From the NCBI GenBank assembly GCA_001916715.1, contig MNSZ01000064.1:89097-153096 (forward strand): a stretch of 64,000 nt of DNA, in the 5' to 3' direction. Below are positions 1 through 64,000 of the stretch, one piece after another (position 1 is the stretch's first letter; each line of letters starts with the position of its first letter). The notes below the pieces were generated by a model, which saw nothing but the letters and a program-made list of their open reading frames with translations, was not told the DNA's origin and searched no databases. A program made the translations under genes and the position numbers. The DNA comes from Firmicutes bacterium CAG:24053_14 (GTDB lineage: Bacteria > Bacillota > Clostridia > Oscillospirales > Oscillospiraceae).

Positions 1-1
1 A

Positions 2-496
2 AACCGCGTTTTCGTTCCGGAGATGCTGATCGCAGCACGCTGCATGTCGGCGGCAACAGAGCTTTTAAAGCCTCACATGGTCGGTGAAGGCGGCGAGAGC
101 GCGACAGTCGGAAGCGCCGTTATCGGAACCGTGCGCGGAGATATGCACGATATCGGCAAAAATCTTGTCAAGATCATGATGGAGGGCAGCGGTATTGAGG
201 TCTATGACCTCGGAACCGACGTATCCGCCGAGCAGTTTGTCGAAACCGCCGTTGAGCATGACTGCGGCATTATAGCCTGCTCATCGCTGCTGACTACAAC
301 GATGAATGAGATGCGCCGCGTTGTTTCGCTTGCGCAGGAAAAAGGCATACGCAAAAAAGTAAGGATACTTATCGGCGGCGCGCCAATAAGCCAGAGCTTC
401 TGCGACGAGATCGGCGCGGATGTTTACACGGAGGACGCCGGCGCTGCTGCGCGCGCCGCAGTGGAGATACTGAAGACATGTCAAAACGGCAAGTAA
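2..496 (+). CDS. Cobalamin-binding corrinoid protein (methyltransferase partner); 5' end lies outside the window
   Basis: The frame is open from base 2 (NRVFVPEMLIAARCM...). It has the B12-binding DxHxxG motif (GDMHDIGKN), followed by SSLLTTT and GGAP motifs typical of MtbC/MttC-like corrinoid proteins. Confidence 0.8.
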   Translation, partial: NRVFVPEMLIAARCMSAATELLKPHMVGEGGESATVGSAVIGTVRGDMHDIGKNLVKIMMEGSGIEVYDLGTDVSAEQFVETAVEHDCGIIACSSLLTTTMNEMRRVVSLAQEKGIRKKVRILIGGAPISQSFCDEIGADVYTEDAGAAARAAVEILKTCQNGK

Positions 497-1107
497 GAGA
501 CGAAAACAAAATGCGCGTTGTGAAGATTGCGCAGGATCTGTTCATCGACGAAGGTGTGGCAGCAACGAGCGTTAACCGCATTGCCAAGGAGGCCGGCCTT
601 ACCCCAATGTCGGTCTACCGCTATTTCGGCACAAAGGACGGCCTTGTTATCGCCGCGTGGCGCGACGCGCTTGCGCAGTTTTATGAAAAATTCATGGAGC
701 GCTACACCCGGCGAAGCAAAAATTTGCAGACCGGCTTTGAAAAATACGTTGCCTGCATGGAGGAGTACACAAACGCCTACACGGAGTTTCCGAAGTGGTA
801 TGCCTACACGCGCGAGATGCTCAGCTACGCGATGGAGGAAAATATCGAGACCGAGCTGAATATAAACGATGTGTTCTGGCAGTTTACCGACAGGGAGATA
901 CCTATCCCGGCGCTCGTTGCGCTGCGCGAGGGGATCGCCGACGGCTCGATCCGGCCGGACATTGATATTCACATGATCTATCAGATACTTGTCAACGCTT
1001 ACACGGGAACAAACATCTATGATGGTACAAAATACGCCATCGACCCTGTTGAAACTCTGCGAACCTCGTCTGCAATTATAGCTAATTACATAAAAAACGA
1101 CACTTGA
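478..1107 (+). CDS. TetR/AcrR family transcriptional regulator
   Basis: N-terminal HTH (ATSVNRIAKEAGLTPMSVYRYFGTKDGL) with an all-helical C-terminal domain. It overlaps the upstream stop by 19 nt. Confidence 0.8.
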   Translation: MSKRQVRDENKMRVVKIAQDLFIDEGVAATSVNRIAKEAGLTPMSVYRYFGTKDGLVIAAWRDALAQFYEKFMERYTRRSKNLQTGFEKYVACMEEYTNAYTEFPKWYAYTREMLSYAMEENIETELNINDVFWQFTDREIPIPALVALREGIADGSIRPDIDIHMIYQILVNAYTGTNIYDGTKYAIDPVETLRTSSAIIANYIKNDT

Positions 1108-1313
1108 GTTTATGCAATTTATACGGAATTTTCAAAATGACCAAATATTTTGCCGGTTAAGTAACAAAAGATGCGGAAATGCTTTGATAATTTGATAAAA
1201 TTCAAACAAATAGAACAAAGCGTTTCCGCACAAATTTTTTTGGGCATAGATGTTAGTACCTATAACATAAAATGCTCGTGGGAGAAAAATATTTGATGCA
1301 GGAGTGATATAAA

Positions 1314-1979
1314 ATGAAGCACAGCATAAGCGAGTGCATTCCATGCTGGAGCCTGCTTGCCGAAAAGCACAGGCGCAGGCTTCAAGACAACGCGATCTTC
1401 CGCAGCTATAAAAGGAGAGAGCACGTTGTTTTCAAAACGGTGAAAAAGGACGGCATCGTGTTTGTCCTTGAAGGGGGCATAAGAGTTTACCTCGCATCTG
1501 ACACCGGACGCGAGGTGACTCTGTTCCATTTAAAAAAAGGCGATGCGTTTAGCATAATGACGGTCGATAATGCCCTTGAAACGGACGTGATACCGTGCCT
1601 CCAGTCGGATGGCGAAACTACTCTCGCGTATTTGCAGCGGCCTGATATGGCGGTCGTTGCGCATGACGAGTGGCAGATGGCGCTTTTTATTTACGAAACC
1701 TGTGCAAAGAGCGCTCAGGCCATACTTAACAATATTTCTTACTTCGTGTTTAACGATCTGAGGCACTGCATAGCGCGCGAGCTGCTTGAAAAAAGCCGCG
1801 AGCTGAAAACAAATTCGGTTTTTGTGACTCATGAGGAGATCGCAAACAGCCTGGGTACGACACGCGTGGTCATAAGCCGCGAGCTTGATAAGCTGCGTGA
1901 CCTCGGCATTATCGGAACCGGACGCGGAAGGATAAATATCCTCGACAGAGCAGCGCTTGAAAAAATAGCAGGTCTGTAA
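1314..1979 (+). CDS. Crp/Fnr family transcriptional regulator
   Basis: Cyclic-nucleotide-binding-like beta-roll followed by a C-terminal HTH (HEEIANSLGTTRVVISRELDKLRDLGII). Confidence 0.8.
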   Translation: MKHSISECIPCWSLLAEKHRRRLQDNAIFRSYKRREHVVFKTVKKDGIVFVLEGGIRVYLASDTGREVTLFHLKKGDAFSIMTVDNALETDVIPCLQSDGETTLAYLQRPDMAVVAHDEWQMALFIYETCAKSAQAILNNISYFVFNDLRHCIARELLEKSRELKTNSVFVTHEEIANSLGTTRVVISRELDKLRDLGIIGTGRGRINILDRAALEKIAGL

Positions 1980-2069
1980 TAATTGTCTCTCGCACCTTAT
2001 TCCCCTCTTACACATCGGCGGCAGAGGGAGCTGTCGCCGATGTGGCTTTAAACTCGGAAGGACAACACT

Positions 2070-2243
2070 GTGGATACATACTTTGTCAGCGAAAAATGCG
2101 TTGGCTGCGGCGGTTGCCATTCAAGGTGTCCCGTCGGCTGCATCGACGCAGCAAAAAAGCCTCTGATCATTGATAATAGCAGATGCATAGGCTGCGGAGC
2201 GTGCTATTTGGCATGCCCTATAAGAGCCATTGTAAAACGCTGA
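2070..2243 (+). CDS. Small 2x[4Fe-4S] ferredoxin (57 aa, below the ORF-track cutoff)
   Basis: My translation is VDTYFVSEKCVGCGGCHSRCPVGCIDAAKKPLIIDNSRCIGCGACYLACPIRAIVKR, which has two CxxCxxCxxxCP motifs. It starts at a GTG, with GGAAGG about 8 nt upstream. Confidence 0.75.
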   Translation: MDTYFVSEKCVGCGGCHSRCPVGCIDAAKKPLIIDNSRCIGCGACYLACPIRAIVKR

Positions 2244-2304
2244 AACTCCAACGTACCTTACTGCACCATGTGCAGACATAATAAAATTTTTAGGAGGAAT
2301 CATA

Positions 2305-4080
2305 ATGTATTACAGCAGCGGTAACTACGAGGCATTTGCCACACCGAAAAAGCCGGAAGGCATCGACAAGAAATCTGCCTACATAGTAGGCACCGGCCTT
2401 GCAGGCCTTGCAGCGGCGTGCTTCCTGATCCGTGACGCACAGATGCCCGGCGATCACATTACGCTTTTCGAGCATCTGCCTCTCGCCGGCGGTTCATGCG
2501 ACGGCATCTACGACGCAACCAAGGGCTTCATCATGCGCGGCGGACGTGAGATGGATAACCACTTCGAGTGTATGTGGGATCTGTTTAAGTCCATCCCCTC
2601 TATCGTAAATCCCGGCGAGACCGTTTTCTCCGAGTACTATCATCTGAACAAGGAAGACCCGAACTTCTCTCTGTGCCGCGTCACCGAAAAACAGGGCCAG
2701 GACGCGCACACCGACAGAAAGTACGGTCTTACTCCCGGTGCTGCTACCCAGCTGCTGAAGCTGTTCATGTCCACCAACAAGTCCCTCGAGGATAAGAAGA
2801 TCGACGATGTGTTCGACGATGAGTTCTATGCAACGAACTTCTGGACCTACTGGCAGACCATGTTCGCATTTGAAAAATGGCATTCCGCGCTTGAGATGAA
2901 GCTGTATCTGCAGCGCTACATCCACCACATCGACGGTCTGCCCGATCTGAGCGCACTGCGTTTCACTCGCTATAATCAGTATGAATCCATGATCCTGCCC
3001 ATGTGCAAGTACATCACCGACCACGGCGGCAAGATCCTTTATGACACGACCGTTACCAATATCGTCTGCGACTGCACCCCCGAAAAGAAGGTCGCAAAGA
3101 AAATCGAGTACACTCAGGGCGGCGTAGAGAAGGTCATCGACCTCACCGAGGACGATCTCGTTATCTGCACCAACGGCTGCCAGGGCGACGCATCGGCATA
3201 CGGCGATAACACCCATGCACCTGTTGTCACCGTTAAGAACGGCGAAGGCCCCTCTATCGAGATGTGGAAGAAGATCGCGGCTCAGGATCCGGCGTTCGGC
3301 CGTCCCGAGAAGTTCTTCGCAGGCATCAAGGAGACCTCGTGGGAATCCTGGACCGTCGATACAGCAAACAAGCAGATCCTCGATGCTATCCAGAAGATCT
3401 GCAAGCGCGATCCTCTGTCCGGCAAGGTCGTCACCGGCGGCATAGTTACCTGCCGCGATTCGAGCTGGCTCGTAAGCTGGACCATCAACCGCCAGGGCCA
3501 GTTCCAGGAGCAGCCGGCAGACCATTGCCTGATCTGGGTCTACGGCCTCAACTGCTGGGACGATGAAGGCGACTTCATCAAAAAGCCCATGTACCAGTGC
3601 ACCGGCATTGAGCTTGCTGCAGAGTGGCTGTATCACATCGGCATCCCCGAGGATCAGATCATGGATCTTGCAACCAATGAGTGCAATACCACTCCGTGCA
3701 TGATGCCTTATGTAACCACATTCTTCATGCCCAGAGCCGAGGGTGACCGTCCCAAGGTCGTTCCCGACGGTTCCGTTAACCTTGCATTCGTCGGCCAGTT
3801 TGCAGATACTCCGCGCGACACCGTTTTCACCACCGAGTACTCCATCCGTACCGGTATGGAAGCAGTCTACACGCTGTGCAATGTTGACCGCGGCGTTCCC
3901 GAGGTCTGGGGCTCGGTGTATGATATCCGCGACCTGCTTTATGCAACTAGCAAGCTGCTCGACGGCAAGAAGCCGGCAGAGTTCCTGCTCCCGACCATCA
4001 TGCCGATCCTCGGCCTGCTCAAGGAGCCTCTGACGAACAACGTTGTTGCCGATCTGCTCAAGAAGTACAATATAGTATAA
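2305..4080 (+). CDS. ohyA: Oleate hydratase (MCRA family, FAD-dependent fatty-acid double-bond hydratase)
   Basis: 591 aa with the N-terminus MYYSSGNYEAFA..KSAYIVGTGLAGLAAACFLIRD (FAD Rossmann fold) and MCRA-like sequence along its full length. AGGAGG RBS. Confidence 0.9.
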   Translation: MYYSSGNYEAFATPKKPEGIDKKSAYIVGTGLAGLAAACFLIRDAQMPGDHITLFEHLPLAGGSCDGIYDATKGFIMRGGREMDNHFECMWDLFKSIPSIVNPGETVFSEYYHLNKEDPNFSLCRVTEKQGQDAHTDRKYGLTPGAATQLLKLFMSTNKSLEDKKIDDVFDDEFYATNFWTYWQTMFAFEKWHSALEMKLYLQRYIHHIDGLPDLSALRFTRYNQYESMILPMCKYITDHGGKILYDTTVTNIVCDCTPEKKVAKKIEYTQGGVEKVIDLTEDDLVICTNGCQGDASAYGDNTHAPVVTVKNGEGPSIEMWKKIAAQDPAFGRPEKFFAGIKETSWESWTVDTANKQILDAIQKICKRDPLSGKVVTGGIVTCRDSSWLVSWTINRQGQFQEQPADHCLIWVYGLNCWDDEGDFIKKPMYQCTGIELAAEWLYHIGIPEDQIMDLATNECNTTPCMMPYVTTFFMPRAEGDRPKVVPDGSVNLAFVGQFADTPRDTVFTTEYSIRTGMEAVYTLCNVDRGVPEVWGSVYDIRDLLYATSKLLDGKKPAEFLLPTIMPILGLLKEPLTNNVVADLLKKYNIV

Positions 4081-4162
4081 GTAAAAAGTCAGTGTTGCCC
4101 CCGATTTGCTGTGTCCGGCGGATGAACGGTTCATCATCCGCCGACCGGGGAAACGGAGGTTT

Positions 4163-4195
4163 AGGGTGCGGCTCTCCCACGCCGCACCCTTTTTA
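4163..4195 (+). terminator. Intrinsic terminator after ohyA
   Basis: Perfect 10-bp stem AGGGTGCGGC/GCCGCACCCT with an 8-nt loop, followed by TTTT. Confidence 0.8.
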
Positions 4196-4213
4196 TATGC
4201 TTTATAATTTAGT

Positions 4214-4246
4214 AAAAAAACAGTTCATGCAAATGAACTGTTTTTT
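4214..4246. terminator. Bidirectional terminator
   Basis: Stem CAGTTCAT/ATGAACTG flanked by an A-run and a T-run. It lies immediately after the stop of the minus-strand gene ending at 4245. Confidence 0.7.
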
Positions 4247-5147
4247 ATATCATTCTTATTCCCATTGATAAAAGGATAAGCCCGAGGCTTACGATGAGAA
4301 CAGTGCTGACCTTGAGAATATATTTGTTGTACTTTGCGGGCACAAGCGCGCCGAATGCGCCGAATGCAAGCATGAATACGCAGGTTCCAAGTCCAAATGC
4401 GAACATACTCTCGGCACCCTTTGCGGCAGAGCCTGAGGCTGCGGCAAAAAGCCACATGCTTGCCAGTGCACCGCAGGGCATGAGACCCGTCAGCAATCCG
4501 ATGACAAGAGGCCGCCCGCCTTTGAATCTGCACGGCTTTGTGAGCTCGGGGCTTATCTGCCTGAGAAACGGAACGCCCCACATCATAAGTCCTATAATCA
4601 CGACCAGACCGCCGCAGATCGTAAAGAGCATGCTCTTAAACTGTGTATCGTAAGTTATTACCGTGCCGATGGCCCCAAAAACCGCTCCGACGACCGTGTA
4701 GCTGAGCAGCCTGCCGGCATTGTAGGCAACTGCGTTTTTCTGCGTCAGCATAATTCCGCCGCACATGCCGATGCAGTGTACACCCGACAACAGCCCAATG
4801 ACAAACAAAACGCCGAAACCGGCACCGGATTCCGCCTGCGGCACATTGACAAGCCCCGTGAGCCATGGCAGGGCAAAATACAAAACAATAACGCTCGCAG
4901 CGCCGATCATGTCGGATATAAGTCCGCTTTTGCCGCTGCCGACGGGGTATCCGATATCCGAAAGCGCGGCTTTTATCTCGCCTGGCGTTATAATATCCGG
5001 GTCGTACTGCGCCGTGACGCTGCTTTTGCGGTAGCTTGCCCTGCACGTCAAAATGCCGCGCCTGTGCGTTATTTTCCGCGCGATCTCATCCTCGCACTGC
5101 GGACATACCATGCCATCTACTTTTTCTGCAAAAACTTCACTTCTCAA
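4245..5147 (-). CDS. HMA-domain fusion to a polytopic membrane protein (TauE/SafE- or DsbD-like metal-handling protein)
   Basis: N-terminal heavy-metal-associated fold with CPQC, followed by about 6 TM helices containing the GVHCIGMCGG motif. It is the last gene of the metal ATPase operon. Confidence 0.65.
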   Translation of the reverse strand: MRSEVFAEKVDGMVCPQCEDEIARKITHRRGILTCRASYRKSSVTAQYDPDIITPGEIKAALSDIGYPVGSGKSGLISDMIGAASVIVLYFALPWLTGLVNVPQAESGAGFGVLFVIGLLSGVHCIGMCGGIMLTQKNAVAYNAGRLLSYTVVGAVFGAIGTVITYDTQFKSMLFTICGGLVVIIGLMMWGVPFLRQISPELTKPCRFKGGRPLVIGLLTGLMPCGALASMWLFAAASGSAAKGAESMFAFGLGTCVFMLAFGAFGALVPAKYNKYILKVSTVLIVSLGLILLSMGIRMI

Positions 5148-6750
5148 TATTCTTCAACCTCAGAGAATTAAGTAAAACACCGTTTGAACTAAGCGACATT
5201 GCCGCCGCGGCTATTGACGGGTTCACAATACCGGCAGCGGCTATCGGGATGCATATAATATTGTATATGACCGCCCAAACGAGGTTCTGCCGGATTATCT
5301 TCATGGTGCCCTTTGAAAGTCGGAATATCAGCGGCACCGCGCAGATGCTGCCGCCGGCTATCATAACGTCGGCAGAGTCTATTGCAATATCGGTTCCGCT
5401 TCCGACGGCAATGCCGATATCGGCGCAGACAAGAGCGGGGGAGTCGTTGATCCCGTCGCCGACCATGGCAACGTGCCGCCCCTCGGCCTGAAGCTTTTTG
5501 ACCGCATCGGCCTTGCCCGAGGGCTTGACCTCCCAGATGACGTTTTCAATGCCGAGAAGCCCGGCAACGCGCTTTGCCTTTTCTTCCTTGTCACCGCTTA
5601 TCATCCAGACGTCGATGCCTGAGGCTTTGAGCTTTTCTACCGCGTCCTTTGCGTCGGAACAAATGATCTCGCCGTCGTCGGCCATGCCGCAGGTCAGGGT
5701 GCCGGTTTTGTCGAAAATAACGGTGTCGGTCTTATAGGCTCGCTCAAGCTGCTCGCCGCCGCGGAAAAGAATACCCAGTTCCGCCGCGCGTCCGGAGCCT
5801 GTCCTGATCACCGTGGGCGTCGCAAGGCCGAGCGCGCACGGGCAGGCAATGACAAGCGTGGCGCACACGCAGTTTACCGCCTGCGCAAGGTTACCCTTAT
5901 CCGCGAAAAAGTACCAGCGGCAGAACACCGCCGCGGCGATGATCACGACAATGGGAACAAACACGGTGGCGATCCTATCGGCAAGCCTTGCGATCGGCGC
6001 TTTTTCGCTTTGCGCATTGCTTACGATGTCGATTATCTGCTGAAGCATTGTTGTTTTGCCGATGCTGCCGCATGAGAGCAGCACCTGCCCGTCGCGGCAT
6101 AGCGTTCCGCAATACAGTGTATCGCCCGGCTGCTTTCGTATCAGCTCGCTTTCTCCGGTCAGCATGGATTCATCGGCAAAGCACTCACCGTCGGAGATAA
6201 CGCCGTCTATCGGAATATGGTCGCCTGAGCGTATAACGATGCTGTCCGACGGCAGAATTTCGTTCAGGCCGACCTCAAGCTCGGTGCTGCCGCGGAGTAT
6301 GTGCGCCGTTTCGGGCTGGAGGCTTATAAGCCTGCGTATGGCGGCCGAGGCCTCGTAGCGCGAGGTCGTCTCCATGTATTTTCCGAACAGGATCAGCGAC
6401 AGCAGCACACACTCGGAAAGAAAATACAGCTTCGTGTTGTGGTACACCGTGAATGTTATGTACGCAGAGTAGGCGTATATTATGGTCGTTGACAGCGCAA
6501 CGAGAAAGTCCATGCCGAGGATCTTTTGCCTCAGCGCCCTGTAAGCGCCTTTGTAGAAATACATTCCCGGCCAGAACTGAACGACCGTGGCCAGCAAAAA
6601 CTGAATAAGCGGACGCAGACTCCACATAAGCGGCATGGTGAAAAGGACGCTTATGCAAAGCGTCCTTAAAAGCGCCAGCCTGCCGTGTGCCTCGCTCTCC
6701 TCGTCGCCGCAGGCAGGGCAGGATACATACAGACCGTTATTTTGCCGCAT
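5137..6750 (-). CDS. Heavy-metal translocating P1B-type ATPase, atypical because the nucleotide-binding N-domain is missing
   Basis: TGES, the CPC motif (ACPCALGLATP), DKTGTLT and GDGINDSPAL are all present. I place the start at MRQNNG (6750), which overlaps the upstream gene by 14 nt. Only about 10 aa separate DKTGTLT from the hinge region. Confidence 0.8.
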   Translation of the reverse strand: MRQNNGLYVSCPACGDEESEAHGRLALLRTLCISVLFTMPLMWSLRPLIQFLLATVVQFWPGMYFYKGAYRALRQKILGMDFLVALSTTIIYAYSAYITFTVYHNTKLYFLSECVLLSLILFGKYMETTSRYEASAAIRRLISLQPETAHILRGSTELEVGLNEILPSDSIVIRSGDHIPIDGVISDGECFADESMLTGESELIRKQPGDTLYCGTLCRDGQVLLSCGSIGKTTMLQQIIDIVSNAQSEKAPIARLADRIATVFVPIVVIIAAAVFCRWYFFADKGNLAQAVNCVCATLVIACPCALGLATPTVIRTGSGRAAELGILFRGGEQLERAYKTDTVIFDKTGTLTCGMADDGEIICSDAKDAVEKLKASGIDVWMISGDKEEKAKRVAGLLGIENVIWEVKPSGKADAVKKLQAEGRHVAMVGDGINDSPALVCADIGIAVGSGTDIAIDSADVMIAGGSICAVPLIFRLSKGTMKIIRQNLVWAVIYNIICIPIAAAGIVNPSIAAAAMSLSSNGVLLNSLRLKNIEK

Positions 6751-7243
6751 TTTTAAGCTTCCTGTACTCTTTGAAGCATATTGCCGAGCAGGGCAGGCAG
6801 AACATGGGGATGTGGAACAAAAGCACCCAGCTGAGCCAATCGACGCCCTGATAGAACACGCCGTCATAGGTGACGCCCTTTATAAGATCAAAATAGGAAA
6901 AATTCCATACGCCCCAGTTGCCGGTGAACGAGCCGCACAGGTGAATGATAAGAAACGACGCCGTAGTGAAAACTCCGGCGACTGCGCCGACAAGCGTTGC
7001 CGAGGCTCTTGCACTTCTTGCAAGAAACAGCGTGACCACCGGCAGCACATACACCGTCAGATTCAGCGCCCAAAGCGACAGGGGAATGGTGTAGCCCCAG
7101 TTATAAGCCTGACGGATGTGATCTCCGTCGTGTATGAGTATCGCGATGAGCATGATAACGGTGCAGACGGTAAGCGTTTTTATAACCTTTTTGTCAAGCT
7201 TCGTGTCAAGCAGCTTGACGGCTTTTGCCTCTTTTTCTGACAT
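6737..7243 (-). CDS. Hypothetical polytopic membrane protein, first gene of the metal ATPase operon
   Basis: Start MSEKEAKAV with an AGGAGGA RBS. It has 4-5 TM helices and an HDGDH motif. I recognise no family. Confidence 0.55.
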   Translation of the reverse strand: MSEKEAKAVKLLDTKLDKKVIKTLTVCTVIMLIAILIHDGDHIRQAYNWGYTIPLSLWALNLTVYVLPVVTLFLARSARASATLVGAVAGVFTTASFLIIHLCGSFTGNWGVWNFSYFDLIKGVTYDGVFYQGVDWLSWVLLFHIPMFCLPCSAICFKEYRKLKNAAK

Positions 7244-7276
7244 GTCTGTTCTCCTCCTAAATCGTGGTATGTTAAA

Positions 7277-7294
7277 ATTGACCACTTGGTAAAT
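7277..7294. promoter_or_regulatory. Palindromic operator copy 1 (ATTGACC-N4-GGTAAAT)
   Basis: ATTGACCACTTGGTAAAT lies just downstream of the predicted -10 of the ATPase operon promoter. Confidence 0.5.
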
Positions 7295-7296
7295 TT

Positions 7297-7325
7297 AAAT
7301 TAGCACGATCGCGAGGGAATGTCAA
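7297..7325 (-). promoter_or_regulatory. Sigma-A type promoter of the metal ATPase operon
   Basis: On the minus strand: TTGACA, a 17-nt spacer, then TAATTT. Confidence 0.55.
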
Positions 7326-7332
7326 CAGTTTT

Positions 7333-7350
7333 ATTGACCGAATGGTAAAT
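7333..7350. promoter_or_regulatory. Palindromic operator copy 2 (ATTGACC-N4-GGTAAAT)
   Basis: ATTGACCGAATGGTAAAT sits 56 bp from copy 1, just upstream of the -35. Confidence 0.5.
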
Positions 7351-7420
7351 TTCTTCTGATTATGTATCCTCTCTATGCAAGGGCATTTTAATTTCTGCTT
7401 AACAAAGAACTGATAGCTAA

Positions 7421-7458
7421 AAAGAAAAACTCCGAACGTAATCGTTCGGAGCTTTTTT
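7421..7458. terminator. Bidirectional terminator ending the tRNA cluster
   Basis: Stem CTCCGAACG/CGTTCGGAG with loop TAAT, an A-run on one side and a T-run on the other. Confidence 0.75.
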
Positions 7459-7532
7459 GGAGGCGTCACCCGGATTTGAACCGGGGAATCGCGGATTTGC
7501 AGTCCGCTGCCTTACCACTTGGCTATGACGCC
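7458..7532 (-). tRNA. tRNA-Cys (GCA)
   Basis: The reverse complement folds as a cloverleaf: GGCGTCA acceptor stem, anticodon loop CTGCAAA, T-arm GGTTCAAATCC and an encoded CCA. Confidence 0.95.
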
Positions 7533-7575
7533 ATATTAGTTTGCAGGCTTTTTAATGCAGCCTGCAAACATTTTT

Positions 7576-7651
7576 TGGAGCGGGCAACGAGACTCGAACT
7601 CGCTACCTCCACCTTGGCAAGGTGGCGCTCTACCGGATGAGCTATGCCCGC
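7576..7651 (-). tRNA. tRNA-Gly (GCC)
   Basis: GCGGGCA acceptor stem, anticodon loop TTGCCAA, T-arm AGTTCGAGTCT and an encoded CCA. Confidence 0.95.
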
Positions 7652-7654
7652 AAA

Positions 7655-7730
<76 letters not shown>

Positions 7731-7744
7731 GTATGCTGATAAAA

Positions 7745-7821
7745 TGGTGGGAACAACTGGACTCGAACCAGTGACCCCCTGCTTGTAAGGCAGGTGCTCT
7801 AACCAGCTGAGCTATGCTCCC
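7745..7821 (-). tRNA. tRNA-Val (TAC)
   Basis: Anticodon stem-loop CCTGC-CTTACAA-GCAGG, T-arm GGTTCGAGTCC and an encoded CCA. Confidence 0.95.
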
Positions 7822-7863
7822 TCATCAGCGGCTTGTTTATTATACTAAAGCTGACCCGAATTG

Positions 7864-8766
7864 TCAACAACAATTTTGAGTTTTTTGATCACTTTTTGCC
7901 TGCTTAAGAAGATCGGAAATGTCGTCGGGAGTAAAAGTGTACACCGTATCGCAGAACTGGCAGCTGACGTCAACGTCCTTGCCTTCGTTGACCATGCTCT
8001 CAAGCTCATCCTTGCCGATGCCGAGGATGGCGCTTGCAACGCGCTCACGGCTGCATTTGCAGCGATAGCCTATCTCATCCTCGCCGACTATGTGATGCTC
8101 AAGCCCTTTGAGCACCTGCTCGAACACCGCTTCAAGCCCATCCTCGGCAAGTATGGTCGTCAGTGCGTCCATCATGGTGATGTTCTCTTCCAGCTTGTCT
8201 ATAAGCTCATCCGGAGCGCCGGGCATGAGCTGCACGATGAAGCCGCCGGCGGATTTGATGCTAAGATCGGTGTTGACCAGAACTCCAAGCCCGCAGGCGG
8301 CCGGTATCTGCTCGCTTTCGAGCATGTATGCCGTCAGATCCTCGGCTATCTCACCGGAAACGAGCTGCGTTGAGCCTATATACGGCTCCTTGAGACCGAT
8401 ATCACGGCTGACGGTTATCATGCCGTCGCGCCCGACTGCTCCACCGACGTTGAGCTTGCCGTCCTGACGGAGAGGAAGTTCGACCGATGGGTTTGTCACA
8501 TAGCCGCGCACGAAGCCGGCACTGTCTGAAACGGCAATGACGCTGCCAATCGGGCCGCCGCCGTTAATGCGTATAGTCAGGCTGCCGTCATCCTCCTTCA
8601 TCATGTTGCCGAGCATGGATGCTGCACACAGCGTCCTGCCGAGAGCTGCCGCTGTAGTAGGCGTGCAGCCGTGGATATCCTTCGCGCGCTGCACCGTGGC
8701 CTTCGCGCTGACTGCCGACATTTTAATAAAGCCGTCGCCGGCTGTTGCTCTGAGAATCCTGTCCAT
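7864..8766 (-). CDS. hslO: Redox-regulated chaperone Hsp33
   Basis: 300 aa with the C-terminal zinc centre CKCSRERV...CQFCDTVY (CxC...CxxC). Confidence 0.9.
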   Translation of the reverse strand: MDRILRATAGDGFIKMSAVSAKATVQRAKDIHGCTPTTAAALGRTLCAASMLGNMMKEDDGSLTIRINGGGPIGSVIAVSDSAGFVRGYVTNPSVELPLRQDGKLNVGGAVGRDGMITVSRDIGLKEPYIGSTQLVSGEIAEDLTAYMLESEQIPAACGLGVLVNTDLSIKSAGGFIVQLMPGAPDELIDKLEENITMMDALTTILAEDGLEAVFEQVLKGLEHHIVGEDEIGYRCKCSRERVASAILGIGKDELESMVNEGKDVDVSCQFCDTVYTFTPDDISDLLKQAKSDQKTQNCC

Positions 8767-8775
8767 TGTGTTACC

Positions 8776-9513
8776 TCAATAAATGCTTGTGTTTTTTGCC
8801 GATATGAACATTCTGCCCCTGTCGCCCTGCGGACAGTCGGAGAAAAACTCGACCTGCTCAAAGCCCGATTTTTCGAGCATGGCTTTGAGCGCCTCGGGCG
8901 AGTGGGCGTATTCGACGTGCTCCTCGCATTCGCGCTGCCACAGCTTGCCGCGCCGGGAGAACAGATCCATTCCGTACAGAAGCGTGTTATCCTCCTCAGA
9001 AAAATCCGCGCGCCAGAGGCAGAGCACATCGTCTGTCTCGTCCACAAAAATCTCGCCGTCGAGCGCCCTGAAGCTCTCCGGCGTTTTGATATCGAATATA
9101 AAAAGTCCGTACGGCCGCACAAAAAGGTGCAGCCTGTCGAATACGCGGCCGAGCTTATCGGGGGAGATGTAGTTTATCCCGTCGAGCGAGCAGTAGGCCG
9201 CGTCTACCGTACCGTAAAGATCAAGCTCGCATGCATCCTGACACAGATACAAAGGCACGATCTCCGCGTCCGAAGCTTTGCCGGAGGCCTGCATGAGCAT
9301 ATCCGCCGAAGCATCGACAGCGATCATTTCGTATCCGCGGTGCGCCATGAGCGCGGTGAGCGTACCCGTGCCGCAGCAGAGATCGAGAAGCGTTTTAAAC
9401 TCGCCGCCGTCAAAGTTAAACCGTTCCTCGTAGAAGTCGGCAAACTCGCCGTAGGGGATATCGCCGGTGAGCGTGTCGTACCAAAGCGACAGCGGCCCGT
9501 AGGAGGAAGCCAT
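8776..9513 (-). CDS. Class I SAM-dependent methyltransferase
   Basis: SAM motif I (LLDLCCGTGTLT) and a Rossmann-like organisation. Confidence 0.75.
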   Translation of the reverse strand: MASSYGPLSLWYDTLTGDIPYGEFADFYEERFNFDGGEFKTLLDLCCGTGTLTALMAHRGYEMIAVDASADMLMQASGKASDAEIVPLYLCQDACELDLYGTVDAAYCSLDGINYISPDKLGRVFDRLHLFVRPYGLFIFDIKTPESFRALDGEIFVDETDDVLCLWRADFSEEDNTLLYGMDLFSRRGKLWQRECEEHVEYAHSPEALKAMLEKSGFEQVEFFSDCPQGDRGRMFISAKNTSIY

Positions 9514-9815
9514 CAGTCCTCTTCCTTCTGCTCTGCAAGGCGCTCGAACACGATCTCGTATCCGTCCTTTCCGTATTGCAGCGAGCGGTTGACACGGCTT
9601 ATCGTTGCGCTGGAAGCACCGGTCTCTGCCAGAATATCGTTATAGATCATGCCCTTGGAAAGGCACACTGCGACCTGATAGCGCTGTTCCATTGCCTGGA
9701 TCTCGGTTACGGTGCAAAGATCGTCGAAGAAGTCCATGCACTCCTCGACCGTCTTGAGCGTCAGTATTGCCTTATACATATCCTGATTGCGGGGTTTCCT
9801 GTTAAGCTTGTTCAT
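9513..9815 (-). CDS. YerC/YecD family TrpR-related DNA-binding protein
   Basis: MNKLNRKPRNQDMYKAILTLKTVEECMDFFDDLCTVTEIQAMEQRYQVA..TGASSATISRVNR. The start is set at the ATG preceded by GAAGGAGG. Confidence 0.8.
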   Translation of the reverse strand: MNKLNRKPRNQDMYKAILTLKTVEECMDFFDDLCTVTEIQAMEQRYQVAVCLSKGMIYNDILAETGASSATISRVNRSLQYGKDGYEIVFERLAEQKEED

Positions 9816-9955
9816 GAAATAACCTCCTTCGGTCATACATTTACATTTTACATCAACACATCACATTTGTAAAGTGTTAGCGCCTTGAATTGAATTCATA
9901 ATCATATAAAACAGAGATAATTGCTTTTTGTACTTTAAATGCCATAAGATTTCTA

Positions 9956-9984
9956 TTGATTAAAATTGATAAATGTAATACAAT
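9956..9984 (+). promoter_or_regulatory. Candidate sigma-A promoter firing into the inverted-repeat element upstream of nfeD
   Basis: TTGATT, a 17-nt spacer, then TACAAT. The predicted start site is about 9991, the first bases of the left repeat arm. Confidence 0.45.
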
Positions 9985-9988
9985 AAGA

Positions 9989-10269
9989 TTAAGCTGACGA
10001 GAGTCGAACGCATATCGGTTTTGACGGGCAGATTTCCGCCCATGCTGCGTTAAAGCTCTTGATAATACGACAGTATTCTCTTCAAGCTTTGCCTTGCCTG
10101 AGCAAAAATCTGCTCCGGCAAAACTGCAAAGCACCTGTCGGCTGTGCTTTTCAAGATATTTTCGGCTTTATTTGATGCAGGTGGGCTGGCGCCCATCAAG
10201 GCAAAAAAGGCGAAAATAGCCGGAAGGGTACGCCGACAGGCGATATGCGTTCGACTCTCGTCAGCTTAA
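9989..10269. repeat. Perfect 29-bp inverted repeat (9989-10017 / 10241-10269) enclosing a 223-bp segment
   Basis: TTAAGCTGACGAGAGTCGAACGCATATCG and its exact reverse complement. The right arm ends 6 nt before the nfeD RBS. Confidence 0.9.
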
Positions 10270-10289
10270 GAAAATTGGAGGTGAAAGCA

Positions 10290-10754
10290 ATGCCATCATT
10301 TGAAATGACGATGACAATGTTCTGGCTGATCGCCATGGTGTTCTTCCTCGTTGTCGAGGCGGTAACGGTGGGACTTGTGTGCATCTGGTTTGCAGCCGGC
10401 TCTCTTGTTGCGCTGCTGTGCGCCATGTTCGATGCGCCCGTTTGGCTTCAGATCGTTGTGTTTCTAATCGTGTCGGCGGTGACATTGTATTACACAAGGC
10501 CGCTGGTGAAGAAGTATGTCAACAATAAGGTCGAGCCGACAAATGCCGATATCGTTATCGGAAAGGAGTGCCGCGTGACCGAAACGATCGACAATATCGC
10601 AGGAACCGGCGCCGTTTATGTTGACGGGAAAACATGGACGGCACGCAGCGCCGACGATAGCGAGACTATCCCCGAGGGAGCGCTTGTAACGGCACGGCAG
10701 ATAGACGGAGTCAAGCTCATAGTTTCGGCTATGGAAAAAGAAACAATAAAATAA
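10290..10754 (+). CDS. NfeD family membrane protein
   Basis: Start MPSFEMTM after a GGAGGTG RBS. Three TM helices plus a C-terminal OB-fold (GKTWTARS...). It precedes an SPFH gene, as is typical. Confidence 0.8.
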   Translation: MPSFEMTMTMFWLIAMVFFLVVEAVTVGLVCIWFAAGSLVALLCAMFDAPVWLQIVVFLIVSAVTLYYTRPLVKKYVNNKVEPTNADIVIGKECRVTETIDNIAGTGAVYVDGKTWTARSADDSETIPEGALVTARQIDGVKLIVSAMEKETIK

Positions 10755-10772
10755 ATTTTAAGGAGACAGCAA

Positions 10773-11678
10773 ATGCAATATGTAATTTACGTACTGATAC
10801 TTCTTGCGCTTATAATCATCGTAAGAAATATCCGCGTCGTCCAGCAGAGCAAGGTCATGATAATCGAGCGCCTTGGCAAATATCAGGCCACCTGGGGCAC
10901 CGGCATCCATGTCAAGATCCCCTTCTTTGAAAGAGTCGCAAAGACCATCTCCCTCAAGGAGCAGGTCGCGGACTTTCCGCCTCAGCCCGTTATCACCAAG
11001 GATAACGTCACCATGCAGATCGACACCGTTATCTACTTCCAGATAACCGATCCCAAGCTTTACACATACGGCATTGAGCACCCCATGGTCGCTATCGAGA
11101 ACCTGTCGGCAACCACGCTGCGTAACATAATCGGCGATCTCGAGCTTGACCAGTGCCTTACCAGCCGCGACCTTATTAACGGAAAAATGCGCACCATCCT
11201 TGACGAGGCTACCGACCCCTGGGGCATCAAGGTAAACCGCGTTGAGCTTAAAAACATCCTGCCGCCCAGAGAGATCCAGTCGGCGATGGAAAAGCAGATG
11301 AAGGCAGAGCGTGAGCGCCGTGAAGCCATTCTCCGCGCCGAAGGCGAAAAACGTGCTGCGATCCTCGAGGCCGAGGGCGAGAAGGAGTCGGCTATTCTGC
11401 GCGCGGATGCAAAGAAGCAGCAGCAGATCCTTGAAGCCGAAGGCGAAGCCGAGGCTATCCTCAAGGTTCAGACCGCTACCGCCGAAGGTATCCGCCTTAT
11501 AAACGAGTCCATGCCGAGCGAGGCCGTGCTGAAGATCAAGGCTCTCGAGGCATTTGCCGCAGCCGCCAACGGCAAGGCGACCAAGATCATCATCCCCAGC
11601 GAGATCCAGGGCATTGCAGGCCTGGCCGAGGGTGTTGTTCAGTCTGTAAAGGACGTTCCGGCAGACAAGGCAGAGTAA
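10773..11678 (+). CDS. SPFH/Band 7 (stomatin/flotillin-like) protein
   Basis: N-terminal TM helix, an SPFH domain, and a coiled-coil segment of EAEG/KRAAILEAEGEK repeats. Confidence 0.85.
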   Translation: MQYVIYVLILLALIIIVRNIRVVQQSKVMIIERLGKYQATWGTGIHVKIPFFERVAKTISLKEQVADFPPQPVITKDNVTMQIDTVIYFQITDPKLYTYGIEHPMVAIENLSATTLRNIIGDLELDQCLTSRDLINGKMRTILDEATDPWGIKVNRVELKNILPPREIQSAMEKQMKAERERREAILRAEGEKRAAILEAEGEKESAILRADAKKQQQILEAEGEAEAILKVQTATAEGIRLINESMPSEAVLKIKALEAFAAAANGKATKIIIPSEIQGIAGLAEGVVQSVKDVPADKAE

Positions 11679-11696
11679 GAAAAAAGTTTAATAAAA

Positions 11697-11726
11697 GACC
11701 CGACGGGGGCTCCGCCGGGTCTTTTT
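11697..11726 (+). terminator. Intrinsic terminator after the SPFH gene
   Basis: 10-bp GC-rich stem GACCCGACGG/CCGCCGGGTC with one mismatch, followed by TTTTT. Confidence 0.75.
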
Positions 11727-11736
11727 GAGGTATATT

Positions 11737-12993
11737 ATGATCAAAGTAGCACAGTTTATGAAAAACCACGGCATGGATGCCGAGCGCATCGACCTTGCCG
11801 AATACACGAAAGCCTTTGCCGGCGCAATGCGCTCGGGGCTTGGCGCTTTTCAGAAGGAAATGCCAATGCTTCCGACGTATCTGTATTCCTCCGGCAAGCT
11901 CCAAAAGGGCGGCAGGGCCGTAGTCATAGACGCCGGAGGTACGAATTTCCGCACGGCCGTCGTGGACTTTGACGGAAAAAAGGCCGTCATCGAATCGCTC
12001 GACAAGCGCCACATGCCCGGAGCGGACGAGCCTGCGGAATGGAATGAGTTTATCTCCTGCGTTGCCGACTGCGTGCAGCCGCTGATGGGGCAGACCGCGG
12101 ATATAGGCTTCTGTTTTTCCTACCCCATCGAGATCACGCCCGAGTGCGACGGTAAGATACTAGGTTTGACAAAGCAGGTGGATATCAAAGGTGCTGCCGG
12201 CTCGTATCTCGGAGCGGCTCTGCGCACAGAGCTTGAAGCTCGCGGCGAGCACCCCGGCAGGATCGTCGTTTTGAACGACACTCCGGCTACGCTGCTCGCC
12301 GGTAAGGCGCTCGCCAAGGGCAGCTACGACGGCTATATCGGCCTCGTTGCCGGTACCGGCTGCAACACCTGCTGTGAGATCGAATGCGGCAGGATAGGCA
12401 AGCTCGATATGACCGGCGGCAGGAAAATGCTCGTTAACCTCGAAAGCGGCTCGTTTTCGGGTTTCGCGCGCGGCGACGCGGACCTCGCGATGGACGCCGA
12501 CCTGCCGGACACCGGCGAGTATGTCGCGGAAAAGATGATATCCGGCCGCTATCTCGGGCAGGTGTGCATGTACACGCTGAAAATGGCCGCTGCCGAGGGA
12601 CTTTTCTCCGAGCGCGCATCCGAGACGATCGAAAAAATGACCGAGGTCGTGACCCCGACTATCGACAAATGGGGCAGCGGACGCTTTCCGAAGGGCTTCG
12701 ACAGCGAGGATAGGGTCAATCTGGTTTACATAATCAACGAAATTTTCGAGCGCTCGGCCAGATGCATTGCAAGCATGCTCTGCGGCATACTTGAGGTCAC
12801 GGGAGCGGGCGAGGCACGCCCTGTGTGCATTGCGGTGGACGGCTCGCTGTATTCCGAGAGCAAGCTCCTGCGGCCCGAGCTTGAACGATTCATGGACGTG
12901 TACGCCGGAGAGATCATGGGCAGACGCTATGAGTTCGTGAATGCCGAAAATATGAGCCTTATCGGAACCGCCGCGGCGGTTTTGCTGAAATAA
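11737..12993 (+). CDS. Hexokinase-family sugar kinase
   Basis: IDAGGTNFR phosphate-1 motif and LNDTPATLLAG (hexokinase NDTVGTL-like). ATG at 11737 follows a GAGG RBS. Confidence 0.75.
   Translation: MIKVAQFMKNHGMDAERIDLAEYTKAFAGAMRSGLGAFQKEMPMLPTYLYSSGKLQKGGRAVVIDAGGTNFRTAVVDFDGKKAVIESLDKRHMPGADEPAEWNEFISCVADCVQPLMGQTADIGFCFSYPIEITPECDGKILGLTKQVDIKGAAGSYLGAALRTELEARGEHPGRIVVLNDTPATLLAGKALAKGSYDGYIGLVAGTGCNTCCEIECGRIGKLDMTGGRKMLVNLESGSFSGFARGDADLAMDADLPDTGEYVAEKMISGRYLGQVCMYTLKMAAAEGLFSERASETIEKMTEVVTPTIDKWGSGRFPKGFDSEDRVNLVYIINEIFERSARCIASMLCGILEVTGAGEARPVCIAVDGSLYSESKLLRPELERFMDVYAGEIMGRRYEFVNAENMSLIGTAAAVLLK
12724..12734 (-). repeat. dif XerD-arm-like word ATTATGTAAAC, site 1/10 (reverse orientation), inside the hexokinase CDS
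   Basis: The plus strand reads GTTTACATAAT and codes for LVYII. Confidence 0.9.
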
Positions 12994-12996
12994 GCT

Positions 12997-13959
12997 ATGA
13001 AACACGCATTTAGAAAAATCATACCGCTGCTTCTGGCGCTGTGTCTTGCCCTGTCGGGCTGCACCGCGCAGGAAGCGGAGAAAAAGGACAGCTCAAAGCT
13101 CCAGATAGTCTGCACGAATTTCCCGGCCTACGACTTTGCACGCGAGATGGCAGGGGACAGGGCGCAGATAAAGCTTCTCATAAAGCCCGGCGCGGAGGTG
13201 CACTCATACGAGCCTGCGCCAAAGGAGATCGTTGCGATACAGGAGAGTGACCTGTTTATCTGCAACGGCGGCGAGTCCGAGGCCTGGGTCGAGTCGCTCG
13301 TGTCCGACGATGTAAACGTTCTGCGCATGATGGACTGCGTTGAGACTCTTGCCGAAAGCAGCGAGGGCATATACGCTGCCGACCACGATCATGAGCACGA
13401 GGACGAGCACGACCATGACCACGAGGAAGAGGAGCTTGACGAGCATGTGTGGACAACGCCCGGCAACGCGGCGAAGATCTGCTATGCCCTGTGCGATAAG
13501 CTCTGCGAGCTTGACCCGGATAACGCAAACGAGTATATGCTCAATTACGAGGTCTACAACGCAAAGCTCATGGAGCTTGACATAGACATACGCACGACCG
13601 TCATGAACGGAGCGCGCAAAACGCTCATTTTTGCCGACAGATTTCCGATGCGCTACTTCACGCGCGAGTACGGCCTGACGTATTACGCGGCCTACCCCGG
13701 CTGCGCGTCGCAGACCGAGCCGTCGGCCAAGACGGTGGCGTTCCTCATCGACCATGTGCGCGAGGAGAACATACCGGCGGTGCTGTACATGGAGTTTTCA
13801 AACGAAAAGATGGCCGACGTCATCTGCGAGGATACCGGCTGCAAAAAGCTGCCGTTTTACTCGGCGCACAGCATCACCGCGCAGCAGTTTGAGGACGGGG
13901 TTACTTACCTTGACCTCATGCGCATGAATATAGAGACCCTGAAGGAGGCGCTTTACTGA
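12997..13959 (+). CDS. Zinc/metal ABC transporter substrate-binding lipoprotein (ZnuA/AdcA type)
   Basis: Lipobox LSGC and the acidic His-rich loop DHDHEHEDEHDHDHEEEE typical of zinc-specific cluster A-I binding proteins. Confidence 0.85.
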   Translation: MKHAFRKIIPLLLALCLALSGCTAQEAEKKDSSKLQIVCTNFPAYDFAREMAGDRAQIKLLIKPGAEVHSYEPAPKEIVAIQESDLFICNGGESEAWVESLVSDDVNVLRMMDCVETLAESSEGIYAADHDHEHEDEHDHDHEEEELDEHVWTTPGNAAKICYALCDKLCELDPDNANEYMLNYEVYNAKLMELDIDIRTTVMNGARKTLIFADRFPMRYFTREYGLTYYAAYPGCASQTEPSAKTVAFLIDHVREENIPAVLYMEFSNEKMADVICEDTGCKKLPFYSAHSITAQQFEDGVTYLDLMRMNIETLKEALY

Positions 13960-13960
13960 T

Positions 13961-14665
13961 ATGGCACAGATAATATGCCGCGACCTGAGCTTTGCCTATG
14001 ACGGCGAAACGGTGCTCAGTGACATTAACTTCTCGCTCGACGCAGGCGCATATCTGTGCATCGTCGGCGAAAACGGCTCGGGCAAGAGCACGCTCATGCG
14101 CGGACTTCTCGGGCTGAAAACGCCTTCGACCGGCACGATAACGTTCAATGATCTGAAGCCGACCGAGATCGGCTATCTTCCGCAGCAGACGCAGATCCAG
14201 CGCGATTTTCCGGCATCGGTGCGCGAGGTGGTGCTCTCCGGCAGACTCAATTCCATGCACGGCAGGCTGTTCTATAACGCTGCCGACAAAGCCGCCGCGG
14301 CCGAGAATATGGAACGGCTCGGCATCGATGATATAGCCGACCGCTGCTATCTTGAGCTTTCCGGCGGACAGCAGCAGCGCGTTCTGCTTGCGCGCGCAAT
14401 GTGCGCAACGAAGAAGCTGCTGGTTCTCGATGAGCCGGTGACAGGCCTTGACCCCGTTGCGGCAAACGAGATGTATAACCTCATAAAGCTCGTAAACCTC
14501 TGCGATAATACGAGCGTTATAATGATATCGCACGATATCCACGCCGCAGTGAGATACGCAACGCATATCCTGCACCTCGGACACAGCCAGCTTTTCTTCG
14601 GCACGACCGCGCAGTATCGCGAAAGCGATCTCGCGCGCAGATTTGTGGGAGGTGAGAGAGCATGA
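13961..14665 (+). CDS. Metal ABC transporter ATP-binding protein
   Basis: Walker A GENGSGKST, signature LSGGQQQR and Walker B LLVLDEP. Confidence 0.85.
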   Translation: MAQIICRDLSFAYDGETVLSDINFSLDAGAYLCIVGENGSGKSTLMRGLLGLKTPSTGTITFNDLKPTEIGYLPQQTQIQRDFPASVREVVLSGRLNSMHGRLFYNAADKAAAAENMERLGIDDIADRCYLELSGGQQQRVLLARAMCATKKLLVLDEPVTGLDPVAANEMYNLIKLVNLCDNTSVIMISHDIHAAVRYATHILHLGHSQLFFGTTAQYRESDLARRFVGGERA

Positions 14666-15483
14666 TAGAGCTTATAAAAGAGATGTTCTCTTATCACTTC
14701 ATGGTAAGAGCCGTTGTCGTCGGCGTGCTCGTTTCGCTGTGCGCGGCGCTGCTTGGCGTTTCGCTCGTGCTCAAGCGCTATTCCATGATCGGCGACGGCC
14801 TGTCACACGTCGGCTTCGGCGCACTGGCCATCGCGGCAGCGGTGAATGTCGCGCCGTTGTACCTTGCCGTTCCTGTCGTTATCGCGGCGGCGTTCCTGCT
14901 GCTGAGGATAAATCAGAACAGCAAGATAAAGGGCGATGCGGCTATCGCGCTGATTTCCTCGTCGGCGCTGGCGATAGGCGTTGTGACCGTCTCGCTCACA
15001 ACGGGCATGAACACCGACGTTTCAAACTACATGTTCGGCAGCATCCTCTCGCTAAGCCATGCCGACGCGGTGCTGAGCATAGTGCTCTCCGTCGTCGTGC
15101 TTTTGATGTTCGTTCTGCTGTATCCGCGCATATTTGCCGTCACATTTGACGAGACCTTTGCGCGCGCAACGGGAACAAAGGCGCAGCTTATAAACAGCGT
15201 CATAGCCGTCCTCACCGCCGTCACGGTGGTCATCGGTATGCGCATGATGGGCGCGCTGCTCATATCGAGCCTGATAATTTTCCCGGCGCTGACGGCGATG
15301 CGTATCTGCCGCAGCTTTAAGGGTGTAGTTATTTGCTCGGCGGTCGTTTCCGTCGTGTGCTTTGTGATCGGAATGGCTGCATCTTATGCATTCGAGCTGC
15401 CGTCCGGCGCGGCGATAGTGATAGTCAATATAATCGCGTTTGCGGCATTTTCTTTTGCAGCTTTACTAAAAAAGAGGGCATAA
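14662..15483 (+). CDS. Metal ABC transporter permease (ZnuB type)
   Basis: Polytopic ABC-3 family membrane protein that overlaps the ATPase gene by 4 nt. Confidence 0.85.
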   Translation: MIELIKEMFSYHFMVRAVVVGVLVSLCAALLGVSLVLKRYSMIGDGLSHVGFGALAIAAAVNVAPLYLAVPVVIAAAFLLLRINQNSKIKGDAAIALISSSALAIGVVTVSLTTGMNTDVSNYMFGSILSLSHADAVLSIVLSVVVLLMFVLLYPRIFAVTFDETFARATGTKAQLINSVIAVLTAVTVVIGMRMMGALLISSLIIFPALTAMRICRSFKGVVICSAVVSVVCFVIGMAASYAFELPSGAAIVIVNIIAFAAFSFAALLKKRA

Positions 15484-15643
15484 AACTGTACAAAGCACAT
15501 AAAAGCCGGCTCCGAACAACAAATTCGGGGTCGATTTTTTATGCAAAAATTCATGAAAACGGTGAATATTCGCGCAATAATGAATATTATTCATTAAATA
15601 CGGCTGTTTGACGAAAAATTACGAATATTTTTTCAAAAAAGTG

Positions 15644-15672
15644 TTGACAACAGTGAATAAACATGCTAATAT
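15644..15672 (+). promoter_or_regulatory. Sigma-A promoter of the amino-acid ABC operon
   Basis: TTGACA, a 17-nt spacer, then TAATAT. Confidence 0.55.
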
Positions 15673-15732
15673 AGGCAACGTCGTAAGGAACGACACAAAA
15701 AACAGTTTAAAATTTTTTGAGAGGTATAGAAA

Positions 15733-16581
15733 ATGAAAAAGTTTATCGCACTTATGCTCGCGATGGTCATGGTGTTCGCACTGTGCGCCTGCGGCAACGA
15801 TACAGGCAATAAGGATAAAGACGGCGACCAGGCAAGCACAAAGCTGAAGATCCTTGACTCCGAATATGTCACCGAGGATTACGCTATCGGCATTGCAAAG
15901 GAAAACACCGCACTGCTTGATAAGGTCAATGCAGCTCTCAAGGAGCTCAAGGACGACGGCACTCTCAAGACTGTCACCGATTACTTCATCGCAGGCACCG
16001 GCACTCTCCCCGAGGTTCAGAAGAATGTTGCGGCCGACGCAGAGGAGCTCGTTATGGCTACCAACGCTACATTCCCTCCGTATGAGTCCGTTGACGGCGA
16101 CAAGATCGTCGGTATCGACCCCACTGTAGCAGGCCTTATTGCCGATAAGCTCGGCATGAAGCTCGTCATTAACGATATGGAGTTTGACGCAATCATTCCC
16201 GCACTCACCTCCGGCAAGGCCGACATCGCAATGGCCGGCATGACCGTTACCGAGGAGCGTCTCCAGAGCATCAACTTCTCCGACAGCTATGCTACCGGCA
16301 TTCAGGTAATGATCGTTAAGGAAGACTCCGACATCTCCAGTGCTGACGACATCGTTGCAAAGATCGAGAACGGCGAGAACATCCAGATCGGATGCCAGAT
16401 CGTAACTACCGGTTACATTTATGCTTCCGACACAATTGAGAACGGCGGCTTCGGCGAGGATCATGTTCAGGCATTCCCCAAGGGTGCTGACGCTATTGCA
16501 GCTCTCACCAGCGGCAAGATCGATTGCGTTATCATCGACAATGAGCCGGCAAAGGCATTTGTTGAAGCAAACAACGGCTGA
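15733..16581 (+). CDS. Polar amino-acid ABC transporter substrate-binding lipoprotein
   Basis: Lipobox LCACG and a family 3 solute-binding fold (ATNATFPPYE, GKADIAMAGMT). Confidence 0.85.
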   Translation: MKKFIALMLAMVMVFALCACGNDTGNKDKDGDQASTKLKILDSEYVTEDYAIGIAKENTALLDKVNAALKELKDDGTLKTVTDYFIAGTGTLPEVQKNVAADAEELVMATNATFPPYESVDGDKIVGIDPTVAGLIADKLGMKLVINDMEFDAIIPALTSGKADIAMAGMTVTEERLQSINFSDSYATGIQVMIVKEDSDISSADDIVAKIENGENIQIGCQIVTTGYIYASDTIENGGFGEDHVQAFPKGADAIAALTSGKIDCVIIDNEPAKAFVEANNG

Positions 16582-16583
16582 TA

Positions 16584-16628
16584 GCTAACCTGACAGGCGG
16601 CAGGGATTCGACTCCCGTCAGCTTAAAC
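16584..16628. repeat. Short hairpin element sharing 19/20 nt with the right arm of the 10-kb inverted repeat
   Basis: TTCGACTCCCGTCAGCTTAA (16607-16626) compared with TTCGACTCTCGTCAGCTTAA (10250-10269). Locally, CTGACAGG pairs with CCCGTCAG. Confidence 0.6.
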
Positions 16629-16637
16629 AATTTGATA

Positions 16638-16671
16638 AATGAGGCTCCGTGCGGTTATGGAGCCTCATTTT
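16638..16671 (+). terminator. Intrinsic terminator or attenuator between the SBP and permease genes
   Basis: Stem AAATGAGGCTCC/GGAGCCTCATTT followed by T. Confidence 0.75.
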
Positions 16672-16699
16672 GAGCGTTTGAGAATTAGGAGGTAGATTT

Positions 16700-17428
16700 T
16701 TGGAAGCGTGGATGGCAGATATCAAAAGTCAATTCATATTAAATTTTATAGAAAAAGACCGTTGGCGGCTTCTGGTTGACGGTCTCGGCAACACACTCAA
16801 AATAACTGCCGTTGCCTGCCTTATCGGCATATGCATCGGTGTCATCATAGCCATAGTGCGGTCAACATGGGATAAAAACCACCTCACGATGCGACCGAGC
16901 ATCGGCAAGACCCTGCTCGGCATAGTTAACGGCATATGCAAGGTGTACCTGACGGTTATCCGCGGCACACCTGTGGTCGTTCAGCTGATGATCATATACT
17001 ATATAATATTTGCATCCTCCCGAAACAGCCTTGCGATAGCGATGCTCGCATTCGGAATAAACTCCGGTGCGTATGTCGCCGAGATAGTACGCGGCGGCAT
17101 AATGTCAATCGACGAGGGACAGTTCGAGGCGGGACGCTCGCTCGGCTTTAACTATGTCCGCACAATGCAGTACATAATAATACCGCAGGTTTTCAAAAAT
17201 GTTCTGCCGACGCTCGCAAACGAGTTCATCGTCCTGCTCAAGGAGACCTCCGTTGCCGGCTATGTAGCGATCCGTGATCTCACCAAGGCGGGCGATATTA
17301 TTCGCGGTGCAACCTATTCGCCCTTCCTGCCGCTTATCGTCGTTGCACTCATATACCTCATAATGGTCGTGTTCTTTACATGGCTCGTCGGCAGGCTGGA
17401 AAGGAGGCTGCGCAGCAGTGACCACTGA
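16700..17428 (+). CDS. Polar amino-acid ABC transporter permease
   Basis: His/Glu/Gln/Arg permease family with an EAA-like loop ([11 protein letters not shown]). TTG start 7 nt after AGGAGG. Confidence 0.85.
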
Positions 17429-18161
17429 TGTTCTCATAAAAGTAGATGATCTCCAGAAGCAGTTTAAGGGCGGCAAGATCAAAGCGCTCGACGGTGTGAG
17501 CACCGACATACATAAGGGCGAGGTAGTTGTTGTCATCGGCCCCTCCGGCTCGGGTAAGTCAACCTTCCTCAGATGCCTCAATCTCCTTGAGGTGCCCACC
17601 GGCGGCACGATAACCTTTGACGGCGTTGATATAACTGATCCGAGCTGCAATATAAATCTCCACCGTCAGAAGATGGGTATGGTTTTCCAGCACTTCAACC
17701 TCTTTCCGCATATGACACTGCTCAGAAATATGACCCTTGCGCCGATGAAGCTTCTCGGAAAAAGCAAGGAGGACGCGGAAGCCAAGGCTATGGAGCTTCT
17801 CGCACGCGTAGGCCTTGCCGACCGCGCCAATGCGTATCCCAGCCAGCTCTCCGGCGGCCAGAAACAGCGTATCGCCATCGTGCGCGCGCTGTGCATGGAG
17901 CCTGACGTTATGCTCTTTGACGAGCCGACGAGTGCACTCGACCCCGAAATGGTCGGCGAGGTTCTCGACGTTATGAAGGAGCTTGCCCACGAGGGCATGA
18001 CGATGGTCGTCGTTACCCACGAGATGGGCTTTGCCCGTGAGGTCGGCAACCGCGTGCTGTTCATGGCTGACGGTAAGCTCGTTGAAGAAGGTACGCCCGA
18101 GGATATATTTGAGCATCCTCAGAGCGAGCGCTTGCAGGACTTCCTGTCCAAGGTACTTTGA
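17418..18161 (+). CDS. Polar amino-acid ABC transporter ATP-binding protein (GlnQ type)
   Basis: Walker [10 protein letters not shown], signature LSGGQKQR and Walker [11 protein letters not shown]. Confidence 0.9.
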
Positions 18162-18162
18162 T

Positions 18163-18724
18163 ATGAATAAAACAGCACTCAAAAATGCCGCCATAGATTC
18201 AATCGAGTCTATGGCGGACTTCTACGAAAAAAACAGCAGATGAGATATGGGAGAACCCCGAGCTTTCGCTAAAGGAGTACAGGGCCGCGGCGCTTTACTG
18301 CCGCATCCTGCGCGAGCACGGCTTCAATGTGCGCGAAAAGCTCTGCGGCTCGTTTGGCAGCGGCAGACCGTATATCGGTATCCTCGGCGAATTTGACGCG
18401 CTCTCCGGCCTTTCGCAGAAGGCCGGATCGTGCGAAAAAGACCCCGTCGTTCAGGACGTGAGCTGGCTCACGCCTGCGGCGCAGATCGAAACTGCAACAT
18501 GGCCCAGCGGCATGCCCCTGCACACATGGCAAACGGTTGCCTGCGGCAAAAGCAGCATAGCGTACAAGGGCATGCTTTGTGCAGGCAAGGTGATGGCGGC
18601 TTCCGCAATAGATCTCATAGAGGATCCTGAGCTGCTGAAAGCAGCACGCGAGGAGTTTAAGCGCCGTGCAAAGGGCGGATACACCTGCCCTATAGAGCCG
18701 GAGACCGTGCCGACAGCGCTCTGA
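18163..18724 (+). pseudogene. Remnant of an M20-family amidohydrolase (AbgB/aminobenzoyl-glutamate utilisation type)
   Basis: The N-terminal piece MNKTALKNAAIDSIESMADFYEK stops at 18243. The sequence continues in another frame (DEIWENPELSLKEYRAAALYCRILREHGFNVREKLCG...GILGEFDALSGLSQKAG). It then jumps directly to the C-terminal end (VSWLTPAAQ...CPIEPETVP). The whole is under 190 aa, versus about 480 aa for intact members. Confidence 0.7.
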
Positions 18725-18818
18725 TGGGCATAATTTTTCTCAGTTAACAAAATTGTGCTTTCATTTTCCGCGCGTATGTGCTATACTTCGGGTGTTTGTG
18801 CACATTGGAGGCATTGGT

Positions 18819-19442
18819 ATGAAAAAAAAGCTTCTCTTCGCCCTGGTGCTGCTGCTTATGGCGGCTGCACTGCCGATTTCGGCAAGCGCCGAGCTGGGGA
18901 TAAAGCCCGTAGCCGACCCGTGGGACGATCCGAATAATCTCATAAAAGACGGGGCAGTTTATACGGCGTATAACGAAGATGGATATATTGTCGCGTGGGA
19001 AACGCCGGAATGTGATGTAAACGGCAAGTATATGCTCATCAAAAACGACACCGAGCTGAAGGTGGAATATCGCGTTAGCTATATGGGCGATGTGCCTTGG
19101 GGGCATGTCACAGTGAAAAACGACGGCGACGAGGATTTTGCCGGCTGGGTGCTTATGAGCGATTTGCTCGGAGCCGACGGTAAGCCGGCTGCGGAAGCTC
19201 CCGTCAAGATCCCCGACCACCCGATGATAGCGGATCCTACGCCCGAACCGAGCGAGGAGCCGGAAAATCCCGAGGCAACGCCTACGCCCACTGTCCCGGT
19301 TCGCCCGGAGCAGGCGATAAACATAAGCAACACATATAATTCCGCGATAGTGTACACATCCGTTGCGATCGCGGCAGTGGCGATCGCCTTTGCGATCCTC
19401 GTCCTTGTAAAGCATAAAGCGCTGAATAAAAAGGGCGAATAA
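18819..19442 (+). CDS. Exported protein with a Pro/Glu-rich linker and a C-terminal TM anchor (hypothetical)
   Basis: Signal peptide MKKKLLFALVLLLMAAALPISASA after a GGAGG RBS. PEPSEEPENPEATPTPTVP linker and a C-terminal hydrophobic helix. Confidence 0.6.
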   Translation: MKKKLLFALVLLLMAAALPISASAELGIKPVADPWDDPNNLIKDGAVYTAYNEDGYIVAWETPECDVNGKYMLIKNDTELKVEYRVSYMGDVPWGHVTVKNDGDEDFAGWVLMSDLLGADGKPAAEAPVKIPDHPMIADPTPEPSEEPENPEATPTPTVPVRPEQAINISNTYNSAIVYTSVAIAAVAIAFAILVLVKHKALNKKGE

Positions 19443-19485
19443 TACGAACGATTTAGGACATAATAATATCTGCAAGCCGAAAACC

Positions 19486-19512
19486 TTAGCACTCGAACAA
19501 AAAGAGTGCTAA
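19486..19512. promoter_or_regulatory. CIRCE element (HrcA operator)
   Basis: A perfect TTAGCACTC-N9-GAGTGCTAA lies about 130 nt upstream of hsp20. Confidence 0.9.
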
Positions 19513-19642
19513 GGTTTACAATTTATTCACAAAAAGCACTATATTTGTTCATAATTATATGGTACTTTATATACAACAAGAAACGAGAGTTATAAATTCA
19601 AAACCGAATTTAAACTCTCCTCAAAAATTGGAGGTATTGATT

Positions 19643-20074
19643 ATGTTTGAACTTACACCTTTTGGCTATCGCAGAGTAGCATCTTATAATCCTTTCCGTG
19701 AGCTGGAGGAAATGAGCCACAGCTTCTGGAACGACGCAGATGTCAGCGGTTTCCGCACCGACATCAAGAAAGTCGATGGCAACTATGTCCTCGAGGCTGA
19801 ACTGCCCGGCTTCAAGAAGGAAGATATCAACATTGATATCGATAAGGATTGCCTGACCATTTCCGCGGAGCGCAAGTCCGAGGAAAAGGAAGACAAGGGC
19901 GACAACGGTTTTGTACGCCGCGAGCGTTATTACGGATCGTTCAGCCGCAGCTTCAATATTAAAGGTATTGATACTGACGGTATCACCGCTGAGTATAATG
20001 ACGGCGTCCTGACTCTGACTATGCCGGAGAAGACCCCCGAGGTTCCTGCGGCAAGACGTCTTGAGATCAAATAA
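19643..20074 (+). CDS. Hsp20/alpha-crystallin family small heat-shock protein
   Basis: Alpha-crystallin domain (DIKKVDGNYVLEAELPGFKKEDINIDI...GVLTLTMPK-like). Start MFELTPFG after GGAGG. Confidence 0.9.
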   Translation: MFELTPFGYRRVASYNPFRELEEMSHSFWNDADVSGFRTDIKKVDGNYVLEAELPGFKKEDINIDIDKDCLTISAERKSEEKEDKGDNGFVRRERYYGSFSRSFNIKGIDTDGITAEYNDGVLTLTMPEKTPEVPAARRLEIK

Positions 20075-20134
20075 TCCCAAACAAATCAGATCAGATAGTT
20101 TTCTTTCATCCTCTCTCTTCCCCATAAAACAAAA

Positions 20135-20162
20135 ACCCGATGCCTTTGCATCGGGTTTTTTG
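20135..20162 (+). terminator. Intrinsic terminator after hsp20
   Basis: Stem ACCCGATGC/GCATCGGGT followed by a T-run. Confidence 0.8.
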
Positions 20163-20236
20163 TTGCATATATGTCCATTGTATGGTAAAGTCATAGACAT
20201 AGGAGACCACAATGTACGAAAAATAGGAGGAAAGAG

Positions 20237-21976
20237 ATGAAAAGAAGGTTAATTGCACTGCTTCTTGTTTTCGCGTTGCTGTGCCCGTTGCTGGCTGTCG
20301 GAGCTGCGGCGGATTATACTGTGTATATAACGGACACCGGCGAGAAGTATCACAATTACGGATGCAGATATCTCAGTGAATCATGCAGACCGATATCCGC
20401 AAGCTCTGCCAGAGCAATGGGATATACGCCGTGCTCGGTCTGCAATGCGCCGGTAGCAGAGCCTGAGCAAACCGGCTTTGTTGACGTTGCTCCGAATAAG
20501 TATTACTCCGAGGCCGTCGATTGGGCGGTCGAAAAGGGCATCACAAACGGCCTTGATAAGAGCCACTTTGGCCCTCAGCAGGCATGCACACGCGGCCAGA
20601 TAGTGACCTTCCTCTGGCGCGCAGCCGGCGAGCCGACGGTCGATGCAGGGATGACGTTTGACGATGTGCATTATGGCGATTATTGTTATAATGCCGTTCG
20701 CTGGGCCGTCAAAAACGGCATAACCAAGGGAACGAGCAGCACAAAATTCTCGCCCCAACAGCCGTGTACGCGCGGACAGGTGGTAACGTTCCTCTATCGT
20801 GCGGAGGGAAGCCCCGATGTCGGCAATGTCTGCCGCTTCAGCGATGTTGCTGATGATTCTTTCTGCCGCAGCGCGGTCATTTGGGCTGTTGCCAACAACA
20901 TAACAAACGGCAAGACCGAAACGACCTTTGCGCCGTCGGAGATATGCAACCGCGCCCAGATAGTGACGTTCCTGTACAGATTTTATAATCAGTCTACACC
21001 TACACCTACACCTACACCCACACCGACTCCCGCTCCTACGCCGACAACACCTGTCAGCAGCGATTACATCGTCAGCGGCAAGCTGCCGTATCCCTGCCCC
21101 GAGCCTTTGAGCTGCGTTCCCACGCCGGAGGATGAAGCAACGCACGATAATGTTCTTGCGCTTTTGGACAACTATTGCCCGAACGGTGCGTATATCCTGC
21201 GCGCAACGGAAATTGAGGGCGACAATTTCATGACATGGATGGAAAACGAAGCCTTGCTTGACTGCATCGGAACGGCAGTGCATGAGCAGTCACATGGCTA
21301 TACGTCGCATAACATGAGCTATAACGGAACGTGGGTCATGGCCTACTATACGGGCGAGGGCAAGCACATAAAGGTTCCCCAAACCGAAACATACCTAAGC
21401 GAGGAAATGGCAGTGCAGATCCCGGAGGAGCTGCGGACCTTCCGCTATGATACCTACGTCGGCAAGGGTGCAGTCGTTTCGGCCAATAAAAGAGGCATAT
21501 ACGGACTTATGAACGAGTTCACGGCATATTGCTGGGATACGATAACCAATAACTCAATGTATGAGTATTACCTCACGCAGGAGCTGACCGAGGAAAACTG
21601 GCTCAATTATGTTAAAATATCAAGCAGCCAGTATTATGCTTATTCGGAGTTTAAGTACTACATCCTTTCATACATGCTGTATGCAAAGGAAAATTACCCC
21701 AACATATACGAGCAGACGATGAATAACCGCGCGCTTCTTGACGCATTCAGGATAATCGAAGCGCGTTATCGCGGTGCTGTGGAGCAATATTTTGCCAATC
21801 TCGACAGATTGGAAACGTACCTGAAGGATAACGGTATAAGAGTTTTTCGCGACAAAGATATGTTCTATATTGGCTATTTTGGCTATGGGACATTTGAAGA
21901 CAAATATTATAATCTGCTGGAAAACGCGATGAAAGCCCCGGAATACGTCCAAATGTACAAACTGATGACTAAATAA
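20237..21976 (+). CDS. SLH-domain cell-surface protein with a C-terminal HExxH-containing domain
   Basis: Signal peptide, a Cys-rich YHNYGCRYL...CSVC module, three SLH-like repeats (F.DV..W..GIT.G....F.P...TRGQ.VTFLYRA), a (PT)n linker, and then a domain with AVHEQSHGY. Confidence 0.75.
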   Translation: MKRRLIALLLVFALLCPLLAVGAAADYTVYITDTGEKYHNYGCRYLSESCRPISASSARAMGYTPCSVCNAPVAEPEQTGFVDVAPNKYYSEAVDWAVEKGITNGLDKSHFGPQQACTRGQIVTFLWRAAGEPTVDAGMTFDDVHYGDYCYNAVRWAVKNGITKGTSSTKFSPQQPCTRGQVVTFLYRAEGSPDVGNVCRFSDVADDSFCRSAVIWAVANNITNGKTETTFAPSEICNRAQIVTFLYRFYNQSTPTPTPTPTPTPAPTPTTPVSSDYIVSGKLPYPCPEPLSCVPTPEDEATHDNVLALLDNYCPNGAYILRATEIEGDNFMTWMENEALLDCIGTAVHEQSHGYTSHNMSYNGTWVMAYYTGEGKHIKVPQTETYLSEEMAVQIPEELRTFRYDTYVGKGAVVSANKRGIYGLMNEFTAYCWDTITNNSMYEYYLTQELTEENWLNYVKISSSQYYAYSEFKYYILSYMLYAKENYPNIYEQTMNNRALLDAFRIIEARYRGAVEQYFANLDRLETYLKDNGIRVFRDKDMFYIGYFGYGTFEDKYYNLLENAMKAPEYVQMYKLMTK

Positions 21977-21980
21977 AACG

Positions 21981-22012
21981 AAAACGCCCGGTTCATTTGA
22001 ACCGGGCGTTTT
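21981..22012. terminator. Bidirectional terminator between convergent genes
   Basis: Stem AAAACGCCCGGTTC/GAACCGGGCGTTTT. Confidence 0.8.
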
Positions 22013-22017
22013 GCCGA

Positions 22018-23034
22018 CTAAAATCGTATCATCGAGCGGTCGATATCGCTGATTTTTCGCGCGCCGCACATGTACATTGCGTCCTTTAGCTCCGCACGGA
22101 GCTTTTCGACGTAAGTCACGATGCCGTCGGTCCTGCCGCCGTAGTAGCTTATGAGGATGGGCCTGCATATCATAACGGCGTCCGCACCGAGTGCAAGCGC
22201 CCGGAAGATATCCGTACCGCTGCGTATGCCGCCGTCAACGATTATTTTCACCCTGCCGCCGACGGCCTCGACGATCTCGGGCAGCACCTCGGCTGTTGCG
22301 GCGGCGCTGGCCAGAACACGTCCGCCGTGGTTTGAAACGACTATTGCCGCCGCGCCTGCGTCGGCCGCCTTTACAGCACCCTGCGCGGTCATAACACCCT
22401 TGATGATAACCGGCATTTCGGCGTATTCGCAAAGCTCGCGCAGCTGCTCGACGCTTTTTGCGCCGGCATCGGGACTGACCTTCTTAAGATGCGGAAGACC
22501 GGCCGAGTCGATGACGAGCGAAACGGCAAATGGATGCGCTGCGTTTGCAAGGTCAAGATTTGCCTTGATCGTCTCCATGCTCAGCGGATTTATCACCGGG
22601 ATGGCGATGCCGCCGTGCGCTATCGACAGCTCGCAGCCGTGAGGAAACACCCTCGCGTCGAGCCCGTCACCGAAGCTTGACGCAATGCCGCATATCTCGG
22701 CGGCCTGCGCGCAGCATTCGTTAAAGTCGCGGATATCGTCCGTGGGGTTGTACTGCGCCTTGAGCGAGCCGACCGGCGCGGAGATCAGCGGCATGGAGAG
22801 TCTTTTGCCGAAAAGCTCAATGCCGGTGTCAACAGGCGCGTCGGGAAAAATTGTGTCCATATTGAGCTTAATGCCGCGCCATGCCTTCCAATTGTCGTTT
22901 GCTCCGTTTCCGGGCGCTTTCGAGCCGGGGCCGGGCATGGTGTTTGCGCATGCAAGCCCGTTGCACTCGGGGCACACCTTGCAGTTCGGGCCGATGTTCT
23001 TTTTAGCGTTTGCGAGCACTTCCGCGTAGTCCAT
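22018..23034 (-). CDS. FMN-dependent alpha-hydroxy-acid oxidising enzyme family protein
   Basis: TIM-barrel FMN dehydrogenase motifs (VSNHGGR, DGGIRSG) with an N-terminal Cys-rich segment, as in Clostridial members. Last gene of the glg operon. Confidence 0.7.
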   Translation of the reverse strand: MDYAEVLANAKKNIGPNCKVCPECNGLACANTMPGPGSKAPGNGANDNWKAWRGIKLNMDTIFPDAPVDTGIELFGKRLSMPLISAPVGSLKAQYNPTDDIRDFNECCAQAAEICGIASSFGDGLDARVFPHGCELSIAHGGIAIPVINPLSMETIKANLDLANAAHPFAVSLVIDSAGLPHLKKVSPDAGAKSVEQLRELCEYAEMPVIIKGVMTAQGAVKAADAGAAAIVVSNHGGRVLASAAATAEVLPEIVEAVGGRVKIIVDGGIRSGTDIFRALALGADAVMICRPILISYYGGRTDGIVTYVEKLRAELKDAMYMCGARKISDIDRSMIRF

Positions 23035-23049
23035 ATCAATACCTCAAAA

Positions 23050-23060
23050 AATTATGTAAA
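23050..23060 (+). repeat. ATTATGTAAAC site 2/10, overlapping the stop codon of the GH13 gene
   Basis: The minus strand reads ..AAG TTT ACA TAA (KFT*). The site shares an 18-nt extension with site 8. Confidence 0.9.
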
Positions 23061-25340
23061 CTTAAATATTTCTGCCGAGCAGGGCGGCACAAGTCCGTTG
23101 CGGCTGCACCCGAGCAGCGGAACAAGTCCGCTTTCGCGCAGCTTAAATTCAGCGCTGCCGCGGTTGATAACGCAGACAATGCAGTCGCTTTCCGATGAGC
23201 GGCGAATGATGAGCACATCGGGGCCGGCGGCGGAAAACTCCGCTTCTCCGCTCATCAGTGCCTCGCTGCCGTTTCGTATCTCGCCAAGCTTAGCATAAAA
23301 GTTATGTAAACCCTTGCCCGACGGCTCAAACGGAGCGCGGTTGAACGGATCGCCGGCTCCGTCAAGGCACTCCTCGTCGCCGTAGTACAGGCATGGAACG
23401 CCGGGCGTGCAGTATTGAACAACGGCGCAGAGCATTTGCAGCCTGTCTGCGCGCGCCGATTGCTCCGGCGTGAGCGAAAATGATGCCTGCCGCGCACGGT
23501 CGAGCGCTTTCAGGCTCTCGCTTGCGCCGAGGGCAGAGTGCAGGCGCTCAACGTCGTGGGATGACAATAGGTTCATCAGCGCCATGTACATTGGCTTTGG
23601 ATAGTTATGCTGCTGTGAGAGAAGGAAATCGCGCAGCGCGAATGCGTCCGACTCGCCGCGCGCAAAGCTTATCACCGCCGAGCGGAACGGATAGTTCATC
23701 ACGCTGTCAAGCGCATAGCCCAAAGCGTAATTGCGGCGGTGACCGTAGCTTACCTTGAGCACCGCGTCCTCCCAAACCTCGCCGATAATGGCGCAGTCGG
23801 GCTTTTCGGCCTTTGCGGCATCGCGTATAAGCGCAAGCACATCGTCGGGAAGCTCGTCGGCAACATCAAGCCGCCAGCCGGAAGAACCGCGCCGGAGCCA
23901 CAGCTTAACTATGCTGTTCTCTGCGCGGATGATGTAATCCTGCCAGCTCGCATCCTCCTCGTTCACCTCGGGCAGATCCTTGAAATTCCACCAGCAGCGG
24001 TAATCGTCGGGGAAGGAGCGGAAGTCAAACCAGTTAAAATACGGCGAAGCCTTGCTCGCGTGCGCGCCGACGCCGCCGTAGCTGCCGAAGCGGTCGAAAT
24101 AAATGCTGTCCGCGCCCGTGTGCGAGAAAACGCCGTCGTTTATGACTTCTATACCGAGCCTTTCGGCCTCCGTACATAGGTTGACATAATCATCGACGCT
24201 GCCCAGTATCGGGTCAACGTTTTCGTAGTTTGACGTGTCGTAGCGATGGTTCGAGCGCGCCTCGACGATAGGATTCAGGTACAGCGTGCCTATGCCAAGC
24301 GCCTTGAGATACGGCAGCTTTTTCGCTATGCCCTTGAGCGTGCCGCCGTAAAAATCATCGGGGGCGTAGTCCTTCTCGCCGGGGCGCGGCTGCCATTTGA
24401 CCGGCTCGGCTATGCTGCCGTGCATTTCCGGCGTTTGCCCGAGGCGGCGATGATATTCAATGCCTGCCTGCGCAGCGCCGTCGTCGGAAAAGCCGAAGCG
24501 GTCGGGAAAAATCTGATACATGATGCTGCGGCAGAATTTCTCAGGCGTTTTGAAGCCGCGCTTATACACCGTGAGACGAAAACCCTCGCCGCCTGAGCAG
24601 ACGCGCGAGCTGTGCCCGTCGTCATCGGGGCACAGAAAGTGCTCACCGTTAATTTTGAATTTATAAAACAAAGCGGCGGGCGAGGGTGCGATAAACTGCG
24701 CTGTGAACATGTCGCCTGCGCGCCGCATGGAATGCTCCTGCGAGAAATCATCGCCGTAAACGCAGAGCAAAGCGTCCGTAACGCCGCCGAACGAGGCGAT
24801 GGAAAGCTCGATCGGCTCTCCTTCCTCCACAGCGCCGAGAGGCGAGCGGAACGAGGCGTCATATGAGTCGTGGAAGGCGAGCTGACGAATTTTTAGCTCG
24901 TCGCGCAGCAGCTTGTCCAAAAATGCAGTCCTCGGCTGAAGCTCCTGAAGCGGCTCAATTTCCGCCATGCCGCAAAGCGCCTTTCCGAATGTGCGCACAA
25001 GAACGGAGATAGCCTCGTCTATGCCAAGCCCCTTGTCGTCCATGAGCAGGCGAAAAAGCTCAGCAGGGAGAAGCCGGTCCCGCGCTTCCGGCAGAAACTC
25101 ATAGATCCTGCCGACAGGGTATTTAAACTGCTCGCATTTATCAGCAGCGTCAAGGACCTCGGCGGCAGAGCCGAGATACAGCCGCGCGGCTTCGGAAACC
25201 GCTTCCGCAGGCTGCCAGTGCCTGCCGTCGAACAGCACCTCGTGCTCCGCTGCGCCGTAATATTTAATGTACAGCCGGCCGTCTGCCCAAAGCTCGTCGT
25301 AGCCGGAGTAGGTGTTTATCGTTTTTATCAGAGCATCCAT
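23052..25340 (-). CDS. GH13 alpha-glucan hydrolase (neopullulanase/cyclomaltodextrinase-like)
   Basis: GH13 conserved regions DGVFSHTG, GWRLDVADE, IIGEVWED and LLSSHDVER. Overlaps glgA by 13 nt. Confidence 0.8.
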   Translation of the reverse strand: MDALIKTINTYSGYDELWADGRLYIKYYGAAEHEVLFDGRHWQPAEAVSEAARLYLGSAAEVLDAADKCEQFKYPVGRIYEFLPEARDRLLPAELFRLLMDDKGLGIDEAISVLVRTFGKALCGMAEIEPLQELQPRTAFLDKLLRDELKIRQLAFHDSYDASFRSPLGAVEEGEPIELSIASFGGVTDALLCVYGDDFSQEHSMRRAGDMFTAQFIAPSPAALFYKFKINGEHFLCPDDDGHSSRVCSGGEGFRLTVYKRGFKTPEKFCRSIMYQIFPDRFGFSDDGAAQAGIEYHRRLGQTPEMHGSIAEPVKWQPRPGEKDYAPDDFYGGTLKGIAKKLPYLKALGIGTLYLNPIVEARSNHRYDTSNYENVDPILGSVDDYVNLCTEAERLGIEVINDGVFSHTGADSIYFDRFGSYGGVGAHASKASPYFNWFDFRSFPDDYRCWWNFKDLPEVNEEDASWQDYIIRAENSIVKLWLRRGSSGWRLDVADELPDDVLALIRDAAKAEKPDCAIIGEVWEDAVLKVSYGHRRNYALGYALDSVMNYPFRSAVISFARGESDAFALRDFLLSQQHNYPKPMYMALMNLLSSHDVERLHSALGASESLKALDRARQASFSLTPEQSARADRLQMLCAVVQYCTPGVPCLYYGDEECLDGAGDPFNRAPFEPSGKGLHNFYAKLGEIRNGSEALMSGEAEFSAAGPDVLIIRRSSESDCIVCVINRGSAEFKLRESGLVPLLGCSRNGLVPPCSAEIFKFT
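23301..23311 (+). repeat. GTTATGTAAAC site 3/10 (variant first base), inside the GH13 CDS
   Basis: The minus strand reads GGT TTA CAT AAC (GLHN). Confidence 0.85.
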
Positions 25341-26806
25341 AGATAAAGCATTGCGTATTCCTCGGAGGAGCGGTCAAAGCTGAAATCGGCCTCCATTGCC
25401 TGACGCACGAGCGAGGACATGACCACCGGATTTTTATAGCAATCGAGCGCTAAAAGCATTGCGTCCTTCATCTCATGCGCGTTAAAATCGGCGAAAGAGA
25501 AGCCGGTGCCCTCGCCGGTAAATTTATTGTATGGCTTCACGGAATCTTTAAGGCCGCCGGTCTCGCGCACGATAGGCAGAGTGCCGTAGCGCATTGCGAT
25601 CATCTGCGAAAGGCCGCAAGGCTCAAAGCGCGAGGGCATGAGCAGAAAATCGGCTCCGGCGTAAACGCGGTGCGATAACTCTTCGTTATAGCCTATGTAT
25701 GCGCACAGTCTGCCCTTATAGCGTGCCTCGGCTTCGCGCATGAAGCTTTCGTATTCCTTGTCGCCGCTGCCGAGCATGAAAAACTGCATGTCGTTATACT
25801 GCATCAGCTCGTCGAGCATACGTTCTACAAGGTCAAAGCCCTTTTGCTCGGTCATGCGCGTGACCATTGCGAAAACGGGAACATCCTCGCGCTGCTCAAG
25901 ACCGAAATCACGCTGGAGCGCAAGTTTACATAATTTCTTGCCGTTGAGCCTGCCCTTGTTGTACCGCGCCGGGAGCGCAGGATCGGTGTAGGGGTTAAAC
26001 ACCTTGGTGTCGATGCCGTTTATTATGCCGGACAGCTCGTGCGATCTTGCGTCGAGAATGCCCTCAAGCCCCTCGCCGAAGTAGGCGGTTTTTATCTCAT
26101 TTGCGTAGGTCGGACTGACGGTGTTTATGCGGTCTGCGAAAACGCAGCCTGCCTTGAGGAAATCGGCGCAGTCGTTTAGCTCCATGAACTCGGGGGTGTA
26201 GTATTTATCCTCAACTCCGAGAAGATCCTGAACGTAGTCAAAGCCGAATTTTCCTTGATACGCAATGTTGTGTATCGTCAAAAGCCAACGCAGAGACGAC
26301 TGCATCGCGCCGCCGTACTGAGTCTTTGCGAGCATGGGCAGCATTGCCGTGTGCCAGTCGTTGCAGTGGACGATGTCGGGCCTAAATCCAAGGTTCGGTA
26401 TCGCGTCGAGCACGGCGCGTGTGAAGAAAGCGTACTGCTCGCCCTCTGCCTGGCCGCCGCGATAGATCTTGTCGCCGAAGTAAAACTCGCTGTCAACAAG
26501 ATAGATGCACACGCCGTCAAGCTCAAGGCGCTCTATGCCGCAGTACTGAGTGCGCCAGCCGAGGTTTACATAAAAATCGAACATGTGCTCGACCTGAGAT
26601 GCGTACTTATCCTTTATGCAGCGGTGATACGGAGTGATGACCCTTGCGTCAAAGCCGAGCTTTTTAAGAGCCTTCGGCAGCGTTCCGACAACGTCGGCAA
26701 GTCCGCCTGTTTTTGAAAGCGGTGCGCACTCGGCCGCTGCAAGCAGAATATTGGGTAGCTCCTTGCGGCCTTTTTCATTTAGAATGCTTCTGAACTGCTT
26801 TTTCAT
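25328..26806 (-). CDS. glgA: Glycogen synthase
   Basis: N-terminal ECAPLSKTGGLADVVGTLP motif and a GT5 family architecture. Confidence 0.92.
   Translation of the reverse strand: MKKQFRSILNEKGRKELPNILLAAAECAPLSKTGGLADVVGTLPKALKKLGFDARVITPYHRCIKDKYASQVEHMFDFYVNLGWRTQYCGIERLELDGVCIYLVDSEFYFGDKIYRGGQAEGEQYAFFTRAVLDAIPNLGFRPDIVHCNDWHTAMLPMLAKTQYGGAMQSSLRWLLTIHNIAYQGKFGFDYVQDLLGVEDKYYTPEFMELNDCADFLKAGCVFADRINTVSPTYANEIKTAYFGEGLEGILDARSHELSGIINGIDTKVFNPYTDPALPARYNKGRLNGKKLCKLALQRDFGLEQREDVPVFAMVTRMTEQKGFDLVERMLDELMQYNDMQFFMLGSGDKEYESFMREAEARYKGRLCAYIGYNEELSHRVYAGADFLLMPSRFEPCGLSQMIAMRYGTLPIVRETGGLKDSVKPYNKFTGEGTGFSFADFNAHEMKDAMLLALDCYKNPVVMSSLVRQAMEADFSFDRSSEEYAMLYLWML
25924..25934 (-). repeat. ATTATGTAAAC site 4/10 (reverse orientation), inside glgA
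   Basis: The plus strand reads GTTTACATAAT. The glgA frame reads AAA TTA TGT AAA CTT (KLCKL). Confidence 0.9.
26564..26574 (-). repeat. TTTATGTAAAC site 5/10 (reverse orientation, variant first base), inside glgA
   Basis: The plus strand reads GTTTACATAAA. The glgA frame reads TTT TAT GTA AAC CTC (FYVNL). Confidence 0.85.
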
Positions 26807-28712
26807 TTTCCTCAGTCATCCTTTCCGGAATGTATTCAAAATATACAGCCGACAGCGGCGGCAGATCGATCGATGCACTGTACGGCAGATCGTCAAAGCC
26901 TGTATTGCGGCTACGCAGCGTTTTGACATTATGTAAACCTGAACCGCCGAATTTCGCATCATCGCTCGAGAGGATCTCGCGCAGCCTGCCGGGCATAGGC
27001 AGGCCGATGATGAAATTCTTATGCTCGTTTGGAATGAAGTTGCACGCGCAGATGAGATAACTGTTCTGCTCCGGCCTTGCCGAGCGCAGGAACGCGATCG
27101 AGCTGAGCGCATTATCGTTCACATTGAGCCACTTAAACCCGTCCCATGAGTTATCTATCTCATAAAGCGCCGGGTATGAGCCGTATACATGATTGAGCGC
27201 TGCATAGTATTCGCGCAGCTTTTCGTGCATCGGGTAGTCAAGCAGCAGCCAGTCAAGCTCCTGCTGATAATTCCACTCGATAAACTGCCCGAACTCCGAG
27301 CCCATGAAGCACAGCTTCTTGCCCGGATGCGCGAACTGATAGCCGTACAGCGCGCGGAGAGTCGCAAACTTCTGCTCGTAGCTGCCGAACATTTTATCAA
27401 GCATCGATTTCTTCCCGTGCACGACCTCGTCGTGCGAATAGGCGAGGATGAAGTTTTCCGAAAAAGCGTACATCATGGAAAACGTCAGCTTATCGTGGCA
27501 GCCCTTGCGGAACAGCGGATCGGTCGAGAAATAGTCGAGCGTATCGTGCATGTAGCCCATGTCCCACTTGAAGCTGAAGCCGAGTCCGCCGACGGAGGGC
27601 GGCATAGTCACCATCGGATACGCCGTTGATTCCTCTGCTATCGTGACTGCACCGGGGTAGCTTGACAAAACCGAGGTATTGAGCTTTCTAAGGAAGCTCA
27701 CAGCGCCGAGGTTTATGTTGCCGCCCTCGCGATTTTTTGTGTATTCGCCATCCTTGCGGCCGTAGTTGAGATACAGCATCGAGGACACCGCGTCAACGCG
27801 GATGCCGTCAATGTGGTAGTTTTCAAAGAAAAAGCAGGCCGAGGAGATGAGAAACGACTGCACCTCGGGCATGTCGTAGTCAAATATCAGCGTGCCCCAC
27901 TCGGGGTGCGAGGCCATGCGCTCCTCCTTGCATTCAAAAAGGCGTGTGCCGTCAAACTCGGCAAGGCCGTGCTCATCGCGCGGAAAATGCGCCGGGACCC
28001 AGTCCATGATAACGCCGATGCCGGCATTGTGCATGACGTCGATAAACTCGGCAAACTCGTCGGGCGTTCCGTAGCGGCTCGTCGGAGCATAGTAGCCGGT
28101 GACCTGATATCCCCACGAGCCGGGGTATGGGTACTCGGTCAGCGGAAGAAGCTCAATGTGCGTAAAGCCCATCTCTGTGCAGTATTTTGCAAGCTCGGGC
28201 GCAATGGCGGCATAGTTCACGCCGCCCTCGGGCGTTTTCCACGAGCCGAGGTGCAGCTCGTATATCGACATGGGGCTTGCAAAGCAGTTTTTCTCCGCAC
28301 GGGAGCGCATAAAAACCTCGTCACGCCAAATATGAGAGCCTGTCCAAACCATGGACGCCGTATTTACTCCTGATTGTGACCACTGCGCAAAGGGATCGGA
28401 CTTCCACACAGTTTTCCCGGCGGAAGTGGTTACGCAGTATTTATACAGATCGCCGTTATTAAGCCCGGAGGCAAAGCAATACCATATGCCGCCGCGCTTT
28501 TCCATCGGCGTTTTCGCCGGATCCCAGCCGTTGAAGTCGCCGACGAGCGAAACGCTCTGAGCGTTCGGCGCCCAGACTGCAAATCGGTGCATTTTGATCT
28601 CGTCCATATATCGGCAGCCGAGCAGCAGCCACGCCTTCTGCGCGCAGCCGGTGTTGAAAAGAAAAACATCGTCTGCCGGAACATATTTATCTATAAGCTC
28701 CGAATAGTTCAT
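26775..28712 (-). CDS. glgB: 1,4-alpha-glucan branching enzyme
   Basis: GH13_9 motifs (DWVPAHF, GIRVDAV, AEESTA, SHDEVVHGK). Start MNYSELIDKY after GGAG. Overlaps glgA by 32 nt. Confidence 0.92.
   Translation of the reverse strand: MNYSELIDKYVPADDVFLFNTGCAQKAWLLLGCRYMDEIKMHRFAVWAPNAQSVSLVGDFNGWDPAKTPMEKRGGIWYCFASGLNNGDLYKYCVTTSAGKTVWKSDPFAQWSQSGVNTASMVWTGSHIWRDEVFMRSRAEKNCFASPMSIYELHLGSWKTPEGGVNYAAIAPELAKYCTEMGFTHIELLPLTEYPYPGSWGYQVTGYYAPTSRYGTPDEFAEFIDVMHNAGIGVIMDWVPAHFPRDEHGLAEFDGTRLFECKEERMASHPEWGTLIFDYDMPEVQSFLISSACFFFENYHIDGIRVDAVSSMLYLNYGRKDGEYTKNREGGNINLGAVSFLRKLNTSVLSSYPGAVTIAEESTAYPMVTMPPSVGGLGFSFKWDMGYMHDTLDYFSTDPLFRKGCHDKLTFSMMYAFSENFILAYSHDEVVHGKKSMLDKMFGSYEQKFATLRALYGYQFAHPGKKLCFMGSEFGQFIEWNYQQELDWLLLDYPMHEKLREYYAALNHVYGSYPALYEIDNSWDGFKWLNVNDNALSSIAFLRSARPEQNSYLICACNFIPNEHKNFIIGLPMPGRLREILSSDDAKFGGSGLHNVKTLRSRNTGFDDLPYSASIDLPPLSAVYFEYIPERMTEENEKAVQKHSK
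26928..26938 (+). repeat. ATTATGTAAAC site 6/10, inside glgB
   Basis: The minus strand reads GGT TTA CAT AAT GTC (GLHNV). Confidence 0.9.
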
Positions 28713-28848
28713 ATCAGCACTCCGTATGAAAAACAATACTTTATACTGTATTATAAAGCACGGCAGGGCAAATGCCAATAAGTTTTTTGCTTGCATACGG
28801 CGGCAAAACATAATAAAATACAGTCAAAACAAACATCGGAGGTGCGAT

Positions 28849-29217
28849 ATGTTTTCATTCAACCATTTTAATTTTAATGTGTTCGATCTTGAACGCAGCC
28901 TGAAGTTTTACGACGAGGCGCTCGGCCTCAAGCCTGTGCGCGAGAAAAACGCTGCCGACGGCAGCTTTAAGCTCGTTTACCTCGGCGACGGCGTGACGGA
29001 TTTCACCCTTGAGCTGACATGGCTGCGCGATCGTGATACACCCTATGACCTCGGCGAGCAGGAATTCCACCTCGCCTTTGTCGCCGACGATATGGAAAAA
29101 GCCCATGAAAAGCACGCCGCGCTCGGCTGCATATGTTATGAAAATCCCGGCATGGGCATATACTTCCTCGAGGATCCCGACGGCTACTGGATAGAGATCA
29201 TACCGCCGAGAAAATGA
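28849..29217 (+). CDS. VOC family protein / lactoylglutathione lyase-like (glyoxalase I)
   Basis: MFSFNHFNFNVFDLERSLKFYDEALGL...EDPDGYWIEII. GGAGG RBS. Confidence 0.8.
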   Translation: MFSFNHFNFNVFDLERSLKFYDEALGLKPVREKNAADGSFKLVYLGDGVTDFTLELTWLRDRDTPYDLGEQEFHLAFVADDMEKAHEKHAALGCICYENPGMGIYFLEDPDGYWIEIIPPRK

Positions 29218-29227
29218 TTATGTAAAC
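29217..29227 (+). repeat. ATTATGTAAAC site 7/10, intergenic, overlapping the last base of the VOC stop codon
   Basis: GAAAATGATTATGTAAACTGC lies immediately 5' of the convergent-gene hairpin. Confidence 0.9.
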
Positions 29228-29228
29228 T

Positions 29229-29261
29229 GCAAGGAGTCTGCCGCGTAGGCAGACTCCTTGC
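29229..29261. terminator. Perfect 14-bp hairpin between convergent genes (terminator-like, no clear T-run)
   Basis: Stem GCAAGGAGTCTGCC/GGCAGACTCCTTGC with a 5-nt loop. Confidence 0.6.
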
Positions 29262-29262
29262 G

Positions 29263-29871
29263 TTATGTCAACTCCTCGATCTCCGTGACGGACACCTCGA
29301 ACGCCGTTTTCTCGACCGGCTCGCCGCCGATGAGCTTTATGTAGCGGCGGCTTTGTATCCGTCCTTCAAGGGAAACCGTCGTGCCGGTGTCCCAGTAAGA
29401 CGCCTCGCGCGCTTTAAGTCCCCATGTTATGCACGGCAGATAATCCGAGCGGCCGTATTTTCGATTTACGGCGAGCATCAGGTCGCATATGTCGCGCCCC
29501 ATCGGCGTAACGCGCAGATTAGGCGGCTTGCACAGCGTTCCGGTCAGGCAAATAAGGTTGAGATCATTTTCGTCGCAAGGGAGTATTTCCTTTGCAAACA
29601 CCGTTATCACAAGCTTTGCGCCCTCGCCGCTTTTGTTGTTGAATGATCTCAGCTCGCCCGTGATGCAGAGCTTTTCGGTATCGCAGGCCTCCACGGCGCT
29701 TAAAAGCTCGCTGCGCGCGACGATGTTTATTGTGTCCGTTGTGCCGGATAAGCGCGCAACATCAAGCGCGAAGGTGTAAAAGCTCTCGCCGCGTGAGGCG
29801 TGCGAAAACGCCGGAGGCGCGCTCATAACTCCAATAAGCCTGGCAAAATTCGTGCATGTGTTTTCATCCAT
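29263..29871 (-). CDS. SSB-like protein with two OB-fold halves (single-stranded DNA-binding family)
   Basis: Two repeats resemble SSB OB folds (..LIGVMS..F.LDV....TDTINIVA.. and ..LTGTLCKPPNLRVTPMGRDICDLMLAVNR..). Family assignment is tentative. Confidence 0.45.
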   Translation of the reverse strand: MDENTCTNFARLIGVMSAPPAFSHASRGESFYTFALDVARLSGTTDTINIVARSELLSAVEACDTEKLCITGELRSFNNKSGEGAKLVITVFAKEILPCDENDLNLICLTGTLCKPPNLRVTPMGRDICDLMLAVNRKYGRSDYLPCITWGLKAREASYWDTGTTVSLEGRIQSRRYIKLIGGEPVEKTAFEVSVTEIEELT

Positions 29872-29987
29872 ATATTCTTTCCTGTCCTTGTAAATTGTTT
29901 TTGTTAGAGTATATTAGGGACAAATGCTTGAATATGCCGCCGGAATGAAATATAATAATGTCATTACTTTTGAAAGGAATAAAAACT

Positions 29988-30680
29988 ATGGATATAAAAG
30001 AACTGCTGGCCTACTGCGATCATACCCTGCTGCGCGTTGACTGCACCGAGGCAGAGATAAGAAAGCTCTGCGATCAGGCGATAAAATACGGCTGCGCGTC
30101 GGTATGCATTCCGCCCTGCCACGTTCCCGGCGCAAAGCGCTATGTCGGCGATAAAATGAAGATCTGCACCGTCATCGGCTTCCCGAACGGATATATGTCC
30201 ACCGCTGCAAAGGCCTTTGAGGCTGCCGACGCCGTAGCAAACGGAGCCGACGAGATCGACATGGTCATAAACCTCTCCATGGTCAAGGACGGCTGCTGGG
30301 AGGATGTCGCCGAGGATATAAAGGCAGTGCGCCGCTCGTGCCTCGGCAAGGTGCTCAAGGTCATAATCGAGTGCTGCCTGCTCACAGATGAAGAGAAAAT
30401 GCGCATGTGCACGATAGTTTCCGAGTGCGGCGCGGATTTCATAAAAACCTCCACCGGCTTCAGCAAAGGCGGAGCCACACGTCACGATGTCGAGCTGCTG
30501 CGCCGCTGCAGCCCGGATTCGCTTCAGGTAAAGGCCGCCGGCGGCATAGCCTCGCTTGAGGATGCCGAGGACTTTATCTCTCTCGGCGCAACGCGCCTGG
30601 GCACGAGCCGCATAGTGAAGCTCGCAATGGAACTCGAGCGCGAGAGTGCCGGCACAGATACCGGCAGCGAGAATTATTGA
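29988..30680 (+). CDS. deoC: Deoxyribose-phosphate aldolase
   Basis: CDHTLL, VCIPP, KVIIE and the Schiff-base motif FIKTSTGF. Confidence 0.9.
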   Translation: MDIKELLAYCDHTLLRVDCTEAEIRKLCDQAIKYGCASVCIPPCHVPGAKRYVGDKMKICTVIGFPNGYMSTAAKAFEAADAVANGADEIDMVINLSMVKDGCWEDVAEDIKAVRRSCLGKVLKVIIECCLLTDEEKMRMCTIVSECGADFIKTSTGFSKGGATRHDVELLRRCSPDSLQVKAAGGIASLEDAEDFISLGATRLGTSRIVKLAMELERESAGTDTGSENY

Positions 30681-30697
30681 GAAAGGGCGGTGCGCCC

Positions 30698-30880
30698 ATG
30701 CGTAAACCGGGCAAGGTGCTCAGCATAATAGGACTTATCCTGTCGGCCGCGCTGCTGGTCGTCGGGTCATATTTCATCCTGCCGCGTTCACAGAATTGGG
30801 CAAGCATATGGAGCGTGCTCACAGGCAGCGCCGCGGCGTACTTTGCCTATTATGCGTTCCACAAAAGAGATAAAGATTGA
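30698..30880 (+). CDS. Small two-TM membrane protein (hypothetical)
   Basis: MRKPGKVLSIIGLILSAALLVVGSYFIL... Only the ORF and its hydrophobicity support this call. Confidence 0.35.
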   Translation: MRKPGKVLSIIGLILSAALLVVGSYFILPRSQNWASIWSVLTGSAAAYFAYYAFHKRDKD

Positions 30881-30929
30881 ATTATTCACGGCATTCACGG
30901 CGGAGTGCCCCTCCGCCGTGAAAAAATCC

Positions 30930-30958
30930 TTGACAATAGTGAAAAGTGCTGATATATT
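30930..30958 (+). promoter_or_regulatory. Sigma-A promoter of the infC-rpmI-rplT operon
   Basis: TTGACA, a 17-nt spacer, then TATATT. Confidence 0.7.
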
Positions 30959-30964
30959 AATAGG

Positions 30965-31090
30965 GCTGAAAACAAAGTAGGTACGGCATCCCCGACCTCA
31001 CCGAGCCGCAAAAGGCGCGCTTCGGTCAATAGCATCGCCCCGAGCGGGGCTTTGTTTGCGCGGATGCTGTCAGGCATCCGTTTTTTGCAT
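30965..31090 (+). ncRNA. L20-leader-type ribosomal-protein autoregulatory leader with a terminator hairpin (31061-31086)
   Basis: Structured 5' UTR upstream of infC, in the position of the Firmicute L20 leader. It ends in stem CGGATGC/GCATCCG followed by TTTTTT. Confidence 0.6.
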
Positions 31091-31116
31091 TATGGAGGTG
31101 TTTTACAATCGCAAGC

Positions 31117-31704
31117 GTGAATCATGAGATCAATGAAGAGATCCTCGACAAGGAAATACGCGTTATAGGTGACGACGGCGAGCAGCTTGGAATAATGTCC
31201 GCGGAAGCCGCCATGAAAATTGCGGAGGAAAAGGAGCTTGACCTGGTCAAGATATCCCCGATGGCAAAGCCCCCCGTCTGCAAGATCATGGACTACGGCA
31301 AATACCGTTTTGAGCAGTCCAAGCGTGAAAAGGAAGCCAAGAAGAATCAGCGCGTCATGGAGGTCAAGGAGATCCGCATGTCTCCCGGCATCGGCGAGAA
31401 CGACCTGAACACAAAGCTCAAGAGCGCGCTCAAGTTCCTTGCCGACGGCGACAGAGTCAAGGTCTCGATCCGCTTCCGCGGCAGAGAAATGGCGCACACT
31501 CATTTGGGTGAGGTCATCCTGCGCGACTTTGCAGCAAAGTGCGAAGAGGTTGCAAACCTTGATAAGGCGCCCAAGCTTGAAGGACGCAATATGTCCATGT
31601 TCCTGTCCCCGAAGTCTGCTGCGGCAGTCAAGAAGGCACAGAAAGAAGCCGCCAAGAAGCAGGCAGAGGCTGAGGCCGCTGCCAAGGCGGAGGAAAACAA
31701 CTGA
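31117..31704 (+). CDS. infC: Translation initiation factor IF-3 (the true start is probably the in-frame ATC at 31108)
   Basis: [21 protein letters not shown]..., the [17 protein letters not shown] linker and a C-terminal domain. There is an extra Lys/Ala/Glu-rich C-terminal tail. The SD GGAGG at 31094-31098 is spaced correctly for 31108 but not for the GTG at 31117. Confidence 0.9.
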
Positions 31705-31760
31705 TTGGTTATTACAGACAGAATTCTGATAATAGCAGCATACGGAAGGAGAAAATAACT

Positions 31761-31958
31761 ATGCCTAAACTTAAGACCCATAGCGGTGCTAAGAAGAGAT
31801 TCAATCTCACCAAGAGCGGTAAAGTAAAGCGCGCACATGCGTTCAAGAGCCATATCCTCACAAAGAAGGACACCAAGCGCTGCCGTCGTCTGCGTTCCGG
31901 CGCAATTGCCGACGTGACCAACGAGGCAACCATCAAAAAGATGATCCCTTACAAATAA
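31761..31958 (+). CDS. rpmI: 50S ribosomal protein L35
   Basis: [14 protein letters not shown].. Confidence 0.95.
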
Positions 31959-31994
31959 TTAAGGGCTGACTGTTACTGATAGGAGGAATTACAA

Positions 31995-32348
31995 ATGGCA
32001 AGAGTTAAGGGCGCAATGATGACCCGTAAACATAGAAACAAGATCCTTGGTCTGGCAAAGGGCTACTGGGGCAACAAGTCCCGTCATTATAAGATGGCTC
32101 AGGAGCAGATGATGAAGTCCGGCCGCTACGCATATGTCGGCCGCAAGCAGAAAAAGCGCGACTTCCGTCAGCTCTGGATCACCCGTATCAGCGCAGCATG
32201 CAAGGCAAACGGCATGAACTACTCCACCTTCATGCACGGCCTGAAGCTCGCCGGCATCGATATGAACCGCAAGATGCTCTCCGAGACCGCTATCCACGAT
32301 CCCGCCGCATTCACCGCACTGTGCGAGAAGGCAAAGGCAGCAAAGTAA
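31995..32348 (+). CDS. rplT: 50S ribosomal protein L20
   Basis: [26 protein letters not shown].. Confidence 0.95.
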
Positions 32349-32420
32349 TTTAACATTACAGGCAATTAACAGCCGCAGCAGTTTGATCTGCTACGGCTGT
32401 GCGCTTATTTAAGTAAAAGT

Positions 32421-32451
32421 AAAGGCGTGACCGATAAAGTCACGCCTTTTT
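32421..32451. terminator. Bidirectional terminator between rplT and the HTH-S24 gene
   Basis: Stem AAAGGCGTGAC/GTCACGCCTTT. Confidence 0.8.
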
Positions 32452-32454
32452 GAG

Positions 32455-33153
32455 TTATGCCGCGAGGACCTTGCCGAGCACGCGCAGCGGCAGAGCGGGG
32501 GAGATGCGTATATCCGGGTATGCCGGATTCAGCGAATGCAGCGCAAGATAGCCGTCGCCGGCGACGAGCTGCTTTAGATACGCGCAGCCGTCGTAGAGGA
32601 AAATGCCGATCTCGCCGGTCATGAGGCTGTGCTGCTGGCTGACCCAAACGGTCTGCCCGTCGTGAAAGCGCGGCTCCATACTGTCGCCTGCTACGCGCAC
32701 GCCGAAGTTGGCTCCGTCCGGGACCTCGGGGCCGACCTCGGTCATATCATAGTCCTCGCTGTCAAGAAACTGCCCGGTGCCTGCCGAGACGGCCAGCGAA
32801 TACAGCGGCAGCATGCGCGTTTTGACAGGCTCCGGCTGCAAACCGTATCGCCCACTGTCGCGCAGAAGCTCGATATAGTCAAGCGCTTTTTTCCTGCCGA
32901 CGGTGTTCAGGCCGGCGAGCAGCCCGTCGCGGCTTCCGCCGTCGAATGTGCCTGAAATATCGTCTATCTCAAGCGCGCGGCACAGAGCGAGAAACTGCCT
33001 GGCATTCGGAAGAGTGCTCCCCGTTTCCCACTTTGATATTGCCTGATTTGTGACCTCTATGCCGTCGATAGCAAGAGCCGAGGCAAGCTCGGCTTGCGAA
33101 AAGCCAAGCTCACGGCGCTTTGAATTTAAAATTTCGCCAATACTGTTGCTCAT
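32455..33153 (-). CDS. XRE-type HTH plus S24 peptidase (LexA/UmuD-like self-cleaving repressor)
   Basis: HTH FSQAELASALAIDGIEVTNQAISKWETG. The S24 domain has AGDSMEP (catalytic Ser) and a later Lys. It is divergent from a Y-family polymerase gene. Confidence 0.8.
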   Translation of the reverse strand: MSNSIGEILNSKRRELGFSQAELASALAIDGIEVTNQAISKWETGSTLPNARQFLALCRALEIDDISGTFDGGSRDGLLAGLNTVGRKKALDYIELLRDSGRYGLQPEPVKTRMLPLYSLAVSAGTGQFLDSEDYDMTEVGPEVPDGANFGVRVAGDSMEPRFHDGQTVWVSQQHSLMTGEIGIFLYDGCAYLKQLVAGDGYLALHSLNPAYPDIRISPALPLRVLGKVLAA

Positions 33154-33241
33154 TGCGTGTCTCCTTTTGTGCTTTGACTACAGTATATAGTATATCTCCG
33201 CAAAAGGCAAGTAAAATATCCGATAAAGATAAAAATCCCTG

Positions 33242-33270
33242 TTTACATATCCGAAAACGCGATATATAAT
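33242..33270 (+). promoter_or_regulatory. Candidate promoter of the Y-family polymerase gene
   Basis: TTTACA, a 17-nt spacer, then TATAAT. Confidence 0.5.
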
Positions 33271-33301
33271 AGCTTCACTATCTTAAACGGAGATGCGGCA
33301 T

Positions 33302-34519
33302 ATGGACAGAGTGATACTTCATTCGGATATAAATTCGTGCTACGCGAGCGTCGAGCGGCTGTATAAGCCCGAGCTTGAGGGAAAGCCCTTTGCGGTTTGC
33401 GGCTCGCAGGAAATGCGCCACGGCATAGTGCTTGCAAAGGATGAAACGGCAAAACGCGCCGGGGTCAAGACCGGCATGGCCATATGGCAGGCGCGGCAGC
33501 TGTGCCCCGAGCTTGAAGTCGTTGAGCCGCACTTTGAGCGATACACGAAATATTCCGCGATGGTGCGCGAGATATATGCCGAGTATACAGACCTGTGCGA
33601 GCCGTTCGGCATAGACGAGAGCTGGCTTGATATAACAAACTGCCTTGCCTGTCCAGACCCCGTGAAAACGGCCGACGAGATACGCCGTCGTGTGCGCGCG
33701 GAAACCGGGCTTACAGTTAGCGTGGGCGTTTCGTGGAACAAGGTGCTCGCAAAGCTCGGCTCGGACTATAAAAAACCTGACGCTGTGACTGTTATAGACA
33801 GGGAACACTTTAAAAGCATGGTCTGGGGGCTTCCTGCTTCGGATATGCTCATGGTCGGGCGCAGTACCCGGCGCGAGCTTGCGCGCATGGGCATACAGAC
33901 GATAGGAGAGATAGCGCGCACAGATCCGGAGCTTCTGCGCGCACGATTCGGCAAGGGCGGTATCGCACTGTGGCGGTATGCGAACGGTATGGACGATTCG
34001 CGTGTGCGCAGGGCAGGGGAGGAAGAGCCGCCGCAGTCTGTAGGCAACAGCGTCACCCTCGCGCGCAACATCGAAAACGAGTGTCAGGCGCGTCAAACTA
34101 TGCTGCTGCTTGCCGAAAGCGTCGCGTCGCGCCTGCGCAGGCAAAATCTGCGCTGCCGCACGGTCGAGGTCGCGCTGCGCTCAGAGCAGCTTCAGTGGAA
34201 AACGCACCGGATGCGCCTGAGATACGCAACGGATATTACCTCCGAGCTTGCAGAGCACGGCATGGAGCTTCTGCGCCAAAGCCACAGCTTCTCGTCGCCG
34301 CTGCACAGTATGGGCCTGCGCGGCCTTGAGCTTGTGCATGCCGACGAGGATGAGCAAATGGACATGTTTGCAGATTATGTAAACTTAAATAAGCAGCGCA
34401 GCATCGATGCCGCCGTGGATAAGATCCGCAGCAAATACGGCTCCGGCAGTATCCGGCGCGCATGCCTCCTCGGTGAGCCGACGGCGGAAAACATCGCCTT
34501 TTGCTCGCTGCCTGATTGA
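33302..34519 (+). CDS. Y-family DNA polymerase (DinB/UmuC-like)
   Basis: ILHSDINSCYASVE (catalytic DxxxFYA-type motif), SVGVSWNKVLAKL and a little-finger domain. ATG at 33302 lies 9 nt after GGAG. Confidence 0.85.
   Translation: MDRVILHSDINSCYASVERLYKPELEGKPFAVCGSQEMRHGIVLAKDETAKRAGVKTGMAIWQARQLCPELEVVEPHFERYTKYSAMVREIYAEYTDLCEPFGIDESWLDITNCLACPDPVKTADEIRRRVRAETGLTVSVGVSWNKVLAKLGSDYKKPDAVTVIDREHFKSMVWGLPASDMLMVGRSTRRELARMGIQTIGEIARTDPELLRARFGKGGIALWRYANGMDDSRVRRAGEEEPPQSVGNSVTLARNIENECQARQTMLLLAESVASRLRRQNLRCRTVEVALRSEQLQWKTHRMRLRYATDITSELAEHGMELLRQSHSFSSPLHSMGLRGLELVHADEDEQMDMFADYVNLNKQRSIDAAVDKIRSKYGSGSIRRACLLGEPTAENIAFCSLPD
34374..34384 (+). repeat. ATTATGTAAAC site 8/10, inside the Y-family polymerase CDS
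   Basis: Reads GAT TAT GTA AAC TTA AAT (DYVNLN). It is identical to site 2 over 18 nt. Confidence 0.9.
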
Positions 34520-34571
34520 AAAACCATCAGCACCGCTTTAGTTCAGCCTAAAGCGGTGCTGCTGGTTGAGC

Positions 34572-35498
34572 TTATTTATCGTTTTCGCTGCGGAATACCG
34601 ACGAGATAATATATCTCGGACGCCCTTGACATTCGGTGTAGATCTTCGCGATATACAGCCCTATAATTCCGAGACTCATCATTATTATACTGAATCCGAA
34701 CAATAAAATTATAATGACCGTTGTAAAACCGCTCAGGGCATAACCTGCGAATTTTTGATAGAGAGCGATCACTCCCAAGACTATGGAAACGATGAACATG
34801 ACATAGCCGAGGATGGTCACTATCTGCATGGGGAAGCTGGAAAACGATGTAATGTTTGTTATGGCGTATTTGAAAAGAGCCTTTGTGCTCCATTTTGACT
34901 GACCGGCAGCACGTTCCCGAACCGAGTACGAAACGGTGGCCTTTTTAAAGCCGACCCAGAATGAGAGCGCACGGAAAAATACATTGCGCTCCTTCATTTG
35001 GTTTAGGGTGTCAACTACCTTGCGATCGAGAAGCTTGAAGTCGGATGAATCGGCCATGTCAAAACCGGTCATTTTGCTGATGATACCGTAAAATGTGTTA
35101 GCCATGAAGCGATGCGCAGCACTTTCACTGCCACGATCGTCCTTGACGCCCTCAACTACCTCATAGCCCTCCTGCCAAAGTCTGTACATTTCGACTATCT
35201 TCTCCGGTGGGTGCTGAAGATCACAGTCAATAATAACGCAGCAATCTCCGGAGGCTTTCTCAAGACCGGCGAACATTGCGGCCTCCTTGCCGAAATTTCG
35301 GCTGAAATTCACTCCGACAACATTTTCGTTCTTTTCGGCTGCATGGCATATCCGCGCCCATGTGCTGTCCTTCGAGCCGTCGTTTATAAATAGCAGCTCA
35401 TACGGGATGTTCTCCTGCTGCATAAGCTGAGAGATCGCCTGTTCGGCTAATGGGACCATTTGCTCTTCGTTGTATGCCGGAACAATAATTGACAGCAT
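34572..35498 (-). CDS. GT2 polyprenol-phosphate glycosyltransferase (GtrB/ArnC/CsbB-like)
   Basis: LSIIVPAYNEE, the DCDLQHPP motif (DxD) and two C-terminal TM helices. Confidence 0.85.
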   Translation of the reverse strand: MLSIIVPAYNEEQMVPLAEQAISQLMQQENIPYELLFINDGSKDSTWARICHAAEKNENVVGVNFSRNFGKEAAMFAGLEKASGDCCVIIDCDLQHPPEKIVEMYRLWQEGYEVVEGVKDDRGSESAAHRFMANTFYGIISKMTGFDMADSSDFKLLDRKVVDTLNQMKERNVFFRALSFWVGFKKATVSYSVRERAAGQSKWSTKALFKYAITNITSFSSFPMQIVTILGYVMFIVSIVLGVIALYQKFAGYALSGFTTVIIILLFGFSIIMMSLGIIGLYIAKIYTECQGRPRYIISSVFRSENDK

Positions 35499-35517
35499 AT
35501 TTTACCTCCGTACGGTA

Positions 35518-37095
35518 TCAGTCTGAAAACTTAACGACAATGACACCGTTTATCGTTTTTATAGAACCGGCGTTTGGATAACACGGCATTTCTTCAAATT
35601 CATCGGTCTGCTTTATCTGCTCTTCGGTGTCTGCATCAACATAGTCATACCGCGAAGCAAGAACATTGTACAAAAGATGCTTTCGCGTGTATATGTTTGC
35701 GACGGAATTCCCGGTGAACACACCGGTCATGCCGGGGGTGGCAGGAACATTGCTGTCCATATTGATCTTGCCGATGAGCGCTACGGGCGTTGAGGATGAA
35801 AAATCGTCCTGTAATTCGATCTTTGCAGTGAGCTTTGTCATAAACGCATAAACATTCTTATAGGTCATATCCATGTAGAAATATGCGCGATTATCGATCA
35901 GAACAAATTCGTAGGCACAGGCGAGCTGAGTCAAAAGCAGAGCCAATGTCAGCGCGAGCGACACAAAGCCGGAACGGGATTTAAGGATCCCACTGAAGCA
36001 TATCCTCTCCGAAATAACAGCCGGGAAAATGAGCGGCAGCAGCATAGGATAAACCATAACAAGGTGAACCGTGAATTCACCGGCCATAACATAAACAAGA
36101 TCGCAGGCAAGTGGGATAAGTGCGACTAATATGATAATCTCAATAATAGCGGAAAAGCTTTTATAAAGCCTGCGCTGAAAAATGATGGCAAGCGCCGCAA
36201 CGGCCGAAAAGAGGAAAGCTGCCGCTGCGATATACTTGAAAAAGCTGTGGAATACAGCAGAGCGATAGAAATAAAAGAAATTTTTGTATGCTGCGGATAT
36301 GCGATCTATAAGCTGGCTGAATGTGACTATACCCATCGAGCTGATGCCCTGATAATCAATAAGCTCAACGTTGTTGACCTTCAGGCATATCCGAAGAATA
36401 ACGAAGTACAGGATCATGCCGAAGGCAAGGCCGGCTATGTATTTCAACCCGACTGTAATAAATTCCTTAAAGCTCGAAAAACGTGAATCTATTACATCAA
36501 CAAGCATGGAAAAAACCAGCAGCGCGGCGGTAAGCGGAAAATATGACTGATATATACCCATCGACAGGGCAACAGCCACTCCGCCGAGGGCGATGGCCGG
36601 CCACTTCTTCCGCTGAATGAGGTGTGCAGATACAACCGACAGCAGCAGTGCGAGCAAGTATGAGCCAGAGCAGAACATATAAGCGTAGGTTGAAGTGACG
36701 GTGGGGAAAGAGACAATGCAGGCGGATATGAGCAAAGCCGGCAAAAAGCGGCTCACGCGCAGTATTCGCATTATCAAAACGGCGGCAGCTGCAAAGTACA
36801 ACGCACCGAGCACTGCGTTCAGCCACGGACTGCTGGTAAATCCGCTGATGCCCTGCGTAAAATACAGAAGCCACCGGCCCGACGAAAGAAGATTGGTGCC
36901 GTGGTAAAGATAGGCTATGTCGTCATGGTTTATGAATTTGTTCGTAAACATATACATATGAACCATGAAGGTCAGCACAAAGGTGCTTGAAAAAACGAAT
37001 ATGTCAAGTTTTTTTATGCTGCGCCTGCACAAGCCGGCGATGCAATCAACAGTGTTTCTGTTTAAACAGCTCTGCTCCGTTTTTCTCTCGTCCAA
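35518..37095 (-). CDS. Polytopic membrane glycosyltransferase (GtrC/Glucos_trans_II-like), partner of the GT2 enzyme
   Basis: 525 aa with about 12 TM helices, located directly upstream of the GtrB-like gene. Family assignment rests on architecture and context. Confidence 0.55.
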   Translation of the reverse strand: MDERKTEQSCLNRNTVDCIAGLCRRSIKKLDIFVFSSTFVLTFMVHMYMFTNKFINHDDIAYLYHGTNLLSSGRWLLYFTQGISGFTSSPWLNAVLGALYFAAAAVLIMRILRVSRFLPALLISACIVSFPTVTSTYAYMFCSGSYLLALLLSVVSAHLIQRKKWPAIALGGVAVALSMGIYQSYFPLTAALLVFSMLVDVIDSRFSSFKEFITVGLKYIAGLAFGMILYFVILRICLKVNNVELIDYQGISSMGIVTFSQLIDRISAAYKNFFYFYRSAVFHSFFKYIAAAAFLFSAVAALAIIFQRRLYKSFSAIIEIIILVALIPLACDLVYVMAGEFTVHLVMVYPMLLPLIFPAVISERICFSGILKSRSGFVSLALTLALLLTQLACAYEFVLIDNRAYFYMDMTYKNVYAFMTKLTAKIELQDDFSSSTPVALIGKINMDSNVPATPGMTGVFTGNSVANIYTRKHLLYNVLASRYDYVDADTEEQIKQTDEFEEMPCYPNAGSIKTINGVIVVKFSD

Positions 37096-37259
37096 AAGCT
37101 AAACACCTCTCTTTAAGATATTACGAAAAAATCAATGACACAATGTTACTAAAATTATAACCAGCGCAGAAGCCGTGTCAAGTATTTTCACGATTGACAA
37201 TACCTGCATCCGAAACCGAGCATATGTCATTGCGAGCCTGCATCATGGTAAAAAACATA

Positions 37260-37270
37260 ATTATGTAAAC
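37260..37270 (+). repeat. ATTATGTAAAC site 9/10, intergenic
   Basis: AAAAACATAATTATGTAAACC. The word forms part of the 12-bp palindrome ACATAATTATGT. Confidence 0.9.
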
Positions 37271-37397
37271 CTTCATTTCATTTTCGATCGTGTATTTGTG
37301 CAGAAGGCGCGAGGCCTTAAAATTTTTTGCTTTATACCTCATTGAAAGCTAAGCGGCAAAATGTTATTATAAGCAAAAAATATCGGAGTGTATTGAT

Positions 37398-38564
37398 ATG
37401 ACCGAAAAGCTTTATTATATCGACAGCCACATGAAAGCCTTTACGGCGACGGTTACCTCATGCGAGAAAAACGGCGACCGATTTGAGGTCACGCTCGACC
37501 GCACGGCGTTTTTTCCCGAGGGCGGCGGTCAGCTCGGCGACAGCGGAGTGATCGGCGGCGTTCGAGTATTTGATACGCATGAGAAAAACGGAGAGATCAA
37601 ACATTATGTAAACCAAGCTCTGGAGACAGGCAAGACCTACGACTGCGCAATTGACTGGGAAACTCGCTTTCGCAGAATGCAAAATCATTCCGGCGAGCAT
37701 ATTGTGTCGGGGCTTGTGCATAAGAAATATGGGTACAACAATGTCGGCTTCCACATGGGCAGCGACGTTGTGACGATAGATTTTGACGGCGAGCTTTCGT
37801 GGGAGCAGCTTCTTGAGATCGAGCGCGATGCAAACCGCGCCGTCGCGGCAAACTACAAGGTCACGGCGACGCTTCCTGCGGAGGATGTGCTGAAAACTCT
37901 CGAGTACCGCAGCAAGCTTGAGCTGACGGAAAACGTGCGCATCGTCGAGATAGAAAACACCGACATCTGTGCCTGCTGTGCGCCGCATGTCAGCTCAACC
38001 GCCGAGGTCGGCACCGTGCGCATACTCACAGCCGAGCGCCGCAGACGCGGCGGAGACGGCGTGCGCATAACGATGCTTTGCGGCCTGGACGCATTCGACC
38101 ATGAGGTCATAACAGATTCGAACAACGCGGAGATATCCATGCTCCTGTCGGCAAAGCGAACAGAGACAGCCGCTGCCGTGCGCAGACTTATAAGCGAGAA
38201 CGAAAAGCTCAAGGCGCGTGCAGCGGAGCTCAGCCGTGAGCTCGCGCGGATAAAAGCCGAGGCTATAGAGCCGACGGAGGGGAACATCTGCCTGTTCGAT
38301 AATGTCCTGGACGAGCCGGCGCTCAGGACGCTCGTGAACGAAGCTGTGAAAAAATGCTCCGGCCTTGCGGCGGTATTCTCAGGGGACGACGAAACAGGCT
38401 ACAGATACATTATCGGAAGCTGCAATGCGGATCTCAGGAAAGCGGCAAAAAGTATAAATTCCGGCATCTCGGGACGGGGCGGAGGCAGCCCGGAAATGAT
38501 ACAGGGTAGCTGCACAGCGTGTTCATTAACTATTCAAAATTTTTTGACTAACTTCACGGTTTAG
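37398..38564 (+). CDS. alaX: Alanyl-tRNA editing protein AlaX-L (AlaRS editing domain plus DHHA1-like domain)
   Basis: FFPEGGGQLGD and the zinc motifs HSGEHIVSG and CCAPHV. Confidence 0.8.
   Translation: MTEKLYYIDSHMKAFTATVTSCEKNGDRFEVTLDRTAFFPEGGGQLGDSGVIGGVRVFDTHEKNGEIKHYVNQALETGKTYDCAIDWETRFRRMQNHSGEHIVSGLVHKKYGYNNVGFHMGSDVVTIDFDGELSWEQLLEIERDANRAVAANYKVTATLPAEDVLKTLEYRSKLELTENVRIVEIENTDICACCAPHVSSTAEVGTVRILTAERRRRGGDGVRITMLCGLDAFDHEVITDSNNAEISMLLSAKRTETAAAVRRLISENEKLKARAAELSRELARIKAEAIEPTEGNICLFDNVLDEPALRTLVNEAVKKCSGLAAVFSGDDETGYRYIIGSCNADLRKAAKSINSGISGRGGGSPEMIQGSCTACSLTIQNFLTNFTV
37603..37613 (+). repeat. ATTATGTAAAC site 10/10, inside alaX
   Basis: Reads CAT TAT GTA AAC CAA (HYVNQ). 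Confidence 0.9.
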
Positions 38565-38639
38565 ACACGATATACATAAATGTATAACAAAAATCGGCTA
38601 AAATACGCACTAAATGTTGATTTATCCGACGAAAGACAA

Positions 38640-38668
38640 TTGACAAGAATATGACAGTTTGTTAAAAT
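38640..38668 (+). promoter_or_regulatory. Sigma-A promoter of the dehydratase-like cluster
   Basis: TTGACA, a 17-nt spacer, then TAAAAT. A 5' UTR hairpin GGGGCA..TGCCCC follows. Confidence 0.6.
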
Positions 38669-38738
38669 AAATGAGTACATAAGGGGCAGTATATGCCCCT
38701 GAAAAGCTCAGCAAAATATTTTTTATGGGGGGTTATCC

Positions 38739-39950
38739 GTGAGAGACCTTAAGCATCTGATTTATTTTGAGAATCTGCTTCAGGAAGCCAACAACGAGTT
38801 GGTCCAGCAGGCAAAGGCAGAGGGCAAATTCGCCATCGGCTATACCTGCTACTTCATGCCCGAAGTACTTCTCGACCTGCCCGGCTGCTTCTCCGTTCGT
38901 CTGAGAGCACCGCGCTGCAGCTCACCCGACATCGCGACTTACTACATGTCCGCCCGCGTATGTCACTATGGCCGCAGCCTTTTCGAGCGCGCACTCGAAG
39001 GCGGCTTCAATTTCCTCGACGCACAGATGGCGACCGAGACCTGCACCGTCACCTGCCGCTTCCAGGAGCACATTAAGCCCAAGCATCTTGACTCCGTCAA
39101 GGACATGAACGTCATCCAGAACGACAAGTTCTTCTGCGAGTTCACCGACGTTCCCTTTAAAAACACCGAGAACGACTATGAATACTTCCGCGATCAGCTC
39201 AGGGCTCATGTTCTGACCACACTGCATGACAATCTCGGAATCGATGTTTCCGATAAGGCGCTCAAGGAAGCCATCAAGCAGCACAATGAGGTCTGCAAGC
39301 TCATAAACGAGATAGGCGATTACCGCAAGCTTGATAATCCGACCATCACCGGCTATGAGTTCCATGTCATCCAGCTCGTATCGCTGGTATGCCCGAAGTA
39401 TCTCATCCTTCCCTACCTGCGCGAGACAGCGAAGGAAATGAAGACCCGTAAGCCCGACGCAAAGTGGCCGTTCCGCTGCAAGGTAGTGCTCGCGGGAAGC
39501 GAGAACGATGACCCCGACTTCACCAAGCTTGTTGAAAGCTGCGGCGCAGAGGTCGTTTGCGACCGTTACTGCTACGGTGCAGTCGAGTCCCGTCAGCCGA
39601 TAGTTGTAGAGAAGGGCGAGGATCCCCTCTATGCTATCGCAAAGCACTACCTCAAGACCTCCAACTGTCCGCGCTTCATGCCTCAGGATGAAATGCGTGC
39701 AAGAAAGCAGCGTCTGGCAGACCTCGTCAAGGAATACAACGCAGACGGCATCATTGTTTGCTCCAACAAGTTCTGCGAGTATTGGAGCTATGAGCGCGTT
39801 GTTGACACTGTCGTCCTCAAGCGCGACTTCGGTCTCCCCGTATGCTCGATCGAGAAGGAGTACATAAACACCGCATCCGGTCAGCTCCGTACCCGCTTCC
39901 AGGCATTCGTTGAATCTGTCGAGATCAAGAAGATTCAGGAGGGCAAGTAA
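38739..39950 (+). CDS. 2-hydroxyacyl-CoA dehydratase family protein (HgdB/D-component-like subunit)
   Basis: HGD-D family features: GYTCYFMPEVLLD near the N-terminus and C-terminal CPRF...DGIIVCSNKFCEYWSYE. GTG start. Confidence 0.75.
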   Translation: MRDLKHLIYFENLLQEANNELVQQAKAEGKFAIGYTCYFMPEVLLDLPGCFSVRLRAPRCSSPDIATYYMSARVCHYGRSLFERALEGGFNFLDAQMATETCTVTCRFQEHIKPKHLDSVKDMNVIQNDKFFCEFTDVPFKNTENDYEYFRDQLRAHVLTTLHDNLGIDVSDKALKEAIKQHNEVCKLINEIGDYRKLDNPTITGYEFHVIQLVSLVCPKYLILPYLRETAKEMKTRKPDAKWPFRCKVVLAGSENDDPDFTKLVESCGAEVVCDRYCYGAVESRQPIVVEKGEDPLYAIAKHYLKTSNCPRFMPQDEMRARKQRLADLVKEYNADGIIVCSNKFCEYWSYERVVDTVVLKRDFGLPVCSIEKEYINTASGQLRTRFQAFVESVEIKKIQEGK

Positions 39951-39952
39951 TT

Positions 39953-41560
39953 ATGGATTTTAAGAAAGCATTAAAGGATTTTTGGTATGGCAAGCCCCAT
40001 ACCGCAGAAGAAGGCGGTCGCCGCCTCGGTGAAAATTACCTCCCGAAGACCGGTATTTACAAGCATAGAGAGTGGCGCGGCGTAAAGGACACCTTCTACT
40101 ACTTCAATTATATTTGGCTGTACAACTACATCCACATGGTAATGGACGTAATGAAGTACGGCGGCCTTATCAACTTTGCAAAGGGCGTATGGCGCTACCG
40201 TTGGGTAGGCCAGACCTATCTGCCCGTTCTGCACTGGTTTGACCGCGGCATGGAAGGCATGCGCGGCGAGGCTCTGCGCGGCTCCGCATGGCATTATCGC
40301 GCAATGGTCAACGCGACCATCTATCAGTTCATGGCAATGTTCAATGCCGATACCAGACTCCACGGCGGAAAGAAGAACGATGCATGGTATCACACCATGG
40401 CAATGAAGGAAACCGTATGGGGCGGTATGTTCTACGGCTGGCGCGACAAGTTTAAGGCAGTTGCTCTGGAAATGATCCCGTACTTCGTAACCTGCCACGT
40501 TAACTCTCACACCGTCCACAACTACATCGACGCAGTTCAGTCCATCGGCCTGCCCGGCGACCCCTGCCCGATGTGCCAGGCTGAGTCCGGCCTCTACGTC
40601 CTTGACGATATTCCTGACTACAGTCCGTTCATGATAACCTGCAACGAGGCCTGCGACGGCTCCGTCGGTACTGCTATTCTTCAGGACTGGTTCAACGACA
40701 AGCCTTTGTTTGCTCTGCAGATGCCCATGATATTTGACGATCCCCTCGCAAACAAGTTTGTCCAGAAGGATATCGAGAAGTGCTGGAAGTTCATCGAAGA
40801 CCAGACTGGTGTTCCCATGAACTTTGACCTCATGTGCGAGTACATTGAGCGTCAGAATGAGCTTATGAAGTTCGAGTGGGAGAAGTGGGAGGTTGCTGCA
40901 AAGACCAATTCCTACCCCATCAACGGCGTTGCACAGGCACTGTACCGCATCTATCAGTCCCAGATGGGCGATCTTCCTATCTGGCACGAGGTAGACGGCC
41001 ATGTCCGTAAAATTATGGAGCGCGCCGTCCGCAATAAGACAAATACCTTCCCCAACACTCGCCACAGAGTCATCGCATGGTCCTGCGCACCTCTGTACTA
41101 CTCCAACTGGTGCACTTGGGCATACAATACCTGGGGTCTGAATGTTGTCATTAACATGGACTCTCTCATGTTCGATATGACCATCCGCACCGACAGCTAC
41201 GAGAACATGCTCGAGGATGTCGCACAGTACCACATGTGGGCTCCGATGCGCCGTATGGCAGTCGGCGGCATGCACCATATCTTTGAGCTGTGGGATTACA
41301 TGGAGCGTTTCAACTGCGACATGGTCGCAATGTACGATCAGCTCCAGTGCAAGGGTATGCAGGGCGTCCACGGCCTGTTCGAGGATGAGTTCCGCGACAG
41401 GAATATCCCCGCATTCTGGATTCCTCACGCACTGCCCGACAGCCGCACTGTTTCCCGTGCCGAGATCCGTCGTCTCATAAACGACTACATGACCACAGTT
41501 ATGCACGAAGAGCCTCTGGATCCTTCTCTCCTCGAGCTCGACGACGACATGACATGGTAA
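39953..41560 (+). CDS. Divergent 2-hydroxyacyl-CoA dehydratase family protein (large subunit, 535 aa)
   Basis: The C-terminal half is HGD-D-like (RVIAWSCAPLYYSNW.., NCDMVAMYDQLQCKGMQG). An unusual aromatic-rich N-terminal part of about 150 aa precedes it. Separated from the upstream gene's stop by 2 nt. Confidence 0.7.
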   Translation: MDFKKALKDFWYGKPHTAEEGGRRLGENYLPKTGIYKHREWRGVKDTFYYFNYIWLYNYIHMVMDVMKYGGLINFAKGVWRYRWVGQTYLPVLHWFDRGMEGMRGEALRGSAWHYRAMVNATIYQFMAMFNADTRLHGGKKNDAWYHTMAMKETVWGGMFYGWRDKFKAVALEMIPYFVTCHVNSHTVHNYIDAVQSIGLPGDPCPMCQAESGLYVLDDIPDYSPFMITCNEACDGSVGTAILQDWFNDKPLFALQMPMIFDDPLANKFVQKDIEKCWKFIEDQTGVPMNFDLMCEYIERQNELMKFEWEKWEVAAKTNSYPINGVAQALYRIYQSQMGDLPIWHEVDGHVRKIMERAVRNKTNTFPNTRHRVIAWSCAPLYYSNWCTWAYNTWGLNVVINMDSLMFDMTIRTDSYENMLEDVAQYHMWAPMRRMAVGGMHHIFELWDYMERFNCDMVAMYDQLQCKGMQGVHGLFEDEFRDRNIPAFWIPHALPDSRTVSRAEIRRLINDYMTTVMHEEPLDPSLLELDDDMTW

Positions 41561-41578
41561 TAGGGAGGAGCAGAGAAT

Positions 41579-41791
41579 ATGAAAAAGTTTGTAAAGAAAG
41601 CACTTTGCCTCGGCGGCATCGGCTATGCAGCATTGTTCGCAGTATTTTTCTTTGATCTCGACGGTAAGCTTCTGTTCAACGTAGTTGAGCCCTTCCTGAA
41701 GAATCACTACGACAATATGGAGCGCAAGGATATGCTCAAGACACCGTACGACATGGATAAGTTCCCCGACTACAAGTACGACGAAGCCTGA
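41579..41791 (+). CDS. Small (70 aa) protein with one N-terminal TM/signal-like helix, candidate third subunit
   Basis: GGGAGGAG RBS. It is tightly packed between the dehydratase-like and activase genes. No recognisable family. Confidence 0.5.
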   Translation: MKKFVKKALCLGGIGYAALFAVFFFDLDGKLLFNVVEPFLKNHYDNMERKDMLKTPYDMDKFPDYKYDEA

Positions 41792-41891
41792 TCTTAGCAA
41801 CAAGTAAAACCATTGCCGACTCCCCGATAACGGGGGGTTGGCATAACAACGACTATAATAGTTAATTAAATATTTATTGGAGGCAACACTA

Positions 41892-42655
41892 ATGAAATAT
41901 TTTGGCGGTTGTGACGTAGGCTCGACCTACACAAAGGCAGTTATTCTCGATGAGAACGGCAAGATGGTAGCAGATACCACGATAAAGAGATGGCAGAGGT
42001 CTGCGAAAAGGCCGGCCTGAAGAGCTCTAAGGATCTTGAGTATCTTATCGGTACCGGCTACGGCCGCAACAAGGTTCCGTTCGCGGATGAGAACATCTCC
42101 GAGATAAGCTGCCACGCAATGGGCGTACACGTCACCGATCCTTCCGTCAAGGCGATCATCGACATCGGCGGCCAGGACGTCAAGGGCATCTCCGTTGACA
42201 CCGACGGCACCGTAAAGAACTTTGCAATGAACGATAAGTGCGCAGCAGGTACCGGCCGCTTCTTCGAGGCAATGGCACGCTCCTTCGAGATGAGCCTTCC
42301 CGAGTTCTCGAAGCTGGCACTGACCGCAAAGAACGTCATCCCCATCACCGCACAGTGCACCGTTTTCGCAGAGTCTGAGGTCATCACTCTGGTCGGCGAG
42401 GGAAAGCCCATGGACGAGATCGCGGCAGGCATCGAGATGGCAGTTGCAAAGCGCTGCTTCGTCATGGCCAAGAAAGCCGGCGCGACCGACAGCATCACCC
42501 TGACCGGCGGCTGCGCAAAGAACGACGGCCTGAAGCAGGCGATCGAGCACGTGCTGAAGCTGAAGGTCGTAAACCTGAAGACCGACCCGCAGCTGATGGG
42601 CGCACTCGGCGCAGCAGAGTATGCTCGCCAGAAGGGTCTTGCCAAGGCAAAATAA
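41892..42655 (+). pseudogene. BcrAD/BadFG-type activase (HgdC-like ATPase), disrupted by a frameshift near 41985
   Basis: The N-terminal ASKHA phosphate-1 motif MKYFGGCDVGSTYTKAVILDENGKMVADTTIK is in frame 0 and terminates at 42020. The rest is in another frame from 41990 (MAEVCEKAGL..TGYGRN..IDIGGQDVK..NDKCAAGTGRF..TVFAESEV). Confidence 0.7.
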
Positions 42656-42802
42656 GGCTTAAAATAGTCTTTACTGCGGTATCTCGACAATAGACATTGT
42701 ACTGAGTTTTAGTGCCTCGCGTTCAATAGGACGAATGTCCTTTGGCCGATGCACTGCAATGGGTACGATCCGATAGGGCGTATCGCAAACTGCATAAGCA
42801 TT

Positions 42803-42830
42803 AAAAGGCAGCCTTTTGGCTGCCTTTTTT
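42803..42830 (+). terminator. Intrinsic terminator
   Basis: Stem AAAAGGCAGCC/GGCTGCCTTTT with loop TTTT and a T-run. Confidence 0.85.
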
Positions 42831-42844
42831 GCACGCAAAAAATG

Positions 42845-42874
42845 TTGATTTACCTACGGGATTGGTGGTATAAT
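42845..42874 (+). promoter_or_regulatory. Promoter of the rrf2 gene with an extended -10
   Basis: TTGATT, an 18-nt spacer, then TGgTATAAT. Confidence 0.6.
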
Positions 42875-42892
42875 GATCACGAGGTGAAATAT

Positions 42893-43318
42893 ATGATATC
42901 AACTAAAGGACGCTATGCAATACGCATACTGCTCGACCTTGCCGAGCACAACAACGGCAGCTACATTCCCATGAAGGAGGTCGCCGCCCGACAGGAGATA
43001 TCTCTAAAATACATTGAGAAGATCATGCCGTCACTCAAGTCTTCCGGGCTTATTGACAGCGTTCACGGCATCGGTGGCGGCTACAGGCTCACAAGGCCGC
43101 CGGAGCAGTTTACTTTGTGGGAGATACTAAAGCTTGCGGAGGGCGATCTCGCGCCCGTTTCCTGCCTTCAGGATAACGCACCGGTCTGCCACCGCGCGGC
43201 CGAATGCCGCACACTGTCGGTCTGGCAGGGATACTACGATCTGACCCGTGAATATTTTTCCGGAATAACGCTTGCTGACCTTATGAACGCGCAGCGCGGC
43301 GGAGATTACGTCATCTGA
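42893..43318 (+). CDS. Rrf2 family transcriptional regulator (IscR/CymR-like, three Cys ligands)
   Basis: MISTKGRYAIRILLDLA... winged HTH, followed by the cluster-ligand pattern C-x8-C-x5-C. Confidence 0.85.
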   Translation: MISTKGRYAIRILLDLAEHNNGSYIPMKEVAARQEISLKYIEKIMPSLKSSGLIDSVHGIGGGYRLTRPPEQFTLWEILKLAEGDLAPVSCLQDNAPVCHRAAECRTLSVWQGYYDLTREYFSGITLADLMNAQRGGDYVI

Positions 43319-44378
43319 CGATCTCTCCGCCGCCGAGTACGGTGTCACCGTCGTATAAAACGGCGGCCTGGCCGGGGGTTACAGCACGCTGCGGCGCGTC
43401 AAAATGCAGCGTTACGCTGCCGTCAGAGTGGGCAATCGCCGTTGCGGGCTGCTCGGGTTGCCGATAGCGGATCTTTGCGGTGCAGCGGATCGGTTCGGCC
43501 GGAGTCTCGCCGCTGATCCAGTTGAAGCCGCGAACCTCGGCTGTGGACGAGTACAGCTCGTCGCTGCCGCCAAGCGTAACCGTGCTGTTTTCGGCGTCGA
43601 TGCTGCACACATACCTGCGCTCGGGGAGTGACAAACCGAGGCCACGGTGCTGCCCGACGGTATAATGCGTTATGCCGCGGTGAGTGCCGATAACCTTGCC
43701 GGAAGCGTCGATGAAATTGCCGCACGGCGCTTTGATGCCTGCCAGCCGCTCTATTGCGGCGGCGTAGTCGCCATCGGGGACAAAGCAGATATCCTGACTG
43801 TCCGGCTTATGTGCGCTTGAAAGCCCGGCTGTGTCGGCGATAGCTCGCGTGTCGGTCTTGTGCAGAGAACCGAGAGGGAAGAGTGTGTGCGCAAGCTGCT
43901 CCTGAGTGAGCATGTATAGAACATAGCTCTGATCTTTTGATTTATCCAGCGCCTTTTTGAGCTGATACTTTCTGCCGTCAAACTCAATGCGCGCATAGTG
44001 GCCGGTGGCAATTTTGTCGCAGCCGAGAAGCTTTGCACGCTCAAACAGCTTATCGAATTTCATATACCGATTGCAGTCGATGCACGGATTTGGCGTTTGC
44101 CCCCGGAGATAACCGGAGGCAAATTTTTTGATGACCTTTTCGCGAAAATCGTCCTTGAAGTTGAATACATAGTAGCGCATTCCTAGCGAGAAAGCGACGC
44201 TGCGTGCATCCTCAACATCGTCGAGACTACAGCATGTACGGCCTCGCGGCAGACCGGCGTCGCAGTTATCGTATAGCTTCATTGTACAGCCGATGCACTC
44301 GTATCCCTCGTCGCACAAAAGCTTTGCGGCGACGCTGGAATCAACGCCGCCGCTCATTGCTATCAATACTTTCATCAT
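43311..44378 (-). CDS. mnmA: tRNA 2-thiouridine(34) synthase
   Basis: PP-loop VLIAMSGGVDSSVAA with conserved Cys residues. The start is placed at MMKV/MKV. Confidence 0.9.
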   Translation of the reverse strand: MMKVLIAMSGGVDSSVAAKLLCDEGYECIGCTMKLYDNCDAGLPRGRTCCSLDDVEDARSVAFSLGMRYYVFNFKDDFREKVIKKFASGYLRGQTPNPCIDCNRYMKFDKLFERAKLLGCDKIATGHYARIEFDGRKYQLKKALDKSKDQSYVLYMLTQEQLAHTLFPLGSLHKTDTRAIADTAGLSSAHKPDSQDICFVPDGDYAAAIERLAGIKAPCGNFIDASGKVIGTHRGITHYTVGQHRGLGLSLPERRYVCSIDAENSTVTLGGSDELYSSTAEVRGFNWISGETPAEPIRCTAKIRYRQPEQPATAIAHSDGSVTLHFDAPQRAVTPGQAAVLYDGDTVLGGGEIVR

Positions 44379-44943
44379 TCCGCCCATGTTGCTGCAGGGG
44401 TCGCGCGCATCGCAAGTATGGTTCGGCTTATCAGCTCGTCAAGGCTCCAACCGAGCATATCCGCGCCACGCTCGATGACCTCGCGCGAGCAGCCGGCCGC
44501 AAAGTTTGCGCTTTTGTATTTCTTCTTAACGGATTTGAGCTCCAGATCGTCCACGCTCTTTGACGGGCGCATGATGGCAACAGCGCCTATGAGACCTGTG
44601 AGCTCATCCGTAGCATACAGGACCTTTTCCATAAGATGCTCGGGTTTTATATCGACCGTGATCGCATAGCCGTGGCTTGCCGTTGCATGGATTATTGACT
44701 CGTCAAGTCCCTCTTCGCGCATCAGCTCTTGGCTTTTAATGCAGTGCTGATCCGGATACTGCTCAAAATCAAGGTCGTGCAGCAGACCGACAACGCCCCA
44801 GAAATCTGCCTCGTCCGCATAGTCAAGCTCCTTTGCGAAGTGTTCCATAACACCGGAAACTATAAGTCCGTGCTTTATATGGAAAGGATCGGAGTTATAT
44901 TTTTTTGAGCAGCTCAAGAGCCTGTTCTTTGTTCGGAATCATG
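44375..44943 (-). CDS. HD-domain phosphohydrolase, N-terminus out of frame because of an A7 run (44897-44903)
   Basis: Strong AGGAGG-N8-ATG at 44943 gives MIPNKEQALELLKKI*. The main frame continues ..KKYNSDPFHIKHGLIVSGVMEHFA...LLHDLD (HD motif). Confidence 0.7.
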
Positions 44944-44972
44944 GGAAAAGCCTCCTGTGCTATTTGTGATAA

Positions 44973-45905
44973 TTAGTCGGCAAACAGCGGGGTGGAAAGA
45001 TAGCGGTCGCCGGTATCGGGGAGAAGAACAACGATCGTCTTGCCCTCGTTCTCGGGACGCTTTGCAAGCTCGATGGCAGCCCATACGGCAGCGCCGGAGG
45101 AAATACCGACCAGAACGCCTTCGCTCTTGCCGATCTCCTTGCCGGTTGTGAATGCGTCGTCGTTTTCGACGGGGATTATTTCGTCATAGATCTTGGTATC
45201 CAAAACGTCGGGAACAAAGCCAGCGCCGATGCCCTGTATCTTGTGCGAGCCTGCAACGCCTGTGGAGAGAACTGCGGAGCTTTTCGGCTCGACTGCAACG
45301 ACTTTGACATCGGGCTTCTTGGACTTGAGATACTGGCCGACGCCGGTCACGGTGCCGCCTGTGCCTACGCCGGCAACGAAGATGTCAACATTGCCGTCGG
45401 TGTCTGCGAAGATCTCGGGACCGGTGGTCTCAAAATGTGCTTTCGGGTTTGCGGCGTTTACAAACTGGCCGGGGATGAAGCTGTTGGGGATCTCCTTTGC
45501 AAGCTCATCGGCCTTCGCGATGGCGCCCTTCATGCCCTTTGCACCCTCGGTGAGCACAAGCTCTGCGCCGTATGCCTTCATAAGCTGGCGACGCTCAACG
45601 CTCATGGTCTCGGGCATTACTATGATTATGCGATAGCCTCTTGCCGCAGCTACGGATGCAAGACCGATGCCGGTATTGCCGCTGGTCGGCTCAATGATAA
45701 CGGAATCGGCATTGAGAAGCCCCTTGGCCTCTGCGTCGTCGATCATTGCCTTTGCGATCCTGTCCTTAACGGAGCCGGCCGGGTTGAAGTACTCAAGCTT
45801 TGCGAGTATCTTGGCTTTCAGGTCGTGCTTCTTTTCAATGTGGGTAAGCTCAAGCAGAGGAGTGGAACCAATAAGCTGATCGGCGGAAGTGTATATTTTA
45901 GACAT
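44973..45905 (-). CDS. cysK: Cysteine synthase A (O-acetylserine sulfhydrylase)
   Basis: [12 protein letters not shown] (PLP lysine) and the GTGGT loop. 310 aa. Confidence 0.92.
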
Positions 45906-46039
45906 GATATTATCTCCTTAAAATTAAATAGTAAAATGTTTTTTATGATTCTTTTTGTTATGTGGATCAGATACTTTCAAGGGTCCGACATCGGAAGACA
46001 ATATATGCTGCCATATTGATTACCTCGATTCAAAATAAA

Positions 46040-46063
46040 TACCACTAACTTAGTAGGTTGGTA
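46040..46063. promoter_or_regulatory. Imperfect palindrome overlapping the cysK transcription start (candidate Rrf2/CymR-type operator)
   Basis: TACCACTAACTTAGTAGGTTGGTA lies immediately downstream of the -10. Confidence 0.35.
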
Positions 46064-46065
46064 GC

Positions 46066-46094
46066 ATTATAAGTCTGCGTTTTGCATTTGTCAA
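46066..46094 (-). promoter_or_regulatory. Sigma-A promoter of cysK
   Basis: On the minus strand: TTGACA, a 17-nt spacer, then TATAAT. Confidence 0.7.
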
Positions 46095-46284
46095 TAGCTT
46101 TGCGAAAAAAGTTGAAAAAAGAAGTTGTAAAAAACGCACAAAATAGCAAGAACGTAAATGGCAATTATGACGAATGAATATTAACCGCTTGATATTATTA
46201 AGAATACTACTTATTATTACAAGTGACGGCATCAGTTAAAGCAAGCTGTACTTGCTGATGTATAAGGAAAAATACGGAGGAAAT

Positions 46285-47346
46285 ATGAAAAAGAGATTAT
46301 TAAGCTGGCTGCTCGTGCTGGTAATGGTTATGAGCATAGCACCAATGAGCGCCCTTGCGGCTGAAAATAATGAACCTGCATGGGAACAGTATGTAATGAG
46401 CGCCGTTGACTATGAACATGCCCGGTTTTCTTTTGCGGCAGTGTTCGGCAAGAGCGTTAATATCACAAAGACCGGCATTGACCTTTATAACAGCACCGGG
46501 AAACTCACTTATTCTGCTAAGGATGATGTGAACATATCATCATCGCGGATTAAGATCGATTACACCGTGCCGTATAGGGGAAAGACCCTGATGACGGCCG
46601 AGCTTTATGTAGTTGCCGATGGCGAAAAATATGTGTATAGCTTTGAGTTTAATATGATCCACATTCATGATACGGGTGATAAGATCATTGAACCTACATG
46701 CACCGAAAAAGGGTATACGCTGCATGGATGCACCTGTGACACTTCCGCATATAAAGATACCTACACTCCTGCCCTCGGCCATGAGTTTGTTGATGGCAAA
46801 TGCATACGCTGCGGCATTGATGTACTCGATGCGTTTACGGATGTGAAGAGGGACTCGTATTGCGCCGACGCGGTGCAGTGGGCGGTGGCAAACGGCATAA
46901 CAAAGGGTACGGACGCGACGCATTTTTCGCCGAACGCAGGCTGCACGCGCGGCCAGGTTGTGACCTTCCTCTGGCGCGCCGCCGGTGAGCCGACCGTCGG
47001 CGGAAACGTCGGATTTGTTGACGTGGCGCCCGGCTCTTACTGCTACGAGGCCGTCAAATGGGCAGTCGCAAACGGCATAACCAAGGGAACCGACGCAACG
47101 CACTTCTCGCCGAACGCGACCTGCACACGCGGTCAGGTGGTAACGTTCATGTATCGCGCCGAAGGTGAACCGGCAGTCGGCGGAAACGTCGGATTTGTTG
47201 ACGTAGCGCCCGGCTCATATTGCTACGAGGCCGTCAAATGGGCAGTGGCAAACGGTATAACGAAGGGCACGGACGCAACGCATTTCTCCCCGAACGCTAC
47301 CTGCACTCGCGGCCAGGTCGTAACATTCCTGTACAGAGCACAGTAA
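46285..47346 (+). CDS. SLH-domain cell-surface protein
   Basis: Signal peptide MKKRLLSWLLVLVMVMSIAPMSALA, a Cys-rich module, and three C-terminal SLH-like repeats paralogous to those at 20.4-21.0 kb. Confidence 0.8.
   Translation: MKKRLLSWLLVLVMVMSIAPMSALAAENNEPAWEQYVMSAVDYEHARFSFAAVFGKSVNITKTGIDLYNSTGKLTYSAKDDVNISSSRIKIDYTVPYRGKTLMTAELYVVADGEKYVYSFEFNMIHIHDTGDKIIEPTCTEKGYTLHGCTCDTSAYKDTYTPALGHEFVDGKCIRCGIDVLDAFTDVKRDSYCADAVQWAVANGITKGTDATHFSPNAGCTRGQVVTFLWRAAGEPTVGGNVGFVDVAPGSYCYEAVKWAVANGITKGTDATHFSPNATCTRGQVVTFMYRAEGEPAVGGNVGFVDVAPGSYCYEAVKWAVANGITKGTDATHFSPNATCTRGQVVTFLYRAQ
46996..47343 (+). repeat. Near-identical 180-bp tandem duplication encoding SLH repeats 2 and 3
   Basis: GTCGGCGGAAACGTCGGATTTGTTGACGT.GCGCCCGGCTC... 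recurs at 46996 and 47176. Confidence 0.85.
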
Positions 47347-47360
47347 GCGCAAAGAATACA

Positions 47361-47394
47361 AACGCACCGCACGAAATTCGTGCGGTGCGTTTTC
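47361..47394. terminator. Bidirectional terminator
   Basis: Stem AACGCACCGCACG/CGTGCGGTGCGTT followed by a T-run. Confidence 0.85.
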
Positions 47395-47414
47395 TTATCA
47401 AATTTCAATGTTTA

Positions 47415-49505
47415 TCAGCTGTGCATGAGACCGGCGGTTTTTGCCTTGCTCTCGTTGAAGCGCTTCAGGAATGGCTTGAAGGCCGTGTGCAGCAGGATGC
47501 CTGCCGGGATCGCGATAGCCGCCATGAGCAGCAGAACGAGGATACATTTGAAATAGGTGCCGTTGTAGCTGCCTGCGATAGTTTCGCGCATTGCGTTCAT
47601 CGAATACTTAAACGGCATCACACCGTAAAGCACCTGGAAGAACTTCGGCAGCATCTCGACGGGGTAGGTGCCGCCGGAGCCTGCGACCTGAATGACCAGT
47701 ACGATGATCGAGAACGCCTCGCCGACATTGCCGAATGCGAACACGAAGCCGTAGTTTACAAGCGTCGCGACAAGGCTCGCGAGCGCCGCGGCAAGCCAGA
47801 ACAGGAACGGGTTATAGCACTGGATGCCGATGTAGAAGAGGTTGCCGAGCACGGTTATGAGCGCCGTGAGCTGGCCGATCGCGAAGAAAACGAAGTATCG
47901 GCCGAAGTAGGCTTCCGTGGTCGTGAGCGTGGGGAATTCCGAACGGCGCTTGATGTGCGGATGCATGAGGCTGACGCTCAGCAGCGCGCTTGCCCAGATG
48001 GCCAGAACGGTGTAGAACGGTGCCATGCCGGAGCCGAAGTTTTCGAGCGCGTATACCCTGACGACCTCGAGGTTAGCCGGGGAGGAGAGGTATTCAACAA
48101 GGCTGCTGACGTCGTTTTGCATGAGGTCGAGGATATTTGAAACACTCTCGGACGAGCGCAGCTCGTTAACGTTTGCCTGAACGTTCGTGACAAGTTCGAG
48201 CATGGTGTTCATGACCTCGCGAGTGCCGTTTATGCTCTGCGTGCAGGAGCCGAGGGCAGAGGTGAACTGCTGCAGCGTGAGCGCCTGACTGTTGACGTCG
48301 CCTTGGATCTGCGCGATAAGTGAATCGAGGTTATCCAGCGACGACTGGAGCGTGGTCATGGAGTTTATGAGGTTGCTGTCAATATTGGTCTGCTGAAGAA
48401 TATCGTCAAAGCGGATGACGCTTTCGTGCAGCTGTTTGTTTACGTCGTAGTACAGATCGTCAAGGATCTCGCCCTCGTATTCGTTTATGCCGCCCTCGCC
48501 GTAGAGCGCGTCCCAATCGATATACGAGCTGCCGGCACCGGCCGGGTCGCCGCCGGTCGCCTCGTCAAGGCGTTCGATGGTGTTGCGTAGCTGCTCGGAG
48601 CTGTTTCTTATGGCGTCGGCCGAGTAGATGACATCCTCCTTGCTGGTCGCGAGGCGATCCTGCATGTTGGATATGCTCTTGCGGCTGTTGTTGAGCATAT
48701 TCACGACGTCGGGCAGGAGATTGCTGGTCATCGTCGTTACGTTCAGCGCCGACTGCGTGACCGCTGCCATGGAGTCCATGATGGAAACATAGGTGCGCAG
48801 GTCGGTTTTTATATCCTCAAGCTGCTCGTCCAGACCGTCCAGCGACAGGGAAGCGTCGCTGCCGATGCCGGAGAACACTGAGGTGAAGTTTGAAAGCTCG
48901 TCAACGATGGAGGCGAGGAAAATGCTGTTTACCTCGTTCTTGACGATGCTCTGAGCGCGGTCGGTAACACGGGAAGCAACGGCGTTCATCTTCTGGTTAT
49001 CGTAGTAGATGATCTCGGGCGTTTCAAACTCGCCGTCGGTAAAGCCGAGCAGAGAATCACTGAAATCGGCCGGGATGACGAGACCGGCGTAGTAATCGCC
49101 GCTGTACAGGCCGTCCTGCACCGCCTGCTCGGAATCGACAAACTGCCAGTTGATCTGGTTGTTGCCTTTGAGCTTTTCTATAATGATGTTGCCGACATTG
49201 AGGTCAAGCCCCACGAACGTGGTGCCCTCGTCCTCGCTCGCAACGGCGATGGTGAGGTTCTTCGTCGAATCTGGGGTGTACGGATCCCAGTTCGAGATGA
49301 TGTTGAACCATGCATACAGGCACGGGATCAGAGCCAGACCGAAGACGCAGACGATCGCAACAACGCTCTTACTCAGACGCTTAATATCCGAACGGATGAT
49401 GGCTAAGACGTTTGAAGTTTTGTCTTTTAATTTGTTCATCGCATTACTCAGCTTTCGTAGAGTGTTATTCGTCCTTGCCGGTCGGTGCTTCTTCATAGTT
49501 GTCAT
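47415..49505 (-). CDS. YhgE/Pip domain-containing membrane protein (paralog 1)
   Basis: N-terminal TM with the AWFNIISNWDPY motif, a long helical ectodomain, and a C-terminal ABC-2-type bundle of 5 TM helices. Confidence 0.85.
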   Translation of the reverse strand: MTTMKKHRPARTNNTLRKLSNAMNKLKDKTSNVLAIIRSDIKRLSKSVVAIVCVFGLALIPCLYAWFNIISNWDPYTPDSTKNLTIAVASEDEGTTFVGLDLNVGNIIIEKLKGNNQINWQFVDSEQAVQDGLYSGDYYAGLVIPADFSDSLLGFTDGEFETPEIIYYDNQKMNAVASRVTDRAQSIVKNEVNSIFLASIVDELSNFTSVFSGIGSDASLSLDGLDEQLEDIKTDLRTYVSIMDSMAAVTQSALNVTTMTSNLLPDVVNMLNNSRKSISNMQDRLATSKEDVIYSADAIRNSSEQLRNTIERLDEATGGDPAGAGSSYIDWDALYGEGGINEYEGEILDDLYYDVNKQLHESVIRFDDILQQTNIDSNLINSMTTLQSSLDNLDSLIAQIQGDVNSQALTLQQFTSALGSCTQSINGTREVMNTMLELVTNVQANVNELRSSESVSNILDLMQNDVSSLVEYLSSPANLEVVRVYALENFGSGMAPFYTVLAIWASALLSVSLMHPHIKRRSEFPTLTTTEAYFGRYFVFFAIGQLTALITVLGNLFYIGIQCYNPFLFWLAAALASLVATLVNYGFVFAFGNVGEAFSIIVLVIQVAGSGGTYPVEMLPKFFQVLYGVMPFKYSMNAMRETIAGSYNGTYFKCILVLLLMAAIAIPAGILLHTAFKPFLKRFNESKAKTAGLMHS

Positions 49506-49896
49506 ACTCGAAGCTTCCGGCTTTATCGTCGTTTTCCGGCGAGCGGCTGCGTATTGACTCGCGTATCGCCTCGGCTCTCGGATCGGAGCCGGCGGCGCTT
49601 TCGGCGATCTTCGGCTGTTCGCTGCCGCTTTGTTCGACCCGTGTTATCATTTTTCTTAGCGTATAGTCCTGATACTCAATAACGATGAGGATTGCGGCTA
49701 TGATAAACATTGAGACTATCCACAAAACGAGGAAGATCGTTTTTGAGCTGTTGGTGAAAAACAGCATCACGAGGAAGATTGTCGGAACGATCAGCAGACT
49801 GCGCAGCGCCATTTTCATGCGTCTGACGTTGTTGTCGTGCATCTGCCGCAGGCACGCCATCAGCTCGTTATACTTTTTTTCGTACTGAGTATCCAT
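49465..49896 (-). CDS. Small two-TM membrane protein with an acidic tail (hypothetical)
   Basis: Lies between the two YhgE/Pip genes and overlaps the downstream one by 41 nt. Confidence 0.5.
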   Translation of the reverse strand: MDTQYEKKYNELMACLRQMHDNNVRRMKMALRSLLIVPTIFLVMLFFTNSSKTIFLVLWIVSMFIIAAILIVIEYQDYTLRKMITRVEQSGSEQPKIAESAAGSDPRAEAIRESIRSRSPENDDKAGSFEYDNYEEAPTGKDE

Positions 49897-49916
49897 AATG
49901 ATTGCTCCTGTAGTTT

Positions 49917-52469
49917 TTACATCATTTCCGTCTTGTCAAGCTGTTCGTTCATGTACTTGTTTATGCCGCCAAGAGGGCGCTTTGCGAATATGCCGATGAG
50001 CAGGCCGATAACGAAGAACAGCATAAGCTGCAATATGTATATCAGATACTGATTCTGATACAGACCGGCTATAGCCTCGCGCATTGCATTTATCGCGTAG
50101 GGGAAGGGGAAGAACAGGTAGACCTGCTGGAAGAAGTTTGGCAGCAGCTCGATGGGGTATGAGCCGCCGGAGCCGGCTATCTGAATGATAAGTATGACGA
50201 CGATCAGCGCTCTGCCGATGTTGCCGAAGGCAACGGCAAAGGCGTATGCCAGCATCGAGCACGCCATCGAGGTGAATACGCCCGACAGCAGAAGCAGACC
50301 GGGATGCACACAGTCAACGCCCAGAATGATGAGGTTGCCGAGCATGGTTATAAGCGTCTGAATCTGGCTGAGCACGAAGAACAGCAGGTAACGTCCGAAG
50401 AAGCGCTGCTTTTCGGTGGCCTCGGGAACGGGGATGGGCGCGTCGCACTTGAGTATCGCGTTGAGTATGACGCAGCCGACCCAGATAGCGAGCATGGAGT
50501 AGAACGGCGTCATTGCCGCGCCGTAGGACTCAACGGGGTATACGGACTTCGATACCATGGAAACGGGGCTTGAGAGGAACGAGCCGATGCTCTCGGGATC
50601 GACGTTCAGGAAGTCGAATACGTTCTGAAGCGTGCCGTTTTCGGGGTTGCCGTCGAGCATCTCGATGAAATCATCGATCCTGCCGCTGTAGGAGGTGATC
50701 AGATCCTTGACCTGAATAAGAGCGTTGTTGACTGCGCCGAAGGTGTTGCCAAGCTCTTTGACGATGGGCGTTGTCTTGCCGAGAATGCCGTTGAGGTCAA
50801 GCAGCAGAGCGGATACCTCGCCCAGACTGTCCTGAAGATTGTTGAGCATCGTGTCGAGCATGGGGTAAACGTTCTCGGTGAGGGTAACGCGGACGGTGCC
50901 GAGAGCGTCGCTTATAAGCTGCAGATCGCGAATAAGGTCGATGTCGCGGTTGCCGCTGAGAATATCGTCGAGGATAGCGCCGGCGTCCTTTGCGTCGCTC
51001 TGCGCGCTGTCAATGGCGCCGGTAACGCCGGAGGTGTCGCTTCCGCTTGCGGTTCCTACAGCCTCGGCCGTTGCGCCGAGTGCGGTGATCTCCTGCTCAA
51101 CGACTCTGGTGTCGCTCTGCGCGGCGAGGAGTGCCTCCTGGCGCACCTCGGGATCGGAGGTGCTCTGTGCCTTGGAGAGGTTTGCCTGAATGCTCTGGAT
51201 GCGCTCGTTGGTGTCTTCCTTCATGAAGCCGACGAGCGACTCCATCGACTGCTGAGTCTGCGTCGCGTCGTTGAGATCCTCGTAGTCATAGCCGGTGACG
51301 GCCTTGTAAACTGCCGGAACGGCGACGGTCTCATAGTCGGTTTTCACGGCTTCGATAGCGCTCTTGTTGTGCGCCGCGAGAACTCTTGTCTGCTGTGCGT
51401 CGGTGAGGCCGCCGTTGAGGCCAAGCTTATCGCGCAGCTGAGTGATCTTGTCGGTGAGCTTGTTGAGCGCAGTGAGTGCGTCCTCGACCTCTGTGTTTGT
51501 AAGACCCGAGTGGGTGAGGTAGTCGATAAGCTCCTTGTACTGAGCTTCAAGCTCCGCAAGAGCCGCCTTTGCGGCTTCCGCATCCTCGGTGCCGCCGTTA
51601 TAGAGCCTGTCGAGCTTGTATATTGCCTCGTTGACAGAGTCCTGCAGCTCGGTGAGCATGCGGTTGACCTCGTCGTTTATAAGCGCAAGATCCTTCTTTG
51701 TGTCTTCGATATATACTATCTGCTTTGAAATGTTCACTCTCTCGTTGCCGATGAGGTAAATTGAATAGTTCAGAGTGTTATTCGTGCGCTGGAGAGTGTC
51801 GATAAGCGAGTTATTCGCGGAAATAAACTGATCGATGGTGCCGCTGTAGCTTATGAGATTATCGTTTATCTTCTTGAGCGTGTTCTTGAGCATCTCGGCA
51901 GAGGAGCTGCCCTGCACGTCGGAGGAGAAGGAGTTGAGCTTGTCAAACAGCGTTTCGACGACCGTGGAAATGTACTTTTCGTTTACGATCTTCTTGACCT
52001 TATCGCCGGCGGCCTCGACGACCTTGACGGCAACGGCGTTGGTCTTTTCGTTCTGATAGAACTTGATCGTGGGGTTGTACATATCCGTAGTCAGGAAGTT
52101 GTACATATTATATGTAAAGTCGGGCTCGATGATAATTGCTGCGTAATATTTGCCTGCATAGAGATCCTTGACCGCCTTATCGGCGTCGTCGAGGAACACA
52201 AATCCGAAGTTTTCGTCATCCTTGATCTCTTCAATAAGAGCTTTGCCCATGTTTACGATGTTGCCGTCGGAATCCATATAGTCCTTATCGTTTGAAACAA
52301 CGGCTATGGAAACATCCTTGGTTTTCCCATACGGATCCCAGAACGCATAGATGTTGAACCATGCGTACAGGGCCGGCAGTATAAGGATCGCCAGGATGAT
52401 GAGGAAGGCGAAGAAGTTCTTATAAAGCGCCCTCAGATCATGTTTGAAAATCCTGAAAATATTACGCAT
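49917..52469 (-). CDS. YhgE/Pip domain-containing membrane protein (paralog 2, longer ectodomain)
   Basis: Start MRNIFRIFKHDL after AGGAG, AWFNIYAFWDPYG motif, a coiled-coil ectodomain of about 550 aa, and a C-terminal ABC-2-like TM bundle. Confidence 0.85.
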   Translation of the reverse strand: MRNIFRIFKHDLRALYKNFFAFLIILAILILPALYAWFNIYAFWDPYGKTKDVSIAVVSNDKDYMDSDGNIVNMGKALIEEIKDDENFGFVFLDDADKAVKDLYAGKYYAAIIIEPDFTYNMYNFLTTDMYNPTIKFYQNEKTNAVAVKVVEAAGDKVKKIVNEKYISTVVETLFDKLNSFSSDVQGSSSAEMLKNTLKKINDNLISYSGTIDQFISANNSLIDTLQRTNNTLNYSIYLIGNERVNISKQIVYIEDTKKDLALINDEVNRMLTELQDSVNEAIYKLDRLYNGGTEDAEAAKAALAELEAQYKELIDYLTHSGLTNTEVEDALTALNKLTDKITQLRDKLGLNGGLTDAQQTRVLAAHNKSAIEAVKTDYETVAVPAVYKAVTGYDYEDLNDATQTQQSMESLVGFMKEDTNERIQSIQANLSKAQSTSDPEVRQEALLAAQSDTRVVEQEITALGATAEAVGTASGSDTSGVTGAIDSAQSDAKDAGAILDDILSGNRDIDLIRDLQLISDALGTVRVTLTENVYPMLDTMLNNLQDSLGEVSALLLDLNGILGKTTPIVKELGNTFGAVNNALIQVKDLITSYSGRIDDFIEMLDGNPENGTLQNVFDFLNVDPESIGSFLSSPVSMVSKSVYPVESYGAAMTPFYSMLAIWVGCVILNAILKCDAPIPVPEATEKQRFFGRYLLFFVLSQIQTLITMLGNLIILGVDCVHPGLLLLSGVFTSMACSMLAYAFAVAFGNIGRALIVVILIIQIAGSGGSYPIELLPNFFQQVYLFFPFPYAINAMREAIAGLYQNQYLIYILQLMLFFVIGLLIGIFAKRPLGGINKYMNEQLDKTEMM

Positions 52470-52798
52470 ATCGGACAATACTCCTGTCAAACTTAAGAGT
52501 AGTATAATACGAAGATGAGCCGAAAACGGCTGCAAATTGTCGATTACAAAACGGTAACGATTTAGATACAAGGGTATTGTACAAGTAATTAAAATAATTG
52601 TCAAGTAGACATAACCACATAAATACATAAAATTTTTGCATGATTGTGGTCAGTAAAAATCACGACACAACATCTTGTATGTACAAAGATTTTAGCAGGA
52701 ATTACATGCTCCGAGCGGGAATATAACGGCGCATTGCGGCAATGATAAGTAACGGGTCAAGAAACCGTACCCAATACAGAAAAGGAGATGTAAAAGCT

Positions 52799-52999
52799 AT
52801 GTCTAACAATTCCAGCAATCATCTTGTTGTCCCTGCTGCACGCGAGGCAATGGAGAAGTTCAAAATGGAAGCTGCAAACGAGGTCGGCGTAAATCTCAAG
52901 AACGGCTATAACGGCGATATCACCGCCCGCCAGGCCGGCTCCGTCGGCGGCCAGATGGTCAAGAAGATGATTCAGGCATACGAAAACGGCCTTAAGTAA
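52799..52999 (+). CDS. Alpha/beta-type small acid-soluble spore protein
   Basis: MSNNSSNHLVVPAAREAMEKFKMEAANEVGV...ITARQAGSVGGQMVKKMI. AAGGAG RBS. Confidence 0.9.
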   Translation: MSNNSSNHLVVPAAREAMEKFKMEAANEVGVNLKNGYNGDITARQAGSVGGQMVKKMIQAYENGLK

Positions 53000-53016
53000 T
53001 CCGAAGAGAGCAAAAG

Positions 53017-53052
53017 AAAAAGCGATGCCTGCATTTTGCAGGCATCGTTTTC
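53017..53052. terminator. Bidirectional terminator between the SASP gene and obg
   Basis: Stem CGATGCCTGCA/TGCAGGCATCG flanked by A- and T-runs. Confidence 0.85.
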
Positions 53053-53072
53053 TACATTATTAAAATATGACG

Positions 53073-54356
53073 TCAGTCGCGGTATTCAAACTCAAGATTA
53101 TAGATGCTAACTGTGTCACCGTCCTGAATACCCATATCCTCCATGCGCTGATAAACTCCGTTATCGCGCAGGACGCGGTCGAAGTACATCATGCTCTCGT
53201 TGTCCGAGAAGTTGACGGAAGACATAAGGCGCTGGAGCCAGCCGCCCTCGACGACCCACACGTCGTCATACTTTTCGATCGTAAGATCCTCGGACGTGTC
53301 GATCACGGGTTCGGGCGGTACATAGTCGGCCTCGAAGCGAATGACCGGGGGAAGCTCGCTGAGCATCTCGGAGGCCATATTCACAAGCTCGTGCGTTCCG
53401 CTGTGAGTTGCGGCGCTCATCTCGAAAAACTCATAGCCGAGAGCCTCAACATGCGCCTTGAGCCGCTCGATATTCTCGCGGTCGTCGCCGCAGAGGTCGC
53501 ACTTGTTTGCGGCAACTATCTGCTTGCGCTCGGAAAGCTCGGCGGAGTATTCCTTAAGCTCCGCGTTTATGGCGTCGAAATCCGCAACGGGATCGCGCCC
53601 CTCGGAGCCTGAAACGTCAACAAGATGTATCAGCAGACGGCAGCGGTCGATGTGGCGCAGAAAATCGTGGCCGAGACCGGCGCCCTCGGAAGCGCCCTCG
53701 ATTATTCCGGGTATATCGGCCATTACAAACGAGCGTCCCTCATCGACGTACACAACGCCGAGGTTCGGGAACAGTGTTGTAAAGTGGTAGTTTGCGATCT
53801 TCGGGTGCGCCTTGCTGACAACCGAGAGCAGGGTGGATTTGCCGACGTTCGGGAAGCCGACGAGACCAACATCGGCAAGAAGCTTAAGCTCAAGCGTTAT
53901 ATCGTGCGCCTCGCCGGGGAGACCCGGCTTTGCAAAACGGGGGACCTGCCTTGTCGGAGTGGCAAAATGCTTGTTGCCCCAGCCGCCCTTGCCGCCGCGA
54001 GCCGCGACAAAGTCCTTGCCGTCCGACATGTCGTGCATTATGCCGCCGGTCTCGGTATCGCGCACGAGGGTGCCGCGCGGAACGCGGATATACAGACTGT
54101 CGCCGTCCTTACCCGAGCAGCGCTTGCCCTGACCGTCCGCGCCGTTTCCGGCAACGTACTTGCGCTTGTATCTGAAGTCCATCAGTGTGGACATGTTATC
54201 GTCAACGACGAAAACGATATCGCCGCCGCGGCCGCCGTCGCCGCCGTCGGGACCGCCGGCCGCAACATACTTTTCGCGATGGAACGCGACCGCGCCGTTG
54301 CCGCCGTTGCCGGCCTTTATCGTTATTCGTGCTTTATCAACAAAAGAGGTAGCCAT
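53073..54356 (-). CDS. obg: GTPase ObgE/CgtA
   Basis: Obg fold with a Gly-rich N-terminus, G1 GFPNVGKST, and a C-terminal OCT domain. Confidence 0.93.
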   Translation of the reverse strand: MATSFVDKARITIKAGNGGNGAVAFHREKYVAAGGPDGGDGGRGGDIVFVVDDNMSTLMDFRYKRKYVAGNGADGQGKRCSGKDGDSLYIRVPRGTLVRDTETGGIMHDMSDGKDFVAARGGKGGWGNKHFATPTRQVPRFAKPGLPGEAHDITLELKLLADVGLVGFPNVGKSTLLSVVSKAHPKIANYHFTTLFPNLGVVYVDEGRSFVMADIPGIIEGASEGAGLGHDFLRHIDRCRLLIHLVDVSGSEGRDPVADFDAINAELKEYSAELSERKQIVAANKCDLCGDDRENIERLKAHVEALGYEFFEMSAATHSGTHELVNMASEMLSELPPVIRFEADYVPPEPVIDTSEDLTIEKYDDVWVVEGGWLQRLMSSVNFSDNESMMYFDRVLRDNGVYQRMEDMGIQDGDTVSIYNLEFEYRD

Positions 54357-54444
54357 ATTTCACCTCGCAAAATTCAAAAATAATATTCATCTAATGCGGC
54401 TTCTTCAAACCGATACGGCTGCCCGAAGCAATATGGCATTAAAT

Positions 54445-54472
54445 GAAATGCCGGACGATTTTCGTCCGGCAT
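54445..54472 (-). terminator. Hairpin after rpmA (terminator or attenuator before obg)
   Basis: Stem ATGCCGGACG/CGTCCGGCAT, followed by T-rich sequence on the minus strand. Confidence 0.55.
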
Positions 54473-54484
54473 CGTCATGTTAAT

Positions 54485-54748
54485 TTACTGAGCGATCTCT
54501 TCGTAAACAGAAACCTGCTTGCGATCCTTATCCTTGCGCTCGAACTTTACCTTGCCGTCTACGAGAGCGAACAGGGTGTCATCCTTACCCTTACCAACGT
54601 TGGTGCCGGGATGGATCTTAGTTCCGCGCTGTCTGACGAGGATATTGCCGGCCAGGACGAACTGACCGTCTGCTCTTTTAGCTCCAAGACGCTTAGACTC
54701 ACTGTCGCGGCCGTTCTTGGTAGAACCCATACCTTTTTTATGTGCCAT
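54485..54748 (-). CDS. rpmA: 50S ribosomal protein L27 (no N-terminal propeptide)
   Basis: [22 protein letters not shown]... Confidence 0.95.
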
Positions 54749-54786
54749 TAAGGTTACACCTCCATTATCAGTAGTAGCGGGGAAAA

Positions 54787-55101
54787 TTATGCGTTGATGG
54801 TTTCGATCTGAACCTTGGTGTAGGGCTGTCTGTGACCCTGCGTTCTGCGATAACCCTTTTTGGGCTTCATCTTGTAAACGCGAACCTTCTTGCCCTTGCC
54901 GTTCTTTACGACATTTGCGGAAACGGTAGCGCCGTCGATAACAGGAGCGCCGAAAACGGTGTTTTCGCCGTCGATAACTGCGAGGACCTTGTCAAACTTG
55001 ACTGTCTCGCCGGCTTCAACGTCAAGCTTCTCAACGAAGATAACGTCGCCCTCTGCCACGCGGTACTGCTTGCCGCCGGTCATGATGATAGCATGCTTCA
55101 T
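54787..55101 (-). CDS. rplU: 50S ribosomal protein L21
   Basis: [26 protein letters not shown].. Confidence 0.95.
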
Positions 55102-55213
55102 AAACTAACAATCCTTTCTTCAGGTCTCGCTCTCATGGGTGCCGGACACATCCGGACTTCCGACCCATTCAATGCGGCTCGAATAGCATATCACGACAGC
55201 CTTGAATTGTCAA
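55102..55213 (-). promoter_or_regulatory. rplU promoter (TTGACA-17-TATGCT) and structured leader (L21-leader-like)
   Basis: On the minus strand the -35 is at 55213-55208 and the -10 at 55190-55185. The leader has a nested hairpin, ATGGGT..TCCGGA-TGTG-TCCGG..ACCCAT. Confidence 0.45.
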
Positions 55214-55318
55214 TGTTTTTCTCACTTTTTTGCGGTGAATTTAATGCCGATATTGCAAAACACGAACGAACATGAGATAATATAATGTAATAGAGATTAT
55301 AGAAATGAGGATACCCGA

Positions 55319-56836
55319 GTGCTGAAAAAACTGCTTTCACGAACCGCGATAACGGCGGTCATAATTTTTGTGCAGATCGTGTGGATAGTTGCGCTGCTGC
55401 TCAGGCTCAGCGATGCTCTGCCGGTGATGAACTATGTTCTCCGCATTTTGAGTCTTGTTGCCGTTCTGCATGTTATTAAAAACGATATGGATCCGTCATA
55501 TAAGGTCAGCTGGGTGCTGTTTATAGCGCTTCTTCCGCTGTTCGGAGGACTTATGTACGTCCTGTTCGGCAACAAGCGCCCGACAAGGTTTATACGGGAT
55601 AAACTCAATGTTCAGCTTGAGGAAACACAGCGATACTATACTTTACGTTCGTCGGATGTCGAGGAGATCGACGATGACGGCGCAAGGGGACTTTTTAAAT
55701 ATCTTGAGTCCTACAGCGGCTACAGAGCCTGCCGCGATACGAAGACCGAGTATTTCCCTGTCGGCGAGGACATGTTCGCAAGACTCATCCCGGAGCTTGA
55801 AAAGGCGGAAGAATTCATTTTCCTTGAGTATTTTATCATAAACTCGGGACAGATGTGGGACTCTGTACTCGACGTGCTGCGGCACAAGGTCGCGCAGGGT
55901 GTTGATGTACGCGTTATATACGACGATGTCGGCTGTGCTGACTATCTTCCGGCTAATTATTGTCAGACATTGCGCAGCTATGGCATAAAGGCGATGGTGT
56001 TCAATAAATTCGTGCCCGTCGTCAGCGTTGTTATGAATAATCGTGATCACCGCAAAATAACGGTCATCGACGGAAAGGTCGGATTTATCGGCGGCATAAA
56101 TATAAGCGATGAATATATCAACAAAAAAGAACGCTTCGGTCACTGGAAGGACACCGGACTTATGTTCAAAGGACCGGGCGTTGAAAACCTGACGATCATG
56201 TTTCTTGAAATGTGGAATGCATTCGAGGAAAAAGAGGGCGGCTACAGAGATTTTGTGCCCGCAGAATATGAGGAGAAAGGCGGAGAAGGGGACGGATACA
56301 TCCTCAGCTTTTCCGACAGTCCCCTTGACGATGAAAACGCCAGCGAAAACGTGTATGCCGACATTCTCTACAATGCAAACGACTATGTTTATATCACAAC
56401 GCCGTATCTGGCCATCGACAGCAGCCTGCAAAACGCGCTGTGCCTTGCGGCAAAGCGCGGCGTTGACGTGCGGCTTATTACCCCGGGAATACCGGATAAG
56501 AAAATGGTATACCGCCTGACGCGGTCTTACTATGCCTCGCTTATCCGCGCCGGAGTGAAGATTTATGAATACACGCCCGGCTTTGTCCACGCAAAGAGCT
56601 ATGTTGCCGATGATAAGATCGGCGTCGTCGGCACCATAAATATGGACTACCGCAGTCTGTATCTGCACTTTGAGTGCGGAACGCTCATGTATGACAGCCC
56701 GGCGGTCATTGACCTGAGAAATGATGATCTTGCAACGATAGAAAAATGCCGCAAGATCGAGCTATCGGACTGCCGTACGAGTTTCTTCGGCGAGCTTATT
56801 GACCGTGTATTGAGAGTCATTGCACCACTGCTGTGA
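55319..56836 (+). CDS. cls: Cardiolipin synthase
   Basis: Two N-terminal TM helices and two HKD motifs (HRKITVIDG, HAKSYVADD). GTG start. Confidence 0.9.
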   Translation: MLKKLLSRTAITAVIIFVQIVWIVALLLRLSDALPVMNYVLRILSLVAVLHVIKNDMDPSYKVSWVLFIALLPLFGGLMYVLFGNKRPTRFIRDKLNVQLEETQRYYTLRSSDVEEIDDDGARGLFKYLESYSGYRACRDTKTEYFPVGEDMFARLIPELEKAEEFIFLEYFIINSGQMWDSVLDVLRHKVAQGVDVRVIYDDVGCADYLPANYCQTLRSYGIKAMVFNKFVPVVSVVMNNRDHRKITVIDGKVGFIGGINISDEYINKKERFGHWKDTGLMFKGPGVENLTIMFLEMWNAFEEKEGGYRDFVPAEYEEKGGEGDGYILSFSDSPLDDENASENVYADILYNANDYVYITTPYLAIDSSLQNALCLAAKRGVDVRLITPGIPDKKMVYRLTRSYYASLIRAGVKIYEYTPGFVHAKSYVADDKIGVVGTINMDYRSLYLHFECGTLMYDSPAVIDLRNDDLATIEKCRKIELSDCRTSFFGELIDRVLRVIAPLL

Positions 56837-56847
56837 AGATAGAAAAA

Positions 56848-56886
56848 CTGCCGCCTCCAAATAACGGAGGCGACAGTAATTTTTCC
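56848..56886. terminator. Bidirectional terminator between cls and ackA
   Basis: Stem CTGCCGCCTCC/GGAGGCGACAG with one mismatch, followed by a T-rich tail. Confidence 0.75.
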
Positions 56887-56889
56887 TTT

Positions 56890-58086
56890 TTAGCCGACTA
56901 TGTCGCGGGTATCGCGTGCGATAACGAGTTCTTCGTTGGTGGGGATAACGAAAACCTTGACCTTGGAGTCGGGGGTGGAGATCATGATATCCTCGCCGCG
57001 CTTGGAGTTTGCCTCGTCGTCGATGGTGACGCCCAGATAGCCGAAGTACTCTGCAATAGCCTTGCGGGAGCTCTTGGAGTTCTCGCCGACGCCTGCGGTG
57101 AATACGATGGCGTCAACGCCGTTCATTGCCGCAACATATGAGCCTGCGACCTTTGCGACCCAGTAGTGGAACATGTCCAGAGCAAGCTGTGCGCGCTCGT
57201 TGCCCTCGGCGGCTGCGTTGTCAAGATCGCGGAAGTCGGAGGAAACGCCCGAAACGCCCAGAACGCCGGACTTCTTGTTGAGTATATTGAGCATCTCGTC
57301 AATGCTGATGCCGTACTTGTTCATGATAAACTGGATAACGCCTGCGTCCAGATCGCCGCAGCGTGTGCCCATGGGGAGGCCGACCAGGGGAGTGAAGCCC
57401 ATGGAGGTGTCAACGCACTTGCCGCCGTCGATAGCGGCGATGGAGCTGCCGTTGCCCATGTGGCAGGAGACGATCTTCAGCTCTTCGATGGGCTTGCCCA
57501 TCAGCTCTGCGCAGCGGCCGGAAACATAGCGATGAGAGGTGCCGTGGAAGCCGTAGCGGCGGATGCCGTCATTTTTGTAGTACTCATAGGGAACTGCATA
57601 CATGTAAGCCTTGCCGGGCATGGTCTGGTGGAAAGCGGTGTCGAACACTGCAACCATGGGAACGTCGCCCATAACGTCGCGGCAGGCGTTGATGCCGATG
57701 ATGTTTGCCGGGTTGTGCAGGGGAGCGAAGGGAGTGCACTCCTTGAGCGCTTCCATAACTGCATCGTCGATGCGCACGGAGGAAGCAAACTTCTCGCCGC
57801 CGTGAACGACGCGGTGGCCGACAGCGTCGATCTCCTTCATGGAGGCGACAACGCCGTACTCGGCGCTGGTGAGCTTGTCGATAACAGCCGCAATTGCCTC
57901 TGCGTGGGTGGGCATTGCAACATCCTCATCAAATACGGGCTTGCCGCCTACCAGGGGGCTGTGCTTAAGGTGACCGTCGAGGCCGATACGCTCGCAAAGG
58001 CCCTTAGCCATTACAGACTCGGTCTCCATGTCGATGAGCTGGTACTTCAGGGAAGAACTGCCTGCGTTGATTACAAGAATTTTCAT
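56890..58086 (-). CDS. ackA: Acetate kinase
   Basis: [17 protein letters not shown].., 398 aa. Confidence 0.95.
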
Positions 58087-58203
58087 TCCGATATTCCTTT
58101 CTTATTGTAAAAATCACAAAAAAATTGTATCATAAGAATATACCTAACATATTTTAATACATTCTGCACAAAAATCAAGTAATTTTTGAAAGGAACGAAT
58201 GAT

Positions 58204-59418
58204 TTGAGCGTAATTGGCATAGTAGGAGAGTATAATCCCATGCATTATGGTCATTTGCACCATATTGCGGAGACAAAAAGACTAATGGGTGAGGACTGCC
58301 CTGTGGTGTGTGCGATGTCGGGCGATTTTATACAGCGCGGCGAGGCGGCGGTGTACTCAAAATTTGCGCGCGCCGAAGCAGCCGTTATGAGCGGCGTTGA
58401 CCTTGTGCTCGAGCTTCCCCTGCCTTGGGTGCTGTCCTCGGCAGAGGGCTTTGCACGCGGAGCGGTCGGACTCCTGGGTGCAACCGGCGTTGTCACGCAC
58501 CTGAGCTTCGGCAGCGAGTGCGGCGAGATAGAGATACTCGAAACGATAGCCGAAACGCTTATCGATCCGCTCATCGGAGCCGATATCCGTGCAGAGCTGC
58601 AAAACGATGCAGGCATACCATTTGCCGCCGCGCGGCAGAGAGCGGTAGCAAAGCGGCTCGGCGAAATGTCGAGCCAGCTTGAAACACCGAATAACATCCT
58701 TGCGATCGAGTATATAAAGGCGGTATACAATCTCGGCCTGAACATGAAGCCTGTCACAATTCAGCGCTTTGGCTCCGGTCATGACCAGATGTCCGGAGAG
58801 GGATACAAGTCAGCTGCCGAGATCCGCCGCATGATGATAAGCGGCAGGGATATCGCAGCTGTCCTGCCCGAGAGCGCATACGCCGTTTACAAGCGCGAGG
58901 AAAAGCTCGGACGCGGCCCGGTCGTGCCGGAAAGCCTCGAGAGCGCCGTGATATCGCGTCTGCGCATGCTGCCGGATGAAGCGTATGAAAGACTGCCGGA
59001 CGCGGGCGAGGGACTGCATAACCGTGTAGCAAAGGCCGCGAAGGAGGAGTGCTCTGTAGACGCGATCCTTGCCGCCGGAAAAAGTAAGCGCTATGCTCTC
59101 AGCCGCATACGCAGAATGGTGATGTGTGCCGCCCTCGGTATAAGCGCCGATATGGCTGACGAAACGCCGCCGTATGCGCGCGTGCTGGCAGCATCTGTGC
59201 GCGGATGCGAGCTTCTGCACAATATGCGGCAAACGGCGCGCAAACCTATAATAATAAAGCCGGCCGACGTCAAAAACTGCGGGGATGATTGCAGAAAGCT
59301 CTTTGAGCTTGGCAGCGGCGCGCATGACCTTTACGTTCTCGGCTATGCGGCGCGAGGGGAGCGCCGCGGCGGCTCGGATTGGCGCACAAGCCCTAAAATC
59401 ATTGCTGAAAACGGCTGA
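58204..59418 (+). CDS. tmcAL: tRNA(Met) cytidine acetate ligase (YlbM/TmcAL nucleotidyltransferase)
   Basis: IVGEYNPMHYGHLHH (HxGH) and MSGDFIQRGE. The start is probably TTG at 58204, 8 nt after AAAGGAA, although the ORF is open from 58186. Confidence 0.8.
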   Translation: MSVIGIVGEYNPMHYGHLHHIAETKRLMGEDCPVVCAMSGDFIQRGEAAVYSKFARAEAAVMSGVDLVLELPLPWVLSSAEGFARGAVGLLGATGVVTHLSFGSECGEIEILETIAETLIDPLIGADIRAELQNDAGIPFAAARQRAVAKRLGEMSSQLETPNNILAIEYIKAVYNLGLNMKPVTIQRFGSGHDQMSGEGYKSAAEIRRMMISGRDIAAVLPESAYAVYKREEKLGRGPVVPESLESAVISRLRMLPDEAYERLPDAGEGLHNRVAKAAKEECSVDAILAAGKSKRYALSRIRRMVMCAALGISADMADETPPYARVLAASVRGCELLHNMRQTARKPIIIKPADVKNCGDDCRKLFELGSGAHDLYVLGYAARGERRGGSDWRTSPKIIAENG

Positions 59419-59475
59419 AGTGCGCCATATTCAAAACATAGCAATAATAATATTAATAAAATATTCAAAAAACAG

Positions 59476-59504
59476 TTGCATTTTGGCTTTTCGTAGTTTA
59501 TAAT
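59476..59504 (+). promoter_or_regulatory. Sigma-A promoter of the liv-type operon
   Basis: TTGCAT, a 17-nt spacer, then TATAAT. Confidence 0.65.
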
Positions 59505-59593
59505 GCTCACTATCAACATAAAGACAAATGTTCGCGTCGCGCGGACACGGAGAAAGTTGAAAGTTGAGAAGAATTTATTAGGAGGAAAACTCA

Positions 59594-60763
59594 ATGAAGA
59601 AGTTTTTAGCACTCGTTCTTGCGATGCTCATGGTGTTCTCGCTGTGCGCATGCGGCAACGGCGGCGACAGCGGCGAGAAGGTCGTCAAGATAGGCGTGTT
59701 TGAGCCTCTGACCGGCGACAGCGCAGCAGGCGGCAAGCAGGAAGTTCTGGGTATGCAGTATGCAAACTCCAAGGTTCCCACGGTTGAGATCGGCGGCGAG
59801 ACCTACAAGGTCGAGCTTGTTTACGCCGATAACGAAACCAAGGCCGACAAGGCTGTTTCCGCAGCGTCCAACCTGGTTGCACAGGGTGTTTCCATAGTTC
59901 TCGGCACATACGGTTCACGTCAGGCAATAGCAGCTTCCGAGACCTTTAAAGAGGCCGGCATACCCGCACTGGGCGTAACCTGCACCAATCCTCAGATCAC
60001 CGAGGGCAACAGCCACTACTTCCGCATCTGCTTCACCGACCCGTTCCAGGGTCCCGTTCTTGCAAGCCTTGCAAAGGATGAGTTTAACGCCGATAAGGTC
60101 TACTGCCTGAGCGAAAACGGCGACGACTACGGCGCAGGTCTTGTCAACTACTTCAAGGAGAAGGCAAACGAGCTCGGCATTGAAGTCATCGAGGACGTAT
60201 TCCCCTCCCAGAACGCTGACTTCACCTCTTACATGAACAACGCCAAGAAGGAAGGCGTTAAGGCGATCTTTGCTCCCGTTTCCATTTCCTACGCACAGCT
60301 TATCATCGACCAGGCAACCGCACAGGGCGTCAACGTCCCCATCCTCGGTTCCGATACATGGGATACCAACACCATCTTTGAGGTTGCAAAGGGCAAGGAT
60401 ATCGACATCTATGTTTCCACCTTCTATCAGGAAGGTGCAAACCCCGAATTTGAAAAGGGCATCAAGGAGTGGATCAATGCCGATTCCAAGAATCTTGAAA
60501 ACAACGGCGGCAACGACATGCTTTCCGCAGTTACCGTCATGGGCTATGACGCATACATGGTAGCTCTTGAGGCTATCAAGGCGGCAGGCTCGACAGATCC
60601 CGCAGCAGTTATGGCAGCTCTTCCCGGCGTTACCTATGAAGGCATAAGCGGTCACATTGAATTTAATGAGACCGGCGATGCAAACCGTGACAGCGCTTAC
60701 ATCAAGTCCGTCAATACCGAGACCGGTGCTTGGGACTTCGTTAAGGTTCAGAAAGCTTCCTGA
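59594..60763 (+). CDS. livJ: Branched-chain amino-acid ABC transporter substrate-binding lipoprotein
   Basis: Lipobox LCACG and a type I periplasmic-binding fold of the LivJ/K family. Confidence 0.8.
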   Translation: MKKFLALVLAMLMVFSLCACGNGGDSGEKVVKIGVFEPLTGDSAAGGKQEVLGMQYANSKVPTVEIGGETYKVELVYADNETKADKAVSAASNLVAQGVSIVLGTYGSRQAIAASETFKEAGIPALGVTCTNPQITEGNSHYFRICFTDPFQGPVLASLAKDEFNADKVYCLSENGDDYGAGLVNYFKEKANELGIEVIEDVFPSQNADFTSYMNNAKKEGVKAIFAPVSISYAQLIIDQATAQGVNVPILGSDTWDTNTIFEVAKGKDIDIYVSTFYQEGANPEFEKGIKEWINADSKNLENNGGNDMLSAVTVMGYDAYMVALEAIKAAGSTDPAAVMAALPGVTYEGISGHIEFNETGDANRDSAYIKSVNTETGAWDFVKVQKAS

Positions 60764-60963
60764 TGCTGTGTTGCCGATAAGCGGCAATGTACATAATCTG
60801 TAAAAACAGTGTGGTGGGGATGCAAAAGCGTCCCCACCATATGCCGTTTTATTAAGCGGCACTGAATTCCTCGCAAATCAAGGCAGGAGCGCATAAATTT
60901 GCTCCGGATAAATATGCGGAGCGGATCTATGCGTTCCCGAAAGAGAGATAGGATGGTCCTCAG

Positions 60964-61860
60964 ATGATCGATTTTTTACATAACAATTTTGGTTATCTGC
61001 TGTCGGGCATATCCGTGGGCGGTCAGTATGCCCTCATAGCCATCGGCTACACGATGGTTTACGGCATACTCAGACTTATAAACTTTGCTCACGGCGATGT
61101 TTTTATGGTAGCAGGTCTTATTATGGTTTACGCGATAGCCGGCGGCTTGCCGATGTGGCTGTCGATAATCCTTGTGCTTGTTCTTACTGTCGTTCTCGGC
61201 GTCGTTATCGAGCGAGTTGCTTATAAGCCGCTGAGATCCTCACCGCGTATGTCTGTCATGATTTCCGCGATAGGCGTGTCGTATCTTCTGCAAAACTGCG
61301 CACTGTACTTCACCGGCGGTCTGCCGCGTTCATATCCGGTCATTCCGTTTCTGACAAAGTCGGTTAAGATCTGGGGCGCGACGACCAAGATGGTAACTGT
61401 TGTCACACCTATACTGACGATACTGCTTGTTATTGTGCTTGTACTTCTTATTAAGTACACCAAGATCGGTATGGCAATGCGCGCCGTTTCCAAGGATTTC
61501 GAAACCAGTCAGCTCATGGGTATAAAGATTAATTCGGTTATATCCTTTACCTTTGTCATCGGCTGCTTCCTCGCGGCTGTCGGCTCTATGCTGTATTTTT
61601 CAAACTACACATCGGTCATCCCCACATCGGGAGCAATGCCCGGCCTGAAGGCGTTCGTTGCGGCTGTCTTCGGCGGCATCGGCTCTATCCCCGGCGCTGT
61701 CATCGGTGCGTTTATAATCGGTATCTGCGAGAATATAATCAGGTCCTTCGGTCAGGACTGGACGGTGTTCTCCGATGCGTTCACGTTTGTTCTTCTGATA
61801 GTTGTCCTCCTCGTCAAGCCCACCGGCATCTTCGGCGAGAAGGCAACGGATAAGGTGTGA
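60964..61860 (+). CDS. livH: Branched-chain amino-acid ABC transporter permease
   Basis: LivH-family polytopic permease. Confidence 0.85.
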   Translation: MIDFLHNNFGYLLSGISVGGQYALIAIGYTMVYGILRLINFAHGDVFMVAGLIMVYAIAGGLPMWLSIILVLVLTVVLGVVIERVAYKPLRSSPRMSVMISAIGVSYLLQNCALYFTGGLPRSYPVIPFLTKSVKIWGATTKMVTVVTPILTILLVIVLVLLIKYTKIGMAMRAVSKDFETSQLMGIKINSVISFTFVIGCFLAAVGSMLYFSNYTSVIPTSGAMPGLKAFVAAVFGGIGSIPGAVIGAFIIGICENIIRSFGQDWTVFSDAFTFVLLIVVLLVKPTGIFGEKATDKV

Positions 61861-61870
61861 GGTGACGGTA

Positions 61871-63100
61871 ATGAACAAAACAATGAATACCAAAGTCCTC
61901 AGAACTCCTGACGAAGTCGTAAAGCGGCAGGGCATGTGGCTTACGATAGTGGCCCTTGTTATTCTCTATGCCGTGCTGTTTGCCCTTGATAATTTCGTAA
62001 AACCCAACAAATTCACGCTGATGCTCATCCCCGTACTCAGAAAGGGCGCAATTTACTCGCTTTTGTGCGTGTCAATGAACCTTCTCAACGGCTTTACGGG
62101 ACTGTTTTCGCTCGGTCAGGCGGGCTTTATACTCATAGGCGCATATGCATACTCGATATTCTCTATCCCCGCGGCAGCTCACGCTTCCGTCTATCAGTAT
62201 TTTGACGGCGGCGCCATTCAGTTCTCGATCCCCGAGATGCTCGGAAATGCGATCGGCGTGAATGCCGGAAGCTTCTTCGGCGCGATAATATGCATCATCA
62301 TCGCAGGTCTCGCGGCGGCCGTGTTTGCGGCGCTGATCGGTTTGCCCGTTCTCCGACTCAAGAGCGACTATCTTGCGATAGCTACTCTCGGATTTGCCGA
62401 GATACTCAGAGCTTTCTTCCAGTGGAAGGGTCTCGGCGTTATCACAAACGGCTCGAACCTTCTGCGTAAGTACACCGCGTTCAGCGACATGAAGCTGCAG
62501 ATCGGCTCGCAGGTGTTCAAATTAAGTACGACCTTCCCGTTCCTGATAGCGATGATAAGCATAATCATCATCGTACTGCTCATTAATTCATCCTACGGCC
62601 GCGCGTTCAAGGCCATCCGCGATGACGAAGTTGCGGCAGAAGCAATGGGCATTAACCTGTTTAAGCACAAGATGCTGTCGTTTGTCATCTCCGCCTTCTT
62701 TGCGGGCGTGGGCGGTGCATTGCTTGCAATGTTCCAGACGGCCGTTCAGGCTTCGACCTTCACCTCGGTAATGACCTATGAGATACTGCTCATCGTTGTT
62801 ATAGGCGGCATAGGCTCCGTGTCCGGCAGCTGCATCGCGGCATTTTTGTACATCGCATGCTCCGAGTGGTGGCTGCGCTTCCTCGACTCCGGCGCGCTGC
62901 CCTTCGGCAACATACAAGTCAGCTTTTTCCGCGACGGCTTCAGAATGGTCGTGTTCTCTGTCGTCATCATGATAATCGTCCTGTTCTTCTCCAAGGGCAT
63001 CATGGGCAACAAGGAGCTGTCCTTTGCAGGACTTATTAAAAAGATAAAGGCTAAAAAGGCCGCAAAGGCCGAAAAGGTCAAAGAGGGAGGTGCCGCATAA
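61871..63100 (+). CDS. livM: Branched-chain amino-acid ABC transporter permease
   Basis: Start MNKTMNTKV after GAGGTGA. LivM-family polytopic permease. Confidence 0.85.
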   Translation: MNKTMNTKVLRTPDEVVKRQGMWLTIVALVILYAVLFALDNFVKPNKFTLMLIPVLRKGAIYSLLCVSMNLLNGFTGLFSLGQAGFILIGAYAYSIFSIPAAAHASVYQYFDGGAIQFSIPEMLGNAIGVNAGSFFGAIICIIIAGLAAAVFAALIGLPVLRLKSDYLAIATLGFAEILRAFFQWKGLGVITNGSNLLRKYTAFSDMKLQIGSQVFKLSTTFPFLIAMISIIIIVLLINSSYGRAFKAIRDDEVAAEAMGINLFKHKMLSFVISAFFAGVGGALLAMFQTAVQASTFTSVMTYEILLIVVIGGIGSVSGSCIAAFLYIACSEWWLRFLDSGALPFGNIQVSFFRDGFRMVVFSVVIMIIVLFFSKGIMGNKELSFAGLIKKIKAKKAAKAEKVKEGGAA

Positions 63101-63945
63101 TGAGTGAAAATGTTCTCCACGTTGAAAATGTCACTATGCAGTTCGGCGGCGTCGTTGCCGTCAACAACCTCTCGCTCGATATTCCCGAGGGCAAAATAGT
63201 TGCACTAATCGGCCCTAACGGCGCCGGCAAGACCACGGCGTTTAACTGCATAACCGGCGTTTACGAGCCGACAAACGGCCTTGTGGAATTCATGGGCAAG
63301 CCCATCGTGCGCAATCATCCCCAGGGCAAGATGAAGAAAAACTACAAGGGTCAGAACGCCGACATGTATCTCGGCAAGGTAGTTGCCAACACGCCGGATA
63401 AGATCACCCAGCAGGGTATAGCCCGTACGTTCCAGAACATAAGGCTTTGGAAGAGCATGACCGTTTTTGAAAACGTGCTTATCGCAAAGCATATGCACGC
63501 AAAGCAGAACGTGTTCTCGGCAACCTTCCGCGGCAACGCAAAGGAAGAAAAGCGTATGCGCGAGGAGACAATGGAGCTTCTGTGTGAGCAGGGGCTGGAT
63601 AAATACAAGGATGAGATCGCAACAAGCCTGCCATACGGACTTCAGCGCCGCCTTGAAATTGCGCGCGCGCTGGCAGCCGACCCGAAGCTTCTGCTTCTTG
63701 ACGAGCCGGCAGCCGGCATGAACCCGCAGGAAACGCTGGAGCTTGCCCAGTTTATCCGCGAGATACGCGAAAAGCACCACCTGACGGTGTTCCTGATCGA
63801 GCATCACATGGAGCTTGTTATGCAGATATCCGACTATATCTATGTCATCGACTTCGGCTCTGAGATAGCTCAGGGCACGCCTAAGGAAGTTCAGAACAAT
63901 CAGCACGTTATCGATGCATATTTGGGGGTCGTTGAAGATGAGTGA
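63100..63945 (+). CDS. livG: Branched-chain amino-acid ABC transporter ATP-binding protein
   Basis: Walker A GPNGAGKTT, signature LPYGLQRRLE and Walker B LLLDEPAAG. Confidence 0.9.
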   Translation: MSENVLHVENVTMQFGGVVAVNNLSLDIPEGKIVALIGPNGAGKTTAFNCITGVYEPTNGLVEFMGKPIVRNHPQGKMKKNYKGQNADMYLGKVVANTPDKITQQGIARTFQNIRLWKSMTVFENVLIAKHMHAKQNVFSATFRGNAKEEKRMREETMELLCEQGLDKYKDEIATSLPYGLQRRLEIARALAADPKLLLLDEPAAGMNPQETLELAQFIREIREKHHLTVFLIEHHMELVMQISDYIYVIDFGSEIAQGTPKEVQNNQHVIDAYLGVVEDE

Positions 63946-64000
63946 AACAATACTGAAGATCAATGACCTTAAGGTCAACTACGGCGGCATCGAGGCCGTC
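63938..64000 (+). CDS. livF: Branched-chain amino-acid ABC transporter ATP-binding protein; 3' end lies outside the window
   Basis: MSETILKINDLKVNYGGIEAV... Overlaps the livG stop by 8 nt. Confidence 0.75.
   Translation, partial: MSETILKINDLKVNYGGIEAV

Follow-up and report, generated by a model that had tools for sequence, protein, structure and literature searches.

An apparently undescribed MITE family of human-gut Oscillospiraceae probably supplies the 29-bp inverted repeat upstream of nfeD

Between a promoter and nfeD, this DNA carries a perfect inverted repeat of 29 bp. With a probability that we put at about 85%, it is formed by the terminal inverted repeats of a MITE, a non-autonomous element that occurs in multiple copies in uncultured human-gut Oscillospiraceae. 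The original prediction had listed MITE-type terminal repeats among the possibilities and had set in advance what would reveal them, namely dispersed copies with target-site duplications; these have been found. The element is shorter than 500 bp and noncoding, it carries terminal repeats and a target duplication, and it shows dispersed copies and insertion polymorphism, all of which are features of a MITE. The view that a mismatch-free 29-bp helix favours an origin at the DNA level was upheld. We regard the element as ordinary selfish DNA; the idea of a dedicated on/off switch is not supported and mostly does not hold. The family is apparently undescribed and is common in these uncultured gut bacteria.

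The analysis concerns a window of 64,000 nucleotides (the whole stretch of DNA presented above). The features needed for the argument are as follows, with positions in the window.

9956 to 9984, plus strand: nfeD promoter, TTGATT-17-TACAAT (promoter scan; block conserved with and without the element)
9990 to 9991, no strand: left copy of the TA target (from the single TTA(A/G)G in the empty alleles L158 and L159)
9992 to 10266, plus strand: the element proper, 275 bp, AGCTGACGAG…CTCGTCAGCT (from dispersed copies and filled/empty pairs)
9992 to 10017, plus strand: left terminal inverted repeat (the 29-nt arm adds a flank or target T and the TA, 9989-9991)
10018 to 10124, plus strand: first interior domain (I), a long hairpin with imperfect pairing that contains inner hairpins, GUUUUGACGGGCAGAUUU … AAAUCUGCUCCGGCAAAAC (RNAalifold, pair counts)
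10134 to 10240, plus strand: second interior domain (II), again a long hairpin with imperfect pairing, CCUGUCGGC … GCCGACAGG
10241 to 10266, plus strand: right terminal inverted repeat (here GCGTTCGAC, family consensus GGGTTCRRC)
10267 to 10268, no strand: right copy of the TA target (comparison of empty and filled alleles; flank census)
10277 to 10292, plus strand: nfeD Shine-Dalgarno sequence GGAGGTG (10277-10283) and ATG at 10290
10290 to 10754, plus strand: nfeD
10773 to 11678, plus strand: SPFH/Band_7 gene, in the same operon as nfeD
16580 to 16626, plus strand: truncated right-end copy of the element (blastn; nhmmer E = 2.4e-5)

The layout first described at this site was largely borne out. 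The left arm (TTAAGCTGACGAGAGTCGAACGCATATCG, 9989-10017) is matched by a perfect reverse complement at 10241-10269, so that the two arms of 29 nt each are 100% complementary and enclose a spacer of 223 nt. They are the only matches to the arm in the window at up to three mismatches, and 100 shuffles gave none. The promoter was recovered by a promoter scan and is kept in relatives that lack the element: a block TTGATTAAxATTGATAAATGTAATACAAT is common to relatives with and without it. Judging from the -10 spacing, transcription would start at about 9991-9992, at the TA or at the first base of the element. The right arm does lie close to the Shine-Dalgarno sequence, at a distance of 7 nt and not the 6 nt first given. 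The AAAGCAC..GTGCTTT hairpin, which had been called terminator-like, is present in the sequence, but the terminator scan makes no call there and the segment pairs elsewhere in the consensus fold. Finally, the window had been said to contain no recombinase gene, and a Pfam search of its ORFs of at least 110 aa agrees, with neither a recombinase nor a transposase domain.

On its 3' side the element is followed by nfeD, the SPFH/Band_7 gene, a hexokinase-family gene and znuA. The genes on the 5' side (a TrpR-like gene, a methyltransferase and HSP33) are divergent. The exact NfeD protein is very frequent in human-gut assemblies (810 indexed blocks of the collection) and carries the NCBI label 'Firmicutes bacterium CAG:240' or Oscillospiraceae. 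A 216-aa NfeD (P0002) differs by a C-terminal extension only.

A search for further copies of the repeat, proposed at the outset, found many, in dozens of unrelated contexts. The 20-nt core of the arm occurs on three contigs of the MAG 'Clostridiales bacterium UBA7273' and on one of UMGS815, and a slightly degenerate form of it on at least 118 human-gut metagenome contigs, a number that is a lower bound. The tallies of copies and flanks are drawn from the matches listed. Among these there are 69 near-full-length copies including that of the window; the other 68 share 76-99.6% identity with the window copy, more than 90% in all but four. The near-full-length copies listed fall into 24 left and 29 right flank clusters. 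Some copies are short (about 104 nt), and others are arranged in tandem or nested. The source genome itself contains more than one trace of the family. The truncated copy at 16580-16626 sits between the stop codon of an SBP_bac_3 gene and the terminator of that gene. Past the 3' end of the window, at a distance of about 0.7 kb, there is one more full copy behind a liv-type ABC operon, as read from contigs that are 99% identical to 54.8-64.0 kb. Many contigs terminate inside the element and the pairing of left and right flanks is shuffled across samples, which is what one would expect if a repeat of 280 bp interrupts short-read assemblies or joins them wrongly. Database matches elsewhere comprised one viral contig, one plasmid or chromid (Vescimonas) and one unverified 'phage' contig; with so few, the family is not phage-borne in general.

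The boundaries of the element come from comparison of filled and empty sites. At nfeD the filled site reads …GAT[TA]AGCTGACG…CGTCAGCT[TA]AGAA…, whereas the empty site (…AAGATTAAGAA…) has one TTA(A/G)G. A single TA in the empty site and a TA on both sides in the filled site imply that TA is duplicated on insertion and that the element extends from 9992 to 10266. Filled/empty pairs were obtained for four sites in all, with TA at three of them (nfeD included) and CG/TG at one. In the second TA pair, GGC[TA]AGCTGG corresponds to GGC[TA]AGCTGACG…CAGCT[TA]AGCTGG; the third involves a subfamily with different arms (type B, see below), with the filled site in L097 and the empty one in L025. The exception is found in the HSP33/methyltransferase intergenic region of a sister species, where empty GCT[CG]TATTC corresponds to filled GCT[TG]AGCTG…CAGCT[CG]TATTC (L147 and L149 are filled, L148 and L150-153 empty). 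This insertion, flanked by CG/TG and not by TA, counts against the MITE reading. In 45 of 56 distinct flanks, a TA adjoins the element (next to AGCTG), and there is a T at -3 in 34 of 56. The flanks have a GC content of 38% versus 52.8% for the window. Judged from these sequences, the target is a TTAA-like, AT-rich site.

The comparison of homologous loci in relatives, also suggested at the outset, showed that the element is missing from sister species and polymorphic among strains. In the sister species the gene order is the same (HSP33-methyltransferase-TrpR-like, then NfeD-Band7-hexokinase), with NfeD proteins 83-88% identical. The promoter block TTGATTAAtATTGATAAATGTAATACAAT is kept and GGAGGTG-ATG follows within about 25 nt, the 281-bp unit being absent. 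Closer relatives, that is, contigs with an NfeD of the same 90%-identity cluster and with 95-98% flank identity to the window, exist in three states. Two are empty (L158, …TACAATAAGATTAAGAATTATTGGAGG, and L159, …AAGGTTAGGAAAATTGGAGG), three are filled in the forward orientation (L160, L162 and L163), and L161 alone is filled in reverse. The element is present at nfeD in most sampled strains of the source species.

The reverse allele bears directly on the reading proposed first, a phase-variable switch of the cwpV/flgB type. Here, a recombinase encoded elsewhere would flip the 223-bp interior and so cause phase-variable read-through into nfeD/SPFH. Some points are in its favour. The order of repeat, about 220 bp and repeat sits between promoter and gene, and there is a precedent in the 5' UTR switches of C. 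difficile, with repeats of about 21 bp (PMC5386303, PMC7446863). Like these switches (recombinase RecV) and gut invertons, the nfeD element has repeats around 150-250 bp, in a 5' UTR and after the promoter, and one natural reverse allele was seen here. L161 carries the exact reverse complement (281/281) of the L021/L163 allele at the same TA, on a scaffold of 289 kb without Ns. Its orientation is not an assembler artefact, since the arms differ at five positions and the longest perfect repeat is 7 bp.

Most of the evidence, however, is against such a switch, which we consider very improbable. The element is dispersed, is missing in sister species and in some strains, and is forward in 26 of 27 cases at nfeD (26:1 and 24:1 in favour of the forward orientation). 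None of about 55 other flank clusters (14 observations or fewer in each) shows both orientations. A flipped-orientation pattern had no match in metagenome and genome collections; this pattern consisted of the left flank, 29 N and the reverse-complemented interior, and misses L161, whose -10 box is TAGAAT. Simple scans call no orientation-specific promoter or terminator, and the two strands fold alike (z = -5.65 and -5.69). Nor was a recombinase domain found in the window's ORFs of 110 aa or more. The C. difficile switches are single-locus, are found in both orientations within one population, recombine by crossover inside the repeats and have orientation-dependent effects (PMC5386303, PMC7446863), whereas the nfeD element is dispersed, with target duplications and empty sites, and shows a whole-arm flip in one of 27 assemblies.

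The details of L161 point the same way. Its arms, which differ at five positions (including position 8), have been swapped whole together with the interior, and the joints are confined to the outer 7 bp, which are uninformative, and not to a core within the repeats. As both arms are flipped entire, end-specific re-insertion fits better than an inverton. In addition, the L161 element is 100% identical to that of L163, yet the flanks are 97.3-98.9% identical, and its downstream flank is nearest to the empty allele L158 (99.6%). The allele shared by L161, L021 and L163 is an outlier, 91-94% identical to nfeD alleles and 95% to copies at other sites. The likeliest account of L161 is that the element inserted afresh, or was excised and re-inserted, at a hot-spot TA; the allele could also be a rare end-to-end inversion.

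If the arms are the ends of a MITE, their perfection in this copy requires comment. Over 67 copies compared, the arms usually have mismatches at 2-3 of 28 positions (range 1-4 outside nfeD), and copies at the nfeD site alone have none. In strain L022 the left arm is the same as in the window and the right arm differs by three changes within 7 nt. The right arm reads CGATATGGGTTCRRCTC… in the family consensus, CGATATGGATTCGGCTC in L022 and CGATATGCGTTCGACTC in the window, and all three changes in the window, compared with L022, are toward perfect pairing. The L022 arms have two mismatches and one G·U pair; those of L021 have three mismatches and two G·U pairs. Arm changes within the species (L002, L009 and L021) are uncompensated. 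Three changes within 7 nt, together with uncompensated changes elsewhere, argue for one templated conversion of a quasi-palindrome and not for a selected helix or site. Probably, one such templated correction made the arms perfect, the right arm passing from GGATTCGGC to GCGTTCGAC. Their perfection does not look like the outcome of selection for an RNA helix or for a recombination site.

The interior is a different matter. RNAalifold, applied to 36 copies, gives an outer helix and two long interior hairpins, with 98.3% of cells paired. Changes on both sides are seen in 25 of 94 pairs, compared with 4.4±1.7 in shuffles (0 of 500 reach 25) and 1-5 in slid controls. The compensatory columns are 43/134, 47/129, 50/126, 51/125, 61/115, 71/106, 74/103 and 79/97 in domain I, and 158/254, 176/238 and 201/214 in domain II. 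The type-B subfamily mentioned above consists of three copies (L097, Vescimonas fastidiosa pMM35_01 and MT837146, an unverified 'phage' contig). Its interior is 72-76% identical to that of type A. Its arms are unrelated to those of type A, about 25 nt long and complementary (TA followed by CCATCGGTTGACAAGGG…); they meet the interior at the same boundaries as in type A and are again flanked by TA.

These observations could be taken to mean that the element is a mobile structured module, that is, a three-way ssDNA or RNA fold, about 225 nt of two long hairpins under a closing helix of 25-29 bp, that is recognised for mobility or is useful to host transcripts, in which the arms are free to vary provided that they pair. 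The doubly changed pairs, far above the shuffle and slid controls, are consistent with this, as is the survival of the interior through a full replacement of the arms beside TA (type A AGCTGACGAG… versus type B CCATCGGTTGAC…). Differences between type-B arms are compensated (TTAAC/GTTAA versus TTGAC/GTCAA, and CGGTT/AACCG versus CGATT/AATCG), and in L156 an expansion is limited to one terminal loop. G·U cells also exceed A·C cells, 139 to 24, but this excess comes from a few inherited columns, shrinks to 24 versus 17 when columns are counted, and was obtained in a structure predicted under RNA rules. Other points speak against such a module. Both strands fold equally well, and a crude ORF census found that 5' regions were preferred on either side, with downstream genes co-oriented in 25 of 32 cases versus 16 of 24 in the mirror class; no significant asymmetry relative to neighbouring genes was found in this census. 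Type B is known from three copies. Replication template switching at quasi-palindromes makes double changes that look compensatory and are free of selection. We regard a structured module as rather unlikely. Even so, a conserved interior with exchangeable arms is more than a plain MITE made of fused IS ends would predict. It may have been conserved because an ssDNA or RNA fold is under constraint, or because template switching has repeatedly homogenised the palindromes.

Several other possible contents of the element were considered. ORFs lying wholly inside it reach at most 41 aa; a coding role was ruled out by 1-nt indels among copies and by the compensatory pair changes. Promoter and terminator scans called nothing inside the element in either orientation. 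Rfam gave nothing relevant for the nfeD copy at E <= 1, for the whole window in gathering mode, or for the copies L097, L147 and L155 at E <= 0.1. A hammerhead-like motif in the left arm (CUGACGAG…CGAA) was rejected because inspection of the sequence showed stem II to be absent, and ARAGORN called no tRNA at the T-arm-like GGTTCGACTC of the right arm.

We propose that a transposase encoded elsewhere inserts the MITE into the TA of a TTAA-like, AT-rich site and in doing so would duplicate the TA. At nfeD, insertion would have taken place in a leader that was originally about 25 nt long, between the -10 box or transcription start and the Shine-Dalgarno sequence. The 2-bp length of the TA duplication may point to an affiliation with IS630/Tc1-mariner or with other transposons that duplicate 2 bp. 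The mobilising enzyme is thus predicted to be an IS630-like DDE transposase, as expected from the TA target, and its partner element should have ends AGCTGACGAGAGTCGAAC or CCATCGGTTGACAAGGG. As in IS630/Tc1-mariner MITEs, there is a TA duplication, the terminal repeats are 25-30 bp long, AT-rich intergenic sites are preferred, and insertion at the TA flanking another copy results in tandem copies. Unlike in those MITEs, one insertion is flanked by CG/TG, the two arm types share no terminal nucleotides, and neither an IS630-type transposase nor an autonomous partner turned up in the retrieved loci. No autonomous IS with matching ends was detected in about 1.3 Mb of related contigs, and no inverted pair of arms 0.7-3 kb apart in any retrieved locus.

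What the insertion would mean for nfeD depends on the upstream promoter, from which the operon mRNA would begin with the element as its 5' leader. The paired repeats would then form a 29-bp helix that closes two long hairpins 7 nt before the Shine-Dalgarno sequence. The fold predicted for RNA 9985-10295 has an energy of -154.4 kcal/mol (z = -12.5), and in it the 29-bp helix closes several hairpins. A very long-range leader helix had been offered as one explanation of the repeat; the RNA prediction does contain such a helix, but it is a by-product of the insertion. A structured, Correia-like 5' leader at nfeD is likely from this model. By analogy with Correia elements, the helix might also serve as a substrate for RNase III, which would change processing or stability of the mRNA, so that the leader is possibly processed by this enzyme.

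A leader of this kind could in principle have been selected by the host as a structured RNA (riboswitch-like or protein-binding) dedicated to the nfeD/SPFH operon. The very stable predicted fold (the z-score given above), the compensatory changes in the family fold and the fixation of the element in most sampled strains of the species are all in keeping with it. The distribution, however, largely refutes this reading, and we consider it extremely unlikely. The same sequence lies beside dozens of unrelated genes in both orientations relative to these neighbours, and sister species and some strains keep the same nfeD promoter without the element. The arm changes within the species are uncompensated, moreover, and Rfam has no match.

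Read as a MITE, the element most resembles the Correia elements (CREE/NEMIS) of Neisseria. These have inverted repeats and a target that is mostly TA, insert between promoters and genes, and carry a repeat hairpin that is cleaved by RNase III (PMC2649163; review PMC10969869). At mtrCDE, for example, a Correia element separates the genes from their native promoter and so is transcribed into the mRNA, where RNase III cleaves the repeat hairpin (PMC2649163). The transposase that mobilises Correia elements is not known (PMC2649163, PMC10969869). The nfeD element is likewise small, noncoding and dispersed, and its ends are inverted repeats of a similar length to the roughly 26 bp of Correia elements; in both, TA is mostly duplicated, with other dinucleotides occasionally, there are long and short classes, and location 5' of genes is frequent. 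It differs in having no sequence similarity, in its length (275 bp versus 104-157 bp) and in its host, a Gram-positive gut anaerobe. It also lacks an outward promoter in our scan, and its interior consists of two conserved hairpins of about 105 nt with compensatory changes and is combined with two unrelated types of arm. As there is no sequence relationship, we suggest by analogy that the element 'works like' a Correia element, not that it 'is a member of' that family. BOX, RUP and SPRITE, ERIC and QMITE are also intergenic, non-autonomous repeats, and very stable stem-loops are predicted for their transcripts (PMC3049150, PMC10969869). These elements of pneumococci, enterobacteria and Coxiella, respectively, differ from the present one in having unrelated sequences and other sizes and target duplications.

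Perfect inverted repeats between promoters and genes in gut Clostridia look like invertons yet can be transposon ends. Dispersed copies, a duplicated target and empty alleles are what discriminate a MITE from an inverton. The family also has a practical consequence for genome projects, as it breaks short-read assemblies and yields chimeric joins. At nfeD, the natural series of empty, forward and reverse alleles behind one promoter could be used to gauge the effect of a 275-nt hairpin-rich leader on NfeD/SPFH. The conserved interior with its interchangeable arms may be the feature most worth pursuing. If the fold itself is functional, it would be either recognised by the mobilising enzyme or a portable 5' leader that hosts tolerate or exploit.

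In the sister species (relatives with the same gene order and NfeD proteins 83-88% identical), the nfeD site is without the element. An insertion of the element at HSP33 is polymorphic there: the site is filled in L147 (positions 2476-2757) and L149, and empty in L148 and L150-L153. This insertion lies 8 nt from the HSP33 Shine-Dalgarno sequence, and in it the final codons of a methyltransferase gene are replaced by the element (243 versus 245 aa). Its flanks are TG/CG, not TA.

The element also occurs in a short form of about 104 nt (L027, positions 3606-3711; also L076, L101 and L120), which in UMGS815-like genomes is located immediately 5' of a Shine-Dalgarno sequence. In some samples, a full-length copy (80% identical) is found in tandem beside it. 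A second subfamily, type B, is represented by L097 (3362-3635), L155 (2970-3248; Vescimonas fastidiosa pMM35_01) and L156 (2423-2748, with an additional expansion of about 50 nt within a terminal loop). These share the interior with the element at 72-76% identity. Their arms (CCATCGGTTGACAAGGG…) are unrelated to those of the element, yet are mutually complementary, and TA adjoins these copies too.

The right-arm consensus, GGGTTCGACTCTCGTCAGCT, is similar to the tRNA T-arm (GGTTCGAnTC); this holds for window 10249-10266 and for the same arm in other copies. The 7 nt following this stretch pair with the first 7 nt of the element. No tRNA was called here by ARAGORN.

Two further features of the window are:

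11725-12993, eukaryote-type hexokinase-family gene (PF00349 and PF03727)
16580-16626, truncated right-end copy of the element (…CCTGACAGGCGGCAGGGATTCGACTCCCGTCAGCTTAA)

The first lies between the nfeD-SPFH pair, which comes before it, and a znuA-type zinc ABC transporter, an order kept across the relatives examined. The second lies between the stop codon of a solute-binding-protein gene (15733-16581) and that gene's terminator hairpin (16637-16672). The GCTGA at the gene end, overlapped by its TGA, looks like the element's left end. Downstream, window 18296-18595 (about 300 nt) is an intergenic or small-ORF region that is variable between strains; about 170 nt stand in its place in L081, L040 and L102, contigs that are otherwise 97-99% identical.

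Another full-length copy is located about 0.7 kb past window position 64000, immediately after the terminator of a branched-chain amino-acid ABC transporter operon (L090, 6956-7235; also L130, L133, L144, L107 and L142, contigs with 99% identity to window 54.8-64.0 kb). The density of the element in this part of the genome is therefore about 1 per 50 kb.

Follow-up and report, generated by a model that had tools for sequence, protein, structure and literature searches.

What is the role of a short DNA word that recurs at close intervals in one part of a bacterial chromosome, mostly inside genes of unrelated function? The stretch analyzed here (64 kb; referred to as the window) carries such an array, and we asked how far its sites depart from chance, whether they are maintained in related species, and which DNA-binding protein they might serve.

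Distribution of the word and its host genes

A search of both strands of the window yielded 10 exact matches to TTATGTAAAC, located at 12724-, 23052+, 23302+, 25924-, 26564-, 26929+, 29218+, 34375+, 37261+, and 37604+. This is the top-ranking 10-mer of the window by frequency, and dinucleotide-preserving shuffles produced a mean count of 0.05 and a maximum of 1. The ten copies claimed in the original prediction were all recovered; its coordinates hold to within 1 to 2 bases, with 23050-23060 corrected to 23051-23061, and its description of the flanking bases stands (A before 8 of the 10 exact sites, C or T after all 10). When one variable base is tolerated (TTATGT[A/T/C]AAC), the number of window sites rises to 12 through the addition of two TTATGTCAAC variants, at 24180- and 29263+. 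Eleven of the 12 sites lie inside 14.6 kb (23052-37613), at approximately 1 per 1.3 kb, whereas only 2 sites occur in the remaining 69 kb covered by the search (-9.5 to 23 kb and 37.6 to 74 kb). The 10-kb extensions beyond the window, taken from conspecific contigs, hold no site on the left and one on the right (at ~70.4 kb). The cluster proposed earlier, with nine exact sites in 23.05-37.6 kb and none past 37613 in the window, is therefore as described. The orientations are interleaved (8 on the plus and 4 on the minus strand), and 6 of the 12 sites are found in a single operon, glgB-glgA-GH13. The sites and their host genes are listed below; the gene placements originally given agree with a Pfam check of the called genes.

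23052..37613, both strands: core array, 11 sites of TTATGT[A/T/C]AAC (word scan)
12724..12733, minus: outlying TTATGTAAAC site in the hexokinase gene, 11725-12993 (word scan and Pfam)
23052..23061, plus: site across the GH13 stop codon, with the TTATGTTAAC variant in most relatives (word scan)
23302..23311, plus: site within GH13, coding-strand reading GLHN (word scan, alignment)
24180..24189, minus: site within GH13, DYVNL; TTATGTCAAC in the window strain
25924..25933, minus: site within glgA, KLCKL (word scan, alignment)
26564..26573, minus: site within glgA, FYVNL (word scan); FYIDL with other codons in the outgroup
26929..26938, plus: site within the 3' part of glgB, GLHN, with highly variable codons around it (alignment)
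29218..29227, plus: intergenic site directly 3' of the stop codon of a glyoxalase-family gene (word scan, Pfam)
29263..29272, plus: TTATGTCAAC site across the stop codon of the SSB gene (word scan, Pfam)
34375..34384, plus: site within the Y-family polymerase gene, DYVNL; kept in at least 6 related species
37261..37270, plus: site in the intergenic spacer that separates Glucos_trans_II from the divergently oriented alaX-like gene (word scan)
37604..37613, plus: site within the AlaX-like gene, HYVNQ; kept in ~10 related species
23052-25340: GH13 gene, with two exact sites, one of them over the stop codon (Pfam)
25328-26806: glgA, with two exact sites (Pfam)
26775-28712: glgB, with one exact site (Pfam)
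33293-34519: IMS/Y-family polymerase gene (Pfam)
37398-38564: AlaX-like gene (Pfam)

A terminator-like hairpin, read from the sequence, lies between the sites at 29218 and 29263. Rfam and tRNA scans of the window returned only four tRNAs, which are unconnected with the array.

Conservation of the word across related species

To characterize the sites in other genomes, the glg operon of the window was aligned with those of 38 related uncultured Oscillospiraceae (39 species in all; 5792 ten-column windows), whose operon DNA is 70-94% identical to that of the window. The clade is represented by contigs of metagenome-assembled genomes (MAGs), with a maximum of 487 kb in a contig scan; contigs of the window species reach 834 kb and were read within 10 kb of the window genes. 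The word occurs at the same positions in the relatives' glgB, glgA, GH13, Y-family polymerase, and alaX genes. The word at 25924, in glgA, is the sole fully invariant ten-column window among the 5792 in the 39-species alignment. When only a 31-species subclade is considered, ranks between 1 and 53 are reached by five of the six sites in the operon (4th for the site at 23302); the remaining one, at the GH13 stop codon, falls to rank 1461 owing to the TTATGTTAAC variant present there in most relatives. At 24180, where the window strain has TTATGTCAAC, most relatives and the conspecific contig L010 have TTATGTAAAC. The outlying hexokinase site at 12724 is missing in both relatives with a tblastx match to that region (L012 and L064).

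Third-codon positions are conserved at 0.84-1.00 inside the words, compared with a background of 0.64-0.67. Among ten conspecific contigs, 2.6% of positions are polymorphic, whereas nine words together show only one varying position, the wobble base of the motif. The words use rare codons, namely TTA (2.1% of Leu codons, in keeping with the earlier remark that it is uncommon), GTA (12% of Val), and TGT (12% of Cys), and outgroup species encode other amino acids at the same positions. The conservation of synonymous sites, the rare codons, and the residue differences in the outgroup together indicate that selection acts on the DNA. The original prediction had placed the constraint on the DNA word rather than on the proteins; the alignment of orthologous genes, in which the word is kept at synonymous positions, bears this out, as does its use of three frames and both strands. 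Throughout a clade of family rank, the words are under strong purifying selection at the level of DNA, and new sites have been gained in the same region in individual lineages.

The same word dominates in the relatives. Ingroup DNA (651 kb) contains 226 exact copies of TTATGTAAAC, 46 of TTATGTTAAC, and 16 of TTATGTCAAC, and each of the other one-mismatch variants is present in at most 7 copies. Outgroup DNA (610 kb) contains the exact word 6 times, and a search of the outgroup species for a substitute over-represented word found none. In related loci, the array spans about -9 kb to +5.65 kb from the glgB start and ends sharply at the GH13 stop codon.

Half-sites, dif, and the terminus question

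A logo built from 44 independent site families reads R-TTATGT-[A.76/T.18/C.06]-AAC-Y, with uninformative flanks. Published XerD arms of dif include ATTATGTAAACT in B. subtilis, S. aureus, and Desulfotomaculum, ATTATGTTAACT in B. anthracis, ATTATGTCAAGT in Alicyclobacillus, and ATTATGTAAACC in Syntrophus. The logo matches the published Firmicute arms, including the same variable seventh base. At the level of sequence, the array motif is identical with the XerD arm of dif, as had been claimed for the exact word.

The earlier view that these are half-sites was likewise upheld, both by upstream-arm scoring (the 17 bases before every TTATGTNAA) and by scans with two dif position weight matrices (PWMs). 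No window site has an XerC arm at the 6-bp spacing, the best match being 5 of 11 arm positions, and at 37261 the 17 upstream bases differ even in the 94%-identical relative L011. The scans of -9.5 to 74 kb detected no dif-like 28-mer (highest PWM score, 16, versus 32-45 for real dif), nor is there one within 10 kb of glgB in any related species. The array copies themselves were rejected as dif, which consists of an XerC arm, a 6-bp center, and an XerD arm and occurs once per chromosome: there are twelve copies and zero XerC arms. Two dif-like matches in relatives were the best found, namely TTTKCGTATAA-N6-TTATGTAAACT in L014, L015, and L017 (score up to 27) and GAAGACCGTAA-TATATA-TTATGTTAACC in L028-L034 and L049. 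Both are coding, the one in a 351-amino-acid open reading frame with no Pfam hit and the other in a gene whose product reads as hydrophobic and is probably a membrane protein, and they were not counted as dif because their variable left arms follow codon wobble.

A metagenome survey of 120 dif-like loci put the density of the array into perspective. Extra half-sites are lacking at 106 of these loci and never exceed two per locus, which agrees with the original assessment of the array as unusually dense. The loci contain 11 extra exact half-sites, mostly <1 kb from dif, compared with 1.9 for composition-matched control words (~6-fold), an excess that makes lone XerD half-sites a recurrent natural feature.

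The argument that convergent ribosomal-protein operons place the window near the terminus was not supported: base composition gives it no backing, and no dif was detected from -9.5 to 74 kb. The replication-associated term of GC3 skew is +0.009 to the left of the array (CI, -0.03 to 0.05) and +0.070 to the right (0.04 to 0.105), with no sign change across it. Cumulative GC skew does not peak at the array, and neither regression of GC3/AT3 on gene-strand and replication terms nor SRS/KOPS-like words nor strand-switching k-mers showed a flip there. The heptamer CGGCGTC was considered as a strand-switching word and discarded, as it is not enriched in the window (18 matches versus 14.9 expected); its excess in the extended sequence sits in the right-hand flank and is putatively attributed to repetitive sequence. 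Judging from the Pfam domains of the called genes, neither the window nor the 10 kb on either side of it encodes XerD, XerC, or Smc.

Candidate roles of the array

We favor, with moderate confidence, an interpretation by analogy in which the array consists of stand-alone XerD sites, similar to the XerD-specific binding sites (XDS) of B. subtilis, that capture and unload SMC complexes. The presence of copies in unrelated genes and their retention across ~39 species make an XerD landing pad the most likely reading. The twelve sites would bind XerD, or whichever Xer-family protein recognizes the dif XerD arm in this clade, and RTTATGTWAACY would be the sequence bound by the XerD of this clade. 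Because they have no partner XerC arm, the sites cannot support recombination. With one XerD monomer per site, ~15 kb of chromosome would become a dense protein landing pad, which might capture and unload Smc-ScpAB moving down the chromosome arms, as at the XDS of B. subtilis and S. aureus, and close spacing would raise the odds that a large-stepping complex meets a bound XerD. XerD binding, the SMC-unloading role, and a near-terminus position are all inferred. Counted against this interpretation are the unsupported terminus position, a density much higher than that of the B. subtilis sites, and the absence of xerD, xerC, and smc from the called genes of the window and its flanks. Half of the sites are, moreover, located in the glgB-glgA-GH13 operon, which leaves room for a locus-specific role.

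That location would also fit another DNA-binding protein of the clade reading the 12-mer, with a coincidental match to the XerD arm; such a protein might be nucleoid-associated, resemble a replication terminator, or regulate the glycogen locus. The array end coincides with the 3' end of the operon, the array is limited to one clade, outgroup glg loci have no array, and no dif or terminus signal is nearby, all of which would fit such a protein. We nevertheless consider it unlikely, since a chance match to a strict motif of nine positions, with the same wobble and the flanking R and Y, is very improbable. Conserved sites also occur in the Y-family polymerase gene, in alaX, at the SSB stop codon, and in intergenic spacers, and the retention of sites outside the glg operon indicates that the signal is regional rather than operon-specific. 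Coding-region sites on both strands are unlike an operator layout, and interleaved orientations form no polar fork trap. Operators of a glycogen-operon regulator, for which promoter sites are expected, were rejected, as the sites lie inside glgB, glgA, and GH13 and in the unrelated dinB-like, alaX-like, and SSB genes. The XerD-arm sequence evidence applies equally if an Xer protein binds the array for a purpose other than SMC unloading, such as a stop or positioning pad for FtsK/SpoIIIE, a domain anchor or boundary, or a reservoir for the titration of XerD. XerCD-dif is reported to be a stopping point for FtsK translocation, and the missing terminus signals would suit a function that is not tied to the exact point of fork convergence. 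However, the window holds no pointer to such a role (e.g., ftsK or spoIIIE), we know of no precedent for half-site arrays as an FtsK pad, boundary, or XerD reservoir, and we judge this account rather improbable.

Two further accounts have very little probability. Crossover sites for a site-specific recombinase, which would generate inversions or deletions between copies, or targets of Xer-using mobile elements, could explain the presence of both orientations and the mobile-element insertions in this region in strains L002, L003, and L091. Against this, each site is only an 11- to 12-bp half-site without a second arm, the operon is collinear in ten conspecific contigs and the 38 related species, none of which shows an inversion between copies, and inversions would wreck glgA, glgB, and GH13; the mobile elements observed have large serine recombinases and insert away from the words. 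The second account is an RNA-level signal or a genome-wide word. The former (UUAUGUAAAC/GUUUACAUAA pairing in the glg transcript) would likewise draw on both orientations, here inside one operon transcript, but copies are found as well between genes and in genes of either strand that are transcribed separately. It is just as hard to credit a genome-wide word for uptake or packaging or of the Chi/KOPS type: such a word would not thin out from 11 sites in 14.6 kb to 2 sites in 69 kb, and strand polarity is absent. The DUS/USS, Chi, and KOPS/SRS class was rejected on the same grounds, as neither the even density nor the polarity expected was found in -9.5 to 74 kb.

If the XerD landing pad is accepted, it is possible, though we put this tentatively, that a dense pad not beside dif represents a new element of chromosome architecture, in which a recombinase would serve purely as a DNA-bound roadblock (to unload SMC, bound a domain, or stop a translocase). 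Its ~12 half-sites in 15 kb, built and kept by uncultured gut Oscillospiraceae, would be superimposed on housekeeping genes, which pay for them in rare codons and amino acid changes. A putative chromosome-organizing signal of this kind could strongly override protein-coding constraints: the word does not vary at synonymous sites among species whose surrounding DNA is only ~70-82% identical, and its codons account for 2-12% of their families. Stand-alone XerD sites are already known; what appears to be new is an unusually dense, coding-embedded array of them. To our knowledge, XerD has been shown to act as an SMC unloader only in B. subtilis and S. aureus; if the SMC-unloading reading is correct, the array would extend this activity to never-cultured Clostridia and would be a natural high-density counterpart of the earlier artificial XDS array. 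The precise 12-bp motif and the 15-kb region offer a target for ChIP and Hi-C in gut communities. Should the array mark the terminus region, it would be a simple locator for that region in fragmented MAGs, and under the roadblock reading it could serve in MAGs as a sequence marker of a chromosomal landmark.

Of the known systems, XDS, reportedly XerD-specific binding sites of B. subtilis and S. aureus, are the closest: both they and the array are multicopy and dif-like, combine an XerD arm with the lack of a functioning XerC arm, and do not serve recombination. The XDS of B. subtilis are said to number fewer than ten and to be spread across the terminus region, and the array here is much denser. 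It also differs from XDS in having 12 sites in ~15 kb, mostly embedded in coding sequence and kept in position across ~39 Oscillospiraceae species, and in the absence of dif for at least 33 kb to its left and right and of any detected terminus signature. In B. subtilis, as described in PMC11840125, PMC10945525, and PMC11894783, XDS-bound XerD unloads Smc-ScpAB independently of XerC, and an engineered XDS array stops SMC translocation (PMC11840125). With dif itself, the array shares an identical right arm together with one base of the spacer, (A)TTATGT[A/T/C]AAC(T/C), but it has neither the XerC arm nor the conserved 6-bp center, and its copies are twelve rather than one and mostly genic. The matS/MatP system of the E. 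coli Ter macrodomain also consists of clustered multicopy sites at which one protein excludes an SMC complex, a role that is proposed for the array. Its effect rises with site number and density, and MukBEF is excluded or unloaded (PMC10945525). Unlike the array, the 23 matS sites are 13-bp palindromes distributed over ~800 kb, and MatP, which binds them, is not a recombinase; both the lineage and the motif are unrelated. The parS/ParB clusters and the RefZ motifs of Bacillus differ from the array in being palindromic, origin-proximal, and bound by other proteins; like the array, these chromosome-positioning sites are often embedded in coding sequence, at positions that are conserved across a genus.

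A clustered word matching the XerD arm of dif

No other 10-mer in the window is as frequent as the word TTATGTAAAC, GC-rich coding words included, and its 10 matches in 64 kb compare with 0.05 expected from dinucleotide-preserving shuffles. The original prediction listed the same ten copies at positions that agree to within 1 to 2 bases; its flank rule (A on the 5' side in 8 copies, C or T on the 3' side in all 10) was matched by count, and Pfam agrees with its gene assignments. It also described the TTA Leu codons in the words as uncommon, and codons found within the words are scarce in the window (TTA, 2.1% of Leu; GTA, 12% of Val; TGT, 12% of Cys). In 651 kb of DNA from related uncultured Oscillospiraceae species carrying the word in their glg operon (the ingroup), we counted 226 exact copies of TTATGTAAAC, 46 of TTATGTTAAC, and 16 of TTATGTCAAC, with 7 or fewer of each remaining one-mismatch variant. 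The logo, built from 300 sites collapsed to 44 independent families, is R-TTATGT-(A 0.76/T 0.18/C 0.06)-AAC-Y, and its flanks outside R...Y hold no information content. With the widened motif (mapping form RTTATGTWAACY), the window contains 12 sites.

Motif sites in the window
Exact copies in genes (Pfam): hexokinase, 1; GH13, 2 (one over the stop codon); glgA, 2; glgB, 1; Y-family polymerase, 1; AlaX-like, 1
Exact copies between genes (Pfam gene calls): 2
24180, - strand: added variant site, in GH13
29263, + strand: added variant site, over the SSB stop codon

The core array (23052-37613) holds 11 of the 12 sites, about 1 per 1.3 kb. When the view was widened with conspecific contigs (-9.5 kb to +74 kb in window coordinates), the other 69 kb contained 2 sites (12724 and ~70.4 kb), which excludes a genome-wide word.

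Compared with published and predicted dif sites (XerC arm, 6-bp center, XerD arm), the motif is the XerD arm plus the final base of the central region.

Right ends of dif sites
B. subtilis: ...TATATA-TTATGTAAACT
S. aureus and Desulfotomaculum (class Clostridia): ...ATTATGTAAACT
B. anthracis: ...ATTATGTTAACT
Alicyclobacillus: ...ATTATGTCAAGT
Syntrophus: ...ATTATGTAAACC

Real XerD arms and the array vary at one and the same position only, the seventh base (A, T, or C), and the purine before and pyrimidine after the motif also agree with dif. The proposed identity with the XerD arm extends to the wobble position and both flanking bases. No window site has anything similar to a XerC arm at the 6-bp spacing, and the sites are half-sites, as had been predicted.

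Several other features were noted in the window. At 29218-29272, between convergent glyoxalase-family and SSB genes, the direct half-sites TTATGTAAACT and TTATGTCAACT flank a hairpin with a perfect 12-bp stem (AAGGAGTCTGCC-gcgta-GGCAGACTCCTT), which resembles a bidirectional terminator with a copy of the motif at each edge. The sequence ATATGTAAAC (33241-33250, - strand), mismatched at base 1 only, is located where the promoters of a LexA-like repressor (HTH_3 and Peptidase_S24) and the Y-family polymerase diverge. Four other fetched loci (L011, L012, L016, and L064) keep it together with its flanks, and it may belong to the array in degenerate form or serve as an operator of this SOS-like cassette. 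Two SLH-domain genes, similar to each other at the repeat level, carry a 180-bp tandem repeat (2.5 copies at 46879-47333, gene 46252-47346) and a CTACAC hexamer run (20994-21024), respectively.

7458-7821, - strand: cluster of four tRNA genes (Cys-GCA, Gly-GCC, Phe-GAA, Val-TAC)

The neighborhood of the array is an insertion-prone region. In some conspecific strains, it carries an insertion sequence (DDE_Tnp_1) and mobilizable elements, whose genes include relaxases, large serine recombinases, and one for type I restriction (L003 ~1-4060 and 14868-21479; L091 11625-20846; L102; L002 16748-18229). One insertion takes the place of the polymerase side, another lies after the FMN-dehydrogenase gene, and a third lies after the branched-chain ABC transporter at ~64.6 kb.

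Selection on the sites across strains and species

The source organism is an uncultured member of the Oscillospiraceae, highly prevalent in the human gut, whose nearest species representatives are MAGs (e.g., UBA7273; glgB 96% identical in amino acids). We retrieved glgB with 10 kb on either side from 80 species, and 38 of these have the word at the same glgB, glgA, and GH13 positions despite glgB protein identities of 67 to 96% and operon DNA identities of 70 to 94%. In the 39-sequence operon alignment, the word at 25924 is the sole fully invariant 10-column window among 5792, and those at 26564 and 24180 fall within the top 50. In a 31-species subclade in which all six operon sites are present, five hold ranks between 1 and 53. 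The remaining one, over the GH13 stop codon, stands at 1461, as most relatives have the variant TTATGTTAAC there.

Alignment of orthologous genes, the check suggested in the original prediction, bore out its view that the constraint acts on the DNA word rather than on the proteins. Third-codon conservation is 0.84 to 1.00 within the words versus a background mean of 0.64 to 0.67, and just 4 to 6% of third positions are invariant. Codons and even amino acids beside the word vary freely while the word stays, most clearly at 26929 and 23302, and species just beyond the clade have FYIDL for FYVNL and ACKA for LCKL at the word positions. The polymerase and alaX sites are also kept wherever those genes fall within the fetched loci. 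Among ten conspecific contigs, polymorphic at 2.6% of positions, the only polymorphism in nine words is the wobble base of 24180. The array is real, and its DNA elements are strongly selected. Some lineages have acquired extra sites in the region (e.g., L034, L040, L044, and L056), so selection appears to favor regional site density in addition to individual positions.

In outgroup loci (610 kb), the word is near-absent (6 copies), and no substitute over-represented word was found. A separate Oscillospiraceae MAG clade (most labeled 'Lapin'; 61 to 63% GC) lacks the glg-operon sites. Instead, two XerD-arm words separated by 426 bp are conserved in this clade ~10 kb downstream of the glgB start, where the fetched loci end (L069 20358 and 20784; L071 20915 and 21341; L072 14012 and 14438; L067 10326). 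Other clades may have arrays of their own nearby.

Terminus signals and half-sites at other dif loci

The original prediction took the convergent ribosomal-protein operons as a sign that replication forks converge nearby, which was corroborated neither by skew nor by a dif site. Third-position GC skew of 76 genes was split into gene-strand and replication terms; the replication term stays at +0.009 (CI, -0.03 to 0.05) on the left side of the array and reaches +0.070 (0.04 to 0.105) on the right side, lacking the sign change that fork convergence at the array would need, and cumulative GC skew has no maximum there. No dif-like 28-mer was found from -9.5 to 74 kb (best PWM score, 16), nor did any related species have one in the 10 kb to either side of glgB (best, 27), versus 32 to 45 for real sites; the top matches lie in coding sequence, and those in the relatives, whose left arms vary with codon wobble, were not counted as dif. 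By the Pfam domains of called genes, xerC, xerD, smc, and ftsK are absent from the window and its 10-kb flanks.

The most dif-like 28-mer, TTTKCGTATAA-N6-TTATGTAAACT (score up to 27; L014 1435-1461, L015 2130-2156, L017 2200-2226), sits within a 351-aa ORF without a Pfam match that has a second half-site 310 bp off; it may be a coding-embedded dif or chance. Facing half-sites 10 bp apart (TTATGTAAAC-N10-GTTAACATAA), the reverse of the dif layout, occur in the coding region of an apparently hydrophobic, probably membrane, protein (L028 ~2943-2989, L029 ~4934-4980, L030 ~5319-5365). One of the two has GAAGACCGTAA-TATATA upstream, and the 28-mer is retained in six species despite diverged flanks.

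Scanning metagenome contigs for canonical dif yielded 120 loci (757 kb in total), of which 106 have no extra half-site, 13 have one, and 1 has two. They contain 11 extra exact words versus 1.9 for composition-matched control words, and the extra half-sites lie mostly <1 kb from dif; stand-alone XerD half-sites near dif thus recur in nature, which suggests that they are widespread outside Bacillus. Unrelated environmental contigs with one or two such half-sites 0.2 to 1 kb from dif include L134 (3706-4780), L192, L172, L168, L118, L159, L211, and L108. With at most two extra half-sites per locus, no case approaches 12 sites in 15 kb, in line with the predicted unusual density of the array.

A candidate roadblock for SMC complexes

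On balance, we favor the reading in which the array serves as a dense series of XerD roadblocks to Smc-ScpAB. One XerD monomer would occupy each site and, as XerC arms are absent, neither synapse nor strand exchange would follow; the bound array would unload or halt Smc-ScpAB, its close spacing making up for large loop-extruder steps. The match to the XerD arm, the single-armed form of the sites, their clustering, and the selection on them come directly from the sequence data, and we infer that XerD occupies the sites, that SMC complexes are affected, and where on the chromosome the array lies.

A different protein with a coincidentally identical motif is unlikely; a tie to the glycogen locus would fit the presence of half of the sites in that operon and the end of the array at its 3' end, set against the agreement with dif down to the wobble base. 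It is likewise unlikely that the same protein serves another role here, as a translocase stop, domain boundary, or titration array, a reading that shares the XerD-arm identity of the sites. Recombination or inversion sites are very doubtful, given that 10 strains and 38 species are collinear. An RNA-level signal or genome-wide word is equally hard to credit, since the sites lie on both strands, in separate genes and in intergenic DNA, and cluster locally.

The closest precedent for the XerD roadblock reading is the stand-alone XerD-binding sites (XDS) of B. subtilis, where XerD on dif-like sites of the terminus region is described as unloading Smc-ScpAB without XerC (PMC11840125, PMC10945525, PMC11894783). 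An artificial XDS array is reported to stop SMC translocation (PMC11840125), and site density has been argued to offset large loop-extruder steps for both XDS and matS (PMC10945525). The array differs from XDS in being unusually dense and embedded in coding sequence. Judged by sequence, it is best filed as a coding-embedded, unusually dense variant of XerD-specific sites, none of which are known to have been described in this lineage.
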